Below are positions 1 through 64,000 of a stretch of DNA of 64,000 nt, piece by piece. The stretch comes from Gemmatimonadota bacterium (GTDB lineage: Bacteria > Gemmatimonadota > Gemmatimonadetes > Palauibacterales > Palauibacteraceae): positions 3,232,001 to 3,296,000 of the forward strand of contig OY762926.1 of the NCBI GenBank assembly GCA_963666735.1, written 5' to 3'. The notes beneath the pieces were generated by a model that saw nothing but the letters and a program-made list of their open reading frames with translations, did no database searches and had not been told where the DNA came from. The stretch's first letter is position 1. Each line of letters starts with the position of its first letter. A program made the translations under genes and the position numbers.

Positions 1-348
1 CAGGCCGAGGACGCGGCCGTCGCGCACCTGCGCATGGACGGCGACCGGTTCCGGACCCGCGTCCGGCAGCACCGTCGCGTAGGTCTCGGAAACGCCCGGC
101 GTGATCCCCTCTTCCTCAACCAGGTGCGGGATGAGCTTGTCGGCGAAGTCCGGCGGGCCGCAGGCGGCCATCGTCGCGGCTCCGGCGCCGGAAGTCCCCA
201 GCACCTTCAGGAACCGGCGGCGCGAGGTCCCCGTCCCGTTCACCGCGCCGTCTGCGGAGCCTTTCGTCGCGCCGGGCTCGGGCCTGACGTCGCCCGAGCA
301 GCTTCCGCCGCACCCGCAGCCGCCGTTGCCCCCGTTCAGAAGTGACAT
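1..348 (-). CDS. actB: Alternative complex III subunit ActB (Tat-exported molybdopterin-oxidoreductase-like), N-terminal part, runs off window
   Basis: Manual translation from ATG 348: MSLLNGG...TSRRRFLKVLG...ACGPPDFADKLIPHLVEEEGITPGVSETYAT; Tat motif; overlaps stop of pentaheme cytochrome. Confidence 0.75.
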   Translation of the reverse strand, partial: MSLLNGGNGGCGCGGSCSGDVRPEPGATKGSADGAVNGTGTSRRRFLKVLGTSGAGAATMAACGPPDFADKLIPHLVEEEGITPGVSETYATVLPDAGPEPVAVHAQVRDGRVLGL

Positions 349-1145
349 GCCGCGCAATCCGTGGGGGCCCGGGTCCGGCCGTAGTCCGTGTCGATGTCCC
401 GTGGGTAAAACCCTTCCGGCTGGCGAGGCTCGGGCGCCCGTGGAGGCGGGTTGTCCCGCGCCAGCGTGTGGTCGGTCGCGAAGTCGGCGTCGGACGGAGG
501 CTGCCGGTGGCACTCGAGGCACCAGCCCATCGTCAGCGGCGCCCACTGGTAGACCCGGTCCATTTCCTCGACCGGCCCGTGGCAGTCCCGGCACTCGAGG
601 TTGCGCAGGTGCGCCTTGTGGCTGAACTGCACGAACTCCGGCAGCTTGTACACCCACTCCCACTCGACCGGCTCGCCGCGCGCTTCGTACTGGCGGAGTT
701 CCTCGACCGGCGGAAGCCCCGTGCCCGCGATGCGGTGGCACCCCATGCAGACCTCGAGCGACGGGACGACTCCCGACACCGACCGCTCCGTCCCCACGTG
801 GCAGTACATGCAGTCGATCTGCAGGTCCGTGACGTGGAAACGATGGTTGAACGGGATGGGCTGCTCGGGTCCGCGGCTCGCGTTCTCGTGATCGTAGATC
901 GCGCGCCACTGCGGGGGCATCGTCGCGAGGTTCTGCTCATCGGCGTACTGAGCCGATGCGGCCGCCGTCTCGCCCTCGCCCGCGGCCTGCGGATCCGCGC
1001 TCCCCTGCGCGTGCAGGAACGAAGACGGATCGAGACTCGCGACCGCGAGCTCGAGTTCGCCGGTTGGAGGCCGGTACAGCGCCAGAGCGGTGGCGCCGAG
1101 GGCCGCAGCGAGGACGCCCGCGGCCGCGCGAGAGCTTATCTTCAT
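336..1145 (-). CDS. actA: Pentaheme cytochrome c3-family protein (ActA-like)
   Basis: Five CxxCH motifs (CMYCH, CMGCH, CRDCH, CLECH, CAACH), PEQPIPFNH and LTMGWCLECH signatures, N-terminal TM. Confidence 0.85.
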   Translation of the reverse strand: MKISSRAAAGVLAAALGATALALYRPPTGELELAVASLDPSSFLHAQGSADPQAAGEGETAAASAQYADEQNLATMPPQWRAIYDHENASRGPEQPIPFNHRFHVTDLQIDCMYCHVGTERSVSGVVPSLEVCMGCHRIAGTGLPPVEELRQYEARGEPVEWEWVYKLPEFVQFSHKAHLRNLECRDCHGPVEEMDRVYQWAPLTMGWCLECHRQPPSDADFATDHTLARDNPPPRAPEPRQPEGFYPRDIDTDYGRTRAPTDCAACHF

Positions 1146-1295
1146 CCGCCTCTCTGAGGAGGAATCGACGATGTGAGCCGCCCGTCAGCCTCCGGTGGCG
1201 GAGGCGCGGGTCGCGAACAAGGTAAAGCCCGCCCCGGTGGATGCAACCGTCGCCCGGGACGCCCCATCCAACGCCCGGCGAGGCACCCGCCAAGG

Positions 1296-1324
1296 TTGAC
1301 CGATTCAGGCCGTTCCTTTAGCAT
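1296..1324 (+). promoter_or_regulatory. Sigma70-type promoter of tRNA operon
   Basis: TTGACC-N17-TAGCAT about 50 bp before first tRNA. Confidence 0.65.
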
Positions 1325-1376
1325 TGTGTCGTCCGAGCGGGCTCCCACCCGGGGTCCGCTCGTCGTGTCTTTCGGA

Positions 1377-1450
<74 letters not shown>

Positions 1451-1467
1451 TCGGAACGCCGCTACGG

Positions 1468-1542
1468 GGGGCTGTAGCTCAGCCTGGTTAGAGTGCCGGT
1501 CTGTCACACCGGAGGTCGCGGGTTCAAATCCCGTCAGCCCCG
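1468..1542 (+). tRNA. tRNA-Asp(GTC)
   Basis: Acceptor GGGGCTG/CAGCCCC, anticodon arm CCGGT-CTGTCAC-ACCGG. Confidence 0.97.
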
Positions 1543-1565
1543 TTTCCAAACAACGTGTCGAGCGA

Positions 1566-1639
1566 GGGGCCGTAGCTCAGTCTGGGAGAGCGCTTGAATC
1601 GCACTCAAGAGGTCGCGGGTTCGAGTCCCGCCGGCTCCA
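1566..1639 (+). tRNA. tRNA-Ala(CGC)
   Basis: Acceptor GGGGCCG/CGGCTCC with G3:U70, anticodon arm CTTGA-ATCGCAC-TCAAG. Confidence 0.96.
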
Positions 1640-1713
1640 CTGCCGTCGCGTCCACCCCCTGCCACCCCGGCGAAACCCTCGCCCCGGGCAGCACGGGTAG
1701 CGTCCGGCGGCTC

Positions 1714-1785
1714 GCCACCGTAGCTCAGGGGTAGAGCACCGCATTCGTAATGCGGCGGTCGTCGGTTCAAATCCGACCGGTGGCT
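1714..1785 (+). tRNA. tRNA-Thr(CGT)
   Basis: Acceptor GCCACCG/CGGTGGC, anticodon arm CCGCA-TTCGTAA-TGCGG. Confidence 0.97.
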
Positions 1786-1846
1786 CTGGCAACACCCCTC
1801 CGCCCTGGCCGGCCCGACACGCCGCCAGCCGGAGGGAACAGCACAA

Positions 1847-1919
1847 GCGGGTGTAGCTCAGCTGGTAGAGCGCAACCTTGCCAAGGTTGAGGTCGCCGGT
1901 TCGAATCCGGTCACCCGCT
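1847..1919 (+). tRNA. tRNA-Gly(GCC)
   Basis: Acceptor GCGGGTG/CACCCGC, anticodon arm CAACC-TTGCCAA-GGTTG. Confidence 0.97.
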
Positions 1920-1995
1920 CTAGAAGGCCGGCTCGCCGCTCCGTCAGCGAGCGCGAGCCCGGCCCCGCGCCAAGCGCGCGGTCCGCAGTACCCCT

Positions 1996-2069
1996 CGGGG
2001 CGTGGCTCAGTCCGGTAGAGCGCTGCGTTCGGGACGCAGAGGTCCCCGGTTCAAATCCGGGCGCCCCGA
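1996..2069 (+). tRNA. tRNA-Pro(CGG)
   Basis: Acceptor CGGGGCG/CGCCCCG, anticodon arm CTGCG-TTCGGGA-CGCAG. Confidence 0.97.
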
Positions 2070-2248
2070 TTATATCCCCTGGCCCATCGCGCTGGGCGTA
2101 CTGTTCCGCCCGCCCGGGCTATGCGATAACCTCCCGGATTACGCGGGCCGCCGAAGGCGGTCGTAGCGAAATCCGGGCGCCGCGGCCCGGTCAACATGCT
2201 GATGGCGTCGGGCTTGGAGCGTTCACTGCCGCCGGAGAGATTCACGCG

Positions 2249-3196
2249 TTGAAATGCACAAGATCGACCGATTGCCGGGAGAGTCCTCCCGACTCGGATG
2301 TAGCCCATTTGCGGCAATCAGACCGCGAGTCACGGATCGGAGCCGACTCTCGAGAGCGTGCCACGTGGTGGCGCGTGCCGACGACGATTATTGCGCTCAT
2401 TGGCCTTTTCTTCGGCCCCAACCTGATCGGCCGGCTTTTGGTGACACTTGGTGGTGATGGAAGCGACGACACCCCGCAACCTTCTTTCGGAGAAGATCGC
2501 TTTCACGCCAGGTATTCCTTCAAGAAGGCGCCGTTTGTGCATCCGAAGATCGTCGGGGACCTCGTCGGCGGCCTGAGCGACCGTGGCGACCAAGTGGTAG
2601 CGATCAATCTGCTCGATTCCCAGGACAGCAACCGCTATTTCGGAGACATCTTGGTAAGCCCCCAGGCGAATCCACTCGTCCCGTCGTGGCCATGGGTCTA
2701 CACCCTCGAAGATCGTGTCTGGAACATGAACGGATACGAGGATCCGGACCCTTTTTGGGGAAGAGAGTTCTCTGCGTATCGGTTCCTTGGCTCGACACGG
2801 AGCGGTCTGGACGTACTTCACTTCACCTACTCCGGGGGAGGATCGGGCCGCTTCAACACCCTAGTGTTCGTTCAGGTCGAAACGGATTCTGGTGCCGAGT
2901 ACCTGCCGCTCCGAGACGCAGGCGGGCGGCAGTTCATGGAGCCGGAGTCGAGGCATCGAGAGTTGGTTCGGCTGGTTGGGACAATCTCGCTGGGGGATCG
3001 CTGGCTCGGAACTGTAGAGGTTACAGGAGATGACGTAGTTGTTCGAGGCCGCGACCTGAGTGAGCGGTGCGAGGAGGGCGGGACCAACACGATGGAGGCC
3101 GTAGAAGTGAGCTCCTTCACGAGCGTTGTCTGTAAGGAGGGCAGCGCAGATCATCCGCCGCCAGTCCGCGTCTACAGGTCACCCCCGCGACGCTAA
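2249..3196 (+). CDS. Hypothetical membrane-anchored protein (start uncertain)
   Basis: 315-aa ORF with N-terminal hydrophobic stretch and protein-like composition. Confidence 0.6.
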   Translation: MKCTRSTDCRESPPDSDVAHLRQSDRESRIGADSRERATWWRVPTTIIALIGLFFGPNLIGRLLVTLGGDGSDDTPQPSFGEDRFHARYSFKKAPFVHPKIVGDLVGGLSDRGDQVVAINLLDSQDSNRYFGDILVSPQANPLVPSWPWVYTLEDRVWNMNGYEDPDPFWGREFSAYRFLGSTRSGLDVLHFTYSGGGSGRFNTLVFVQVETDSGAEYLPLRDAGGRQFMEPESRHRELVRLVGTISLGDRWLGTVEVTGDDVVVRGRDLSERCEEGGTNTMEAVEVSSFTSVVCKEGSADHPPPVRVYRSPPRR

Positions 3197-3206
3197 GGTA
3201 TCACGA

Positions 3207-3257
3207 CACATGTAGGGATTGATCCTGACGATCCGGGAAGTCTGCCCGTAGGGAGGG
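3207..3257 (+). pseudogene. Relic of XRE-HTH antitoxin N-terminus
   Basis: 3217-3257 matches 9263-9303 at 37/41 nt (IDPDDPGSLPxGR). Confidence 0.7.
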
Positions 3258-3338
3258 GCGGGCATTGGAGAGGCACCCGCCCGGGAAAAGAAATTGCGCA
3301 AGGTGGTTGAAAGCGAGCCTCTCGAAGCCCGGGGAACA

Positions 3339-6197
3339 ATGACACCGAACGAGTTCATTGCGAAGTGGCAGGCCTCGGAGCTGAAGGAGCGCTCCGCGGC
3401 GCAGGAGCACTTCATCGATCTGTGTCGGCTGCTCGGGGAACCCACACCGGCGGAGGCCGATCCGAAGGGCGAGCACTACTGCTTCGAGCGCGGGGCGCGG
3501 AAGGACTCCGGCGGGGACGGATGGGCGGACGTGTGGAAGCGGCACTGCTTTGCGTGGGAGTACAAGGGGAAGCACGCCGACCTCGACGCCGCGTTCGACC
3601 AGTTGAGACAGTACGCGCTCGCGCTCGAGAACCCGCCGCTCCTGATCGTCTCGGACATGCGCCGGTTCCGGATCCGGACGAACTGGACGAACTCCGTGAG
3701 CAAGACGCTGGAGTTCAAACTGGACGATCTCGCCGACGCCGCCGTCCGGGACAAGCTCAAGTGGGCGATGTCCGATCCAGAGCGGCTACGGCCGGGCGAG
3801 ACCCGCCAGACGCTGACCGAACGCGCCGCGCAAACGTTCGCGCAGCTCGCGCAGTCGCTCAGGGACCACGGCCACGCCCCACACGAGGTGGCGCACTTCG
3901 TGAACCGCCTCGTGTTCTGCATGTTCGCCGAGGACGTGGGGCTGCTCCCCGGCGAGATGTTCACCCGCATGCTCAAGCACGCGCGCCAAGAGCCCGAGCA
4001 GTTCGCCATCTTGGCGCGCGACCTGTTCGGCGCGATGTCGGCCGGGGGCCGCGTCGGGTTCGAGACCGTCCAGTGGTTCAACGGCGGGCTGTTCGAGGAC
4101 GACGCGACCCTCCCCATGGACAAGGAGCAGATCGAGACGACGCTTGAAGCGTCCGAACTCGACTGGTCCAACATCGATCCCTCGATCCTCGGCACGCTGT
4201 TCGAACGCGGTCTCGACCCGGACAAACGCTCGCAGCTCGGAGCGCACTACACGGACCGGGACAAGATCATGCGGATCATCGATCCCGTGATCGTCCGCCC
4301 GTGGCTCGCAGAGTGGGGGACCGCGAAAGCCCGGATCGCCGACAGCCTCGAACGCGCAAACGCGGCGAAATCAAAGGCCGCGACTACGCGAAACCGCAAA
4401 CAAGCGGAGAACTCGCTCGGCTCGTTCCTCGAGCGGCTACGGAAGTTCACCGTGCTCGATCCGGCCTGCGGCTCCGGCAACTTCCTCTACCTCGCGCTCC
4501 ACTCCCTCCACGACCTGGAACACCGAGTGCAGCTGGAAGCCGAGGCGATGGGACTTCAGCGCGCTTTCCCATCGGTCGGTCCCGCCAACGTGAAGGGAAT
4601 CGAGTTGAACGCGTACGCGGCGGAGTTGGCGCGCGTATCGGTGTGGATCGGCGAGATTCAGTGGATGCGGCGCAACGGGTTTCCGGGCTCGCGCGAGCCG
4701 GTCCTCGATCCGCTGGAGACGATCGAATGCCGCGACGCGATCATGGCCTCGGAGGGCGGCGAGCCGGAGTGGCCCGAGGCGGATGTCATCATCGGCAACC
4801 CGCCGTTTCTGGGCGGCAAGCTGCTCATCACAAACCTCGGCGAGGAATACGTCTCGACCCTGTTCCGGGTGTACGAGGACCGGGTGCCCCGCGAAGCTGA
4901 CCTCGTCTGCTACTGGTTCGTGAAGGCCGGCGAACACTTGGGCAAAGGGGCGTCGAAGCGGGTCGGCATGGTCGCGACCAACTCGATTCGGGGCGGAGCA
5001 AACCGCCGGGCGCTGGAGCGGGCGACGGACGGCAGGCCGATCTTCGACGCGTGGAGCGACGAGCCGTGGGTGGTGGATGGGGCGGCCGTGCGCGTCTCGC
5101 TCGTGTGCTTCTCACAATCTGAGGACGAACTCACGCCGGGGCGCCGGCTCGACGGCGAGGCAGTGGACGAGATTTACACGGACCTGTCGGCGCGTCGCGG
5201 CGAGGCTGGCGTCGACCTTACGAAGGCGCGGCGCCTCCCTCAAAACGCCGGCGTGGCCTTCATGGGCGACACCAAGGGTGGCCCGTTCGATGTTCCTGGT
5301 GAGGTCGCCCGAGAGTGGCTTCGGGAACCCTCCAATCCCAACGGCCGTCCCAACTCGGACGTACTCGCACCGTGGATGAACGGCATGGCCATCACCCGGC
5401 GCCCCGCCGACAAGTGGGTCGTCGACTTCGGCTGGAACATGGTGAAGGAGGAAGCCGCCCTGTACGAGGCTCCGTTCGAGCATGCCCAGGAACACGTCTT
5501 CCCGATGCGGCAGCGCAATCGGCGCGAGGCGTACCGCATAAACTGGTGGCGACACGTCGAGCCGAGACAGGGCATGTGGAAGGCTCTCGACGGGCTGTCT
5601 CGGTACATCGTCACACCCACCGTTGCCAAACACCGCCTCTTCGCTTGGCTCGACGCCCGGATCTGCCCCGACCATCAGCTCATCGTCATCGCGCGCGACG
5701 ACGACACCACGTTCGGGATCCTGCACAGCCGCTTCCACGAGGTCTGGTCGCTCCGCAAGGGCACCTCGCTCGGGAAAGGGAACGACCCCCGCTACACCCC
5801 CACCACAACCTTCGAGACCTTCCCCTTCCCGGAAGGACTCTCGCCCGACGTCTCCGCCACGGACTACGTGACGGACCCGCGCGCCCAGGCGATCGCTTCC
5901 GCGGCACGTCGGCTCGTCGAACTCCGCGACCGCTGGCTTAACCCGCCCGAGTTGGTGGAGTGGGTTGAGGAACCCGTCCCCGGCTATCCCCCGCGCCCGG
6001 TCCCCCGCGACGAAAAGGCGACTGCGCTCAGGAGGCGCACCCTCACCAACCTCTACAACACCCGCCCACAATGGCTCCTCGATGCCCACGCGCAACTCGA
6101 CGCCGCTGTAGCCGCCGCCTACGGCTGGCCCAGCGACATCACCAACGACGTGGCGCTACGGAAGCTCCTTGCACGAAACCGGTCGGACTACACTTAG
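3339..6197 (+). CDS. MmeI/YeeA-like type IIG/IIL restriction-modification enzyme (N6-adenine MTase with N-terminal nuclease-like domain)
   Basis: LDPACGSGNF (motif I), GNPPF (motif IV), LGAHYT, N-terminal D...WEYK, C-terminal TLTNLYN/LDAAVAAAYGW. Confidence 0.9.
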   Translation: MTPNEFIAKWQASELKERSAAQEHFIDLCRLLGEPTPAEADPKGEHYCFERGARKDSGGDGWADVWKRHCFAWEYKGKHADLDAAFDQLRQYALALENPPLLIVSDMRRFRIRTNWTNSVSKTLEFKLDDLADAAVRDKLKWAMSDPERLRPGETRQTLTERAAQTFAQLAQSLRDHGHAPHEVAHFVNRLVFCMFAEDVGLLPGEMFTRMLKHARQEPEQFAILARDLFGAMSAGGRVGFETVQWFNGGLFEDDATLPMDKEQIETTLEASELDWSNIDPSILGTLFERGLDPDKRSQLGAHYTDRDKIMRIIDPVIVRPWLAEWGTAKARIADSLERANAAKSKAATTRNRKQAENSLGSFLERLRKFTVLDPACGSGNFLYLALHSLHDLEHRVQLEAEAMGLQRAFPSVGPANVKGIELNAYAAELARVSVWIGEIQWMRRNGFPGSREPVLDPLETIECRDAIMASEGGEPEWPEADVIIGNPPFLGGKLLITNLGEEYVSTLFRVYEDRVPREADLVCYWFVKAGEHLGKGASKRVGMVATNSIRGGANRRALERATDGRPIFDAWSDEPWVVDGAAVRVSLVCFSQSEDELTPGRRLDGEAVDEIYTDLSARRGEAGVDLTKARRLPQNAGVAFMGDTKGGPFDVPGEVAREWLREPSNPNGRPNSDVLAPWMNGMAITRRPADKWVVDFGWNMVKEEAALYEAPFEHAQEHVFPMRQRNRREAYRINWWRHVEPRQGMWKALDGLSRYIVTPTVAKHRLFAWLDARICPDHQLIVIARDDDTTFGILHSRFHEVWSLRKGTSLGKGNDPRYTPTTTFETFPFPEGLSPDVSATDYVTDPRAQAIASAARRLVELRDRWLNPPELVEWVEEPVPGYPPRPVPRDEKATALRRRTLTNLYNTRPQWLLDAHAQLDAAVAAAYGWPSDITNDVALRKLLARNRSDYT

Positions 6198-6298
6198 CTT
6201 GTCCCCGATATGCAAGCCGCCTTGCGAGGGACTCCCGAGAGGATATGACCCCCAGATTCTGGATCCTAAGTTCCAAATGCGAGGATGGGTGAACCTTC

Positions 6299-7264
6299 CT
6301 ACCACTTGTACGGTGTGACATCAAACGTGAACGATGTCCCATGAAGCTCTTGTTTCAAGGGTCGCATCATCGTTTCATGCCACTCCGCTCTCGCGACTTC
6401 CTCACCCGGCCTGAAGCGGTCGATAAGAACGCGCAACGCGTCCAGTAGAAACCACCGCGCATAGCTCGCCACGCTCTCCATATCTACAGGCGACCGTGCC
6501 GGCATAATGGAACCCTTCCCCGCATCATCCAGGCGAAAGGTCTTGAGAAAACCACCACTCGCATGTGCCTCACTCGACCATCGACGATACAGCGTCTCGT
6601 AGTCATCCAACCACCCAAGATGCTGAGCAAGCTCCCACAAATTGTTCGGACCATCCCACAACGAGTACCAACGCCTGTACTTCTCTTGTCTCTGAACCTC
6701 GTCCAGCACGCCTCGCATGTAAGGAGCATCAAGAACCCTCTGCAACCGCCCTAACTCCTGATCAACTCGCTCCAATATCTCATCAGGAATATCCCGCATG
6801 AAGTCGTCCGATAGTTCCCCATCGTGAATCCGCGTATACCAGCGTATCCGATCACGGACATTATTGTATATCCATGCCAACGCGCGACGATCGGTGTTCG
6901 CTTCACAAATGTACTTGATACCAAGCGCCGCTTCGAACGACCCGCGCAACATCATCTTTGCGGGATCGACACAGGAATTGGACAAAGATGCCTCAATGGC
7001 GTCCGTGGTCTCAATGATGTGTCGAAAAAGGATCACGGGTGCTGTGAACGCCTCTGGACGTATCCAATCCGGTCGCGTTTGAGCGATCCGCGCAAAAGCC
7101 TGTGTGGAGTAGTTGATAGCTTCGTGCAGCATAGGTCTGGCGACCTCGATCAGGCCGCTTGCACGCTCTACTGCGGCAGCTCGATCCAACATGGGTCTAA
7201 ACGCGTTGGTTGACGCGGCCTTCAGTCGCTCCACCATCTCAGTCTTGGCTTCGGGTGTCAGCAC
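6299..7264 (-). CDS. DUF5677-like helical protein (possible HEPN-related)
   Basis: R-x-x-x-E motifs (MLRGSFE), LYRRWSSEAH; lower GC; start GTG 7264 or the ATG nine codons later. Confidence 0.6.
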   Translation of the reverse strand: MLTPEAKTEMVERLKAASTNAFRPMLDRAAAVERASGLIEVARPMLHEAINYSTQAFARIAQTRPDWIRPEAFTAPVILFRHIIETTDAIEASLSNSCVDPAKMMLRGSFEAALGIKYICEANTDRRALAWIYNNVRDRIRWYTRIHDGELSDDFMRDIPDEILERVDQELGRLQRVLDAPYMRGVLDEVQRQEKYRRWYSLWDGPNNLWELAQHLGWLDDYETLYRRWSSEAHASGGFLKTFRLDDAGKGSIMPARSPVDMESVASYARWFLLDALRVLIDRFRPGEEVARAEWHETMMRPLKQELHGTSFTFDVTPYKW

Positions 7265-7442
7265 GCCCAAGCAGTTCGACGGCCTGATACCGCGAGACCG
7301 TAGGGTAGTCGTGGAGGAAATCGTCAAGTCGGTCACCCGCTTCGAGATGCTCCATCAGTATCCGCACCGGAACCCTCGTGCCGGAGAACACCGGAATCCC
7401 GCCTAAGATGTCCGGGTCCCTGTCGATAAGCCTGTCCGTCAT
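7239..7442 (-). CDS. DUF433 antitoxin, C-terminus replaced
   Basis: IDRDPDILGGIPVFSGTRVPV motif; about 91% nt identity to 11703-11877, diverging at 7268. Confidence 0.85.
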   Translation of the reverse strand: MTDRLIDRDPDILGGIPVFSGTRVPVRILMEHLEAGDRLDDFLHDYPTVSRYQAVELLGRADTRSQD

Positions 7443-7618
7443 GATTGCCTCCGTCGGCGATCTCTTGCTGGCTCCCGCAGAGCACGCAGTCTAACGATAG
7501 CCCCATCCGACACGCCTCTGCATCTCTCCTCGAAGCAGGTCCGAGGATCGAGCCACTCCAGACCGCTTCAGTTCGTCACGCAGGCCCGCCGGATCGGACC
7601 GTGCCGGTGCACTCACGT

Positions 7619-8428
7619 TCACGATCCGGTCGTTGAGTCCGAAGCGGCCCCGTCCCTCGGACACACGGATCTCATGTAGCACTCGTCGCATTCCGGTGCG
7701 CGCCTCGCGTGACACCACCTGTTCCCCAGATGCCATGCTGGCCAGTCGAGTTCCCCCGGCCACTCCGGGTTGAGTTCGCGAGCGCGCAGAGGAAGCCGGA
7801 GTCTCTGCTTGTCCTTCGTCGAGCGCAGCTGGCTGTGTTCGAGCCTGTCGAGAAGGCCCAGTCGCTCGAACACCCGCAGGACGTGAGTGTCGACCGCAAT
7901 GTCGGGCATGGGCGTCGTGAGGCGGATGCCGAAGTCACGAATCAGGATGTTCACGGCCATGTTGGCGATCTTCGGGCCCACTCCGTCGAAGGCCAGGAAC
8001 CGTCTGGCAACGGCAGCGCCGCTGCTCCCGTCGGCCCAGATACGCGAGGCGTCCCCGCCGTACCTGTCCCCGACGCGCCGGATGGCCGCCGGAAGCAATC
8101 GTGCCATCTCGGTGCCCAGCCGGTGGCCCGAGGACGCGAGCACGGAGGCCCACTCCTCCTTCGGAAGCCTCAGCAGCGTGTCCAGGTCAAAACCCGAGGC
8201 GGCCTCACGGATCGTGTGTGGAAGACCCCATGCGATGTCGGCTTTCGTTTGCCGGTCCGCGATGCAGGCCAGCACGAACGCGTGCGGGTAACCCTCGAGG
8301 TCGTTCACGAGGTCGCGCGCGTCGTCCTCGACATCGATGCCGCTGACGCCGCGCTTCCGCTCAAGCGACTCCGCCCCGAACCGCTTCAGGCGTGAGGTGA
8401 TATCGTCTACCGGCCGATCTGCCGTCAT
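7619..8428 (-). CDS. HhH-GPD / endonuclease III-like DNA glycosylase with C-terminal Cys cluster
   Basis: FDGVGPKIANMA HhH, IAVDTHVLRV catalytic Asp motif, WCHARRAPECDECYMRSVC Fe-S loop. Confidence 0.85.
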   Translation of the reverse strand: MTADRPVDDITSRLKRFGAESLERKRGVSGIDVEDDARDLVNDLEGYPHAFVLACIADRQTKADIAWGLPHTIREAASGFDLDTLLRLPKEEWASVLASSGHRLGTEMARLLPAAIRRVGDRYGGDASRIWADGSSGAAVARRFLAFDGVGPKIANMAVNILIRDFGIRLTTPMPDIAVDTHVLRVFERLGLLDRLEHSQLRSTKDKQRLRLPLRARELNPEWPGELDWPAWHLGNRWCHARRAPECDECYMRSVCPRDGAASDSTTGS

Positions 8429-8764
8429 CGACACACCATTGACGCTACCGCAGCACCGGGTCGGGGCACTACGGTCCTCGCGCCATCCGCGTGCCCTTCG
8501 CGCCTGCGCAAGCTCATAGCTCGCCTGCATTCGCATCCAGTGATCGGCCGTGCCCCAGCCGAGAGCCTCCAACGCGAGCGCCATGTTCGCCGAGACTCCC
8601 GCCTTCCCGTGCAGTAGGCGCGACAGAGTCCCCCGCTCGCACCCCAGTCGCGAGGCCGTCTCGGTCACGTTCCAGCCGACCTCGTCCATGCTCTCGCGGA
8701 CCACCTCGCCCAGATGCGGAGGGTTGAGCATGGGATCCACGCGCCCGTCTCCTACGCTGTTCAT
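8429..8764 (-). CDS. higA: HigA/VapI-family antitoxin reading through in frame into the glycosylase
   Basis: MLNPPHLGEVVRESM...LSRLLHGKAGVSANMALAL...WMRMQASYEL; no stop before 8428; no higB upstream. Confidence 0.8.
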
Positions 8765-9212
8765 GATCCTTCCTTCATCGCGTCGGCGGCAATCTACCCG
8801 TCGCTCGGATCGCCTCCGGCCTACGTTCGGCCTCCACTCCGTCGGCTGGCCGGCCTGAATCGCGTCAACGCGCCCCACCACACCAAGTACATCACGGAGG
8901 GTTTTCCGGAAACGCGAAAGCCCGTGCCGGAGCACGGGCCTCGGAAGGAGGGCAAGTCTACGCTTGCGTCTCGAAAGGGAGCCTGTGTCATGGGGCCGGG
9001 GGCGTCAAGGTTCCGGTGCGGGGCAGGACTGGCATCGACAGCTGGTCCAAGGACTACTTGCATGCCGGACCAGCCGTTAGGAGTTTCGTCCAAGACGATC
9101 CATCGGACCACCGCCCAGATAGGGAGACACGGAGTCCGATCATTTAGACCCCAGGGACGCCTCGTGCGTCCCTGTTTTTCTTGGATTGACCCGACCAAGT
9201 GGCAGGCGGCAC

Positions 9213-10772
9213 ATGTCGACGGAACAGGAATCGGCAAGGACCCAGCCAACGTCCACGGTGACGATTGATCCGGACGACCCGGGAAGCCTGCCCGAAGGGA
9301 GGGTCGACTACGCGGCCCTGGACCGCACGACCGAGGCGGACCTGATCGCGCAGCAACGCGAGGACGACGCCGAAGCGATGCGGGACATGGCGCGGTTCGC
9401 GCGCCGGGTTCGCAGGCGCATGGGCCTGACGCAGGTGGAGTTTGCGCGGCGCATCGACGTATCGCACGAGACGATCCGCAACTGGGAACAGGGCAAGCGA
9501 GGCCCCACAGGCGCCGCCAGAACGTTGCTCCGGATCCTGGACAAAGCCCCGGAGATCGCGCTTCGGGTGCTGAACCGGGATGCCGCCGCTTTGGTCATCG
9601 TCTTGCTGGGCATGAGCCTCGCAGCTTGTCAGCACGATACCCGCACGCACGCCGGCGTCTCGGTTCAAGTAGAGGACAGCGCGGGCGTGCGGATCGTCGA
9701 GTACGTGGGAACCCCAATTGTCAACGCGTCGTTCCAGTTTCCCGCGCAGCCACGTTACCGCCACGGCGCCAACCCGGGTGACTACACCTTCCAGGGGATC
9801 CACCCCGGCACCATCCTCCCGGACGGGAGCGCCGTAGTATCGGATGTGTTCAACGGCGAACTGGTCGTGCTGAGCCCGGACGGCGCCACGCATGAAGTGC
9901 TTGCCGGGCCGGGAGAGGGACCGGGCGAAGTCGGCTACGTCGGGGCTGTGTATGCGCTGGGGCAGGACAGGGTTCTCGCGGCCGATCGCGACCTGGGCCG
10001 CGTGACGGTCTTCGCCGGCGGGTCGGTCGAGCGCACGGTGGATATCCGGAGCGCCTACGGCCTCGGTGTCCTCGGAATCAGTTCATCCGGACAGCTGCTG
10101 CTGGCCACGAGCAGCTTCCGCTCCGGTTTTGAAGAGCCGTGGCTTCCGGGACACATGGCCCGGTTCGACATGGAAACCAGCGCCCTCGACACGGTGGCAT
10201 CCTATGACTTCGCGTCGCGACCTCCTCCGGGGCTGCGGTGGGACCCCATCGGTGCATTCGGCCGGGTTGCGGGCGTCGCCGGTCAATTCGTCTACACGCG
10301 TTCCGACAAGCCCGAGGTCACTTGGCGTAGTCCTGGCGGGACCGTTACGCAGATCGTTCGCTGGCAGGCCAAGGCGGCTCCCCTGACCGAGGAGTTGCTC
10401 GCGGGCATCGAGGCCGGACTCCGCGCGGGCAACCGGATGGCCAATCCCGTCGCTGCGGATGCCGCTATCGATCGCATGACCGATGAGCACATGGCCGTGT
10501 ACCGGGCGAGGATCGGCGGGCCGATGCCGCTGTTTGCTATTCCCTTCGGAGACCTCGAGGGTCGGGTGTGGTTGCCTTCCTGGCGCGCGGGCGCTGCGCG
10601 CGAAGGCGCGTCGCACTACACCGTCATTTCCGCCGACGGAGAGTGGCTGGGGACCGTGGAGGGCCCGCCGGGACTTCGGATCCTGGACGTGGCCCACGGG
10701 CTCGTGCTCGGCGTCCAGCGGGACGAAATGGATGTGGAGAGCGTCGTGGTGTACGAGATGGTGAGGGAATAG
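9213..10772 (+). CDS. XRE-HTH antitoxin-like domain fused to lipoprotein 6-bladed beta-propeller
   Basis: GLTQVEFARRIDVSHETIRNWEQGKRGP HTH, then hydrophobic LVIVLLGMSLAAC lipobox, DSAGVRIVE and GEGPGE propeller motifs. Confidence 0.8.
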   Translation: MSTEQESARTQPTSTVTIDPDDPGSLPEGRVDYAALDRTTEADLIAQQREDDAEAMRDMARFARRVRRRMGLTQVEFARRIDVSHETIRNWEQGKRGPTGAARTLLRILDKAPEIALRVLNRDAAALVIVLLGMSLAACQHDTRTHAGVSVQVEDSAGVRIVEYVGTPIVNASFQFPAQPRYRHGANPGDYTFQGIHPGTILPDGSAVVSDVFNGELVVLSPDGATHEVLAGPGEGPGEVGYVGAVYALGQDRVLAADRDLGRVTVFAGGSVERTVDIRSAYGLGVLGISSSGQLLLATSSFRSGFEEPWLPGHMARFDMETSALDTVASYDFASRPPPGLRWDPIGAFGRVAGVAGQFVYTRSDKPEVTWRSPGGTVTQIVRWQAKAAPLTEELLAGIEAGLRAGNRMANPVAADAAIDRMTDEHMAVYRARIGGPMPLFAIPFGDLEGRVWLPSWRAGAAREGASHYTVISADGEWLGTVEGPPGLRILDVAHGLVLGVQRDEMDVESVVVYEMVRE

Positions 10773-10836
10773 CGTCCCCGCCGTACCTGCCCGCGATGTG
10801 CCGAATGGCCGCGGGAAGCAGTCGTGCCATCTTGGT
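10772..10836 (-). pseudogene. Internal fragment of the EndoIII-like gene
   Basis: 57/65 nt identical to 8049-8113 (KMARLLPAAIRHIAGRYGGDA). Confidence 0.75.
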
Positions 10837-10856
10837 CGCCGGGGATTGCGAGGCCC

Positions 10857-11357
10857 TCACCGGTCCACACCGGATCCGAGCACGGAGGCCCCGCAGGCCG
10901 GACACCGTCCCCGCAGCGCCCCGTCTCGGATGTGGCCGCACTCCCGGCACGTTCGCTTCTGCCGCGCGCGCCGCCCGATGACCGCGAGCGCGTCCGCCGT
11001 CTCGTCCCTCGCCTCTACCTCCGGCGCGGCGTGGGTCGGGGACGGAAGGCGTCGGCGCGTATCGCGGTCGATGCGCACCGGGACGGCCGGGAGGATTGCG
11101 TCCCGCCCCCCGCGCTGGAGTCCGGGGACGGGTCGCCGCCTGCGCTGCGTCCAGCGTCGGGCGCAGCGCGTTGCAGTCGCGCGTGTCCGATGACGCGTCC
11201 CGCATCCGTCCTTCACGGTCTCACCGGGGAGGCCCTCCGACGGCGTGCAGGTCCACGCCTCCACCGGCCGCCGCGTCCGCTGCGCCAGCCCCTCCGCAAT
11301 CCGCCGCAACCAACGAACCCGCGCCGTCAAGCCAACCTTCTCGTTTCTCTCCTGCAT
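10857..11357 (-). CDS. Possible hypothetical protein with C-terminal zinc ribbon
   Basis: CRECGHIRDGALRGRCPACG at C-terminus; remainder low complexity. Confidence 0.35.
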   Translation of the reverse strand: MQERNEKVGLTARVRWLRRIAEGLAQRTRRPVEAWTCTPSEGLPGETVKDGCGTRHRTRATATRCARRWTQRRRRPVPGLQRGGRDAILPAVPVRIDRDTRRRLPSPTHAAPEVEARDETADALAVIGRRARQKRTCRECGHIRDGALRGRCPACGASVLGSGVDR

Positions 11358-11702
11358 TCTGTCAGTACGGTGTGGACCGGCCGGACCCGAATGTAGCACG
11401 GGCAGCCAAGTCGGGGTTAACCCCTCCTCGGCGCTCCGCAACCCGATCGGGGGCGCCGTGTCGGAATCCCAAGAGGGTGGCCGTCGATTAAGCGCTGGCT
11501 GTGCCAAGAGAGATGCGGAGCCCCGGCGGATGGGGCTATCGTTAGACGGGATGGGCGGTCGGTGTGAGCGAAGACGCAGTCGCCGACTGTTGGCGCGCGC
11601 GCCGAACATCTCGAACGTGCGGGCCCGGGACCCTGGGGAAGGGCAGGAACGGTGACATCCAAGACTCCAGGCAGTGATCGGGAGGCGCGGGCGGAGGCAA
11701 TC

Positions 11703-11927
11703 ATGACGGACAAGCTTATCGACAGGAACCCCGACATCCTGGGCGGGACTCCCGTGTTCTCCGGCACGAGGGTCCCAGTGCGGATACTCATGGAGCATCT
11801 CGAAGCGGGGGACCGACTCGACGATTTCCTCGACGACTACCCTACGGTCTCGCGGGATCAGGCGGTCGAACTGCTTGAGCTTGCCGCGACGATGCTGGTG
11901 GGCGGTGGCAATGAGAGTCCTGTTTGA
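11703..11927 (+). CDS. DUF433 antitoxin
   Basis: IDRNPDILGGTPVFSGTRVPV...FLDDYPTV; GGAGG RBS. Confidence 0.9.
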   Translation: MTDKLIDRNPDILGGTPVFSGTRVPVRILMEHLEAGDRLDDFLDDYPTVSRDQAVELLELAATMLVGGGNESPV

Positions 11928-11929
11928 CT
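11911..11929 (+). pseudogene. Six-codon stub of DUF5615 PIN-like toxin
   Basis: ATG overlapping DUF433 end encodes MRVLFD, the usual partner's N-terminus, then runs into the hicB 3' end. Confidence 0.55.
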
Positions 11930-11947
11930 TGCGCCCGGCCGACTCCG

Positions 11948-12376
11948 CTAAACGGTCGCGTCCTCCGCGACGAGCCGCCGCCCCACCTTCGCGAGCGCTC
12001 TCTCGATCTGTCCGATGTGTGAGCGGTGATTCGGGTTCAGAAGCTTCCGAACCGCTCCCTCGCTTAGGCCCAGGCGCCGCGCCAGACCGACCTTCGTAAG
12101 CCCCTGCTCCCGCATGGCGGTGTAGAGAGCGAGCTTCGCCGCAACGACCAGTGGGACCGCGATCATCTCCTGCTCGCCCACCGCGGTCTCCGGCACCGGA
12201 ATGTCCTCGCGACACTGCATGTACGAACCGAGCGCCACGGCTAGGGCGTCCTCGGCCATGGCCAAGGCTTCGTCCCGTTCGTCGCCGCATGTCAGCGCCT
12301 CCGGCACATTCGGGAACGACACCGAGTAGCCGCCGTTCTTCTCGGGCGTCAGCTCACAAGGATAAACGTACCGCAT
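11948..12376 (-). CDS. hicB: HicB-family antitoxin with C-terminal HTH
   Basis: GGYSVSFPNVPEALTCGDERDEALAMAEDAL; HTH LARRLGLSEGAVRKLL. Confidence 0.92.
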   Translation of the reverse strand: MRYVYPCELTPEKNGGYSVSFPNVPEALTCGDERDEALAMAEDALAVALGSYMQCREDIPVPETAVGEQEMIAVPLVVAAKLALYTAMREQGLTKVGLARRLGLSEGAVRKLLNPNHRSHIGQIERALAKVGRRLVAEDATV

Positions 12377-12436
12377 CAGAAGTCCTCCTCACGGATTTCC
12401 AGTTGCCGCTCGCCGCACGAACTCCGCACCGTTCAC
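12376..12436 (-). pseudogene. hicA: HicA toxin with internal deletion
   Basis: GTG NGAEFVRRA joined out of frame to QLEIREEDF-TGA overlapping the hicB ATG. Confidence 0.65.
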
Positions 12437-12446
12437 TTCTTCAAGA

Positions 12447-12464
12447 TCGTACGCAAAGGTACGA
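12447..12464. promoter_or_regulatory. Probable hicAB operator
   Basis: Perfect inverted repeat TCGTAC-N6-GTACGA just upstream of the hicA start. Confidence 0.55.
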
Positions 12465-12822
12465 AAGTCGAGTTGCCTTCGATCAGCAGGTACATGCGCC
12501 AACTCCGTCGTTGAGGCTTGTGCCATCCAGCCGTACGTTGGCTGGGAATAGTCATGCGACCGGCGCGGTTGCCGTAGCGACCCGATTGAACGGTTGCCTC
12601 GGGGCGGCAGCTCTCTCATGCGGTGAGAGGCTGCCGCCCCGCTTACATCCCCGACGCGATGAGTCTGCGTGGGGAGGAGTGAGCAAACCGGCTTTCCTTG
12701 AGTATGCCAAGCAACGTCATCGCGCGTTCAACGCGGTGAGCTGCCGCGCCGCCGCGGGGTGCGAGCCGACCGGGACACAACCGGCCGGCAGGGTGTATCA
12801 CGATCCAGATGCGGGGGTGCGG

Positions 12823-13136
12823 ATGAAGACACCAGACTCGATTGCCGTCGACCGGGCGCTCCCGCTCGAGCGGAAGTTCCCCAACGAGGAAACGCGACGC
12901 GCCATGGCTGAAATCGACGAGATGATAAGACGCGCGCAGAGCGTTTCGCGACCGCGGACGAGCCGCTTGAGGAACTCGAAGACAATCATCCTCAGCCGGA
13001 AGGCGACGCGAAGGTGCCGAACGCTGAAACCCGCCGGGCCATGGCCGAGTCGGAGGAAATGATGAGACGAGGGACGGCTCGATTCGCGAGCGCGGAAGAG
13101 ATGTTTGCCGAGCTTGAGAAAGCCGGCGACCATTAA
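12823..13136 (+). pseudogene. Two tandem RelB/DinJ antitoxin C-terminal relics
   Basis: LPLERKFPNEETRRAMAE.. and KVPNAETRRAMAESEEM...FASAEEMFAELE*, like intact dinJ LVPNAATIEAMRE. Confidence 0.7.
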
Positions 13137-13150
13137 GACCGGCCCGGGCG

Positions 13151-13633
13151 CTACCCGGCGAATTCGTACACGAGGTCGTCGCCGGACACACCCGTGATTC
13201 GAAGAACGACCGTGCCCGCGCCGGGTCCGTAGGACTGCTGGTAGCGCGTCCTGACCAGGGCGAGGTCGAAGTCGAGCGACTCGGTGACCCACGCCTCGCA
13301 GGCATCGCCGTTCGCCTCATGAGCGAGCACGGCCCGAAGTTGCACGGGATCCGACTCCAGGAACGTCTTGGAGATCACCAACGTGAAGTCGTGCCTCCGG
13401 CAGCCGCCGGCGTACGAGACTTCGATGGTCAGCCCGTGTCCGTCGACGGCGGCCGAGTTCACGACGTAGGGGTCGCCTCCGCGGTTGCGGCCGTCCTCGA
13501 CCACGACGTTGCGTTCGGGGGCACCTGGAGCGACCGGCGATTCACCGCATCCGAGCGCGGCGAACAGGCCGAGCAGAAGCCCGGTCGAGGCCGCAACCCT
13601 CGCCGCAGGACCCAGTCGGGCTAGCAGGGGCCG
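13151..13633 (-). CDS. Hypothetical lipoprotein lacking a canonical start codon
   Basis: Open frame from 13633 with LLLGLFAALGC lipobox; SYAGGC...DACEA domain; first GTG only at 13504. Confidence 0.6.
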   Translation of the reverse strand, partial: RPLLARLGPAARVAASTGLLLGLFAALGCGESPVAPGAPERNVVVEDGRNRGGDPYVVNSAAVDGHGLTIEVSYAGGCRRHDFTLVISKTFLESDPVQLRAVLAHEANGDACEAWVTESLDFDLALVRTRYQQSYGPGAGTVVLRITGVSGDDLVYEFAG

Positions 13634-14464
13634 CTAAGGGCGCAGCAGCAAGCCTGCGGTCAGTCCCGCTTCGCTTGCCTTCATGTTTGAACGAACGGTG
13701 AAGACGACGTCTTCGAACTCCGTGATCCACGCTTCCCGGGCGTAGACCGAATAGCTCGCCTCGACCCGCAGCGCGACCCGCTCGCTCAACGTCTTCTCCA
13801 GTCCGATCCCGGACTTCCAGACCGGAAAGTTCATGTCGCGGTCCTCCCGGCCGGACTCGAACTGTGAGGGATCGCAGGGTTCGGTCGTGAAACAGCCGTC
13901 GAAGCGGTTGGTGAACTGCGCACCGGCAAAGCGGACTCCGGCGAGGACGTGCAGGCTGATGCCTCGCGACTGCAAGCCCCCCGGACTGCCGCCGAGCCTC
14001 AGCGTCATCCCGTAGCTGGTTTCCTTACCGAGGTTCCACCGGACCGGCCAACTTTCGCCGAGTTGCTTTCGTTCCGGCGAAATCCCCACGCCCGCGAACT
14101 GCGCCTCCGCGGCGCCGCCGTGCGTCTCCACGTCAACCGCCGCATCCAGAAAATAGGCCCCGCTGAAGAACGGCAGCCGGTACCCCGCGACCAAACCGGC
14201 CCCGTACGAGAGACCGTCCCCGGAGACCTCGTCTTCGAAGACCTGCCCGCGCCTGGGCTCCGGCACCAGCGTGTTGGGCGCCGTGTTGTCGACCGACCTC
14301 TGCATCGTCGCGCTCAGCTGCCCGAGCGGGAACGCCACGCCCACGTAGAAGCCGCCGTTTCCGGCCGAGCCATCGTCCGCTTGACCGGCAAGACCCGCTA
14401 TGGCTCCGAACGCCGCCAAAACGAGGCAGCCAAGCAAGCCTGTGGTCGACACTCGTGGGAACAT
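13634..14464 (-). CDS. Outer-membrane beta-barrel (porin-like) protein
   Basis: Signal peptide, GGFYVG, alternating beta strands, ALRVEASY. Confidence 0.7.
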   Translation of the reverse strand: MFPRVSTTGLLGCLVLAAFGAIAGLAGQADDGSAGNGGFYVGVAFPLGQLSATMQRSVDNTAPNTLVPEPRRGQVFEDEVSGDGLSYGAGLVAGYRLPFFSGAYFLDAAVDVETHGGAAEAQFAGVGISPERKQLGESWPVRWNLGKETSYGMTLRLGGSPGGLQSRGISLHVLAGVRFAGAQFTNRFDGCFTTEPCDPSQFESGREDRDMNFPVWKSGIGLEKTLSERVALRVEASYSVYAREAWITEFEDVVFTVRSNMKASEAGLTAGLLLRP

Positions 14465-14465
14465 C

Positions 14466-15734
14466 TCACGCTCCGTTCTGTGCAGGGCCAGACGCGCACG
14501 TCCGATCGACCAGATACCGGTGAAGGTACGGGATGCCGAATTCGCCGTACGTGGCGCCCCAGATCTCGTCACGGCTCGCGAGGGCAACCGCGAGACGGGG
14601 GTCCCAAGGTACCAGCGAAGTGCGGCCGTGCCCGATCTCTACCGTACCTTCCAGCGTTCCATCCGAATCGTATACCTCCCACACATCGACACGGTCCTCA
14701 CGCATCTCTCGAAGCAACCAGATGGTTCCGTCCGTTCCTGCGACGACCTGCCGGACCGGGGGGAGGTATTCCGGAACCCAAAAAACTCCGCGAGCAGCAC
14801 GACGCCTGCGCTCGAGTGTTGTCTCGGTTAGCTGAAGACCTGAGGAAGGGTAGTAGTCCCCGGCCCTCCAGCCTGCGTACTCGTCCGCCAAGCGGCGTTC
14901 CATCGCGCGGGTGACTTCGCGCGGTTCGTACTCGACGGACCGGTGCAGGAGCGTGTCTCCGCGGATCGATATCACCAGAAGGTCGAAGGTCGGCGGGGTC
15001 GCGTCTTCACGCACTTCCCCGATCCGTACGACCGCGGCGCCGTCGGGCTTGACCGCGGTGAGGTATTCGCCGAGGCCGAGAGGGGGGAGGTCCCTGAGGG
15101 GGTGTGTGCCGGGGAACAACCCGGCGTCCCTCTCATTCTCAATCGCGTTACCCGGCCATTCCATCTTGGCGATCGTGTCGAGGACTTCGCCGGATCGTGA
15201 GAGGCGGCGCAACGCGAGTCCTGGGTTCTCGCCTCGGGATGACAAGGCCAGTCCATCGGTGATGCGGCGCCTGCCAATGAGCGTGCCGTCGGCGAGCATG
15301 CGGCCCGGGGTCAACAACGACCCCTCCTCGGGCACGCTCCGCGAGAACTGGATGATTTGGTCCGGCCGGCGCTCGTCCGCGGTGAACAGCTGGATCCGGT
15401 TGAAGTCGGCTACCCAGAGGGTGTCTCCGATCCAGCCGACGGCGCGCGCCGCAAGCTCTATATCGCCTGGCCCCTGGCCAGCACGACCGATCCGGCGAAG
15501 CACTTGGCCATCAAGAGAGAAGACCGTGACCGCGGGCACCATGGCCTGAGCGACGTAGAGGGCGCTGTCGGGACCGATCGCGAGATCCAGGACGCTCGCA
15601 ACGAGGTCCGTGCTTTCCACGGATCCGATCCGCAAAACCTCTTCCAACTGCCAGGGCGTCGGACACGCGACCTGTGCGCGCATCCCCGCCGGAGCGCAAA
15701 GAAGCACGGCAATCGCACAAATCAGCAGACGCAC
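14466..15734 (-). CDS. 6-bladed beta-propeller protein
   Basis: GAGG RBS + GTG, signal peptide, IGRAGQGPGD, GDTLWVAD, DGTIW motifs. Confidence 0.8.
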   Translation of the reverse strand: MRLLICAIAVLLCAPAGMRAQVACPTPWQLEEVLRIGSVESTDLVASVLDLAIGPDSALYVAQAMVPAVTVFSLDGQVLRRIGRAGQGPGDIELAARAVGWIGDTLWVADFNRIQLFTADERRPDQIIQFSRSVPEEGSLLTPGRMLADGTLIGRRRITDGLALSSRGENPGLALRRLSRSGEVLDTIAKMEWPGNAIENERDAGLFPGTHPLRDLPPLGLGEYLTAVKPDGAAVVRIGEVREDATPPTFDLLVISIRGDTLLHRSVEYEPREVTRAMERRLADEYAGWRAGDYYPSSGLQLTETTLERRRRAARGVFWVPEYLPPVRQVVAGTDGTIWLLREMREDRVDVWEVYDSDGTLEGTVEIGHGRTSLVPWDPRLAVALASRDEIWGATYGEFGIPYLHRYLVDRTCASGPAQNGA

Positions 15735-15752
15735 ATATGCCTCCCCCTCGTT

Positions 15753-15872
15753 CAGCAGGCGCGATACGGTCCCCCGCCCGCACCCCAGGCGCGAGGCCGT
15801 CTCGGTCACGTTCCAGCCGACCTCGTCCATGCTCTCGCGGATCAGTTCGCCCAATGCGGAGGGTTGAACATC
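15753..15872 (-). pseudogene. Frameshifted, truncated HigA relic
   Basis: Closely matches 8612-8732; 1-nt deletion after NPPH; ends at propeller RBS. Confidence 0.8.
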
Positions 15873-16026
15873 GGGCCCGCGGACAAAGACCCGAGTCACG
15901 TTCACGGGAGTCGGCAGCATCATGAACCTGAGGATCGAGTTGCCTGGTGCCGACAGTTCCCTCCCCCCAGCCGGGAGGCGTCGCGGGACTACCCGAAGAG
16001 GCAATCGCCGTGAACGACCGCGAGGG

Positions 16027-16308
16027 TTAGAGGCCAAGTGCCGAATGGGAGCCCAGACGCACCAGACGCAGGATATCGGTCCCGGACTTCTGGTAAATCA
16101 TCAGCAGGTCCGGCTTCAGGTGGCAGTCGCGGAAATCTTGCCACTCGCCGCTCAGCGCGTGGTCGTGGTGACGGGGCTCCAGCGGCCGGTCGTTGGCCAG
16201 GGTATCCACGACTGTGGCCAGGATGGCGTCGAGGTATGCTCGGTGCCGGCCCCGCGACTCCCGCTTGTAGTCGCGCTTGAACCGGCTGGTGCGCTCAATC
16301 GTCCGCAC
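16027..16308 (-). CDS. yafQ: YafQ-family mRNA interferase toxin
   Basis: FKRDYK, DHALSGEW, RDCHLKPD, LVRLGSHS. Confidence 0.92.
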   Translation of the reverse strand: MRTIERTSRFKRDYKRESRGRHRAYLDAILATVVDTLANDRPLEPRHHDHALSGEWQDFRDCHLKPDLLMIYQKSGTDILRLVRLGSHSALGL

Positions 16309-16555
16309 GCAGATCGTCGAAGAGGTCCTCCACGCTGGCGAACGGCGGGAGGTCACCCCGGCGGGCTTCCCTCATCGCTTCAATGGTGGCGGCGTTGGGA
16401 ACCAGCGGCGCGAACGGCAGCGCTTTCTCGTGGGCGACCTTGGTCAGCAGCAGGCGCAACGCGCCGGAGACGGTCAAGCCCATGGCCGCCAGCACCGTGG
16501 CCGCCTCCTCCTTTATTGCTTCGTCAATGCGGGCTTGGACGAGCTGGTTCGGCAT
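16295..16555 (-). CDS. dinJ: RelB/DinJ antitoxin
   Basis: VQARIDEAIKEEAATVLAAMGLTVS...LPF...PNAATIEAM; overlaps yafQ. Confidence 0.92.
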   Translation of the reverse strand: MPNQLVQARIDEAIKEEAATVLAAMGLTVSGALRLLLTKVAHEKALPFAPLVPNAATIEAMREARRGDLPPFASVEDLFDDLRADD

Positions 16556-16614
16556 GTCGAGCATCCATCTTTCGGGTTGACGTACAATATCATGCAGGAT
16601 CGCAGGCTGGCCGG

Positions 16615-16785
16615 TCAAGGTTTCGCATCGAGCAAGTCCACGGACAGGCAACCCTCAACCGCCTCGCGGATGTTTCGCAGCAGCTCGTCGAACGACTCGC
16701 CTTGGGATACGCATCCCGCGATGGCCGGTACTTCCGCCCAGTAGCCGCCTTCCTCCGCCCGATGAACGACCATCACCGCGCCCAT
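16615..16785 (-). CDS. Short HicB-like antitoxin (56 aa, absent from ORF track)
   Basis: MGAVMVVHRAEEGGYWAEVPAIAGCVSQGESFDELLRNIREAVEGCL. Confidence 0.8.
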   Translation of the reverse strand: MGAVMVVHRAEEGGYWAEVPAIAGCVSQGESFDELLRNIREAVEGCLSVDLLDAKP

Positions 16786-16802
16786 CGGTCATGAACGTTG
16801 GC

Positions 16803-17225
16803 TCAGCGGGTTCGCCAGAGCCGCAGCGACGAGATGCCCCCGGCTCTCGAGGCGCGACGCACATATCGTTCGTCCGCCGTGACGAACACACCTCCGAGGC
16901 CAAGCGCCACGGCATGGTACGCGGCGTCGTAGAAGGCGACTCCGTACGTCACAGCCAGAGACACGGTGCGCCTTCTCCAGTTTGCGTCGAGCCGCGCCTC
17001 CGTCAGGCCGAAGTCGGCCAGCGATGCCAGGAGCGCGTCGGCGTCATCGGGAAACCGCCTCGCCAGCGTGTTGCCCACCTCGTAGATCCAGAGTTGAGGA
17101 ACGACCAGATCGAGGGTCCCCGACACCGCCTCCTCACGTAGCGCGAGCGCCGCGTCCGTGTCCTGCTCGCTGCCGCCCGGAAGAACCCACTTCAGAAGAA
17201 CCGACGCGTCCGGCGTTACGATCAC
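16803..17225 (-). CDS. vapC: VapC PIN-domain toxin
   Basis: DASVLLKW, YEVGN, FYDAAY, VTAD. Confidence 0.9.
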   Translation of the reverse strand: MIVTPDASVLLKWVLPGGSEQDTDAALALREEAVSGTLDLVVPQLWIYEVGNTLARRFPDDADALLASLADFGLTEARLDANWRRRTVSLAVTYGVAFYDAAYHAVALGLGGVFVTADERYVRRASRAGGISSLRLWRTR

Positions 17226-17455
17226 GGCAGCCGTTGCTCCCGCTCCTCCCGTATCCATCGGACGATCTGGCCGGTCTCGACGGCTGGCAATCGCGCTCGC
17301 AATGCGTCCATCCGGGCGGAGGCGTCCCGCTTCCCGGAAGCACCCGACCACTCGCGGATGGCGGCGTTGACGGCGCGGCTGCGGGTACCGCGCGGCAGCC
17401 TCTGCAACACACGCCACGAGTCCTCGTCCATCATGATGTTGACCCGTCGAGCCAT
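17222..17455 (-). CDS. RHH-like antitoxin
   Basis: RVNIMMDED...RSRAVNAAI...IVRWIREERE; 4-nt overlap with vapC. Confidence 0.8.
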   Translation of the reverse strand: MARRVNIMMDEDSWRVLQRLPRGTRSRAVNAAIREWSGASGKRDASARMDALRARLPAVETGQIVRWIREEREQRLP

Positions 17456-17483
17456 ATTGTTTTCCTCCCGAGTACGCCGGACA

Positions 17484-17502
17484 GTGTGTAAAGATTACAC
17501 AC
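17484..17502. promoter_or_regulatory. TA operator palindrome
   Basis: GTGTGTAA-AGA-TTACACAC upstream of the antitoxin. Confidence 0.65.
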
Positions 17503-17572
17503 CATCACGCATCCTCGCAAACCTCCCCGGCGTGACCTTGATCGATGGCACCAGAATGGCATCATTATTACC

Positions 17573-17854
17573 ATGGAAACTACCATCGACAAAGCTGGCC
17601 GCCTGGTTGTGCCCAAGGCGGTTCGGGAGGCGAGCCGGTTACGCCCCGGAACCCGCGTCCGCTTCCGGGTCCGGGACGGCCGCGTCGAGATCGAACCCGT
17701 ACCGCTGGACGTCTCGCTTGAACGGCATGGTTCCGCCGTGGTCGCGGTGCCGCGAGAGGGACGGCCCGTCCTGACGGCGGCGGAGGTCGAGGAGACGACC
17801 TTCGGCCTCCGCTCCGGCGCACCCTCGGCAGAGGGGACTCAAGGGGCCGGGTGA
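17573..17854 (+). CDS. AbrB/MazE-family antitoxin
   Basis: TTIDKAGRLVVPKAVRE...LRPG. Confidence 0.9.
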   Translation: METTIDKAGRLVVPKAVREASRLRPGTRVRFRVRDGRVEIEPVPLDVSLERHGSAVVAVPREGRPVLTAAEVEETTFGLRSGAPSAEGTQGAG

Positions 17855-18282
17855 CCCGTTACCTCTGCGACACAAGCGCCCTCGTCGCGACCGTTTGCTC
17901 ATGGCATGAACACCACGCGCGAACCCGCGCCGCGATCGAGCGACGCGAGCGGGGAGGCGAAGAGCTTGTTCTTGCCGCTCATTCGCTGGCGGAAACGTAC
18001 GCGGTCCTCACCCGGCTACCCGGACCGAATCGCCTGCGATCCGGGGACGCCCTCGCGCTGCTGGAGGCCAACTGGGGCGACACCCCGGTCGTGCACCTCA
18101 CGGCGGCCGAGACCTGGCGCACGCTGCGCAGAGCACGGCGAAGCGGAGTGATCGGCGGACAGACGTACGACATGCTCATCGCGGCTAGTGCGCTGAAGGC
18201 TCGCGCCTCGACGGTCATCACCTGGAACGTCCGCCGCTTTGCCCCCGTGGCACGCAAGATCGACATCGAGGCGCCCCTCTGA
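17851..18282 (+). CDS. vapC: VapC PIN-domain toxin
   Basis: DTSALV, LAETYAVLTR, YDMLI, TWNVRRF. Confidence 0.9.
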   Translation: MTRYLCDTSALVATVCSWHEHHARTRAAIERRERGGEELVLAAHSLAETYAVLTRLPGPNRLRSGDALALLEANWGDTPVVHLTAAETWRTLRRARRSGVIGGQTYDMLIAASALKARASTVITWNVRRFAPVARKIDIEAPL

Positions 18283-18309
18283 CGATCGAACCGGCAGATG
18301 CCGCCCCCG

Positions 18310-19023
18310 TCAGTTGCCGTCGGCGAGATTGATCTTGTGCACGATCTCGCCGTCTCTCCGCACCAGCAGTCCCTGAAACTCCTCCGCAAGGCCCGTCCGC
18401 CTGTGTCCGGCGGGCGCGCTGCCAAGAAAGATCCTGTTCGCCCCGGTGCCCACCGTGACGCCGTTCAGGCCGTCGTCGTCCAGGGTCAGCAAGAGACCTT
18501 CCTGGATACGATCCGTGTCGAGGCCCAGACTGACGCGATAGCGGCCGTCCACCGGCAACAGGCCGTACCCCGTCCGCTCGAACCCCTCGTGGTCGTTGAT
18601 CACCATGCCCGTGCTCGGCGCGAGACGCCTGCCGATGTTGGGATCGGGCACCGGATCCCCGACGACCAGGCGATCGAATCCGTCCTCACTGAGGATGAGC
18701 ATCCCGGTGGTTTCGTGGATGTAGTCCTGGTAGTAGCCCATGTAGGCGTCCGGAAACCGGGGTCCCCATATCTCGCGCACGCGGGCTTCATCGGTGCGAA
18801 CGCGGTTGACGGCCTCCGGGACCGGGGCGCCGATGAGGATTCTCTCGCGCCCGGCCTCGTCCTCGATGATCAGCCCACGGGTTCTGATCACATCATCCGA
18901 AGCCGTCCCGCTTCTGACGAAGAGCACGGCCAGCGCGATGGTCATCAAGGCAGAGTAGACCTGCAACCAACGAATCGTACGCTTCAGTGGTTCGGTACTC
19001 GTGCTCACGGAATCCTCCTTCAT
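18310..19023 (-). CDS. Hypothetical membrane-anchored protein
   Basis: N-terminal TM then IRTRGLIIEDEAGRERILIGAP; host-like codon usage. Confidence 0.75.
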   Translation of the reverse strand: MKEDSVSTSTEPLKRTIRWLQVYSALMTIALAVLFVRSGTASDDVIRTRGLIIEDEAGRERILIGAPVPEAVNRVRTDEARVREIWGPRFPDAYMGYYQDYIHETTGMLILSEDGFDRLVVGDPVPDPNIGRRLAPSTGMVINDHEGFERTGYGLLPVDGRYRVSLGLDTDRIQEGLLLTLDDDGLNGVTVGTGANRIFLGSAPAGHRRTGLAEEFQGLLVRRDGEIVHKINLADGN

Positions 19024-19100
19024 ACGGCGGATTTGTCGCCCCGGCTGCTGACACGCCTTGTGACAGCGGAACGTTCGACGAGGGTTGTCAGCCGGGGCTC

Positions 19101-19745
19101 ATGAGCGACACGGTCCACGTGCCCGGCATGGGGGACCTTTCGAGATCGCCGATGGCCTACTACAGGGTCGGCACGGGTGGCGGCGGCCCAATGGTCGACG
19201 GACTGAACAGCGCCCCGTTCGCTCCGCGCGCGGACTGGGACATGACCGGGCGCGGGACGATCATCGTGGGCGACGGAGAGACGTACCGGCTCCACGAGTT
19301 CGCCCGGGGTGGCGAACCTCTCAGGACGATCGTCGGTCCGGAGGTGAAACGCCGCGCAGTGCCGCGGGCCGAACGCGCGGACAGCATGAGAGCGCTCGAC
19401 GCGCGTATCGATTCGCTTCCCGTCCCGCTGGACGAAGTCCTTGGCGTCGCGCCTGAGATCCTCAGGGGCGAGATCCCGGACTCGCTGCCGGTCTTCAACT
19501 CCATCCACGTAGGAGCCTCCGACCGGATCTGGGTCGAGCGCTGGCCCCCGGAAGGCATGGCCTCGTCGCGGTACTTCGACGTTCTGGAATACGACGGACG
19601 CTACGCCGGCACCGTCGTCGTACCGGCCCCGCTGTTGACGGATCCGCCGCCGTTCTTCGGCGACGACACCATCGTCGGCGTCGTCATGGACCCGACCTTC
19701 GAGGTGCACACGGTCGTCGCCTTCCGCTTTCGACTCCCTCGATAG
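19101..19745 (+). pseudogene. C-terminal half of a 6-bladed beta-propeller
   Basis: PFAPRADW, DRIWV, FDVLEYDGRYAGTV; no signal peptide or N-terminal blades. Confidence 0.7.
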
Positions 19746-19752
19746 AGTTCCC

Positions 19753-20967
19753 TCAGCCCTCCGGTTCGAGCGACACCAGCCGAATCACCCGGACGGTGGG
19801 CACATCCAGCTCGTCCCGTTCGATGTAGGCCAGCAGGCCGTCCGGGCCGAAAGCACCTGGGGTCCGCAGTCCATCCGCAGCCAGAGTGCCGATGTAGCGG
19901 CCGTCGGGCGTCACGATGTCGGTCGGACCACCGTCGCGGTCGCCGTCCGCTGCCCTTCGGGTCACCCAGATCCGGTCCTCCCAGTCGACCTCGACGTCTC
20001 CGATGACCGGCACCTCGTCGGCGAAGTCAAGCTCTTCCACGCCTTCGCGTTCCACCTGGAACGACGATGGCAGATCTTGGAGTTGAGCGGTGGTTTCACG
20101 GTAGCGCTCGCGCTCCGCCTCCATGATCGCTTCGTCGACGGCCAGCGGCGCAATCGGCCGCTCGACGACTCCGGTTACGCTCCCGTCGAGTCCGATCAGC
20201 TTCACGCGGTAGCCGATCGAGTCGGCAAGGGCGAGCCGGCCATCGGTCAGCACGTCGTAGTAGAGTCCCGGCTCGAAGGCGCGCCCCGCCGATATGCGGA
20301 TAGTCCTGGACGAATCAAAGGCGAAGTTGTCGTCGTCGGCATCCTCGGGGAGAACCCAGGCGGTGTAGAGGATTTCGGGCTCGGTCCCATCCAGCGGGAT
20401 GAGGTGAATCGGCCGACCCTCGTCGTCGGGGGAACTCGCCGCCCGCGAAGACGCGTCCATCGAAACGAAGCTCGAGGCGACCAGGCGTCCGTCGGGGAGG
20501 GCCAAACCGGAAAAGAGGATCGCATCCATTTGGACGCGCCGCACGAAGGTTCCACCGGGGTCGAAGAAATCGACCTGCGAGAAGCCCAGCACCGTGTAAG
20601 AGCCGTCGCGGGCGACGATGGCCGAGCTGACGTTGCCGAACTCGCCCGGCCCCTCTCCCTGTCCTCCCACCGTGCGCAGCAAGGATCCGTCCCGTCCGAC
20701 CACCAGGATGTGCTCGGCCTGGGAGTCGAAGATGTGCAGGTTGCCCTCGCGGTCGAAGGCCACCGAACTCACGCTGCCGAAGGTGTCCCACGCGTCACCG
20801 ACCACCGACCCGACGGTGAAGACCTCTTCGGTGACGGCGTCCAGCATCACGTCTGGACCCTCGAGGGTTCCGCGGGTGCCGATCGCCCGGTCCTGCCCTG
20901 CGTCGCCGCAGGCCCCGGACAGGAAGAGCGGAGCGAAGACCAGCAGCTGTTTCGGGTTCGCCGGCAT
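19753..20967 (-). CDS. 6-bladed beta-propeller lipoprotein
   Basis: LSGAC lipobox, GQGEGPGEF, DRIWV, DGRYIGT. Confidence 0.85.
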   Translation of the reverse strand: MPANPKQLLVFAPLFLSGACGDAGQDRAIGTRGTLEGPDVMLDAVTEEVFTVGSVVGDAWDTFGSVSSVAFDREGNLHIFDSQAEHILVVGRDGSLLRTVGGQGEGPGEFGNVSSAIVARDGSYTVLGFSQVDFFDPGGTFVRRVQMDAILFSGLALPDGRLVASSFVSMDASSRAASSPDDEGRPIHLIPLDGTEPEILYTAWVLPEDADDDNFAFDSSRTIRISAGRAFEPGLYYDVLTDGRLALADSIGYRVKLIGLDGSVTGVVERPIAPLAVDEAIMEAERERYRETTAQLQDLPSSFQVEREGVEELDFADEVPVIGDVEVDWEDRIWVTRRAADGDRDGGPTDIVTPDGRYIGTLAADGLRTPGAFGPDGLLAYIERDELDVPTVRVIRLVSLEPEG

Positions 20968-20985
20968 GGTTACTTCTCCTCAACT

Positions 20986-22476
<1,491 letters not shown>

Positions 22477-22538
22477 CGTCTATCTCCTTCGGTGTTCAGG
22501 CAGCTCTCGGACAGCTTCGGATAGCGTTCAGACAGCGT

Positions 22539-23504
22539 TCAGACAGCTTTCCGGGCGGTGGCCGCGAAGAGCGCCGGCCCCGACGCCTCGGGCTCCGGCG
22601 CGAGCGGAATGTGATGATACGCTTCGAGGCCGGCGAGACACGTCCAATCCCGCATCTGGTCCTCGGTGAAGCCGGGCCACAGGTGGCCCATGGTGTCGCG
22701 GTATTCGTCTCTGTCGTGCGCGCGCATGTCCACCACGAGCAGGCGTCCGCCCGGAGCCAGGGCGCGGGCCGCCTCAGCCAGCACCCGTCCGGGGTCCACC
22801 GCGAAGTGGAGCACGAGCATCAACACGGCGAGATCGAGTGCATCGTCGTCGACCGGGAGCGACTCCAGTTCGCCCTCGCGGATGTCGACATTGTCGCGCT
22901 CGCCAAGGCGTACAGCCGCCGCAGCCAGCATTTCCGGTGACCGGTCGACCGCGACGACCCGCGTCACGAAGGGCGCGATCATGTTTGCGAGCGTTCCCGT
23001 CCCCGCGCCGAGGTCCCCCACGGTCCACTCCGGATCGAACAGACCGAAGAGGGGTGCGAACCGTGCGTCGCTCCCGAACAACTCATCGCGGAGGGCGTCC
23101 CACTCGGCCGCGGATTCCAAGAAGAAGGCTGCGGCGCCCCCCCGGCGCTCGGCGAGTACACTCTCGGCCCGTTCCGCATCGTCCCGGATCCAGCGGGCGC
23201 CGGCGAGGCTCCCCTCCGCCAGCCGCCAGAGATCCCGGGCCCCCGACTCGAGTTCGCCGTCCATGCGGTAGTACCGGGTCTTCCCCTCCTGCCGCCGGCG
23301 CACCCAGCCATCATCGGCGAGTACCCGCAGGTGACGCGAAACCGTGGACTGCGGCAGCTGCAGGACGGAGACGAGTTCCGACACCGTGAACTCGTTACGG
23401 TCCAGCAGGGTGAGAATCCGGAGCCGGTTCTCATCCCCGAGGGATTCGAAGCGGGAGAGAAGGTCCCGTGTCGGCGCCGGCACTTGGCTGATCATCGTAT
23501 CCAT
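22539..23504 (-). CDS. ArsR-HTH plus SAM-binding methyltransferase-domain regulator (SahR-like)
   Basis: QSTVSRHL HTH, DLGAGTG; directly upstream of ahcY. Confidence 0.88.
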   Translation of the reverse strand: MDTMISQVPAPTRDLLSRFESLGDENRLRILTLLDRNEFTVSELVSVLQLPQSTVSRHLRVLADDGWVRRRQEGKTRYYRMDGELESGARDLWRLAEGSLAGARWIRDDAERAESVLAERRGGAAAFFLESAAEWDALRDELFGSDARFAPLFGLFDPEWTVGDLGAGTGTLANMIAPFVTRVVAVDRSPEMLAAAAVRLGERDNVDIREGELESLPVDDDALDLAVLMLVLHFAVDPGRVLAEAARALAPGGRLLVVDMRAHDRDEYRDTMGHLWPGFTEDQMRDWTCLAGLEAYHHIPLAPEPEASGPALFAATARKAV

Positions 23505-23506
23505 AA

Positions 23507-23522
23507 ATCCAAATATATGGAT
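23507..23522. promoter_or_regulatory. SahR-type operator
   Basis: ATCCA-N6-TGGAT palindrome abutting the regulator start in an AT-rich patch. Confidence 0.65.
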
Positions 23523-23695
23523 ATGACAATGTTGGCGCTACGCTCAGTTCCTCAATCCCGGCCCGAGGCGATTCCGAGACCGATACCTGCAACCGGTGAT
23601 GCGCCACTTGCGTTGCTCCTCTCTCGTTCCCGGGCCGGACCGTTCGGCCGTCAGCTTGACCCTATCACGGTACAAGCTAGCTTCACGGTCCACGT

Positions 23696-23769
23696 CGGGG
23701 CGTGGCGCAGCCCGGTAGCGCGCCTGAATGGGGTTCAGGAGGTCGCGAGTTCAAATCTCGCCGCCCCGA
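23696..23769 (+). tRNA. tRNA-Pro(GGG)
   Basis: Acceptor CGGGGCG/CGCCCCG, anticodon arm CCTGA-ATGGGGT-TCAGG; TTGACC-N16-TAGCTT upstream. Confidence 0.96.
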
Positions 23770-23806
23770 TTTTCTTGCCCAGCCATGAACACGGAGGATT
23801 GGGACC

Positions 23807-24412
23807 ATGAAGCCTCGGCTGTCCGTGATCCTCGCATTGCTCGCCGTGAGCGTCGCCGTGCGGCTGATTCCCTACGTGCTGGCGCAGTTCGGGATGACGG
23901 TCGAGCCCGGCAACACGGTCTATCCGTGGAACTTCTCGCCGTTCCTGCCCATCTGCCTGTTCGGCGGAGCCATGTTCGCGCGGGCCCGCATGGCGTACCT
24001 GGTCCCGTTCGCGGCCTGGCTGCTCGGAGACCTCGGGGTCTGGGCGCTCACCGGACGCGCCGACTGGGCGTTCTACGCGCACCAGCCGGTGATCTATCTC
24101 TCGGTCGCCCTCGTCGCCTTCATCGGCTTTTCCCTCCGGCGCGGGCGGTCGTGGAAGCGCGTCGCCGGCGCGGGGCTCGGGTCGTCGCTCGCGTTCTTCG
24201 TGCTCAGCAACTTCGGCGTTTGGGCGTTCGGCGGCGGCGCGATCTATCCGCTCAACTTCGCCGGCCTCGTCGAGTGCTACGTGATGGCGATTCCGTACCT
24301 GCGGAACACGCTGGTCAGCATGGCGGTCTTCCTGCCGCTCCTGTTCAGCCGCGTCGCCCTGACCAAGCCGACCGCCGTCCCCGGGTACCGCCTGGCCTCC
24401 AGCCGTACCTGA
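23807..24412 (+). CDS. DUF6580-like putative transport membrane protein
   Basis: WNFSP, FFVLSNFGVW, CYVMAIPY; multiple TMs. Confidence 0.75.
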   Translation: MKPRLSVILALLAVSVAVRLIPYVLAQFGMTVEPGNTVYPWNFSPFLPICLFGGAMFARARMAYLVPFAAWLLGDLGVWALTGRADWAFYAHQPVIYLSVALVAFIGFSLRRGRSWKRVAGAGLGSSLAFFVLSNFGVWAFGGGAIYPLNFAGLVECYVMAIPYLRNTLVSMAVFLPLLFSRVALTKPTAVPGYRLASSRT

Positions 24413-24422
24413 GGGCGGCGCG

Positions 24423-25376
24423 ATGACCCACCGCGTCGTCTCGCTCATCGCCAGCGCGACGGAGATCGTGTGCGCCCTCGGCTTCGAGGACGAACTCGTG
24501 GGCCGCTCCCACGAATGCGACTACCCGCCCGGCGTCGAGCGCCTCCCCGCCTGCTGCTCCTCGAAGGTGAAGGTGGAGGCGAGCAGCAAGGAGATCGACG
24601 ACCAGGTCCGCTCGCTCGTGGGCGACGGACTCTCGGTGTACCGGGTCGATCCGGATCTGCTGAACCGGCTTGCCCCGACCGTCATCGTCACACAGACGCA
24701 GTGCGAGGTGTGCGCCGCCAGCCTGCAGGACGTCGAGCGCGCCGTGTGCGAACTCGTCACCTCGAACCCGGCCATCGTCTCGCTCGAGCCCATGGCGCTG
24801 GGGGATGTCTGGAAGGACATCCGCGCCGTCGCCTCCGCGCTCGGGGAGCCGGCCCGCGCCGACGAACTCGTGGCTCGGCTGACGGCCCGTCTCGATGCGC
24901 TCCGCGCCCGCGCGCGATCCCTGGAGTCCCGTCCCTCGGTGGGCTGCATCGAGTGGACCGACCCGCTGATGATGGCGGGGAACTGGGTCCCGGAACTGGT
25001 GGAGATCGCCGGCGGCACGGACCCGCTCGGTGAAGCCGGAAAGCACTCCGGCTACGTGGATATCGAGCGCCTCGTAGAGGCCGATCCCGACGTGATCGCG
25101 ATCATGCCGTGCGGCTTCGACATCGAACGCGCCCGCCGCGAGATGACGGCCCTCGTCACACGCCCCGAGTGGGAACAGTTGTCCGCCGTGCGCAACGGAC
25201 GCGTCGTGATGACGGACGGGAACCAGTACTTCAACCGCCCCGCCCCCCGCGTGGTCGAGTCGGCCGAGATCCTCGCCGAATGCCTGCACCCGGACCACTT
25301 CGACTTCGGCCATTTCGGCCGCGGCTGGACCTGGTGGGAGACATCTGAACCGTCTCGGAGACGGCGCACGGGTTAG
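24423..25376 (+). CDS. Cobalamin/Fe-siderophore-type substrate-binding protein
   Basis: RVVSLIASATEIVCALG, GRSHECDYP, YFNRPAPR. Confidence 0.85.
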   Translation: MTHRVVSLIASATEIVCALGFEDELVGRSHECDYPPGVERLPACCSSKVKVEASSKEIDDQVRSLVGDGLSVYRVDPDLLNRLAPTVIVTQTQCEVCAASLQDVERAVCELVTSNPAIVSLEPMALGDVWKDIRAVASALGEPARADELVARLTARLDALRARARSLESRPSVGCIEWTDPLMMAGNWVPELVEIAGGTDPLGEAGKHSGYVDIERLVEADPDVIAIMPCGFDIERARREMTALVTRPEWEQLSAVRNGRVVMTDGNQYFNRPAPRVVESAEILAECLHPDHFDFGHFGRGWTWWETSEPSRRRRTG

Positions 25377-25404
25377 CGACTTTGTTCTCCCGGAGGAGAG
25401 GAAC

Positions 25405-26979
25405 ATGGGCTCAAGATCGATTGTCGCGGCGGCTTCCTTCCTGTCCTTCCTCTCCCTGCCGGGTTCGGCGGTCTCCCAGGAGGCCTCCACGCCGCTCGCC
25501 ATCGTCGGGGCGACGATCATCGACGGACACGGCGGCGCCCCCATCGCCGATGGGACCCTCGTCATCGAGGGCGACCGTATCACTGCGGTGGGTCCGAGCG
25601 CGGACGTCGCAGTCCCCGGCGGCGCGGAGGTGATCGACGGGAGCGGCAAGTTCGTCACGCCCGGCTTCGTGGACACCAACGTCCACATGTCGCTCGCCTT
25701 CGGTCGCGGGCCGCGGGTCGAGGAACACGCGGCGTACTGGGCGCACCACGAGCAGGTCATCCTCCAGGGGCTCCAACTCCACCTGAAGCACGGGGTGACG
25801 ACCGTCCGGGACAGCTACGGCGTCCTGCGTCCCATGCAGCGGGTCAAGAAGAAGATCGATTCCGGAGAGGAGATCGGCCCGCGGACGTATCTCGCCGGCA
25901 ACATCGTGGGCTGGGGCGGCCCCGCCTCGGAGACTTTCGCCGGGCTCCCCGAGTCGGAGATCAGCTTCTTCGCCGAGCAGATGAACGACGAGGTCACGCT
26001 GGGGAGCGGGGAAGAGATGATGCACATGACGCCGGACGAGCTGCGCGTCGCGATCAATTCCTACCTCGATCACGGGCCCGACTTCATCAAGTACGGCGCC
26101 ACGCACCACTTCAATTATCCCGCCGGAATCTCGTTCTCGCCGCGCGCCCAGCGGGTGATCGTCGAGGAGACGCACAAGCGCGGCCTCGTGGCCGAGACCC
26201 ACGCCACGAGCCTCGAAGGCCTGCGTCTCTCGATCCTCGCCGGGATCGATCTCATCCAGCACCCGGACAACGTCGGGAACCGCACGATCACCGATGAACT
26301 CGTCGACATGATCGTAGAGCGCGACATCGTGTGCTCGATGCTCATCAACCAGTTCACGGGCCCCAGCTGGCAGTTCCACGTCCGCAACATGGAGCGCGCG
26401 CGGGAGGACCTCGCCGAGGCCCAGGCGCGAGAGCGCCAGCGGCGCATCCCTCCGACGACCGCGGAGATCCGCCGCCGCGTCCAGGACACCGGTCTTCCGC
26501 AACCGGGATCCGTGATGGAGGGGCGCTATACGACGAAACGGACAAACGCGAAGAAGCTCATCGACGCCGGCTGCATCGTGACCGTCGGCACGGACAACAC
26601 GCTGTTCGGGCGCGGGGGCGTGGCGGCGGACTTCCTGCGCGAGGAGCCCGAGAACATGGAGCACCAGCTGCCCGGCCTGGGCACGATCTTCGCGATCGAG
26701 GGGCTGGTCGAACTCGGCATGACGCCGTCCGAGGCGATCGTCGCCGCGACGAAGAACGGAGCCATCGCGAGCAAGGCGCTCGACGAGTACGGCACGCTCG
26801 AGGCGGGGAAGGCCGCGGACATCCTCTTGCTCGACGCGAATCCGCTGGCCGACATCGCGAACATCCGGCGCCTCGGGATGGTGATAAAGGGCGGCCGGAT
26901 CGTGGACATCGACGCGCTCCCCACGAACCCGACCGCGCTCGACTGGGTCGCCGGGGCGCCGAAGGGCTCCCGTCCCTAG
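25405..26979 (+). CDS. Secreted amidohydrolase-family protein
   Basis: PGFVDTNVH, GVTTVRD, GTD, GTLEAGKAAD. Confidence 0.88.
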   Translation: MGSRSIVAAASFLSFLSLPGSAVSQEASTPLAIVGATIIDGHGGAPIADGTLVIEGDRITAVGPSADVAVPGGAEVIDGSGKFVTPGFVDTNVHMSLAFGRGPRVEEHAAYWAHHEQVILQGLQLHLKHGVTTVRDSYGVLRPMQRVKKKIDSGEEIGPRTYLAGNIVGWGGPASETFAGLPESEISFFAEQMNDEVTLGSGEEMMHMTPDELRVAINSYLDHGPDFIKYGATHHFNYPAGISFSPRAQRVIVEETHKRGLVAETHATSLEGLRLSILAGIDLIQHPDNVGNRTITDELVDMIVERDIVCSMLINQFTGPSWQFHVRNMERAREDLAEAQARERQRRIPPTTAEIRRRVQDTGLPQPGSVMEGRYTTKRTNAKKLIDAGCIVTVGTDNTLFGRGGVAADFLREEPENMEHQLPGLGTIFAIEGLVELGMTPSEAIVAATKNGAIASKALDEYGTLEAGKAADILLLDANPLADIANIRRLGMVIKGGRIVDIDALPTNPTALDWVAGAPKGSRP

Positions 26980-27112
26980 CATCCGGCCTTCAACCCAGGG
27001 AACGGAGATCTCTGCCCGCGCGTTCCTTGATTCCGATCTTTCGTCGTGCCCCCGTTACCCCGTATAGTGTCCGCCACCCAGCCTGCGACTCGCCAAGTTC
27101 GCGGCTCGAAAG

Positions 27113-28249
27113 ATGAAAACATTGGGAGCCCTCACGCGAGGGCCGGGATCACTTGTAATGACAACGGCATCACGCTGGACCGAACTCAGCGTTCAGAACT
27201 TCCGCGGGCTCTCGGAGCTGCGGCTCGAAGGCTTCGGGATTTTCAACGTTCTGTTGGGCGCCAACGACGTCGGCAAGACGTCCGTCCTAGAGGCCATCTT
27301 CCTGCTGGCTGGTCTTGGTAATCTGGAACTTCCGATCCGGATCCAGAATTTTCGCAACTTCATCGTTCCCGATATCGAAGGGTTCGGTTTGCTCCTTCAT
27401 GGCCTCGATTCCGACTCGCACGCGACTCTGGCGGCCCACTCCGCGGACGGGTCCCGCCGGACCTTAGAGCTTTCTACGCCCCGGGACGCTTCGATCGTCG
27501 ACCCTGATCCCCCCTCCAGTGGCGATCGGCGGCTGAGTCAGTCTGCTTTCTCCACCCCCATGGGCCGTCGCGCCTTGGGATACACCGGCTCTGTCACGCC
27601 GAACACCTCCGACGACCCGATCGAATTCTCGGGCACCCTGACGATGAACAGCGATGGGTTCGAACGGAAAATGGATCCTGGGCACGCGTCAGAGCACATC
27701 CTACCGGCAAGGTATCTCGCCCCTAACGCCAGTTACGACGCGAAGCTCATTTCAGACGTAGCTGTCCACAAGAAAGCTGCCGAGTTGGTCGAGTACCTTC
27801 AAATCATCAATCCAGCTGTCACAGACCTTACTTCCGATGGAAATCTCGCGTACGCTGACATTGGGCTCCCAACGATGCTGCCGCTAAACATGCTCGGTAC
27901 CGGTATGAGTCGGGCAACGGCAATGATCACACCCTGCCTATTAGACAACAGCCGCATTCTGATGATTGATGAAATCGAAAACGGACTTCATTATCGCGCA
28001 ATCCCACCGCTGTTAGAGATCCTCCTGCGCGTCTCGTACGAGCGGAACATGCAAATGTTTATTACGACACATAGTCGCACCGTTCTCGAAGATCTGTATT
28101 CTGTGTTGCAACGTGAGGAGTGTGAGCTGTATAGGGAGGGAAGTTCCAGCTACGCGCTTCAACGTGAACAGAACGACATTGTCGGGGTCTACCGCTACGG
28201 ATACTCAGATCTTGAGTATGCATTGAAACACGATATCGAGATCAGATGA
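27113..28249 (+). CDS. AAA_15/AAA_21 ABC-type ATPase
   Basis: NFRG, GANDVGKTS, LGTG signature, IDEIENGLH, TTHS; low GC. Confidence 0.9.
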   Translation: MKTLGALTRGPGSLVMTTASRWTELSVQNFRGLSELRLEGFGIFNVLLGANDVGKTSVLEAIFLLAGLGNLELPIRIQNFRNFIVPDIEGFGLLLHGLDSDSHATLAAHSADGSRRTLELSTPRDASIVDPDPPSSGDRRLSQSAFSTPMGRRALGYTGSVTPNTSDDPIEFSGTLTMNSDGFERKMDPGHASEHILPARYLAPNASYDAKLISDVAVHKKAAELVEYLQIINPAVTDLTSDGNLAYADIGLPTMLPLNMLGTGMSRATAMITPCLLDNSRILMIDEIENGLHYRAIPPLLEILLRVSYERNMQMFITTHSRTVLEDLYSVLQREECELYREGSSSYALQREQNDIVGVYRYGYSDLEYALKHDIEIR

Positions 28250-28290
28250 TGCCCGCGACGTGGAAAGTGTTTGTGGAGGGGAAGGCGGAT

Positions 28291-29540
28291 CGGAACCTGC
28301 CAACGAATGTGAGACACTTTCCGATTCAGTTTAGTGAGGCCTCCTTCCTCCCGTTGGCCGACTCCGATCCATCAACCGGCGTGACGGGGAGTGCGCGGTT
28401 GATCCAGACTTCCTCCGGGAGTTCCACAGCCCTCGGCGGGCCGACGACGAAGCGGTCGGGGCGGGCGGCGTAGGCCGCGGCCAGCACGTTCCGCCGTTGC
28501 TCGATCACCTCGGGGGCGCGGCCGAGGTGGACCTGCTCGGGGGTGAGCAGGCCGATGCCGCCGTGGCGGTGTTGGGTGTTGTACCACTGGAAGAACTCCC
28601 GGCAGAAGTCCTTCGCCTCCTCGATGCAGCCGAACCGACCGGGGAAGCCCGGGTGATACTTGAGGGTCTTGAAGTGCGCCTCCGAGTACGGGTTGTCGTT
28701 CGAGACCCTGGGGCGGCCCAGCGACTGCGTGACGCCCAGGTCGGCCAGGAGCTGCGCCGTGCACTTGGCCGTCATGGGGGATCCCCGATCCGAGTGCAGC
28801 GTGAGGACCCGGGGCCGCACACCGTGCCTGAGACACGTCTCGCCGACCAAGTGTCCGGCCAGGCCTGCGGTCTCGCGCTCCGCCACCATCCATCCGGTGA
28901 CGTAGCGGCTGTAGATGTCCAGGATCACGTACAGATAGAAGTACCGCCACTTCTCCGGCGCCAGCAGCCGGGCGATGTCCCAAGACCACACCTCGTTCGG
29001 TGCCTTGGCCACCACCTCGGGCTTCGGGTGGTTGGGATGGCTGCGCTGAGCCCGGCGCTCGCGGACCGCCCGGTTCTCGGCCAGGATCCGGTACATCGTC
29101 CGCTCCGAACACAGATAGACGCCCTCGTCCAGCAGCGTCGCGTACACCTCCGCCGGCGCGCGGTCGGCGAAGCGCGGCGAGCACAGCACGCCGAAGACCT
29201 CCGCCCGCTCCGCCGCGTCCAGGGCCCGGGCGGGAGCCGGCCGGGGCCGCCGCCGCCCGGTCTTCGGCCTCCGGCGACGGTAGAACGTGGCGCGCGCGAC
29301 CCCGAGGGCCTCGCACGCCGCGCGTACGCCCACGTGCCCGGCCAAGCCTCCGGCCGCGCTCAAGAGCGCTTCCCGTCCCCGGGGCTCACGCCCGGCAGCC
29401 CCGCAACTTTTCCCTGGACATCGATGATGATGCGCGCCTTGCGGAGTTCCTCGCGCAACCGCGCGTTCTCCCGCTCCAGCTTCCGCACCCTCCTCGCCTC
29501 ACGCTTCCCGCCCGAGGGCTTCGGTCCGCGTCTCTTCGCC
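28291..29540 (-). mobile_element. Truncated IS3-family element (orfB 28326-29363, orfA remnant 29360-29540)
   Basis: DDE motifs WSWDI, HSDRGS, DNPYSEAHFKTLK; orfA tail LERENARLREELRKARIIIDVQGK; 5' part missing; right end approximate. Confidence 0.85.
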
Positions 29541-30843
29541 TGGGCTTACCCCGTTTTAGTGGACAGGTGAAAGTGGTGGTTTCCTCCATTCTCGCCACCT
29601 CGCGGGAGAGGGCCGCGGCCCGGGGGGTCACGCCGCCTCTCCTTTCTCGCGCGCCTCGAAGCTGGCGGGCGACTCGTAGCCGAGGCTCGAGTGCCGCCGG
29701 CGCGGGTTGTACCAGCCCTCGATGAACCGGAACACCCCCCGGCGGGCCTCGCCGGGCGTCCGGAACGAGCGCCGCCAGATCAGTTCGCACTCCAGCGTGG
29801 CGAAGAACGACTCGCACATGGCGTTGTCGTAAGCGTCGCCCACCGAGCCCATCGAGGGCCTGACCCCGGCCCTCCGGCAGCGCCCGCCGAAGGCGTAGGA
29901 CGTGTACTGGCTGCCTTGGTCGCTGTGGTGGATCACCCCGTCGGGGCGCCGCTGCGCCAGCGCCATGTCGAAGGCATCCAGCACCAGGGACGTCCTCAGG
30001 TGCGTCGCCATCGACCAGCCCACGATGCGGCGGCTCCAGGCGTCGAGCACGACGGCCAGATAGAGGAAGCCCGCCCAGGTCGGCACGTACGTGATGTCGG
30101 CCACCCAGAGTTCGTCGGGTCCGGAGGCCGAGAAGTCTCGGTCCACGAGATCCGGCGCGGGCCTGGACTTCGCGGCCCGCTTCGTCGTACTGCCCTTGCG
30201 GCGCCGGCTCACCCCTTCGATCTCCGCCGCCCGCATCAGCCGCGCCACCCGGCCCACACCCGCCTCGCGGCCCCGCGCCTTGAGTTCCGCATGGACCCGC
30301 GGCGCCCCGTACGTCCCCCCGCTCATGGCGTGGATCTCGACGATCTCCGCACTGAGCGCCTCGTTCTCCCGCGCCCGCCGAGACGGCTCCCGCGTCCGCC
30401 ACGCATAGTACCCGCTCGGGGAGAGACCCAGCAGGCGGCACATCACGCGCACGGGATACATGGCCTGGTGATCGCTCACGAACCGGAACCCCCCCGGGGG
30501 ATCGATCCGCTCTCCTTGGCGAACCAGGCCGTGGCTTTTGCCAATATGTCGCGCTCGATCTTCACCCGGCGAAGCTCGCGCTTCAGTTCCCGGACTTCCT
30601 TGCGCTCGACCGTCGTCAGACCGTCGGTGCGACGCCCCTCGTCCAGGTCGGCCCGCTCCACCCAGCGCCGGATCGCCGTCGCCGAGGGCTCGAACTCGCG
30701 AGCCAGCCGGTCCGCGCTCCGTCCCGCACGGACCAGTTCCACCATCCGCGCCTTGTACTCCGGCGCGTATCTCCGTCCCGACATGTGACACCTCCTCGTT
30801 GTGACCAACGCTCAAAGGTGTCCACCAAATCGGGGTAACTCCA
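29541..30843 (-). mobile_element. Complete IS3-family element (orfA 30476-30784, orfB to 29628, -1 frameshift)
   Basis: IRs TGGGCTTACCCCGTTTTAGTGGACA / TGGAGTTACCCCGATTTGGTGGACA; AAAAG slip site 30535-30539; WVADIT, HSDQGSQY, DNAMCESFF. Confidence 0.95.
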
Positions 30844-31241
30844 CAAGAGTGACTTGGGATTGACGATCGAGCGATCGTTCTGGTTGCCGAACGACGTGGG
30901 TCCCGGATGCTTGGAGACGCTGCTGGAAGGAGTGGCGGTTGAAGGGCACCATGGAGTGTTCAGTTGCTTGGATCAGTACGTAGAGTGTCTCGACGGGTTC
31001 GGTCGTGGATACGAGGGGCCGACGGGAAAGGGACGAATCTACGCGTATTGCGAAGCGGTTGATGCGGAGCGAAGGGAAGAACAACGCGACTACATGAATG
31101 ACGAACATTGGGATCTCAATGCGAGTGTTCTGGAGCCCTTGCGAGCGTTCTTGGGTGGGCTGACCTGACAGAAAGCGACGAGCAGGCGCTGGATTGTACA
31201 AGTGTGGTATGTACAAATACGGTAATCACCTGACACCCGGC

Positions 31242-31367
31242 CTCGCCGACATCTCGAACATCCGACGCCTCGGGCTGGTGATAATGGGCGGCCGGATCGT
31301 CGACATCGACGCGCTCCCCACGAACCCGATCGCCCTCGACTGGTCCGCCGGGGCGCCGAAGAGGTAG
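31242..31367 (+). repeat. Diverged duplicate of amidohydrolase 3' end
   Basis: 31242-31361 matches 26845-26964 at 110/120 nt and keeps its own TAG. Confidence 0.92.
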
Positions 31368-31394
31368 CGTTGCGGCTCGGCCGTTAGTGTTAGT

Positions 31395-33341
31395 TCAGGG
31401 CATCAGGGGCAGCAGCACGTGCGAGGCGTTTCCCGCCTCGTGGTGGACCGTGTTGTTCGCGACGCGCCACCGGCGGTCGCGCGGATTCCCCGTGTTCCGG
31501 TTGATGTCGAAGTTGGGGAAGCTGCTGCTGTAGACGTCGACCCGGATGCGGTGTCCCGCCTTGAAGAGGTTGGCGGCGGGTTCAAGCGGGAACTCGAGCC
31601 GGTAGACGTCGCCCTCCTCCATGAGCACCGACTGCTCGAACCCGTCCCGGTAGCGCGCGCGCAGGATCCCCTCGGAGACCGGGAACGCGTATCCGCTCGG
31701 GTAGTCCGGGCTCGTCGGATGGACGTCGAGGAGCTTCACGTAGAAGTCCGTGTCCGGCGCGTCGGATGAGATGAAGAGGACCGCCGTGATATCTCCGGCG
31801 ATCGTCAGATCTTCGGGGAGCGGCGCGGTGTGGAACACGAGCACGTCCGGACGGGAGGCGATCGGCATGCCGGGGATGCCGTGGCCGGGCAGCGTCTCCA
31901 TCTCGATCTGGTCGCGCGGGCCCATCCCCTGGAATCCGAACTCCAGCGCCGGCCCGTAGGCCACGATGCAGCGGCCGTTGCTGGAGACCGTATTGCGCGG
32001 GTCGTACGTGTAGGTCGTCGAGGAGGACCGGACGGAGGGCGCCTCGGGGGCGAGCGCTCCGCTCTCGTGCAGATAGAATTCGGTGGGCCGGGACGCGGCC
32101 GGGGGCCAGTTCTCCTCGTAGCGCCACTCGCCGCCTTGGTTGATGCGGCCGTTCTCGGCCTTCCGCCCGTCTCCCCCGCCCATGATGAAGTACTTCGCGG
32201 GCGCCCACACGTCGGCGCTCTCGTCGCCCTTCAGCCAGCGGTCGAACCAGCGGAGTTCGAGGTTCAGGTAGTCGTCGTAGGTGACGATCCGGGCGCCCTC
32301 GGGGCCGAAGTTCACCTCCCCGATCGACGACGCGAAGTTGTTGTGCGTCCACGGACCGATGAGGATGTGCTGGTTCTCCCGCCCCATGTCGACCATGGCC
32401 TGATAGCCGTCGCTGATCGTGCGCGGGTACCAGTCGAACCAACCCACGACCCACAGGATCGGCATGTCCGGGTAGGACTCGAAGTGCTCGTCCATCCCCA
32501 GTCCCGGCTGCCGCCAGAAGTCGCTGTAGTCGTAGTTTTCGAAGTAGAGCTGGAAGGCGGCCTCCTCGTACGTCGGCGCGAGGCTGAGCGGCGTCTCCCC
32601 ACGCCGCCACGGAATGCGCGAGGCCCAGTCGAGGAATGTCTGCCCCGTGCGCATCTCATTGATCGCCTCGGTGATCTGCGGGTTCGCCCGCGCCTCGTTC
32701 CCGTTGGACGCGACGGACAGAATCCACTGCAGCAGCCCCAGACCCAGGGCGCCGCCGCACTTCATGCTGTAGGTGTAGGCGTTCGTCGGTCCCTCGTACG
32801 GGATCATCGTCTTGAGGCTGGGCGGGTTCAGCGTCGCGGTCTCGAACTGGACCCACGCCTGGTACGAGACGCCGTACGTGCCCACCTGCCCGTCACAGGA
32901 CGGGTGCCGGGCGACCCACTCCACGGTGTCGTAGCCGTCCTCCGGCTCCTGCACGAAGGGGAAAAAATCCCCCGGCGAGTTGAAGCGCCCCCGGCAATCC
33001 TGGACGACGGAGACGTACCCGTTGCGCGCGAAGAACATCGCGTGCTCGATCGAGATCGGCCGCATCTTGTCGTAAGGAGTTCGCGCGAGGACGGCGGGGA
33101 GCGGTTCCTCCAGCGGGACGCCGTCCTCCGCCGGAAGGTAGAGGTCGGTCATGAGGTCGAGGCCGTCGCGCATGGGGACCGGCACGTCCTTCACGATGAC
33201 GACATCTCCCTCGGCATCGGCGGCGAGCCGACCATCCGAGGCTCGAGTGCTCCCCGCGAGCGCCTCCGGGTCGAACGCGGCTCCCAGCCCCGCCAGCCCC
33301 GCTCCGGCCAGCCCGGTTCGAACGAACGATCTGCGGTCCAT
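31395..33341 (-). CDS. CocE/NonD-family hydrolase, Tat-exported
   Basis: DRRSFV, RTPY, QDCRGR, GVSY, GPWTH, SSSFPNFD. Confidence 0.92.
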   Translation of the reverse strand: MDRRSFVRTGLAGAGLAGLGAAFDPEALAGSTRASDGRLAADAEGDVVIVKDVPVPMRDGLDLMTDLYLPAEDGVPLEEPLPAVLARTPYDKMRPISIEHAMFFARNGYVSVVQDCRGRFNSPGDFFPFVQEPEDGYDTVEWVARHPSCDGQVGTYGVSYQAWVQFETATLNPPSLKTMIPYEGPTNAYTYSMKCGGALGLGLLQWILSVASNGNEARANPQITEAINEMRTGQTFLDWASRIPWRRGETPLSLAPTYEEAAFQLYFENYDYSDFWRQPGLGMDEHFESYPDMPILWVVGWFDWYPRTISDGYQAMVDMGRENQHILIGPWTHNNFASSIGEVNFGPEGARIVTYDDYLNLELRWFDRWLKGDESADVWAPAKYFIMGGGDGRKAENGRINQGGEWRYEENWPPAASRPTEFYLHESGALAPEAPSVRSSSTTYTYDPRNTVSSNGRCIVAYGPALEFGFQGMGPRDQIEMETLPGHGIPGMPIASRPDVLVFHTAPLPEDLTIAGDITAVLFISSDAPDTDFYVKLLDVHPTSPDYPSGYAFPVSEGILRARYRDGFEQSVLMEEGDVYRLEFPLEPAANLFKAGHRIRVDVYSSSFPNFDINRNTGNPRDRRWRVANNTVHHEAGNASHVLLPLMP

Positions 33342-33510
33342 GCGGCCTCCTCCGGCGGGTGTGCGAGGGAACCGTCGACGGCGGCGGACCCTCGATTCTC
33401 AACCTACGGATGTCGACCACAGCGTCCAGACGTGGCGGGCGGCAGCGCATCCGGCCGCGTACGGCGGCGCCTTGTCACGGGAAACGCCCGCGTCGAACGT
33501 TGGAAGCGCG

Positions 33511-35672
<2,162 letters not shown>

Positions 35673-35676
<4 letters not shown>

Positions 35677-35786
35677 ACGGGCCGGACCCGCGCGGAGGGC
35701 GCCTCAAGCCCTGGCTGGCGCTTCTCATCCTCGTACTCCTGGGCTTCGGCTACATCGGGCTCTGGGGCTGGCTCCTGCGTGGATAG
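35673..35786 (+). CDS. 37-aa single-TM protein preceding SSS transporter
   Basis: GTGA overlap; MNGPDPRGGRLKPWLALLILVLLGFGYIGLWGWLLRG. Confidence 0.65.
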
Positions 35787-35801
35787 GCCGAGGGTCACGC
35801 G

Positions 35802-37235
35802 ATGATGGACGGCGTGCAGCTCTCGTGGTGGCTCATCGGGGCCTACCTCGCCCTCATGCTCGGGGTCGGCCTCTGGTTCCGGCGGCGCGTGCGCTCCGTC
35901 GAGGACATGGCCGTGGCCGGCCGGCATTCGGGCGTATGGCTCATCGCCTTCTCCGTCGCCGCCACGTGGATCAACGGCACGACCCTGATCGGGATTTCGG
36001 CGCTCGGCGCGGACTTCGGCCTCGACGCGTACTGGAGCGGCGGCTCCTTCATGCTGGGCACGATCTGGATCGCGTACTTCATCATCCCGCGGCTCTGGGA
36101 GACGGGGGTCATCACCATCCCGGAACTCTTCGGGCGCTGCTTCGGCCCGCGGCACCGGATCGTCTCGCTCCTGCTCGTCATCCTCCGGGACATGGGAGTG
36201 ACGGCGGGGACGATCGGCGCGCTGACGCTCGTCACCACCGCGGTGCTCGGCCTCTCGGTGGCCGAGTCGCTCCTCCTCTGGCTCGGCGTCACATCCGTCT
36301 ACGTGTTTCTGGGCGGCATGTGGGCGGTGATGGCCACCGACGCGATCCAGTTCTTCATCATCCTGGCCGGTTCGATCGCCGTGCTGGTGGCGGGACTGGC
36401 CGCCGCCGGAGGGCTCGGCGGGCTGAGCGCCGGTGTCGATCCGGCGCTGATCGACATCTTCGGGCGGGCCGGCGTCACACAGGTCCTGGCCTGGATCGTC
36501 ATCGGCCTCGCGATCACGGGCGCGTACCAGGGGTTGATCCAGCGGGGATTCGCGGCCAGGAGCGCGGACGTGGCGCGGCGCGGCTTCCTGTACGGCGGGG
36601 TCATCGCCTCGATCTGGTACATGACGCCGCCTCTGATCGGAATCGTCGCCCGCACGATCTACGGGCCCGGCCTCGCGGCGGAGGACGCCTTCGTCACGCT
36701 CGCGTTCGGCGCGGCGGGGAACGAACTGGCGAGCCTCGTCGTCGTGTGCGTGCTGGCGGCGAGCATGTCGACGCTCTCCAGCACGATCAACACGATCGCC
36801 TCCAACTTCACGCTCGATCTGTACACGCGGTTCATCGCGCCCACGGCCAGCGCCGCCCGGCAACTCTGGGTGTACCGCCTCAACGTCCTCCTCGTGGGGG
36901 CGCTGGCGGCGGTCCTCTACCTCGCGCTACCCCTCCTCATCGAGCTGTTCTGGATCGGAGGACGGATCATGGGAGCCTCGGTCGCCCCCGCGCTGATCGG
37001 GATCGTCCTCTTCCCATCGCTGCGGGAAGCGCCGCGGACGGTCATGGCGGCGATGCTCATCGGCGCCGGGATCCAGGCCGCGTGGCAGACGTTCGGGGCG
37101 ATCCGCGAGGTGGGCGCCGTCGTCATCATCTGGGAACTGGACCCGATTCTGGTCGGACTGCCCCTCACGATCCTGATTCTGTGGATCGGGACGCGCCTCG
37201 AAACTCGAACGGGGGGCCGCAATGCCGCAGCCTGA
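35802..37235 (+). CDS. Sodium:solute symporter
   Basis: Many TMs; GGMWAVMATDAIQ, AASMSTLSS. Confidence 0.92.
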   Translation: MMDGVQLSWWLIGAYLALMLGVGLWFRRRVRSVEDMAVAGRHSGVWLIAFSVAATWINGTTLIGISALGADFGLDAYWSGGSFMLGTIWIAYFIIPRLWETGVITIPELFGRCFGPRHRIVSLLLVILRDMGVTAGTIGALTLVTTAVLGLSVAESLLLWLGVTSVYVFLGGMWAVMATDAIQFFIILAGSIAVLVAGLAAAGGLGGLSAGVDPALIDIFGRAGVTQVLAWIVIGLAITGAYQGLIQRGFAARSADVARRGFLYGGVIASIWYMTPPLIGIVARTIYGPGLAAEDAFVTLAFGAAGNELASLVVVCVLAASMSTLSSTINTIASNFTLDLYTRFIAPTASAARQLWVYRLNVLLVGALAAVLYLALPLLIELFWIGGRIMGASVAPALIGIVLFPSLREAPRTVMAAMLIGAGIQAAWQTFGAIREVGAVVIIWELDPILVGLPLTILILWIGTRLETRTGGRNAAA

Positions 37236-38982
37236 GAGCCGCGCCGGAGGCGCCGTGGATCCGGTCCTGTTCGAGGTCATCCGGAACGCGCTCGTCGAGG
37301 CGACGGAGGAGATGTCCGTCACGCTCCAGCGCACCGCCTATTCGACCAACATCAAGACGCGGCTCGACTATTCGTGCGCCTTCGTGGACGCGGACGGACG
37401 GATGATCGCGCAGGCCTTCTGCCAGCCCGCGCACCTCGTGACGATCGGGCGGCTCGTCCCGCGCGCGGTGGCCGAGTACGAGGCCGAGCACGGGGAGGGG
37501 ACGCTCGGTCCCGGGGACGGGCTGCTGGTCAACGATCCGCACCGGCAGGCGAGCCACCTCAACGATGTCTTCCTCATCACCCCCTTCTTCCATGGGGGCG
37601 AACGGGTGGGATACGTCGCCAACTGCTGCCACCACGTGGACGTGGGAGGCGGGGCGCCGGCGAGCATCGGCGCGTTCCGCGAGATCTACCAGGAGGGGAT
37701 CATCCTTCCCGTCGTGAAGCTCTTCGACGGCGGCGAACTGGTGGACGATGTGCTGAAGCTCATGCTCGCCAACGTGCGCGCGAAGAAGGAGGTGGCGGGC
37801 GACCTGCGGGCGCAGCACGCGGCGAACGAGATCGGGCTGCGGCGGCTGTCCGCGCTGTGGGAGCGCTACGGCCCGGAGATGCTGCGCTCCTACATGGAAC
37901 GCATGATCGAGTACAGCGAGCGGCGGCTGCGGGCGGAGCTGGCGGAGCTTCCGCGGGGAGAGTTCGCGGCGGAGGGGTGCCTCGACGACGACGGGATCAC
38001 CGGCGAGCCCGTGCACCTGAGGGTCCGGATCCGCTTCGACGGCTCGACCGCTCGCTTCGATTTCACGGGGACGGACGCGCAGCGCGCGGCGCCCATGAAC
38101 TGCAACCTCACGCAGTGCTTCACCGCCTGCGTCTACGTGCTCAAGTGCCTCGTCGACCCGGACATCCCGCTGAACGAGGGGTTCTACCGCCCCATCGAAG
38201 TCGTCGCGCCGGAGGGATCGGCGGTGAACGTCCGGCCGCCGGCGGGGGTGGTCGGCGGGTGGGAAGTCGCGATGCGCCTGTGCGACATCATGTTCCGGGC
38301 GCTCGCCGACCCCATGCCGGAGCGCGTGCCCGCGGGAACGAAGGGGATGATCTGCCACGTCGGATTCGGGGGCGAGGATCCGGCGACCGGGGAGTACTAC
38401 TGCTTCCTCGAGACGCTCGCGGGCGGCTACGGCGGACGGCACGATACGGACGGCCCGGACGCGGTCCAGACCCACATCCAGAACACCCAGAACGCGCCCA
38501 TCGAGGAGACCGAACTCAACTATCCGGTGCGGATCCACGAGTACAGCCTCGTCCCCGACTCGGAGGGGGCGGGCCGGCAGCGGGGCGGCCTCGCGCTGTG
38601 CCGCGAGTACGAGTTCGTGGGTCATGAGCCGACGTTCACGACGCTGGCCGACCGCGCGCGGTTCCCGGCCCACGGCCTGCACGGCGGCGGCGACGGGAGG
38701 GTGGCGAGCTACCGGCTGATCTCGGGCGGAGCGGCGCGGGATCTCGGTTCGAAAGCGACGGTGCAACTCGCCACGGGAGACCGGGTGCGGATCGAGACGG
38801 CGGGCGGCGGCGGATTCGGACCGGCTCACGAGCGGGATCCGGAGGCCGTGCTCCGGGACGTGCGGGAAGGCAAGGTTTCGCGGGCCCGGGCGCAGGAGGC
38901 CTATGGCGTGGCCATCAGTTCGGGGGAGTGGACGGTCGACCTCGCGGAGACAGGGAGACTGCGCGGATCGCCGGGACGATGA
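37222..38982 (+). CDS. Hydantoinase B / oxoprolinase subunit
   Basis: DYSCA, NDPH..SHLND, HHVDVGG, GGGGFG. Confidence 0.95.
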   Translation: MPQPESRAGGAVDPVLFEVIRNALVEATEEMSVTLQRTAYSTNIKTRLDYSCAFVDADGRMIAQAFCQPAHLVTIGRLVPRAVAEYEAEHGEGTLGPGDGLLVNDPHRQASHLNDVFLITPFFHGGERVGYVANCCHHVDVGGGAPASIGAFREIYQEGIILPVVKLFDGGELVDDVLKLMLANVRAKKEVAGDLRAQHAANEIGLRRLSALWERYGPEMLRSYMERMIEYSERRLRAELAELPRGEFAAEGCLDDDGITGEPVHLRVRIRFDGSTARFDFTGTDAQRAAPMNCNLTQCFTACVYVLKCLVDPDIPLNEGFYRPIEVVAPEGSAVNVRPPAGVVGGWEVAMRLCDIMFRALADPMPERVPAGTKGMICHVGFGGEDPATGEYYCFLETLAGGYGGRHDTDGPDAVQTHIQNTQNAPIEETELNYPVRIHEYSLVPDSEGAGRQRGGLALCREYEFVGHEPTFTTLADRARFPAHGLHGGGDGRVASYRLISGGAARDLGSKATVQLATGDRVRIETAGGGGFGPAHERDPEAVLRDVREGKVSRARAQEAYGVAISSGEWTVDLAETGRLRGSPGR

Positions 38983-40157
38983 CGACGAAGGTGAAGACCG
39001 CCGATGCCGTCGTCATCGGGGGCGGGATCATGGGCGCCAGCGCCGCGCACTTCCTCGCGAAGAGGGGGTTCGGCCGCATCGTCCTTCTCGAGAAGGGACG
39101 CCTCGCGGGCGTGAGCACGGGACATTCCGCCGCGATCGTCCGCACGTACTACTCGAACCCGATCACGCTCGAACTGGCGAAGCGGGCCCTCCACATGTTC
39201 GAGAACGACCGGGACCTGCTCGGCGGCGACTGCGGGTTCCGGCCCATCGGCTTTCTTCTCCTGATCGGCGAGCGTCTGCGCGCCGCCGGAGAGCACATCC
39301 TCGAGTCGGAGCGGCGGCATGAGCTCCACGTCGAACGCCTCACCGTGGACGAGGTGGCCAACTTGGCGCCTCCACTCTCTCTGGACGGCGTCTCGTACGG
39401 CATCCTCGAGCCGCGCTCGGGTTACGCCGATCCCGCCCGCACGGCGGAAAACCTCGTGGCGGCCGCTCGTCCCTGGGGACTCGAACCCGGCGTCGGCGTC
39501 GCCGCTGCGGGCGTCCGCCTGCATGGGGATCGCGTGGCCGCCGTGGAGACCGAGCAGGGGACGATCGCGACGAATGTCGTCGTGAACGCGGCGGGCCCCT
39601 GGGCGGGGCAGGTCGGCTCCTGGCTCGGCTTGAAGTACTCGCTGCGCTGGAGCCGCGAGAGCGATCTGTTCGTGGAGAGGCCGGCCCGCTTCGGAGATCT
39701 CCCGGTCGTCTCCGATCCGGGTCTGCGCGTCTACCTGCGACCCTACGGCGACGACCGGATCATCGCCGGACTGGGGGCGCCCAAGGACATCGAGCCCGTG
39801 GATCCCGACGACTGCGATCCGGCTCTCGATCCGGAGGTGCGCGAGCGCATCGAGCGCCCGCTCTTCCGGCGGGTTCCGGCTCTGTCGCGCGCCCGGCACC
39901 TGGGCGGCTACGCCTCGCTCTACACGATCACGGACGACTGGCACCCGATCGTGGGCGCGGAGCCCGGTCTCGAGGGCTACTACGCGTTCTTCGGTGGCAG
40001 CGGCCACGGGTTCAAGCTCGGCCCCCCGATCGGCGAAGCACTGGCCGACGTGATCTGCGGAGAGGCGCCGGAGATCGATCTCTCGCCCTTCCGCCCGGGC
40101 CGCTTCGTCGACGGCGAGCCCCTCACGTCCGCGTGGGGTGAGGGCAACCGCGGCTGA
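38979..40157 (+). CDS. FAD-dependent oxidoreductase (DAO/sarcosine oxidase-like)
   Basis: IGGGIMG, NAAGPW, SGHGFK. Confidence 0.9.
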   Translation: MTTKVKTADAVVIGGGIMGASAAHFLAKRGFGRIVLLEKGRLAGVSTGHSAAIVRTYYSNPITLELAKRALHMFENDRDLLGGDCGFRPIGFLLLIGERLRAAGEHILESERRHELHVERLTVDEVANLAPPLSLDGVSYGILEPRSGYADPARTAENLVAAARPWGLEPGVGVAAAGVRLHGDRVAAVETEQGTIATNVVVNAAGPWAGQVGSWLGLKYSLRWSRESDLFVERPARFGDLPVVSDPGLRVYLRPYGDDRIIAGLGAPKDIEPVDPDDCDPALDPEVRERIERPLFRRVPALSRARHLGGYASLYTITDDWHPIVGAEPGLEGYYAFFGGSGHGFKLGPPIGEALADVICGEAPEIDLSPFRPGRFVDGEPLTSAWGEGNRG

Positions 40158-40192
40158 CTGTTGCGAGACTGCCCCTCCGAGAACTCGTCGGC

Positions 40193-40239
40193 TTGCATTC
40201 TAGTGTGCCATCCTGTACCATGCCGTGCCAGCACGTACC
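40193..40239 (+). promoter_or_regulatory. Promoter overlapped by phased GTRCC repeats
   Basis: TTGCAT-N17-TACCAT; GTRCC at 40205, 40215, 40225, 40235. Confidence 0.65.
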
Positions 40240-40254
40240 GACACGGTGGACATT

Positions 40255-40497
40255 GTGACGATTCAGCTTGGTGGGACAACCTATTTTAGAATCGGCGAGG
40301 CTCTTGACCGAGCTGGCGTCAGCCGGTCGACGTATTTCCGGTGGGTCCGCGACGGGCGAATCGAGGATGCACGATATCGAGACCGGAACGGTCGTCGAGT
40401 TCTGACAAGTAGCGAAGTCGATTCCCTGTGCCAGGTGAGCAACCGCGTGATCGTCGCCGCGCCGGACCCGCGTCAGACGCGCCTTGAGCTCGATTAG
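40255..40497 (+). CDS. MerR/Xis-like small HTH protein
   Basis: FRIGEALDRAGVSRSTYFRWVRDGRI...RDRNGRRV. Confidence 0.8.
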   Translation: MTIQLGGTTYFRIGEALDRAGVSRSTYFRWVRDGRIEDARYRDRNGRRVLTSSEVDSLCQVSNRVIVAAPDPRQTRLELD

Positions 40498-40509
40498 GAT
40501 TACTGGGCC

Positions 40510-40930
40510 ATGGCCGACGTCGTTACTCCCGAGAAACGCAGCTGGATCATGCGTCAGATTTCGGAAAAGGATACTCGCCCGGAACCTGCGCTGCGAAAGC
40601 TGTTACATCCACACGGTTATCGCTTCAGGCTCCACCGGAGCGACCTGCCCGGCAAACCGGACATCGTGCTTCCGAGATACCGGGTCGTGATTTTTTTACA
40701 TGGGTGCTTTTGGCACGGGCATGAATGCCAAAAGCGACGACGCCCCAAGACAAATAGAGATTACCGGAACAAGGAGCTCGCTAGAAATGTGGAACGAGAT
40801 CGGACGACGCAAGAAGCCTGCAAGGAAGTCGGCTGGAAGCCAATCGTAGTGTGGGAGTGTGGACATGAAACGTAATCCTCGTGAGGTGTTGGATCGCATC
40901 ATAGTAGATCTCCCAAGGGTGGGGACTTGA
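40510..40930 (+). pseudogene. vsr: Very-short-patch repair endonuclease, frameshift near 40861
   Basis: RSWIM..DTRPE, LPGKPD, HGCFWHGH, VWEC; early stop 40875, restored frame stops at 40930. Confidence 0.8.
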
Positions 40931-41892
40931 CCTATCGGGTCGCATCCCTGTTCTCGGGGATCGGGGGCTTCGATCTTGGCTTCGAGCGTGCCGGGTTCGA
41001 AGTCACGTTTCAGTGCGAGATTGACAAGTTTTGCAGCTCAATTCTTCGACAACACTGGCCGGATGTGGAGCGACATGAAGATATCAGAAACGTCCAGGAC
41101 TCAGACATCCCTATTTCCGACGTTTGGGCAGGCGGATTCCCCTGCCAGGACGTCTCAGTGGCGCGAATGGGGCCGCGAGCTGGGCTTAGGGGGAGACGAT
41201 CTGGACTCTTTTTTGAGTTTTCTCGACTCGTTGAGACAGGTCGCCCCAGAGTTGTTGTCATCGAGAACGTGCCGGGTCTCCTCTCTTCCCATGGAGGCCG
41301 AGACTTCCGAATCGTTATTCAAACTCTGGCCTCGTTCGGGTATGGCGTGGGATGGCGGGTGCTTAACAGCCGGTACTTCGGAGTCCCCCAATCGCGGTCG
41401 CGAGTCTTCATTGTCGGATGCGATCGTGACCGGCGAGGTCCCGCAGAAATACTTTTTGAGTCCGAATGCAGCGCGGGGAATCATCAGAAGAGTCGACCGA
41501 ATGGGAAGAAACCTGTTTCGCCCTTTAAGAGAAGCATTGGAGATCTTGGCAAAGGACCCGTGACTCCGGCCCTTGCATACTGTCTGTATGCCTGTTCGGC
41601 GCGGCACACCGGTACGGATTGGAGCAGGAACTACGTGAGCTACCCGGACGGCCGCGTACGACGCTATATGCCGCTAGAGGCAGAGCGGCTTCAGGGGTTT
41701 CCGGATGGTTGGACGATTCCGGAAGCTGCGGGCTCCCCAGCCGCCGATCCCGATTCTCCACGTTACCACGCACTCGGTAACGCCGTGACGGTCCCCGTAG
41801 CTGAGTGGCTTGCTCGGCGAATCGAAACCTATTTGATGGCGTCTGGGGATCGCGCCCGCTCGCCGGAGTTTGCGTTAGCTCCTGTGGTATGA
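40927..41892 (+). CDS. dcm: DNA (cytosine-5)-methyltransferase
   Basis: LFSGIGG, GFPCQD, ENV, PQSRSR, ERLQGFPD, LGNAV. Confidence 0.95.
   Translation: MTYRVASLFSGIGGFDLGFERAGFEVTFQCEIDKFCSSILRQHWPDVERHEDIRNVQDSDIPISDVWAGGFPCQDVSVARMGPRAGLRGRRSGLFFEFSRLVETGRPRVVVIENVPGLLSSHGGRDFRIVIQTLASFGYGVGWRVLNSRYFGVPQSRSRVFIVGCDRDRRGPAEILFESECSAGNHQKSRPNGKKPVSPFKRSIGDLGKGPVTPALAYCLYACSARHTGTDWSRNYVSYPDGRVRRYMPLEAERLQGFPDGWTIPEAAGSPAADPDSPRYHALGNAVTVPVAEWLARRIETYLMASGDRARSPEFALAPVV
41063..41563 (+). CDS. Overlapping alternative-frame polypeptide (M.EcoHK31I beta-like); start uncertain
   Basis: Frame open 40976-41563; DSPARTS, WPRSGMAWDG, SSLSDAI, KYFLSPNAARGIIRR..L..AL. Confidence 0.65.
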   Translation: MWSDMKISETSRTQTSLFPTFGQADSPARTSQWREWGRELGLGGDDLDSFLSFLDSLRQVAPELLSSRTCRVSSLPMEAETSESLFKLWPRSGMAWDGGCLTAGTSESPNRGRESSLSDAIVTGEVPQKYFLSPNAARGIIRRVDRMGRNLFRPLREALEILAKDP

Positions 41893-43059
41893 TTCGTAAT
41901 AAAGACTGAGCAACCGAGGGTCGGGTCGATCCTCTCTTCTTGTGGGAAACCGGTCGGCTGGTATCGGGCCCGTGTGCTTGAGCAGGCTGACGACCCCGAA
42001 GGTCGGACACTCACTCCTAAGTGTAGCGACCGCATCCTCCGGGACCTCCAGGATGTAGCTGGCACCATCCCAAGTCAGGACCAAGAGGCCCTCGTCAAAC
42101 GCCCAGTGATGATGCTTACACAGGCAGAGCCCATTTGCAATGCCGTCGAGGTCATAATCTGCCCACGGGAGGATATGGGCGGCGTCTACTCCGGCAACCC
42201 GATTGACGGACGTGCGGGGATAACGGTGCCCACACACGACACAAGTCCAGTCGTAAGCAGCGCGAACGTCTTGCCGAAAACGGGCACTGGCCGCTCCGCG
42301 TGCAGCTGCCCAGCGGCGCCACTCACGGACCGTTCGGCGACGAAGCTCTAGCTCGCTAGGGTCTATCTCGTCCACGCGTACGGGAGGCTCCGGGGGTACC
42401 TTGGCCAAGTCTAAAGTTTGGAGGAGATCAGGTACGACATCCTCTCGCCCCTGCCGATAAATCCGAAAGTCCGGCCCTAGTTCTGAGAGTTGATCTTGGA
42501 GGTCGGTTATGATTTGCTCTCCGCGTAGAGGGACTGGCGTTCCGACCGTCACAAGGTCCCTATGTGCGCGGAGCAGTCGCGCGATGTCTTCAGGCAATTC
42601 ATCTGTACAAGCCCAAAGTTGTCTTAGGTTTTGAATGCGATCTGCATAGCCCAACAGTTCAGCGTGCAGGTTGTAATTGCGAAGAATAATATCGCTAATC
42701 GCCACTGTGACACGGCCGGGGCCATGAAGAACTACGCGGCCTAGCTCAATGTGCTCGATAGCGTATCGCTCGGACAGGAGAATAGGTCGTCCACTACCCA
42801 GAGCATCGTCTGCTCGAACTGGAGAAGGCATTAGGAGAGATGCTGCGATCTGGCGGTGAAGATGAATCGACGCATCTTGGATGCGGAGCCTCTTCTTACC
42901 CCCCTGGCTAGTAAGTACTACGCCGGAATCGATCACCCAGTCGCTATCGAATGCGACATGAAAGCGCCGCCCTATGACGTCGGTTGGAGTGACGTTCCCG
43001 TGATTCTCGCTCAACTCGTATTCGCCCCGGCCCCCGCTTGTGCGGCGCGAAATCCTCAC
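41875..43059 (-). CDS. HNH endonuclease (putative restriction enzyme)
   Basis: GGAGG RBS + GTG; FRQDVRAAY..CVVCG, AAHILPW, NGLCLCKHHHWAFDEG; low GC. Confidence 0.88.
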   Translation of the reverse strand: MRISRRTSGGRGEYELSENHGNVTPTDVIGRRFHVAFDSDWVIDSGVVLTSQGGKKRLRIQDASIHLHRQIAASLLMPSPVRADDALGSGRPILLSERYAIEHIELGRVVLHGPGRVTVAISDIILRNYNLHAELLGYADRIQNLRQLWACTDELPEDIARLLRAHRDLVTVGTPVPLRGEQIITDLQDQLSELGPDFRIYRQGREDVVPDLLQTLDLAKVPPEPPVRVDEIDPSELELRRRTVREWRRWAAARGAASARFRQDVRAAYDWTCVVCGHRYPRTSVNRVAGVDAAHILPWADYDLDGIANGLCLCKHHHWAFDEGLLVLTWDGASYILEVPEDAVATLRSECPTFGVVSLLKHTGPIPADRFPTRREDRPDPRLLSLYYESYHRS

Positions 43060-43223
43060 GTTGTCCCTCCGGCAGCATTCTTCGGTGTGTGGGGCACGGA
43101 AGGTCGGCGTAAACCAAGCACCGCACAAGGGGGGATGCAGGGCGGAGCGGACACCGGGCATGGATTGGCGACGGGACGAATGTGTGGGATGTCTCCGGTT
43201 GCGGGGATGTGCGTGGAGTGACG

Positions 43224-43610
43224 TCACGAAGGGGGTGAAGACGTTGCCCGTCCGGAGCTGATCGCTTCGAGCTTCCTGCGCACCCGCTCTACCCTCCGCC
43301 GGTTCACCCCGAAATCGAACAGGCCGACGCGCGAGGTCGACCTTACATGGGCGACGCCGTCCGACGGACACCACCGAAACTCGAGATCATCGCGGAATCC
43401 GAGGCGGGTTCGGCAGACCGCGTGCAGGTGATCGCGCCTCGCCGTGACGATCTGGGTGCGTGGCATGGCGGCCACGACGTCCCGAAGGTGACGAAAGAGT
43501 GTGGCCGGGTCTCCCGAAGTGTGAAACGGTGCCACCCGGTGGATCCACCACTCACCGGGTTTGCTGCTCACATGGTCGTGCCTGAGCCGTCCGAAACGGG
43601 CGTGTCCCAA
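43224..43610 (-). CDS. DUF1499-family protein, N-terminus degenerate
   Basis: GFRDDLEF, HVRSTSRVG..DFGVNRRRVE. Confidence 0.7.
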   Translation of the reverse strand: MGHARFGRLRHDHVSSKPGEWWIHRVAPFHTSGDPATLFRHLRDVVAAMPRTQIVTARRDHLHAVCRTRLGFRDDLEFRWCPSDGVAHVRSTSRVGLFDFGVNRRRVERVRRKLEAISSGRATSSPPS

Positions 43611-43622
43611 TCTTGTTCCGTA

Positions 43623-44789
43623 TCAACGGGGGGTGAAGCGCTGGACCCGGCGGCCGGTGGAGGCTTCGCCCACGTAAATGTTGCCGCGGGAGTCGACGCT
43701 CATCCCGTGCGGGCGCAGGAACTGGCCGAGTTGGCGCCCTCCGCGGCCGAACTCCCCCACGATCTCGAGGTCACTGCGGCGCAGGATCCACACCTTGTGG
43801 TTGGTGCCGTCGGCGAGGTAGAGCCAACGCTGCTCCGGGCCGGGTGAGAACGCGACGACGAAGGCCGAGCCCGAGGCGCGCGTCAGGGGTGCCACGATCT
43901 TCTCGGCCTGGAACGCGCCCTCCTGGTCGAACACCTGGATCCGGTTCCCGCGGCGGTCGGCCACGTAGATGAGGCCGTCGTTGGATCCCGCGAGTCCGTG
44001 GACCGTGGAGAAATGGCGGGGCGGCTCCGAATCCGGCCCGCGGCCCGAGTAGTCGTACTCGTACGTGTCGTCCGGCGGCTCGCCGTAGGCGCCCCAGTGG
44101 CGGAGGTAGGCTCCGGTCTCGCCGTCGAAGACGACGACGCGGCGGTTCCGGTAGCCGTCGGCGATGAAGACCTCGTTGTCGTCGGGGTCGACCCAGATGC
44201 CGGCGGGGCCGCCGAGAAGCTCCGTGTCGTCGCTCCCCGCGTTCTCGTCGTAGCGGCCGATGGTCGTGACGAGGTCGCCGGAGCGCGTGAACTTCATGAC
44301 GCGGTGGTGCCGGTAGGTGCCCACCCACACGTAGTCGTTGTGGTCGACGAAGATGCCGTGCGCGTTGCGCGGGAACTCGGACACCTCCTGCGTCGCGGGG
44401 TCGCCCCACCCTTGAACCACGTTCCCGTCCGCGTCGAACTCGATCACGACCGGGGCCGGGACGCAGCAGGCGCCGATGGGTGGGTCCTGGACCGCGGACG
44501 TCTCCTCCGGGGTCAGCGTCTCGGGCAGGTGCGTGACCCAGACGTGGTCACTCGCGTCGACGAATACGCCCGTCACCGAGCCCATGATCCATAGGTTCGG
44601 CATCTCGCGCGGCCAACCCGGATCGACCGCGAACGACGGCGCGCCGGTATCGGTCGTCTCGCCGGACCCTCCCGCCTCCGGGTTCGCGCATGCCGGAAGG
44701 AGGGCCGCAAGTATGATGAGCGCGGGCGCCCCGACCCCGGTTTCCGCGCGATTCCTCGTCGTTCCCGCGTCCTTCATGCCGTTTCGCAT
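43623..44789 (-). CDS. NHL-repeat lipoprotein (PAL-like beta-propeller)
   Basis: LPAC lipobox, AHGIFVD, IADGYRNRR, YVADRRGNRIQVF. Confidence 0.85.
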   Translation of the reverse strand: MRNGMKDAGTTRNRAETGVGAPALIILAALLPACANPEAGGSGETTDTGAPSFAVDPGWPREMPNLWIMGSVTGVFVDASDHVWVTHLPETLTPEETSAVQDPPIGACCVPAPVVIEFDADGNVVQGWGDPATQEVSEFPRNAHGIFVDHNDYVWVGTYRHHRVMKFTRSGDLVTTIGRYDENAGSDDTELLGGPAGIWVDPDDNEVFIADGYRNRRVVVFDGETGAYLRHWGAYGEPPDDTYEYDYSGRGPDSEPPRHFSTVHGLAGSNDGLIYVADRRGNRIQVFDQEGAFQAEKIVAPLTRASGSAFVVAFSPGPEQRWLYLADGTNHKVWILRRSDLEIVGEFGRGGRQLGQFLRPHGMSVDSRGNIYVGEASTGRRVQRFTPR

Positions 44790-44890
44790 GGCCGTCCTCT
44801 GTCTTCGAGCCGGGTTCCGCCCCGGATCGTTGCCTCCCGGAACGGGAAGATCCACTGTGAACGCTCACCCTCAGCGTGGGAGACCGTTCC

Positions 44891-46048
44891 ATGTCGAGTC
44901 AAATGAAGGCGGGCCTGGTGGCGCTGGGCTGCACGCTCGCGCTGGGGTGCGCGCCCCCGGCGTACGAAGACGCGGGCGACGGCGGGGCCGAGGCGATCGT
45001 GCCCGACCACGTCCTGCCGTCGCGGCCGGAGACGCTCAACTGGGGCTGGTATCCGATCGACAAGGAACCGGTGCTCCGCATCGCCTCCGGCGAAACCGTT
45101 CGGATCCAGACGCTGACCCACGTCGGGGCCACGCAGAATGAGGATCCGGTGGAGTTTCTGACCGGACTCGGCGTGCCCCGGGAGGAGATCCTCGACGACG
45201 TGATCGACTTCTGGGCCTCGCGCGACGACCGTCCCCGCGAAGGCCGCAGCGGCCACGTCATCACGGGTCCGATCCACATCGAGGGCGCGGAGCCGGGTGA
45301 CATGCTTGAGATCCGGATTCTCGACATCGAGACGCGCGTCCCCTGGGGGGTGAACTCCACCAGCGGGCGGGGCGGGATCTTCTCCCCGAGCTATCCCGGC
45401 GCCGCCGCGGGGGACGAACCGCTCGACATCCCGGCCGGCCGGCACCTGATCCGGACGGGTGAAGTGGACGGGCGGGAGGTGGCCTTCTTCTCTCCGGAGA
45501 TCCAGGTGCCGCTGGCGCCGTTCATGGGCATCCTCGCGGTCGCGCCCGATCCGGTCGTGGGAGAGCCGGGGGTGACGGTCGAAGGCGTCCAGGCCTCGCG
45601 CCCGCCGGGGGCCTTCGGCGGCAACCTCGATGTGAAGGATCTCACCGCGGGGACCACGGTCTACCTCCCCGTCTTCCACCGGGGAGCGCTCTTCTACGCG
45701 GGGGATCCGCACGGGGCGCAGGGAGACGGCGAGGTGAGCGGAACGGCCATCGAACAGTCGCTGACGGGCGTGTTCCGCTTCGTCCTCCACAAGGGAGTGT
45801 CGATTCCCGCCCCGCGGGCCGAGACCGCGACGCACTACCTCATCATGGGGATCGATCTGGATCTCGACCGCGCGGCGCGCGAAGCCGTCCGGCTCGTCGT
45901 CGAGTTCCTGGCGGAGGAGAAGGGCCTCGCGCCGGACAAGGCGCTGTCGCTCGCGAGCATCGCCGTGGACTTCCGCGTGAGCGAGGTCGTCGACCTCACG
46001 CAGGTCGTCACCGGGTTCATTCCGAAGAGCATCTTCCTCCAGGAGTGA
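44891..46048 (+). CDS. Acetamidase/formamidase-family lipoprotein
   Basis: TGPIHIEGAEPGD, GGNLD, GDPHGAQGDGEV. Confidence 0.92.
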   Translation: MSSQMKAGLVALGCTLALGCAPPAYEDAGDGGAEAIVPDHVLPSRPETLNWGWYPIDKEPVLRIASGETVRIQTLTHVGATQNEDPVEFLTGLGVPREEILDDVIDFWASRDDRPREGRSGHVITGPIHIEGAEPGDMLEIRILDIETRVPWGVNSTSGRGGIFSPSYPGAAAGDEPLDIPAGRHLIRTGEVDGREVAFFSPEIQVPLAPFMGILAVAPDPVVGEPGVTVEGVQASRPPGAFGGNLDVKDLTAGTTVYLPVFHRGALFYAGDPHGAQGDGEVSGTAIEQSLTGVFRFVLHKGVSIPAPRAETATHYLIMGIDLDLDRAAREAVRLVVEFLAEEKGLAPDKALSLASIAVDFRVSEVVDLTQVVTGFIPKSIFLQE

Positions 46049-48744
46049 AGACTCCACGAGTCGACCAGCGGCACGGACTGCTCCTCACCCGCCGAATCGC
46101 GCTCGGGGCCGCTATCGCCGGCGGCCTGGGCGTCGTCGGTGGGGTCGGCGGCCCCGGGCCCTTCGGCCCCGACGAGTTGCGGGCCCAGGGGGTCGGCGTC
46201 GAGGACCGGCAGGAGATGCGGGCCACCCGCGACGCGGGCCGCACGCTGCGCCTCGACGGCTTCCTGGACGACGCGGTGTGGGAGGAGGCGGAGTTCGTCA
46301 CTTCGTTCTGGCAGCGCGAACCGGACGAGGGCCGGCCCGCCACGCGGCGCACGGAGGTCGCGTTCGCGTTCGACGACGAGGCGCTGTGGGTCGCCGGGCG
46401 GATGTTCACGGACGATCCCGGCGGCATCCAGGCCTACCGCACCCGCCGCGACCAGAACACCGGCTCCGAGCGGCTCCTGGTCTCACTCGATCCCTACCTG
46501 AACCAACGCACGGCGGTTTCCTTCGGGGTGAACGCGGCGGGCAGCCGCACCGACTGGTACCACCCCGAGGACAACGTGACGAACCGCGACTACACGTGGG
46601 ATCCCGTGTGGTCGGCGCGCGTGCAGCGCGACTCGCTCGGGTGGACGGCCGAGATGCGCATGCCGTTCTCGCAGCTGCGCTTCAACGGCGACGAGCGGGC
46701 GTGGGGTGTGAACATCAACCGCTACATGCCCGACATCCAGGAGAACCTCCTGTGGGAACTCGTGGTTCGGAGCGAACCGGGGTGGGCCTCGCGCCTCGGC
46801 GATCTGACCGGACTCGAGGGCGTGCGGGGGAGCCGGGGGATCGAATTTCTCCCCTACGTGGCGGGTGATCTGCGAACTCCCACGAGTGGCCCGATGACGG
46901 GCGTGGTGACGCGGAGCGAATCCCGCGTGGGGGCGGACTTCAAGGTCGGTCTCGGTTCGAGCCTCACGCTCGACGCCGCCGTCAACCCCGACTTCGGACA
47001 GGTCGAGGCGGACCCCGCGGTCGTGAACCTGACGGCGTTCGAGGAGGTCTTCGAGGAGCGCCGCCCGTTCTTCACGGAGGGCCGCCAACTCATGGAAGGA
47101 TTGGGTCCGCGCTACTTCTACTCGCGCCGCATCGGAGCGCCGCCACCGGGACGGGCCGCGGCCGACAGCGTGGTCGCGCCCGATCAGACGACGATTCTCG
47201 GGGCGGGGAAGATGACCGGCCGGCTCCCGGGCGGGACCTCCGTGGGCGCGCTCTTCGCCGTCACCGGCCGCGAGGATGCCCGGGCGTTCCACTTTACGCG
47301 GCGCGGGGCCGCGACGGACACGACCGAGAGCGCCGTCCCGATCGCCCCCTCGAGCGCCTTCGCGGTGGCGAGACTCGAGCAGGAGTTCGGTGAGGAGGGG
47401 TCCACGCTCGGCTTCACGGGGACCACGCTCAGCCGCGAGGGCCGTCCCGAACTCGCCTCGCTCCTCCCGTGGCGCGCCTACGCCGGGGGCACCGACTGGA
47501 ATCTGCGCTTCGGCGGGGGGGAGTACGAACTCACGGGCCACGCGGGGTTTTCCCATCTCAGCGGCAACCCCGAATCGACCCTGCGGGTACAGCGCTCGAG
47601 CGCGCGTTTCTTCCAGCGCCCGGACCGCGAGACCGCGCGGCTGGATCCCTCGCGCTCCGCGCTCTCCGGGTATACGGCGGCTCTCGGGATGGAGAAGGTG
47701 GGGGGGCGGCGCTGGCTGTGGCGCGTGCGAGGCGAAGCCATCTCGCCCGGCTTCGAGATCAACGACGTGGGCCAGATGTTCAACGCGGACCGGCTTACGG
47801 CCGAAGCCGACGTCGCGATCCGCGAGACCCTCCCGACCGCGTTCGCCCGCTCGTGGCGGGTCGGCCTCACCTCGGCGAGCGCGTGGAACTTCGACGGCGT
47901 GCGCACCGAGACGACGCTCGGGGCCGACGCCACCGCCACCTGGCACAACTATCTGCGCACGACGCTCAACGGCGAATACCAGCCTCGCGCGCTCAGCGAC
48001 CACCTGACACGTGGCGGCCCGCTCATGGAGACGCTGGCCCGCTGGCACGCCGGGCTGACGCTCGCCACCGACCGCTCCTTCCGAACCGGCTTCCGCCTCA
48101 TGGGATCCTACGGACGGGATGAAATCGGCGGGTGGATGTACGACGTGAGCGGCTCGCTCACCCTCCGTCCGGGGACGGCGCTCCAGCTCGAGGTCGAGCC
48201 CAGTTACCGGCGCGAGATGGAATCGCGCCAGTACCTCACGACGCTGGCCGGCGGCCGGCGGGCCACGTTCGACCGGCGCTACATCTTCTCCGCCATCGAC
48301 CGCAGCACGCTCGCCCTCCGCCTCCGGGGCGCCTACGCCTTCGGCCCGGACCTCACGCTCGAGGCCTACTTCGAACCGTTCGCGGCGAGCGGACGCCGCC
48401 ACGGCCTGGGCGAACTCCTCGAACCCGGCCACCGGGACCTGCTCGTGTACGGCGCAATGGGCTCAAGCATCGAGCGCCGGGCCGACGGATCGTGGGACGT
48501 GACCCAGGGCGGCGGTTCGTTTACGCTCCCCGACGGAGACTTCAACATCCTCTCCCTGCGCAGCAACGTCGTCCTGCGTTGGGAGTGGCAGCCGGGCAGC
48601 ACGCTCTTCCTCGTCTGGCAGCAGGACCGCTCCGACATGCGGACTTCGGGCGAACTCGTGGACCCCGGCCGCCTCGTCGACAGCCTGCGCTCCCGCGGGC
48701 AACATGTGTTCCTGCTCAAGATCGCCTACTGGCTTCCAATTTGA
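46045..48744 (+). CDS. CBM9-like / DUF5916 outer-membrane protein
   Basis: LDGFLDDAVW, WTAEMRMPFSQLRF, NPDFGQVEAD, ERRPFF. Confidence 0.88.
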   Translation: MKTPRVDQRHGLLLTRRIALGAAIAGGLGVVGGVGGPGPFGPDELRAQGVGVEDRQEMRATRDAGRTLRLDGFLDDAVWEEAEFVTSFWQREPDEGRPATRRTEVAFAFDDEALWVAGRMFTDDPGGIQAYRTRRDQNTGSERLLVSLDPYLNQRTAVSFGVNAAGSRTDWYHPEDNVTNRDYTWDPVWSARVQRDSLGWTAEMRMPFSQLRFNGDERAWGVNINRYMPDIQENLLWELVVRSEPGWASRLGDLTGLEGVRGSRGIEFLPYVAGDLRTPTSGPMTGVVTRSESRVGADFKVGLGSSLTLDAAVNPDFGQVEADPAVVNLTAFEEVFEERRPFFTEGRQLMEGLGPRYFYSRRIGAPPPGRAAADSVVAPDQTTILGAGKMTGRLPGGTSVGALFAVTGREDARAFHFTRRGAATDTTESAVPIAPSSAFAVARLEQEFGEEGSTLGFTGTTLSREGRPELASLLPWRAYAGGTDWNLRFGGGEYELTGHAGFSHLSGNPESTLRVQRSSARFFQRPDRETARLDPSRSALSGYTAALGMEKVGGRRWLWRVRGEAISPGFEINDVGQMFNADRLTAEADVAIRETLPTAFARSWRVGLTSASAWNFDGVRTETTLGADATATWHNYLRTTLNGEYQPRALSDHLTRGGPLMETLARWHAGLTLATDRSFRTGFRLMGSYGRDEIGGWMYDVSGSLTLRPGTALQLEVEPSYRREMESRQYLTTLAGGRRATFDRRYIFSAIDRSTLALRLRGAYAFGPDLTLEAYFEPFAASGRRHGLGELLEPGHRDLLVYGAMGSSIERRADGSWDVTQGGGSFTLPDGDFNILSLRSNVVLRWEWQPGSTLFLVWQQDRSDMRTSGELVDPGRLVDSLRSRGQHVFLLKIAYWLPI

Positions 48745-48866
48745 CGCCGTGAACCGCTTCCGGTAGTCCGTAGTGCGCGCTGTCGTAGCCATCCGTAGAT
48801 CGCCATCTTGATGGACGTCCCCGTACCCCAAGCGCACTCCCACGAACCATCCTCCAGGAGGTCCCG

Positions 48867-51662
48867 ATGTCACGGTCGCGGCGGTCCAATCGTGGCCCTC
48901 TCGTCGGTGACAGCCCCACTCCCGGCGAGATCCACGCGCTCCCGGCGACCCTCGCCGCACTGATCGCAGCTCCGAAGCGACTTAGCGCGCGGCGGCTCTG
49001 GCGGGCTCTCGAAGAGGGAGAGAAGGCGTCGGCCCTCAAGGAACATATTCTCAAGAGGAAGGCTCGTGACGCGCTCGTACAGAGCGTGGCGGAAGCCCGC
49101 AACTTCCGTACGAAGACGGTGCGAGGCTGGAACGACAACAAGATCGTGGACTGGGCCCTGCGTGTAACGCCGGACAACCCGCTCGCGCGGGAGCTGCTGC
49201 AGACGCTGCACGTTGCCCGGCGCCGGGAAATGCTTGCGCAGTTTCTCGACAGTTTGGGTATCCCGAACGATGACGGCATTCGGCCAACGGATCCAGAGGA
49301 CGAACGCCCGGGTTCCGGCCCGGCCGAGGCGGATGTTCACGCGGCGGCAGACGACCTCGCGCGCGAACACGGACTCCGCCGGGTCGTCGTGTACTTTCTC
49401 ACCGCAGCGATTCTCGAAGAACCCTATACGGCCCACCTGATCGCCTGGTTGACGGCACTTTCCCCGGACGCCGCGCCGCCCGATGTCGCCTCGAGCGACG
49501 GCGAGCCGGCGGCCGCGCTGGACGATGAAGTGGAGGAAGAGGAGGGAGATCCGGCCCGCCACCGCTCCTTCACGACTCTCGACCGACTGCTCATCGAGGC
49601 GATGGTTGACGCCAGACAAGACGTTGTCGGTAGCTTGGAGGAGGACGAAGTAGACGATGCCGTGGACGAGTTCGTGAATTTGAACCGATCGCGGCAACAC
49701 TCATACTTCCATGTCGGACTTCGGGATGTCCTCTTCAAGGGCGGCGCATCGGCGGAACTCCCCGCCCCGAGCGAAGAGAGGATCCGGTGGTATTGGGCGG
49801 GCTCGATCATGGGGTGGGTGCGCTCCGAATCGTGGGCCGACATCGTGGCAGCCTACGAGGCGCACGCATCTGTACGCAGCCTCGGCAACGGAGCGGACTT
49901 TGCGACCAGGGCCGCCGCCCCTCACGTGGTCCACGCTCTCGCGCGAGAGCGGCGCGGTGGAGAGGTGGCGGGTTTCGTGCAGGTTCGCGCCCTGCTTCGA
50001 TTCCCTCAGCTGTTCAGGACGATGCTCGAGGTCGGGACGAACGCACTGCGCCGCGGCGAGGAGAGTGATGCGCGCGCGATCTTCGACCGGCTCATGGAGG
50101 CCGTGCGAGCCTTGGAAGACGAAGGCCAGCCACCGGCTTTCCGCCCCTTCCTGACCGTGCGGCGCCGTCGGGCGCACTGTCTGCAGCGGGCACTCGAGCA
50201 CGACCGTGCGCGGCGCGAGCTCGAGGAACTGCTCGACCTCGAGTTTGATCCCAACCACCGGGCGATGGTCCATGCGGACCTCGGCTTGCTCGCCGGGCGC
50301 TTCAACCGTTTGGAGGATGTGTCGCTGCCCACGAGCCGCGACGGGCTCCAGGATTTCGCCGACCGATTGAGCGAAGGAATCGAACATTTCGAGCGGTCTG
50401 TGGAAGGGGGCCACGATTACACGGCGCACGGACACTACTGTCTCGGCGTCCTCGGCATGGCGCGACGTGCGCTTGATCGACACAGAGGCGGCTTCGGGGA
50501 CGTCGAGAACCACCTCCTCCGAGCCTGGAGCCGTTTCGGCGGACGTGCGACAAGCTACGGGCAGGATCTTGTTGACCGGACGGTTCTTTACCTCGGGATT
50601 GCACGCGCCGCGCGGGCGCATTCTGCCGGGGATCTGTCACATGCGGCGGGCCTCATGGTCAACGCGCTGGATGCGGGAGCCGCGTTCCCCCCATATCTCA
50701 TTGACGCCGTGGTGGATGGTCTGGATCTGGGTGCGCCGGAGGATCTGGCACGATTCGCGGGGGCGCTGCTGAGGGCCTCCGGCAGCGAGGCGCTCGATGT
50801 GCTCGCCCGGAGCGCGACTGCCGTAAGACAATGCCGGGAAGTGACCGACGCGCTTCGCGGGCGCGCGAAGGAACGTGGGGCCACGGCGGCGGCGGCGGTG
50901 GATCTCCGGGCCTGCTTGAACGGTTACCTTGAGACCGGCTGTTACGACGACGCCGAAGACGTGCTGGATCGCTTGGAAACGCTGGCGGTGCGCGAGATCG
51001 GCACCGCTGAATTCGAAGCGCTGCTCTCCGACGACGCCAGCTACCAGCCAGCATGGGAGCCGACGGACGCTAAGGTTGCCCGCGCCCGCTGCCTCGAATC
51101 CAGGGGCGACATCACGGGAGTCTTCGGCCTGCTTGGACCCTTGGTTCATCAGTATGTAACGGAGAACGATGTACACTCCGCGGCCGGCCTGCTCGGATAC
51201 CTGCGGAGTATTGGGCTGCCGGACGACCATCTGACCGACCTGACGAGCCGAGTGGATGCCCGGCGGTCCGCACTCGTCGGCCGTTCGCGTGCCGACAGTC
51301 CCTCCCAACTCCGGCAGGCGCCCCCGTCGAAGGTGCGAGTGCTGTTTGTCGGCGGAGACGAGCGGCAGGAGAAGAGTTCGGGCGCCGTCAAGGACGCGGT
51401 GGCGAGTCGCTCAGCCAACGTCCAGGTAACGTTCATCCACCCGGGGTGGAGCGGGAATTGGAGTCCGTGGCTGGAGAAGACCAAGGCCGAACTGGAGAGG
51501 CACGACGCCGTCGTCCTAATGCGCTTTATGCGCACCCAGCTGGGCCGACAGATCAGAAAACGCTGCGGTGGGAAGCCTTGGCGCTTTTGCTGGGGTGCGG
51601 GAAGAAGGACGATGACGGACGCGATCCTCGAGGCGGCGGACGCGGCGCGTGGCTTGGACTGA
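48867..51662 (+). CDS. Large helical-repeat protein with C-terminal DUF2325-like domain
   Basis: 931 aa, GGAGG RBS, TPR-like helices, C-term VLFVGG...DAVVLMRFMRT. Confidence 0.75.
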   Translation: MSRSRRSNRGPLVGDSPTPGEIHALPATLAALIAAPKRLSARRLWRALEEGEKASALKEHILKRKARDALVQSVAEARNFRTKTVRGWNDNKIVDWALRVTPDNPLARELLQTLHVARRREMLAQFLDSLGIPNDDGIRPTDPEDERPGSGPAEADVHAAADDLAREHGLRRVVVYFLTAAILEEPYTAHLIAWLTALSPDAAPPDVASSDGEPAAALDDEVEEEEGDPARHRSFTTLDRLLIEAMVDARQDVVGSLEEDEVDDAVDEFVNLNRSRQHSYFHVGLRDVLFKGGASAELPAPSEERIRWYWAGSIMGWVRSESWADIVAAYEAHASVRSLGNGADFATRAAAPHVVHALARERRGGEVAGFVQVRALLRFPQLFRTMLEVGTNALRRGEESDARAIFDRLMEAVRALEDEGQPPAFRPFLTVRRRRAHCLQRALEHDRARRELEELLDLEFDPNHRAMVHADLGLLAGRFNRLEDVSLPTSRDGLQDFADRLSEGIEHFERSVEGGHDYTAHGHYCLGVLGMARRALDRHRGGFGDVENHLLRAWSRFGGRATSYGQDLVDRTVLYLGIARAARAHSAGDLSHAAGLMVNALDAGAAFPPYLIDAVVDGLDLGAPEDLARFAGALLRASGSEALDVLARSATAVRQCREVTDALRGRAKERGATAAAAVDLRACLNGYLETGCYDDAEDVLDRLETLAVREIGTAEFEALLSDDASYQPAWEPTDAKVARARCLESRGDITGVFGLLGPLVHQYVTENDVHSAAGLLGYLRSIGLPDDHLTDLTSRVDARRSALVGRSRADSPSQLRQAPPSKVRVLFVGGDERQEKSSGAVKDAVASRSANVQVTFIHPGWSGNWSPWLEKTKAELERHDAVVLMRFMRTQLGRQIRKRCGGKPWRFCWGAGRRTMTDAILEAADAARGLD

Positions 51663-51668
51663 GACGAG

Positions 51669-52382
51669 ATGAGGCCGGACATGACCGGGGGGGTTGCGCT
51701 CGTGACGGGCGGGACGAAGGGCATCGGACGCGCGATCGCGGAGCATCTGCTCGCCGTGGGCGCGTCGGTCGCCATCTGCGCGAGAACCGGGGCGGACGTG
51801 CGGGCCGCCGAGGCGGACCTCGGCGCGGGCGCGCTGGGCATCGTGTGCGACGTGGCGGATCCCGCCGCCTGCGAGCGCATGGTCGAGGAGACCGTGGCTC
51901 GTTTCGGCCGGCTCGACGTCCTCGTGAACAACGCGGGCCTCGGGATCTTCAAGCCGCTGCGGGAGATGAGCGTCGAGGAGTGGCGGCTCCAGATCGACGT
52001 CAACCTCGGCGGCGTCTTCTACTGCTCGAAGGCGGCGCTCCCGCACCTGAGCGCGAGCGGCGACGGCTTCATCGTGAACATCGCATCGCTCGCCAGCCGT
52101 CATCCCTTCCATGGCGGCGCCGGGTACAACGCGAGCAAGTACGGCCTCCTGGGACTCACCGAAGCGATGCTGCTCGACGTGCGCTACGACGACGTACGGG
52201 TGAGCATCGTGATGCCCGGGAGCGTGGACACGTATTTCAACGGCCGGGAGCAGGTGCCGGAGCGGACCTGGCGCCTGCACGTGGACGACTGCGCCGCGGC
52301 GGTCATGCAGCTCCTCTCCTATCCGAAGGAAGCCCACGTGAGCCGCGTCGAACTCCGTCCGTCGCAACCGCCCCGCAAGTGA
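51669..52382 (+). CDS. SDR-family oxidoreductase
   Basis: TGGTKGIG, NNAG, YNASK. Confidence 0.95.
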   Translation: MRPDMTGGVALVTGGTKGIGRAIAEHLLAVGASVAICARTGADVRAAEADLGAGALGIVCDVADPAACERMVEETVARFGRLDVLVNNAGLGIFKPLREMSVEEWRLQIDVNLGGVFYCSKAALPHLSASGDGFIVNIASLASRHPFHGGAGYNASKYGLLGLTEAMLLDVRYDDVRVSIVMPGSVDTYFNGREQVPERTWRLHVDDCAAAVMQLLSYPKEAHVSRVELRPSQPPRK

Positions 52383-53272
52383 CGACGGCGCCGGCGGGCC
52401 GCAGCGGAGCCCCGGCTGACGAACTCGGCGCCCACGTCTCGGTGGCGGGGGGCGTGCGGAACGCGCCGGGGCGGGCGGCGGAGATCGGGGCGGCCAACTT
52501 CCAGCTCTTCACGAAACAGCCGAACCGCTGGGCCGAGCCGAAGATCGATGACGAGACGGCGGCGGCGTTCAAGGCGGCACGCGCCGAGCACGGGATCGCC
52601 GTCGCCGGAGCCCACGACTCCTATCTGATCAATCTCTCCACACCGGACCGCCGGTTGTGGCGGATGTCGCAGCGCTCCTTCCAGGGCGAACTCGAGCGCT
52701 GCGCGCGCCTGGGCCTCGAGTTCCTGGTCACCCATCCGGGGAACGCCACGGACGGCGACATCGAGGAGGGGCTCACGCGCAACGCCCGGGGCGTGACCGA
52801 GTCGCTGGAGGCCGTGGAGGGCCCGACCCGCGTCCTCCTCGAACTCACCGCCGGTGCGGGGACGACGGTCGGGGCGAGCTTCGAGAACCTCCGCGCCATC
52901 CTCGACCGGATCCCGGAGTCGCAGAGGGATCGCGTGGGCGTCTGTCTCGACACGTGCCACGCCTACTCGGCCGGCTACGACCTGGTCGGCGACTACGACG
53001 GGGTATGGGAGGCGTTCGATGAAATCCTCGGACTCGAGCTGCTCGGACTCATCCACATGAACGACTCGAAGCACCCCTTCGACTCCCGCAAGGACCGCCA
53101 CGAGGAGATCGGAGCGGGCAGCCTCGGCGAGGGCCCGTTCCGGCGGCTGATGCGGGATGCCCGCCTCCGTCACGTCCCCAAGATCCTGGAGACCCCCAAG
53201 GGTGGGGACGGCGCGGACGCGGATATCCGGAACCTCGCCCGCCTGCGGAGTTACCGCGAAGCGAGCCGGTGA
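52379..53272 (+). CDS. nfo: Endonuclease IV
   Basis: GAHVS, HDSYLINL, HPG, DTCH, HMNDSK, DRH, ETP. Confidence 0.96.
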   Translation: MTTAPAGRSGAPADELGAHVSVAGGVRNAPGRAAEIGAANFQLFTKQPNRWAEPKIDDETAAAFKAARAEHGIAVAGAHDSYLINLSTPDRRLWRMSQRSFQGELERCARLGLEFLVTHPGNATDGDIEEGLTRNARGVTESLEAVEGPTRVLLELTAGAGTTVGASFENLRAILDRIPESQRDRVGVCLDTCHAYSAGYDLVGDYDGVWEAFDEILGLELLGLIHMNDSKHPFDSRKDRHEEIGAGSLGEGPFRRLMRDARLRHVPKILETPKGGDGADADIRNLARLRSYREASR

Positions 53273-53350
53273 AGATGTCCGATCCCGTGAGAGCCCGGTG
53301 CCGCGGCGCGTCCTCGAAGTCACGCTGGACCGGCGTGCGCGTCGCCCCGG

Positions 53351-54985
53351 TCAGTGCCAGCGTCGGCGTGAGGACTCCACGCGGTAGAGGATGTAGTCGC
53401 GCAGCGCGCAGGCCACGCGACGATCGATGTACGGCACCGTGATCTTCCCGCACGCCAGCTGTACCTGAAGCGTGGCCAGTCTCTTCCGGCGCTGCAGGGG
53501 GGACTGCCTGACGGTCGCGGACTGAACCTTCCGCATGAGGAACGCCTTCACTTCTCTTCCGGCGAATCCGGTGCGGCTGGCCAGTCCATCGCGGTCGTAC
53601 GCGTACCCCTGCCGGCGCCACCGCTGCCAGGCGGCGAGCGCCGCGGCCGGGATGGATGCGGCCCACCAGAAGAGGATCGTGGAGGTGCCGGCGAACATCC
53701 CGGCCCACGCCAGCAACAGGAGAGTTCCGAAGATGATGGCAAGGACGAAGCCGTAGCGCAGGGCGAGGGCGCGAATGTAGTGAGGCGACACCCGCTTGAA
53801 TTCGCTGCTTCCGGGAAGAACGGGAATCGCCGTCGCTTCCCGCGCGAACATCAACGCCCGCAGGTCCTCGGCGAGCCGGTCGCCCATGAGCGGTACCTCC
53901 AGCACGTCGGGCACTTCGAGGGCGGAGGCGCGGCCCATTTCCGGGGGGACGGCCGCGGCGGGGAGGGCGTAGAGCCGGTACCGTCGGAACCACCGCAGCA
54001 CGAGACCCTGACCCACGGTCAATTGCTGGATCTTCGGAGCCTCGACCACGACCTCGCGCTGCGTGAGGAGGCCGGCGCGCGAGCGGAACCTGCCGCCGCC
54101 GTGCCGGAGGGTGAAGTTGTAGTGTCGCAGGAACGCCGATGTCACCGTGAGGAAGAGCGCCACGCCCGCAATGGAGGCGACCAGGGCGGCGGCGAGCCCC
54201 ACCCGGGCGAGCGTCCCGAGACCTGTGAACGCGCTCGCCGCGCTGTCGATGCCCGACTCGACCGCCTCCAGGACGGGATCCAGGAAATCGCCCGGCTGGA
54301 GAAGATCGGCCAGCACGCCGACCAGCGCCGCCACGAAGATGAAGTTCCGGCTGGCGAGCCCGATGCGCACCATGTCGGCCGGGCCGAGCTTCAGCAGGAC
54401 GCGGCCCGGTCCAATGGCGGGCCGTATGTCCCCCGCCGCATCGGACGACGGGCTCGCGTCCGCCGCCGCAGAACCCTCCTCGCCCGCGGCGCGGCCCTCG
54501 AGTGCGGGTCGAAGGGCCGTCACGCTGCGCTGCAGCCGGTGGGCCACCTCCGTCTTGATCGACGGCAGCTTGCCCTCGGCCTGGACCGAGCCCGAGGTGT
54601 CCAGAGTAACCGTGACCAGCGCGAACAGACGGTCGACGGGAGACCGCCTGACGTTGATGCCCTGCACGCGCTCGTAGGGCAGGTCGAGCGCGGTCTTCTT
54701 GAGGACGCCCTTGTGGATGAGGAGTCTGTCTTCGGCGACCCTGAACCTGAAGCAGGCCCACTGAACCGCGCCCGCGACGAAGGCCAGAAGGAGAAGCGCC
54801 CAGAGCACGAGGAGCAAGACGCCGGGGACGCCGGGATCGTTCCGCACCAGCGGCACCAGCGCGATCAGCGGGATCAGAGCGCCCTGAATCATGGCGCGCG
54901 CCACGGTCTTGAAGATGTTTCCGGCGAAGAAGAGGATCGCGACGGGCGAGGAGCGTTGCCAATTGCCGGGGGCCGGCGAATTCAC
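53351..54985 (-). CDS. PH-domain membrane protein (YdbT-like)
   Basis: Three bPH_2-like repeats alternating with TMs. Confidence 0.85.
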   Translation of the reverse strand: MNSPAPGNWQRSSPVAILFFAGNIFKTVARAMIQGALIPLIALVPLVRNDPGVPGVLLLVLWALLLLAFVAGAVQWACFRFRVAEDRLLIHKGVLKKTALDLPYERVQGINVRRSPVDRLFALVTVTLDTSGSVQAEGKLPSIKTEVAHRLQRSVTALRPALEGRAAGEEGSAAADASPSSDAAGDIRPAIGPGRVLLKLGPADMVRIGLASRNFIFVAALVGVLADLLQPGDFLDPVLEAVESGIDSAASAFTGLGTLARVGLAAALVASIAGVALFLTVTSAFLRHYNFTLRHGGGRFRSRAGLLTQREVVVEAPKIQQLTVGQGLVLRWFRRYRLYALPAAAVPPEMGRASALEVPDVLEVPLMGDRLAEDLRALMFAREATAIPVLPGSSEFKRVSPHYIRALALRYGFVLAIIFGTLLLLAWAGMFAGTSTILFWWAASIPAAALAAWQRWRRQGYAYDRDGLASRTGFAGREVKAFLMRKVQSATVRQSPLQRRKRLATLQVQLACGKITVPYIDRRVACALRDYILYRVESSRRRWH

Positions 54986-55635
54986 CGGCCGGCGTTCCCG
55001 GCGGTCTCGGAGTGTTCGTCGGCATCCGTAGCGGGCGGCACCGCCGGGTCGATTCGTTCCGAGATGTACACGCGCATCCGCTCGGCGGTCTCTCGCCCCA
55101 AACCGCGAATTGGGCTGCCGCGGCCCCCGCCCGCCGGAAAGACCGACAGGCTCGCCAGACCGAACCGGCGGTCCAGCGGAGTGCTGTGGAGCTTGGTGTG
55201 CTGTACGCGGTTGAACGGAAACGCCTTCACGGAACGCCAGAGGACGCCGGACTTGTACAGGAGGTCTTTCTCGCGGACGACGTAGCCCCGGCGAGGCACC
55301 GCGATGAGCGGCCACAGGACGGACCACACACAGAAGATCCCCAGGGCCGTCCACAACAACGGCGCGAGCCACGGCAGGGCCTCCGAGATGAGAGCCCGGT
55401 TGCCAGGGGATATCGCCACTTGGAAAGCCCCGCCGCCCGCGACGCAGACGACGGACCGGATGATCGCTCCGACCTGGAGACGCCTCGCGAAACGAGGGTG
55501 TAGCGGCAGCCAGTCGACGGTGTCGGCGCCGGGCAGGGCATCGAGCGGCACCTCGGCGTTGAAGAAGCTGGCGGAAGCCTCGGGTTCGACCGGTCCCGAA
55601 TCCTCCCTCAGCCCCGGATCGCCCTCAGCGGCCAC
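54982..55635 (-). CDS. PH-domain membrane protein (YdbS-like)
   Basis: Two TMs, PFNRVQH..PLDRRFGLA. Confidence 0.85.
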   Translation of the reverse strand: MAAEGDPGLREDSGPVEPEASASFFNAEVPLDALPGADTVDWLPLHPRFARRLQVGAIIRSVVCVAGGGAFQVAISPGNRALISEALPWLAPLLWTALGIFCVWSVLWPLIAVPRRGYVVREKDLLYKSGVLWRSVKAFPFNRVQHTKLHSTPLDRRFGLASLSVFPAGGGRGSPIRGLGRETAERMRVYISERIDPAVPPATDADEHSETAGNAGR

Positions 55636-58207
55636 TGGCGGCCTGATCCCGGTAGAGCCCAAGGCCCTCCTCGAACGTCGCGATGACCTCGGCCTTGTGC
55701 GCCGGGTCGTCCCAGCGGTCCATCGAATGGAGATCCTCGAGCGTCCGCTCGATCCAGCGCACGAAGAAGGCGGCGTCCTCCCGCGACCGGATCGGCTCGC
55801 CGTCGGCGATGACGAACACCGGGTTCGTGTGCGCGAACAGGTAGCTGTCCATGGCGCCGTGCTGCGCCGGCCCGAGGACTCGGGCGGCGATCCAGCCGCT
55901 CCCGTCCATTGGCACATCGATCTCCGCCTCCAGCGTCCGGCCGTCGCCGCTCGCCTCCACCGTGTGGATGATCTCGCCGTTCCGGATGATGTCGAGGCGC
56001 TCCATCTGGAACAGCGAACGCGCGGTAACCGCGACCGTCACGCTCTCGCCGCTTGAAACCGCGAGTTCCTCGCCCATCCCCATGCCGTCCACGTCGAGCG
56101 TCAGGAGGGGGCCGCTCGTCACGAAAGCGTGGCCGCCGGCCATGGCGTCGGCCCACTCGTCGTAGTCGAGTTCCTCTTCCCCCGTGTAGACGTAGGAGCG
56201 CGTGGTCCCCACGGCCGGATGCCGCCACATGTCCGTCATGACGTCCGTTCCCGCCGTAGCCGGGATCCGCGAGCCGGTGTTGAGGAGGCGATACCAGATC
56301 GCGGCCGTCCCCAGTTCGTCGCTCCAGATGCAGGAGACATCCACGAAGTCGGCCAGCCCGAGGATCGCGTCGACGGGCAGTTCGCGCGCCCCGCCCGGCG
56401 CCGGGTCGGGCCCGCGGTGGCTGAGGCCGAACGGGTGCACGTAGCCGCCGATGCCGCCCTGTTCGTGCACGCGTCTGAGCACCGCCGCGTTGTCCGGGTA
56501 GAGCTCGCGGTAGGCCGTCCCCTCGTAGCCGATGTAGAAGGGGGTGATGAGTTCCACGAGATTCAGCAGCGACATGTGGGCGAAGAAGTTCGGCCGGTAC
56601 TCCTCGTTGTAATAGACGATCGTCCGCGGATCCGGGTGCGGGTGGGGGTGGCCGAGGAAATGTTCCAGATCCTCCACGCGACTGTTCGCCCAGTAGTTGG
56701 CGATCATCCCGTTCGCCACATTGAGGTCTTCCGCCAGCGCCTTGTTCCCGAGGTCGAGCGGCGTGACGAAGTAATGGCCGCCATAGTTCGGGTGAATGTG
56801 ATTGTCGCCCGAGTACCAGCCCTCCGCGGCCATGTCGATCCAGCGCTCCAGCCGCACATCCACGTTCGTCCACTCGCCGGCCCGCACGTCAACGGTCTGC
56901 GCGACGGGTTCGTACTCGAATCCGCGCCACACCTCGAGTTCCGCCGTCCCGGCCGGGAGGGTGACGGAGAAGCTCCCGTCCGTGTGGAAGTAGTAGTCCT
57001 CCGGCCCGCTCAGGACGCGGGGGAAGCTGCCGTCCGGAAAATAGCTCCGCCCGTCCGAGGCCTCCAGGTAGATGCGGGAAGGGATCCGCCGCCCGCTCGC
57101 GTCGCTTACGCGCACCTGCACCTGGCCCGTCGGTTCGGACCACGCGTAGTCCTCGATCCGCACCGGAACCGGCTCGCCGCCGCCGCGGCCCGTCGTGTAG
57201 AGCCCGAACCCCATCCCGCCGTCCGTCGTCCGATCCTGGCCGTGGATGCCCCCGTTCCGCGCGTAGACGAGGCGCTCCCCGTCGGGGGACCAGGACGGAA
57301 AATACTCGTCCGTCCGCGTGTGCGTGAGCCGAACCTGCTGGATTCCGGGGCTGGAACGGTCCTGCGCCGCGCCCGCCCGGTAGGTCGGGACCTGGTAGAT
57401 GTCGTTGTTCCCCGACGCGTCCGTCACGTACGCCACCGAGCCGCCGTGCGGGGCGACGACGGGTGAAGCCTGGTAGTTCGTCTCAATGCGGATGAGAAGC
57501 TCCGCCTCGCCGGTGTCCGCGCTCCAGCGCCACAGCGAGCCCGAGCCGAGCGCCGCCTCTCCGCGCTTGGAGACGAAGACGATATCGCCCGTTTCCCCGA
57601 TCCAGTCGCCGGCCATGTCGTTCGCCCCCGGGTGGGCGATGACCGACTCCATGGCTCCGGCGTCCAGGTCGTACGCCCAGAGGTCGAACGTCCCGTCCCG
57701 TCCGGTCGTGAACAGGATCCTGGACCCGTCGGGAGAGAACCGCGGCCGCATGTCGATGGCGGGGTCTTCCGTCAGCCTTCGGGATTCTCCCGTCTCGAGG
57801 TCGAGGAGGAAGATGTCGAGGTTGAGGTCGACATCCGCGGCGTAGGCGATGTGGCGGCCGTCCGGGGACCAACTCGGCATGGAGTGGTATCCGGCCCCGG
57901 ACGTGAGTTGACGGGCCACGCCCCCCTCGGCCGGGACCGCCCAGATCCGCCCCTGGTAGGCGAAGGCGATCGACGCGCCGTCGGGGGAAAACGCCGGATA
58001 GGTGGGAGACGCCGTGACGGGAGGCGGGAAGTAGCTCTCCATGTACATCTTCCCGGATCCGCCGATCCCGCTCATCGCCGGATACCCGCCGGGGAACGGC
58101 CCCGGATACCGATCCGCGTCCTGCCCCGCGAGTGGCAGCGCGGCGGCCCCGCCGCCAACGAGCAAGACGACTCCGAGCAGTCGCAGGCGGTGCAGCTTCC
58201 GCGTCAT
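55625..58207 (-). CDS. PD40/TolB-repeat plus CehA/McbA-like metallohydrolase
   Basis: SPDG repeats, WYSGDNHIH, AGTD, FVTSGP, AHTNP. Confidence 0.88.
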   Translation of the reverse strand: MTRKLHRLRLLGVVLLVGGGAAALPLAGQDADRYPGPFPGGYPAMSGIGGSGKMYMESYFPPPVTASPTYPAFSPDGASIAFAYQGRIWAVPAEGGVARQLTSGAGYHSMPSWSPDGRHIAYAADVDLNLDIFLLDLETGESRRLTEDPAIDMRPRFSPDGSRILFTTGRDGTFDLWAYDLDAGAMESVIAHPGANDMAGDWIGETGDIVFVSKRGEAALGSGSLWRWSADTGEAELLIRIETNYQASPVVAPHGGSVAYVTDASGNNDIYQVPTYRAGAAQDRSSPGIQQVRLTHTRTDEYFPSWSPDGERLVYARNGGIHGQDRTTDGGMGFGLYTTGRGGGEPVPVRIEDYAWSEPTGQVQVRVSDASGRRIPSRIYLEASDGRSYFPDGSFPRVLSGPEDYYFHTDGSFSVTLPAGTAELEVWRGFEYEPVAQTVDVRAGEWTNVDVRLERWIDMAAEGWYSGDNHIHPNYGGHYFVTPLDLGNKALAEDLNVANGMIANYWANSRVEDLEHFLGHPHPHPDPRTIVYYNEEYRPNFFAHMSLLNLVELITPFYIGYEGTAYRELYPDNAAVLRRVHEQGGIGGYVHPFGLSHRGPDPAPGGARELPVDAILGLADFVDVSCIWSDELGTAAIWYRLLNTGSRIPATAGTDVMTDMWRHPAVGTTRSYVYTGEEELDYDEWADAMAGGHAFVTSGPLLTLDVDGMGMGEELAVSSGESVTVAVTARSLFQMERLDIIRNGEIIHTVEASGDGRTLEAEIDVPMDGSGWIAARVLGPAQHGAMDSYLFAHTNPVFVIADGEPIRSREDAAFFVRWIERTLEDLHSMDRWDDPAHKAEVIATFEEGLGLYRDQAASGR

Positions 58208-58349
58208 TTGAACCTCCGTAGCGTCAAGCGTGGATCTGATCCTCGAAACAGTGGCCGGCAGGTGCGGTTGCCGCCAGACGACGGTCGACTCGACCTTGAC
58301 GCACTGCGATCCGTGACACTAGACTAGATAAAATAACTAGTTACACGAG

Positions 58350-58595
58350 ATGGTTATGATTGAAGTCGGAACCTTCGAAGCGAAGACGCACCTGTCCTCC
58401 CTCCTCAAGAGAGTAGCGGACGGAGAAGAAGTGCTCATCACAAGGCGCGGCGTACCCGTTGCCCGTATCGTCTCGGCGGGGTACGCCACCGGGGCCGAAG
58501 TCGATCAGGCGATTGAGGAATTGATCGCGCTCCGCGAGGGATCGCGACTGGACGGGTTGAGCTGGAAGGACCTTCGGGACGCCGGCCGCAGGTGA
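58350..58595 (+). CDS. Phd/YefM antitoxin
   Basis: EAKTHLSSLL..V..GEEVLITRRGVPVARIV; CTAG-rich operator-like DNA at 58318-58341. Confidence 0.92.
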   Translation: MVMIEVGTFEAKTHLSSLLKRVADGEEVLITRRGVPVARIVSAGYATGAEVDQAIEELIALREGSRLDGLSWKDLRDAGRR

Positions 58596-59026
58596 ACCCG
58601 TTCGTTCTGGATTGCTCGATCGCCGCCGCATGGCTGTTCGAGGATGAGGCGGCGCCCGCTACGGATGCTCTTCTGCGCCGCCTCAAGCGTGACGGCGCCC
58701 TCGTGCCCGGCCTCTGGCGGTTGGAACTGGGTAACGTCGTCGCACAGGCGGAGCGCACCAGGCGCACTGACGCGACGCGAATCGCACGCTGGATCGAGCG
58801 GTTGGAGAAACTCCCAATTGTCGTCGACCCGGAAACCGGAAGCCGCGCGTTCAGGGAGATCCTGGGATTGGCTCGGCAGGAGCGCCTGACGACGTACGAT
58901 GCAACCTATCTGGAGCTCGCGATCAGAAAGGCAATCCCACTCGCGACCCTGGATCGCGCGTTAGCCCGAGCGGCGCGGCGCCGGGGTGTCGCGATCCTGC
59001 CTCGGAACGAACGGACTACGTCATGA
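58592..59026 (+). CDS. vapC: VapC PIN-domain toxin
   Basis: VLDCS, LELGN, YDATYL, ATLD. Confidence 0.92.
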   Translation: MNPFVLDCSIAAAWLFEDEAAPATDALLRRLKRDGALVPGLWRLELGNVVAQAERTRRTDATRIARWIERLEKLPIVVDPETGSRAFREILGLARQERLTTYDATYLELAIRKAIPLATLDRALARAARRRGVAILPRNERTTS

Positions 59027-60714
59027 ACGCAGGGCGCGGGCGGGCGGTCTACGGCGTCATTGTGCTCGGCTTGGCGCTCATGGGATGTGGACGAGGCGAT
59101 GTACCCGGCGGGCCGGAGCCGTTCGACGTGCTGATCACGGGGGCGCGGATCGTGGACGGGGCGGGGAACCCGTGGGTACGCGGCGACATCGGGCTTCGAG
59201 GCGACCGGATCGCGGCGGTCGGCGACCTGGACGGACACGCGGCGGTGCGCACGATCGACGCGGCGGATCGCGTAGTCACCCCCGGCTTCATTGACATGAT
59301 GGGCCAGTCGAGCGTCGTCCTCGTCACGGATCCCCCGAGCGCCGAGAGCAAGCTCCGCCAGGGAATCACGACCTACCTCTCGGGGGAAGGCGGGTCGGCC
59401 GCGCCCCAAAGCGACGCCACGCAGCCCGAGGGTCCGGTCGTGAACGGCGAGGAACTGCGCTGGCGGACGTACGCGGAGTACTTCGCGCACGTCGAGCGCA
59501 TCGGCATCCCGATCAACGTGGTCCACGACGTGGGGCTCACCCAGGTGCGGCGCGTGGTTCTGGGCGAGGAGGATGTACAGCCGACGCCTGAGCAGTTGGA
59601 GGAGATGAAGGCGCTCGTCCGGCAGGCCATGGAGGATGGGGCCGTCGGGACCTCGACATCTCTCATCTATCCGCCCGCCGTGTACGCGACGACGGAGGAA
59701 CTCGTCGAACTCACGCGCGTCGCCGGCGAGTACGGCGGCACCTACTTCACGCACATGCGGAACGAGTCACACTCGGTGCTGGAGGCGATCCGGGAAGCGA
59801 TCGAGATCGGCGTCCGCGCCGGCACCCCCGTCCACATCTACCACCTGAAGGCGGCGGGGCGGGAGAACTGGCCGCTGATGGCCGAAGCCCTCGCCCTCAT
59901 CGACTCGGCGCGCGTGGCCGGGATCGACGTGACTGCGGACATCTATCCCTACATCCGCAACGGGATCGGTCTTGGGTCCTTCCTTCATCCGCGGCACTAC
60001 GCGGGCGGCGCGGCGCCCTTCCTGGAGACCCTGGCCGACCCCGCGGTGCGGGCCGAACTCCGCCGCGAGGTCGAGACCACGTCGGACTGGGAGAACTGGT
60101 ACCGCCACGTGGGGATGGACTGGGGCAAGGTCCTCATCGTCTCCGCCCCGGACGACGTGGACGAGCGGGTGATCAACCACTCGGTCGCCGAGGCGGCGGA
60201 CATCCTCGGGACGGAGGAATGGGATGCGTTCTTCGATCTCGTGCGGGCCGGCGGCGTGAGCGTGAACCCGCAGAGCATGAACGAGGAGCAGAAGTGGCAG
60301 GCGCTCCGGGCCGAGTTCGTGATGATCGACACCGATGCTTCGCCCACGAATCCGGCCACGGCGGCGAGTGCGCATCCGAGGGCGTTCGGGGCCTTCCCGC
60401 GCGTCATCGCGAAGTACGTGAGAGAGGACGGGATCCTGAGTCTGGAGGACGCGGTGCGCCGCATGACGTCGCTCGCCGCCCGTCGGCTGGGGCTGGCGGA
60501 CAGAGGCCTGATCGCGCCGGGGATGGCGGCGGATCTCGTGCTCTTCGATCCGGACGAGGTGCGGGACATGGCCCGGTTCGGGGACGCGATGCGGTATGCC
60601 GAGGGGATGGATTATGTGTTCGTGAACGGCGTGCCGGTGATCGATGACGGCGCGCTGGCGGAGGCGCAGCCCGGCAGGCTCCTGCGCCGGGAGACGGGAG
60701 CGGGGCCGCGATGA
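59023..60714 (+). CDS. N-acyl-D-amino-acid deacylase-family lipoprotein
   Basis: PGFIDM, THMRNE, YHLK, HPRAFGAFPRV. Confidence 0.9.
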   Translation: MNAGRGRAVYGVIVLGLALMGCGRGDVPGGPEPFDVLITGARIVDGAGNPWVRGDIGLRGDRIAAVGDLDGHAAVRTIDAADRVVTPGFIDMMGQSSVVLVTDPPSAESKLRQGITTYLSGEGGSAAPQSDATQPEGPVVNGEELRWRTYAEYFAHVERIGIPINVVHDVGLTQVRRVVLGEEDVQPTPEQLEEMKALVRQAMEDGAVGTSTSLIYPPAVYATTEELVELTRVAGEYGGTYFTHMRNESHSVLEAIREAIEIGVRAGTPVHIYHLKAAGRENWPLMAEALALIDSARVAGIDVTADIYPYIRNGIGLGSFLHPRHYAGGAAPFLETLADPAVRAELRREVETTSDWENWYRHVGMDWGKVLIVSAPDDVDERVINHSVAEAADILGTEEWDAFFDLVRAGGVSVNPQSMNEEQKWQALRAEFVMIDTDASPTNPATAASAHPRAFGAFPRVIAKYVREDGILSLEDAVRRMTSLAARRLGLADRGLIAPGMAADLVLFDPDEVRDMARFGDAMRYAEGMDYVFVNGVPVIDDGALAEAQPGRLLRRETGAGPR

Positions 60715-62399
60715 GGGAGATCGGGACTTCACGGACCGTCGCCGTGCTGGCGGCGCTGTGCGTCGCGGGGCTGGGGCTTGCGGCCTGCGGGGCGCCCCCG
60801 CGGGAGGCGGCGGATCTCGTCTTCGTGGACGGAGACGTGCTCACGCTCGGGGCGCCGGGGGTGGTGGAGGCGCTGGCGGTGAGCGGCGGCCGGGTGCTGG
60901 CGGTGGGGACTTCGGAGGAGATTCGCGGGCTGGCCGGACCCGGCACGCGCGTCGTGGAGTTGAACGGACGCACCGTGATCCCGGGGCTCACCGACAACCA
61001 CTACCACGGGATCGGGGGCGGGCCCGGCGTCGACCTGACGCGCGCGCGATCGATGGCGGAAGTGATCGACGCGATCGCGGCCTTCGCGCTGGAGACGGCC
61101 CCCGGGGAGTTGATCGTCACGAACCGCGACTGGCACGAGGGGCAACTCGCCGAGCACCGCCTTCCCTACCGTGACGATCTCGACGGCCCGGCGCCGGGGC
61201 AGCCGGTCGTCGTCGTCCGCGGCGGGCACGAATACGTGCTGAACAGCGCGGCGCTCGCCCGCTGGGGCATCGACGAATCGACGCCGGAGGTACCGGGCGG
61301 CCGCATCGGACGCTATCCGGACGGGCGGCTGAACGGCGAACTCGTCGACCGCGCCAAGGACCTCGTGACGCTGCCCCAAGCCGCGCCGCCCGACCCGGGG
61401 GCCGTCCTCGATGCGCTGGCCGGGGAGTACGCCGCGCTCAACGCCCGCGGCCTGACGAGCATCCGCTACCCGGGCGGCCCCCCCGAGCAGTACCGGGCCA
61501 TCGAGCGGCTCCGGGACGAGGGCCGGCTCACCCTGCGCGTGAACTACGTGCTCCGGGCGCCACGGGGCGCCGGAGCGCCGCCGGTCGCCGACGCGCTCGC
61601 GGCGTGGCCCGCCATGGGCGAGGGCAACGACTGGCTTCGCGTCGGCGGTGTGAAGCTCGGCGTGGACGGCGGCTTCGAGGGCGGCCTCATGCGCGAGCCG
61701 TACGAGGAACCGTGGGGCGAGGGCGGCGCCTTCCACGGCCTGCAGACCGTGCCCACCGAGCGCTACATCGAGACCGTCCGCGAACTTCACCGGCAGGGTT
61801 GGCGCGTGGCGACGCACGCGGTGGGCGACGCGGCCATCGACCTCGTCCTCGACGGCTACGAGGCCGCGAACGCCGATGCCCCGATCGACGGCCTGCGCTG
61901 GGTCATCGAACACGGCTTCATTGCGCGCGAGGACCACTTCCCGCGCATGCGGGCGCTCGGCCTCTCCGTGACGGCGCAGAACCACCTCTACGTGGCGGCG
62001 CCGAGTCTTGTGAAGTACTGGGGCGAGGAGCGCGCCGCCCGGACCACCCCCGTGCGCGCCTATCTGGACGCCGGGATCCCGGTGTCGCTGGGGACGGATT
62101 CCCCCGTCATCCCCTGGGACCCGTGGTGGATGCTGCACCACTTCACCACGCGCGGCACGATCAGCGCCGGCGTGCTGGATCCGGCCCAGGCGATCACCCG
62201 CGAGGAGGCGCTGCGCGCGGTGACAAGCGGGTACGCGCACCTCACCTTCGAAGAGGAAGAGAAGGGGACGCTCGAGACCGGCATGGCCGCCGACCTCGTC
62301 GTGACGGCCGAGCACGTGCTGGAATGTGAGGACCCATGTCTGGAATCGATGGAGGTCGATCTCACCGTGGTGGACGGCCGGGTCGTATACGAGCGGTGA
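60711..62399 (+). CDS. Amidohydrolase_3 (YtcJ-like) lipoprotein
   Basis: PGLTDNHYH, HAVGD, IEH, GTDSP. Confidence 0.9.
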   Translation: MREIGTSRTVAVLAALCVAGLGLAACGAPPREAADLVFVDGDVLTLGAPGVVEALAVSGGRVLAVGTSEEIRGLAGPGTRVVELNGRTVIPGLTDNHYHGIGGGPGVDLTRARSMAEVIDAIAAFALETAPGELIVTNRDWHEGQLAEHRLPYRDDLDGPAPGQPVVVVRGGHEYVLNSAALARWGIDESTPEVPGGRIGRYPDGRLNGELVDRAKDLVTLPQAAPPDPGAVLDALAGEYAALNARGLTSIRYPGGPPEQYRAIERLRDEGRLTLRVNYVLRAPRGAGAPPVADALAAWPAMGEGNDWLRVGGVKLGVDGGFEGGLMREPYEEPWGEGGAFHGLQTVPTERYIETVRELHRQGWRVATHAVGDAAIDLVLDGYEAANADAPIDGLRWVIEHGFIAREDHFPRMRALGLSVTAQNHLYVAAPSLVKYWGEERAARTTPVRAYLDAGIPVSLGTDSPVIPWDPWWMLHHFTTRGTISAGVLDPAQAITREEALRAVTSGYAHLTFEEEEKGTLETGMAADLVVTAEHVLECEDPCLESMEVDLTVVDGRVVYER

Positions 62400-62461
62400 C
62401 CTTCTCCGTACGTTGCCCCAAGCCCGGATGGTCGGCCCCGGCACGTCACCAGGAGGACCCC

Positions 62462-63874
62462 ATGCGCCGTCCCACTCTTGTCGCTCTCTGCTTCGTTCTG
62501 TCCCTCACCGCCCTGGCGCCCGCCGTCGGGTCCGACACTCATGCGCAGAGCCGTTCGCCCATCGACGCCGAGACTCGCTGGACGCTGGCCGCGGTGGGTG
62601 ACGTGATCATGAACCGGCGCACGGCGCCGTTCGATCACCCCGGCGATCCGGGCTTCCACGACCTCGCGAACATCATCCGCGCGACCGATGCCGCCTTCCT
62701 GAACCTCGAGCAGTCGGTCTTCCGGCTGCAGGAGTTCACGGGCTGGCCGGCGGCGGAGAACGGGGGGAACTACGAGGTGGGTTCGCCCGAGACGCTGAAG
62801 GACCTCGTGGACATGGGGTTCAACCTCTACAACCGGGCGAACAACCACTCGACGGACTACGGGGTCGAGGGTATGCGCCTCACGAACCGGCTGATGGACG
62901 ATTGGGGCCTCATCCACTCGGGGACCGGCGAGAACCTGGGCTGGGCGAGTCGCCCCGGATACCTCGAGACTCCGAAGGGGAGGATCGCGCTCATCGGGAT
63001 GGCGTCCACCTTCACGCCCATGTCGCGCGCGGGCCGCACCGGCCCGACCGTGCAGGGCCGCCCGGGGCTGAACCCGCTGCGGCTGAGCGCGCGCTACGAA
63101 GGATCGCCGGAGACGATGGCCGCGCTGCGGGAGGTGGCCGGGCGGCAGGGCGCGAACGTGCCGGAGGACCCGGACGCGCCGGTGCGCGTGTTCGGGTCCA
63201 CGGTGTTCCCGGGCGACGAGGACCGCGCGACCGTGTCTCTCAACGACGAGGACCGCGAGCGGGTCCTGCACGAGGTGCGAAACGCCACGGACCAGGCCGA
63301 CTACGTCGTCGTGAACAGCCACTCGCACGAGCCCGGCAACGCCTTCGTGACCGCGCCTCCATGGATGGAGGAGTTCGCGCGGCAGACGATCGACGCGGGG
63401 GCGAACACGTTCATCATCCACGGCCCGCACCAGCTCCGCGGCGTGGAGATCTACAGGGGCCGGCCCATCTTCTACTCGCTCGCGAACTTCATCTTCCAGA
63501 ACGAGACGATCGACCCCATGCCCTCCGACCAGCGCGACCGCTACGGGATCCCGCTCGACCGGCTCGCCTCGGAGATCTACGACACCCGCTTCCAGGTGGA
63601 CGAGGACGGCAACCCGACGACGGGCTTCCCCATCGGATCCGAGTGGTACGAGAGCGTGGTCCCGGTGGCGACCTTCGAGGGCGACGAGGTGGTCGAGATC
63701 ATCTTCCACCCGATCGAACTGAGCTGGAAGGCGCCGCGGGGGCGGCGCGGCACCCCCCGGATCGCGCCCGAGGAACTGGGCCGCAAGATCATCGAGCACC
63801 TCGCCGAGCTGTCGCGCCCGTACGGCACCGAGATCGTCTACGCAAACGGCGTCGGCGTCTGGCGACGCCGATAG
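62462..63874 (+). CDS. CapA-family metallophosphoesterase
   Basis: VGD, NLE, ANNH..DYG, HSHE, HGPH, FYSLANF. Confidence 0.92.
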   Translation: MRRPTLVALCFVLSLTALAPAVGSDTHAQSRSPIDAETRWTLAAVGDVIMNRRTAPFDHPGDPGFHDLANIIRATDAAFLNLEQSVFRLQEFTGWPAAENGGNYEVGSPETLKDLVDMGFNLYNRANNHSTDYGVEGMRLTNRLMDDWGLIHSGTGENLGWASRPGYLETPKGRIALIGMASTFTPMSRAGRTGPTVQGRPGLNPLRLSARYEGSPETMAALREVAGRQGANVPEDPDAPVRVFGSTVFPGDEDRATVSLNDEDRERVLHEVRNATDQADYVVVNSHSHEPGNAFVTAPPWMEEFARQTIDAGANTFIIHGPHQLRGVEIYRGRPIFYSLANFIFQNETIDPMPSDQRDRYGIPLDRLASEIYDTRFQVDEDGNPTTGFPIGSEWYESVVPVATFEGDEVVEIIFHPIELSWKAPRGRRGTPRIAPEELGRKIIEHLAELSRPYGTEIVYANGVGVWRRR

Positions 63875-64000
63875 CCGCCGGCCCCGCGCACCGGGTGGCT
63901 CATGGAGACGTTCCCGCGGGAACGTGCCTGTCGGCTCAGTCAGTGCCGCGCAACTCCACGGGTTGGCCGTGGGGGGTGTGGCGGTAGGCGTCCGCCCACG

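Follow-up and report, generated by a model that had tools for sequence, protein, structure and literature searches.

A toxin-antitoxin-rich hotspot between a tRNA cluster and ahcY in a Gemmatimonadota genome

Genomic islands that lie next to tRNA genes and collect cassettes by illegitimate recombination have been described as "additive" flexible islands (PMC4898812). Homology-facilitated illegitimate recombination (HFIR) has previously been proposed for arrays of orphan immunity genes (PMC5361080). Here we analyzed a window of 64,000 nucleotides from a Gemmatimonadota genome (G000) in which orphan antitoxins accumulate beside unrelated cargo genes. This region is probably a hypervariable genomic island that extends from a cluster of six tRNA genes to the S-adenosylhomocysteine hydrolase gene (ahcY), in which gene-sized modules recur in shuffled order among related genomes and the joins between antitoxins and cargo were most likely left behind by illegitimate deletions and insertions, together with a decay that strikes toxins first. 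These statements form a single joint reading, which we hold with moderate confidence. The additive flexible type of genomic island describes the locus best, with toxins as the first genes to decay.

A hotspot at a site common to the genus

The island fills a conserved gap, with the tRNA cluster and ahcY syntenic in all five same-genus relatives examined (722–751 of the 751 bases of the cluster matched, at 87–96% identity) and ahcY present in 30 of 31 genomes. This gap is 18.9 kb long in G000; in the relatives it spans 31.2, 22.0, 27.7, 11.4 and 46.1 kb. On the left, the homology of the relatives stops near 2200 (blastn blocks end at 2199–2201), and the island begins ∼130 nt past tRNA-Pro in all six genomes; on the right, homology with all relatives restarts at ∼20980. 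The extent of 3207–18282 given by the first-pass annotation is therefore too small, the island covering positions ∼2200–20980 of the window (∼19 kb). Its gene content (Table 1) was established from six-frame Pfam scans of stop-to-stop frames of at least 45 aa between 2050 and 19100 (219 frames), together with NCBIfam, a repeat search and BLAST.

Table 1. Features of the hotspot and its flanks, in window coordinates
Feature	Position	Strand	Basis or remark
Six-tRNA cluster (Val, Asp, Ala, Thr, Gly, Pro)	1377–2070	+	ARAGORN; conserved left flank
orf315, membrane-anchored, low GC3	2249–3196	+	
XRE relic	3217–3260	+	Codons 2–16 of XRE antitoxin gene, ∼80 nt upstream of MmeI ATG
MmeI-like type IIG restriction-modification enzyme (cargo)	3339–6197	+	Pfam MmeI_Mtase/hel/N; PADLOC REase_MTase_IIG, 1013 bits
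DUF5677 protein (cargo)	6299–7237	-	Pfam DUF5677, 72 bits
DUF433 copy 1, antitoxin-type	7239–7442	-	Pfam, 57.5 bits
HhH-GPD/EndoIII-like gene	7619–8431	-	TIGR03252, 47 bits, below cut-off; HhH-GPD, E 0.003
HigA antitoxin	8432–8764	-	TIGR02607, 68.8 bits, above cut-off
XRE/MqsA-like HTH antitoxin	9258–9572	+	Pfam HTH_31/HTH_3/MqsA
Lipoprotein beta-propeller 1	9573–10772	+	Lacks first 7 codons; fused in frame to XRE
Decayed second EndoIII-like cassette	10772–11575	-	65 nt of mid-gene plus G010-type upstream region; direct repeat D4, 88%
XRE leftover, last codons and stop	11665–11690 (end approximate)	+	Upstream of DUF433 copy 2; three-way alignment
DUF433 copy 2	11703–11927	+	Pfam, 62.6 bits
HicB-like + HTH protein	11948–12376	-	Pfam HicB_lk_antitox
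Two tandem partial RelB/DinJ C-termini	12841–12933, 13014–13136	+	blastp against intact RelB-b of G010
orf117 (cargo)	13151–13504	-	GC3 0.87
orf317, outer-membrane beta-barrel-like (cargo)	13634–14419	-	G011 homologue weakly matches OMP_b-brl
Beta-propeller 2	14466–15739	-	∼17 native N-terminal codons missing; in-frame fusion to HigA relic
HigA 5' relic (∼codons 1–45)	15740–15884	-	Direct repeat D3
YafQ toxin, intact	16027–16308	-	Pfam YafQ, 99 bits; NCBIfam
RelB/DinJ antitoxin, intact	16295–16564	-	Pfam RelB, 66.5 bits; NCBIfam
HicB/UPF0150-like short orphan	16615–16785	-	Pfam
PIN toxin	16803–17221	-	Pfam PIN
orf77, presumed VapB-type antitoxin	17222–17455	-	Sole basis: position upstream of PIN gene
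AbrB/MazE antitoxin	17573–17854	+	Pfam; NCBIfam; intact pair with PIN/VapC
PIN/VapC toxin	17851–18282	+	Pfam; NCBIfam
orf237	18310–19023	-	1–3 copies in all six islands (tblastn)
orf252, 3' relic of BlaR1-propeller gene	19101–19745	+	blastn break 19091/19093
Propeller prop404	19753–20967	-	Pfam; right flank region
ahcY, S-adenosylhomocysteine hydrolase	20986–22476	-	Pfam; hotspot right flank

Antitoxins, toxins and the joins to cargo

Our searches bear out the earlier count of 13 antitoxin genes or relics (two each of XRE, DUF433, HigA and HicB, three RelB/DinJ, one AbrB and the unverified VapB-like orf77) alongside only three intact toxins (YafQ and two PIN), all at the tRNA-distal end. The density of toxin-antitoxin (TA) genes and their orphan state are clearly special, beyond chance; outside the island, G000 keeps three intact HigBA pairs and one DUF433-DUF5615 pair. 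Cognate toxins are found in relatives: G017 has a HigB fragment adjoining HigA, and G010 has YafQ-b and RelB-b as an intact pair. The HicB-HTH gene has no HicA partner in any genome examined; it is complete in G000, G017, G010, G046 and G013, and cut or frameshifted in G014, G011, G006 and G002 (tblastn). The pair of PIN and orf77, the latter without a family match at E ≤ 1, is retained in G011 and G047, and the YafQ-RelB pair is skipped by a contig joint (15880 to 16556) in strains X8, X13 and X12.

Several antitoxins are incomplete or repeated. The XRE relic matches 9263–9306 over 44 nt at 88.6% identity (E 6e-9 in a whole-genome search), and at most 9 consecutive nt are identical. The larger XRE copy ends 10 codons short of its natural stop, as judged by alignment with G014 and G046, and the leftover codons at 11665 mark the right edge of a 2.09-kb block (9573–11664) absent from G014. 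The DUF433 copies form an inverted repeat (I1, 7261–7459/11686–11884; 199 nt, 90%), the final ∼9 codons of copy 1 being unlike both copy 2 and G014 (break at 7261–7268). Compared with a HigBA paralogue at 2.03 Mb in the genome, HigA lacks its last ∼8 codons and stop; with its relic it forms direct repeat D3 (114 nt, 88%, including a 52-nt identical run). The two RelB relics resemble RelB-b of G010 at 74% over 31 aa (12841–12933, E 2e-14) and 95% over 39 aa (13014–13136, E 1e-25).

All five proposed antitoxin-to-cargo joins exist: XRE relic to MmeI, DUF433 to DUF5677, HigA to EndoIII, XRE to propeller and HigA relic to propeller. DUF5677 has a likely ATG at 7237 that abuts the DUF433 stop. In three of the five, a single open frame links the partners (HigA with the HhH-GPD/EndoIII-like gene, XRE with the lipoprotein propeller, and the HigA relic with a propeller), an outcome of probability 1/27 if the joins are independent. 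The HigA frame runs on into the EndoIII-like gene at a junction near 8461 that recurs, out of frame, in G017. An ATG of its own, M169 of the long frame, starts the EndoIII-like gene, which stands alone as a cassette in G014, G010, G046 and G047 (tblastn q169-438, q149-432, q175-438). Of the second EndoIII-like cassette, which G046 carries intact at the corresponding position, only 65 nt are left in G000, where 10853–11329 matches G010 at 92.7%.

At the XRE-propeller join, G046 carries an XRE stop, a spacer and a native start (MTIRVKK), and G000 has the same arrangement minus exactly 134 nt. This shows that at least one antitoxin-cargo fusion is a small deletion between pre-existing neighbors, and we rejected it as a capture event. 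Paralogues of propeller 1 align only from aa ∼130. Cargo lies co-oriented behind an antitoxin for five of ∼8 cargo genes, which departs only marginally from chance (hand-estimated P ∼ 0.04, post hoc). Three junctions fall within the last 7–10 codons of antitoxin genes (DUF433, HigA and XRE), against ∼0.65 expected among ∼25 junctions (hand estimate; Poisson P ∼ 0.03, post hoc).

Modules and breakpoints across genomes

The modules, each roughly the length of a gene or a TA pair, reassort between genomes. Within the extracted G000 stretch, flanks included, 11,241 of 19,151 nt are common to at least one of the five relatives, in segments of 68–99% identity and differing order. No gene order is fixed, and the neighbors of a given antitoxin vary: XRE is followed by the propeller in G000 and G046, by DUF433 in G014 and by a RelB-YafQ pair in G047, and in G017, G010 (twice) and G006 it breaks off at ∼codon 73 and continues as a RelB C-terminus, while HigA is followed by the EndoIII-like gene or propeller 2. 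The chimeric XRE-N::RelB-C frames of G017 and G010 would fit a deletion within an XRE-RelB-YafQ arrangement like that of G047. Cargo in the relatives comprises SNF2/PLD with Eco57I-like enzymes, type I restriction-modification, another MmeI, HEPN/MNT, MazF and two ThsB TIR genes (Thoeris).

Of 57 breakpoint clusters, 29 are no more than 30 nt away from a gene end, against 12.9% under the null; this statistic is partly circular, some relic boundaries being themselves ends of homology, and blind to breaks inside cargo unique to G000. By class, these gene-end breakpoints fall at antitoxins (15), toxins (3) and cargo (11), each ∼4 times its null share. Junctions cut TA and non-TA genes alike, as in the BlaR1-propeller gene, where a clean deletion removed 2.6 kb (BlaI and the 5' part of BlaR1) still present in G014 (gene 48; tblastn, Pfam). 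No 7-mer is enriched at 34 junctions. A contig from X14 joins 15773 directly to 8631, and what it skips is exactly the 7,141 nt that separate the two HigA repeats. This hints that a block of several kb may be gained or lost when antitoxin copies undergo homologous recombination with each other. The HigA of X14 is 88.5% identical to G000 copy 1 in its 3' half and 98.6% to the relic in its 5' half, a pattern that a simple crossover between the two G000 copies does not explain.

Origin of the island and further cargo

The first-pass annotation saw antitoxin genes as possible homology anchors for HFIR, behind which cargo would be captured serially into a recombinase-free, integron-like array, with putative promoter donation and a putative anti-addiction bank. 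We find this supported only in part and consider it unlikely. Antitoxin segments do recur with differing downstream partners across genomes and strains, the island holds antitoxin repeats of 114 nt (HigA), 199 nt (DUF433) and 44 nt (XRE), and the X14 contig, the late-codon junctions and the in-frame fusions fit such anchors; HFIR, in print for orphan immunity arrays, may be the mechanism. As had been stated, Pfam scans find no integrase or transposase in the G000 island and a crude attC pattern gives 0 sites, the nearest of the genome's eight tyrosine recombinases being 300 kb away. However, the hotspot of three of the five relatives carries transposases (IS3, IS256, IS1595, IS5 or IS110). Breakpoint enrichment is about equal across gene classes, the XRE cut varies in position (codons 16, ∼73 and 105), many TA genes are cut mid-gene where an anchor should be intact, island genes lie on both strands, and the X14 HigA does not fit a simple crossover. 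Serial capture behind antitoxins is not supported, given the XRE-propeller deletion, the truncation of non-TA genes and the lack of a junction motif. Somewhat less probable still is an origin in integrative elements: one or several of them, each carrying an integrase, would have inserted at tRNA-Pro and since shed both that gene and their att sites. The island start just past tRNA-Pro and a 13–15-nt repeat of a stretch of the tRNA 3' half, ∼100 nt downstream, both in all six genomes, are consistent with such an origin. So is propeller 2, a mobile cargo gene whose homologues at other loci in G032, G037, G007 and G002 (tblastn) gave its native N-terminus; in three of these four it adjoins DNA that in G000 lies within a few kb of tyrosine integrase genes. 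Yet Phage_integrase is absent from the G000 island and from the 129 called genes of the five relatives' islands (a count that omits one G010 gene spanning a stitch), no block bounded by a distal tRNA repeat was found, and content varies module by module rather than by whole elements.

Campbell-type integration, in which a small DNA circle with the 5' part of an antitoxin and cargo enters by a single crossover at a chromosomal antitoxin, seems to us more doubtful than either. It would leave a 5' relic, cargo and a full copy in direct orientation, a layout seen three times (XRE 3217/9258, HigA 15884/8764, EndoIII-like 11575/8431). G000 also holds both reciprocal junction types found singly in strains (u_R-HigA-EndoIII in X14; XRE-side-HigA5'-propeller 2 in X8 and X12), and the joints of X8, followed round, close a ∼4.6-kb loop. 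That loop can nevertheless be a short-read-graph collapse of two HicB-HTH copies, and RecA would not pair efficiently over the XRE relic, given its small length and short identical run. The 3' part of the full copy, expected to be recipient-like, is 88–93% identical to X14, against 98.6% on the relic side. The block between the HigA copies carries backbone modules (XRE, HicB-HTH and orf117) ordered as in relatives, and is therefore not a discrete insert. Finally, a chimeric assembly mixing strains at repeated TA genes is hardly credible. While the source metagenome holds several co-occurring strains and short-read contigs break at repeated TA segments (9470/9539 and 15819–15854), the genome is a single 3.98-Mb contig, and zero-mismatch contigs from an independent study span every join except that of the XRE relic to MmeI, which is spanned by a contig with 8 differences. 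Contigs of X2 that show 0 differences cover 6038–8537, 9470–10644, 10622–15819, 16390–17075, 17420–18129, 18107–19385 and 19364–21385, and X5 contigs from a third study agree.

For the additive island that we favor, new DNA would enter by exchange between relatives, through homologous recombination in the conserved flanks or shared modules and through illegitimate joins, with IS and integrative elements sometimes serving as carriers. Toxin genes would be lost or broken first, because a cell that loses an antitoxin dies if the matching toxin is still functional, and antitoxins and their 5' pieces would therefore pile up. Cargo lying right behind an antitoxin would by default be co-transcribed with it. 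Rather than a dedicated landing pad, the repeated antitoxin segments probably offer RecA-type crossovers an occasional substrate.

Among the remaining genes, orf315 has no match in Pfam, NCBIfam or PADLOC, orf117 none in Pfam or NCBIfam, and orf237 none in Pfam, its Atlas neighbors being unnamed. The depth bin 2554–3207, within which orf315 ends, is near zero in strains X8 and X13, and an X8 contig departs from G000 upstream of 3340, at the start of the MmeI-like gene. In G017 and G014, orf117 lies directly upstream of HicB-HTH (tblastn), and in G011 and G006 orf317 adjoins ahcY (blastn).

A mosaic island beside a tRNA cluster

The region between a cluster of six tRNA genes and ahcY fits an additive flexible genomic island, situated at a tRNA-adjacent hotspot and dominated by toxin-antitoxin (TA) modules and defense genes. 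We located ahcY in 30 of 31 related genomes; in each of the five contiguous genomes examined from the same genus, the tRNA cluster flanks it on the side seen here. The gap between the two measures 18.9 kb in the source genome (G000, a single contig of 3.98 Mb and 68.5% GC in which the window is C1:3232001-3296000) and 31.2, 22.0, 27.7, 11.4 and 46.1 kb in the same-genus relatives G017, G014, G011, G006 and G010, respectively. Homology with all relatives ends ~130 nt past tRNA-Pro and restarts just after the ahcY stop; the variable region therefore spans 2200-20980 and is wider than the 3207-18282 assigned to it in the first-pass annotation.

As spurious ORFs are many at high GC, our gene calls rest on third-position GC combined with a codon model; we also scanned all 219 stop-to-stop frames of at least 45 aa in window positions 2050-19100 against Pfam, then NCBIfam and PADLOC. 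The resulting map is close to that of the first-pass annotation, and its count of about 13 antitoxin genes or relics was reproduced at 13. The Pfam scan also bore out that only three toxins are intact, all of them tRNA-distal. Its family labels for the RelB, XRE and HigA relics are supported by sequence identity, while the label RHH-like for orf77 found no family support. The RelB relics match the intact RelB of G010 at 74% over 31 aa and 95% over 39 aa, and the HigA relic retains 88% identity over 114 nt.

Genes and relics between the tRNA cluster and ahcY in the source genome, in window positions
Feature	Position	Strand	Remark
Six tRNA genes	1377-2070		Left neighbor of the island
orf315			After the tRNA cluster, before the XRE relic; product unnamed
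XRE relic	3217-3260		44 nt left, 88.6% identity
MmeI-like type IIG restriction-modification enzyme	3339-6197		PADLOC type IIG RM, 1013 bits
DUF5677	6299-7237	minus	
DUF433 copy 1	7239-7442	minus	
HhH-GPD/EndoIII-like gene	7619-8431	minus	One long frame with HigA
HigA	8432-8764	minus	One long frame with the EndoIII-like gene
XRE/MqsA-like antitoxin	9258-9572		One long frame with propeller 1
Lipoprotein beta-propeller (propeller 1)	9573-10772		One long frame with XRE
Second EndoIII-like cassette	10772-11575		Decayed
DUF433 copy 2	11703-11927		
HicB-HTH	11948-12376		
RelB/DinJ C-termini	12841-12933, 13014-13136		Two, partial
orf117	13151-13504		
orf317			After orf117; outer-membrane-barrel-like
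Propeller 2 fused to HigA 5' relic	14466-15884		
YafQ-RelB, short HicB, PIN + orf77, AbrB-PIN			Next after propeller 2
orf237	18310-19023		
BlaR1-propeller relic, another propeller			After orf237
ahcY	20986-22476		Right neighbor of the island

Both strands carry island genes. Adjoining small toxin and antitoxin genes of known type II families are represented by YafQ (99 bits) with RelB (66.5 bits) and by AbrB/MazE with PIN; in the PIN-orf77 pair, orf77 is the unassigned partner. A relaxed Pfam search gave no assignment for orf77, orf117, orf237, orf315 or orf76, and PADLOC returned, besides the type IIG enzyme, weak HTH_VI/RmrA matches only (E 5e-6 to 1e-4), on the XRE helix-turn-helix. Outside the island, where 13 paralogue loci were examined, three HigB-HigA pairs and one DUF433-DUF5615 pair are intact. 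Because intact pairs persist elsewhere in the same genome, the orphan antitoxin state is a property of the island.

The first-pass annotation had expected different cargo among shared antitoxin genes, and this is the picture across the relatives, whose islands are mosaics: shared modules, 68-99% identical in nucleotide sequence, change their order and their neighbors from one genome to the next. The recurring modules are HigA, XRE, the RelB C-terminal relic, HicB-HTH, orf117, YafQ-RelB, short HicB, PIN-orf77, AbrB-PIN, orf237, the EndoIII-like gene and propeller 1. The cargo differs: an SNF2/PLD helicase and an Eco57I-like enzyme in G017, two Thoeris ThsB TIR genes in G014, another MmeI, HEPN/MNT and an ABC system in G011, FitAB in G006, and type I RM and ThiF/E2 in G010, together with MazF and three YafQ-RelB pairs. 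Cognate toxins persist in two relatives, as a HigB fragment beside HigA in G017 and as an intact YafQ-b/RelB-b pair in G010.

As the first-pass annotation had stated, neither integrase nor transposase occurs among the six-frame Pfam matches at 2050-19100, Phage_integrase included. The eight tyrosine recombinases of the source genome all lie at least 300 kb from the island, and none of 129 called genes in the five relatives' islands matches Phage_integrase (one G010 gene across a stitch left out). Transposases are found in the hotspot of three of the five relatives (IS3, IS1595, IS256, IS5-type DDE, IS110), and in G014 IS3 and IS256 transposases border the ThsB-type TIR genes (locus L003, island positions 5787-8257), with no ThsA among the called genes of that island. 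The reported absence of attC was matched by a crude search for RYYYAAC ... GTTRRRY imperfect palindromes with a complementarity filter, which gave no candidates in six islands totaling 158 kb. No 7-mer was enriched at 34 junctions (top count 5, null range 4-7), and in the six genomes we found no distal copy of the tRNA-Pro 3' repeat and no tRNA-derived repeat bounding any block.

In all six genomes, part of the tRNA-Pro 3' half is repeated as a 13-15-nt copy ~100 nt downstream of the tRNA, within conserved flank (2169-2181 in the window); this copy may be the scar of an old att site. In the source genome, the IS-like genes closest to the island are an rve-type transposase and an HTH_Tnp_1 ORF (28326-29363, 30476-30808), ~8-10 kb beyond it.

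orf237 represents an unnamed 237-aa family with one to three copies in each of the six islands, often in tandem (loci L003, L005 and L007 of G014, G011 and G006); in G014 and G006 the gene immediately downstream of it encodes a HigA2-type HTH protein. It has no match in Pfam, NCBIfam or PADLOC, and its ESM Atlas neighbors are unnamed clusters only. In G017, G014 and two further relatives (G046, G013), HicB-HTH directly follows orf117 in the same orientation; in the source genome the two are ~0.77 kb apart, with the RelB relics in between. They may form a two-gene module with orf117 in HicA's place.

Joins between antitoxins and cargo

The assembly at these joins, which the first-pass annotation had wished to see checked for chimerism, is sound. 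Contigs of X2, a run from another study, show zero differences over 6038-8537, 9470-10644, 10622-15819 and four further pieces, and span four of the five antitoxin-cargo junctions; an X2 contig with eight differences covers the fifth, XRE relic to MmeI. Contigs from a third study (X5) also agree with the assembly.

The join of XRE to propeller 1 can be followed through its earlier states. The XRE gene of G014 ends in ...RVLGGERRPGSRQ and a stop, and DUF433 starts 25 nt further on. In the source genome XRE is cut straight after RVL and continues in frame into NRDAAALVIVLLGMSLAAC, the signal peptide of propeller 1. The last XRE codons and the stop are still present at 11665, upstream of DUF433 copy 2, so the source genome has 2.09 kb (9573-11664) where G014 has ~21 nt. 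The relative G046 keeps an intermediate state, with XRE and its stop, then a spacer, then the propeller with its native start MTIRVKK, and relative to this arrangement the source genome lacks exactly 134 nt. Behind the propeller, G046 carries a complete EndoIII-like cassette, where the source genome has 65 nt and the upstream region only. The fusion thus arose by a small deletion between already neighboring genes, and the capture of propeller 1 behind XRE, as the first-pass annotation had read it, does not describe this join. We also rejected a genuine HTH-transmembrane-propeller architecture, as paralogues and orthologues have no HTH and G046 has two separate genes.

Two other joins cut the antitoxin close to its end. 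The island HigA diverges from an intact HigBA paralogue (2.03 Mb) eight codons before its stop, at about 8461, past which the frame enters the leader and then the own ATG of the EndoIII-like gene, a stand-alone cassette of ~270 aa in G014, G010, G046 and another relative, G047. This junction is common to G017, where it is out of frame, and apparently to G010 and the further relative G037. The last ~9 codons of DUF433 copy 1 depart from both copy 2 and G014 (break at 7261-7268), and the probable ATG of DUF5677 abuts the stop of copy 1. In the join of the 44-nt XRE relic to MmeI, a related strain (X8) has a different sequence upstream of the MmeI ATG.

The join to propeller 2 leaves HigA with about 45 codons, and the propeller lacks ~17 native N-terminal codons compared with homologues in four relatives. 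These homologues (85-89% nucleotide identity) are at other loci (L031, G002:C45; L032, G007:C57; L030, G032:C112; L033, G037:C18), and in three of the four relatives the adjoining DNA has its counterpart in the source genome a few kb or less from tyrosine integrase genes. Those of G002 and G007 adjoin a multi-copy element present in up to four places in the source genome, with a tyrosine integrase close by at two of these (at 204 kb and 1.115 Mb); that of G032 adjoins DNA matching the neighborhood of the 2.934-Mb integrase, and that of G037 is in a second hotspot, 10-15 kb before the window.

Breakpoints across species and strains

We took the ends of homology blocks against the five relatives as breakpoints, in source-genome coordinates, and obtained 57 clusters. 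In 29 of them a gene or relic boundary is no more than 30 nt away, a proximity shown by 12.9% of random positions; the test is partly circular because some relic ends are defined by homology, and it is blind inside cargo unique to the source genome. Of these 29 clusters, 15 are at antitoxin, 3 at toxin and 11 at cargo boundaries, each class ~4x its null share. The first-pass annotation had tied breakpoints to TA genes; antitoxin ends are indeed enriched, but toxin and cargo ends about equally so, and we therefore conclude that modules are gene-sized and that breakpoints favor gene ends generally. A non-TA gene is cut too: G014 has 2.6 kb, comprising BlaI and the 5' part of a BlaR1-propeller gene, that are missing from the source genome, with a clean break at 19091/19093.

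Related strains carry alternative joints at the same module edges, as seen in contigs ~85-100% identical to the source genome from four runs of four further studies (X8, X12, X13 and X14). The YafQ-RelB pair is skipped in X8, X13 and X12 (15880 to 16556, with six other letters at the joint), and the YafQ stop meets a 3' fragment of HicB-HTH in X8 and X13 (16020 with 12138). The HigA-relic::propeller 2 fusion adjoins the XRE side in X8 and X12 (15854-ATG-8895). In X8, moreover, the EndoIII-like gene has the other upstream region (8414 to 10854) and the XRE end is joined to the HicB-HTH stop (9572 to 11950). X14 has a single intact HigA with the upstream context of the relic (15773 to 8631).

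What is missing at the X14 joint is exactly the 7,141 nt that separate the two HigA repeats. These repeats share a 52-nt identical run, and the joint is the best hint of antitoxin repeats as substrates of homologous recombination. The 3' half of the X14 HigA is 88.5% identical to copy 1 of the source genome and its 5' half 98.6% identical to the relic, so it is not simply the crossover product of the two copies in the source genome.

The X8 joints close into a loop of ~4.6 kb (11950..12405..12909..15854/8895..9572 to 11950), which reflects either two HicB-HTH copies collapsed in the short-read graph or a tandem or circular form.

Known islands and a proposed mechanism of turnover

Defense islands, which Makarova et al. 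are said to have described in 2011, are reportedly clusters of restriction-modification, TA and abortive-infection genes. The hotspot shares such content, with the type IIG RM in the source genome and type I RM, two Thoeris ThsB TIR genes, HEPN/MNT and AAA_21 in relatives, but a large share of it is decayed, and genes outside defense, namely lipoprotein propellers and an outer-membrane protein, lie in between. Chromosomal integrons hold cassette arrays that often include TA cassettes, and the island resembles them in its compact gene-sized modules, its many TA genes and an order that varies between relatives. It differs from them in the lack of IntI and of attC-like sites, in having genes on both strands where integron cassettes are mostly co-oriented, and in junctions inside coding sequences.

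Two published systems offer further comparisons. The Alteromonas pangenome has tRNA-adjacent additive flexible genomic islands in which strains and species differ in how many cassettes they carry and of what kinds; a given cassette can turn up in different species regardless of phylogeny, post-segregational killing genes are among the cassettes, and illegitimate recombination is invoked (PMC4898812). Like these, our island occupies a fixed chromosomal site beside tRNA genes, between conserved genes, and shows strain- and species-specific combinations of cassettes shared independently of order, down to the strain-level joints. It differs from them in that TA genes and relics are most of the cassettes, in single-gene modules with almost no spacer; that no tRNA-derived direct repeats bound the cassettes; that the source genome's island has no integrase or IS; and that between-species cassette identity is 68-99% and not near-identical.

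Homology-facilitated illegitimate recombination (HFIR) with sequential displacement has been proposed for orphan immunity arrays of the Vibrio cholerae T6SS and for Rhs/CDI orphan modules (PMC5361080). As in those arrays, antidote genes outlast their toxins and pile up, there is no integrase, and orphans match antidotes of intact pairs elsewhere (the RelB-b relic matches YafQ-b/RelB-b of G010, and HigA has its HigB fragment in G017). Unlike in those arrays, there is no constant 5' anchor gene, seven unrelated antitoxin families are spread over both strands, no single active pair has the orphans lined up behind it, and the cargo is unrelated to toxin systems.

We favor a mechanism in which cassettes would be gained and lost by illegitimate recombination and exchange between relatives, as described for Alteromonas. 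Most of the pattern is accounted for by deletions between tightly packed neighbors, which leave fusions and chimeric ORFs, and by an early loss of toxins, whose cognates are still visible in relatives. TA biology suggests that toxins would go first, since a cell with a working toxin cannot do without the antitoxin. The first-pass annotation had instead cast antitoxins as HFIR anchors and promoter donors for captured genes, a mechanism whose HFIR part, with antidote genes left behind, is already in print for the T6SS/Rhs arrays (PMC5361080); in the literature searched on TA genes with HFIR or island recombination, we found no paper proposing TA genes as its anchors. Three junctions within the last 7-10 codons of antitoxins, three in-frame antitoxin-cargo fusions and the 7.1-kb block bounded by HigA speak for such anchoring as a possible contributor. 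It is superfluous for explaining the data, and several results are contrary to it as the main process. We think it improbable that antitoxin paralogues act as portable homology in the genus, with RecA crossovers, for example between the HigA copies at their 52-nt run, adding, removing or reshuffling multi-kb blocks and selection against antitoxin loss keeping the anchors of a dense TA array that would serve as a recombinase-free cassette platform. If antitoxin repeats were recombination anchors, the HFIR model for T6SS/Rhs orphan arrays would extend to TA loci, and TA genes would gain a role in genome plasticity.

The locus is an unusually legible record of TA-rich island turnover: across species and co-occurring strains, the same modules can be aligned as intact states, small deletions, fusions and relics. 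Ordinary deletion between neighbors can yield both orphan antitoxins and antitoxin-cargo fusions, which calls for caution toward readings as a capture device.

Chimeric ORFs of 91-96 aa join the XRE N-terminus (to about residue 73) to a RelB C-terminus in G017 (L002:3268-3555) and G010 (L008:15047-15319 and 16105-16377). Both species keep the frame open, G010 in two copies, and G006 has a shorter form of 57 aa; these ORFs may be either hybrid antitoxins or neutral products of deletion.
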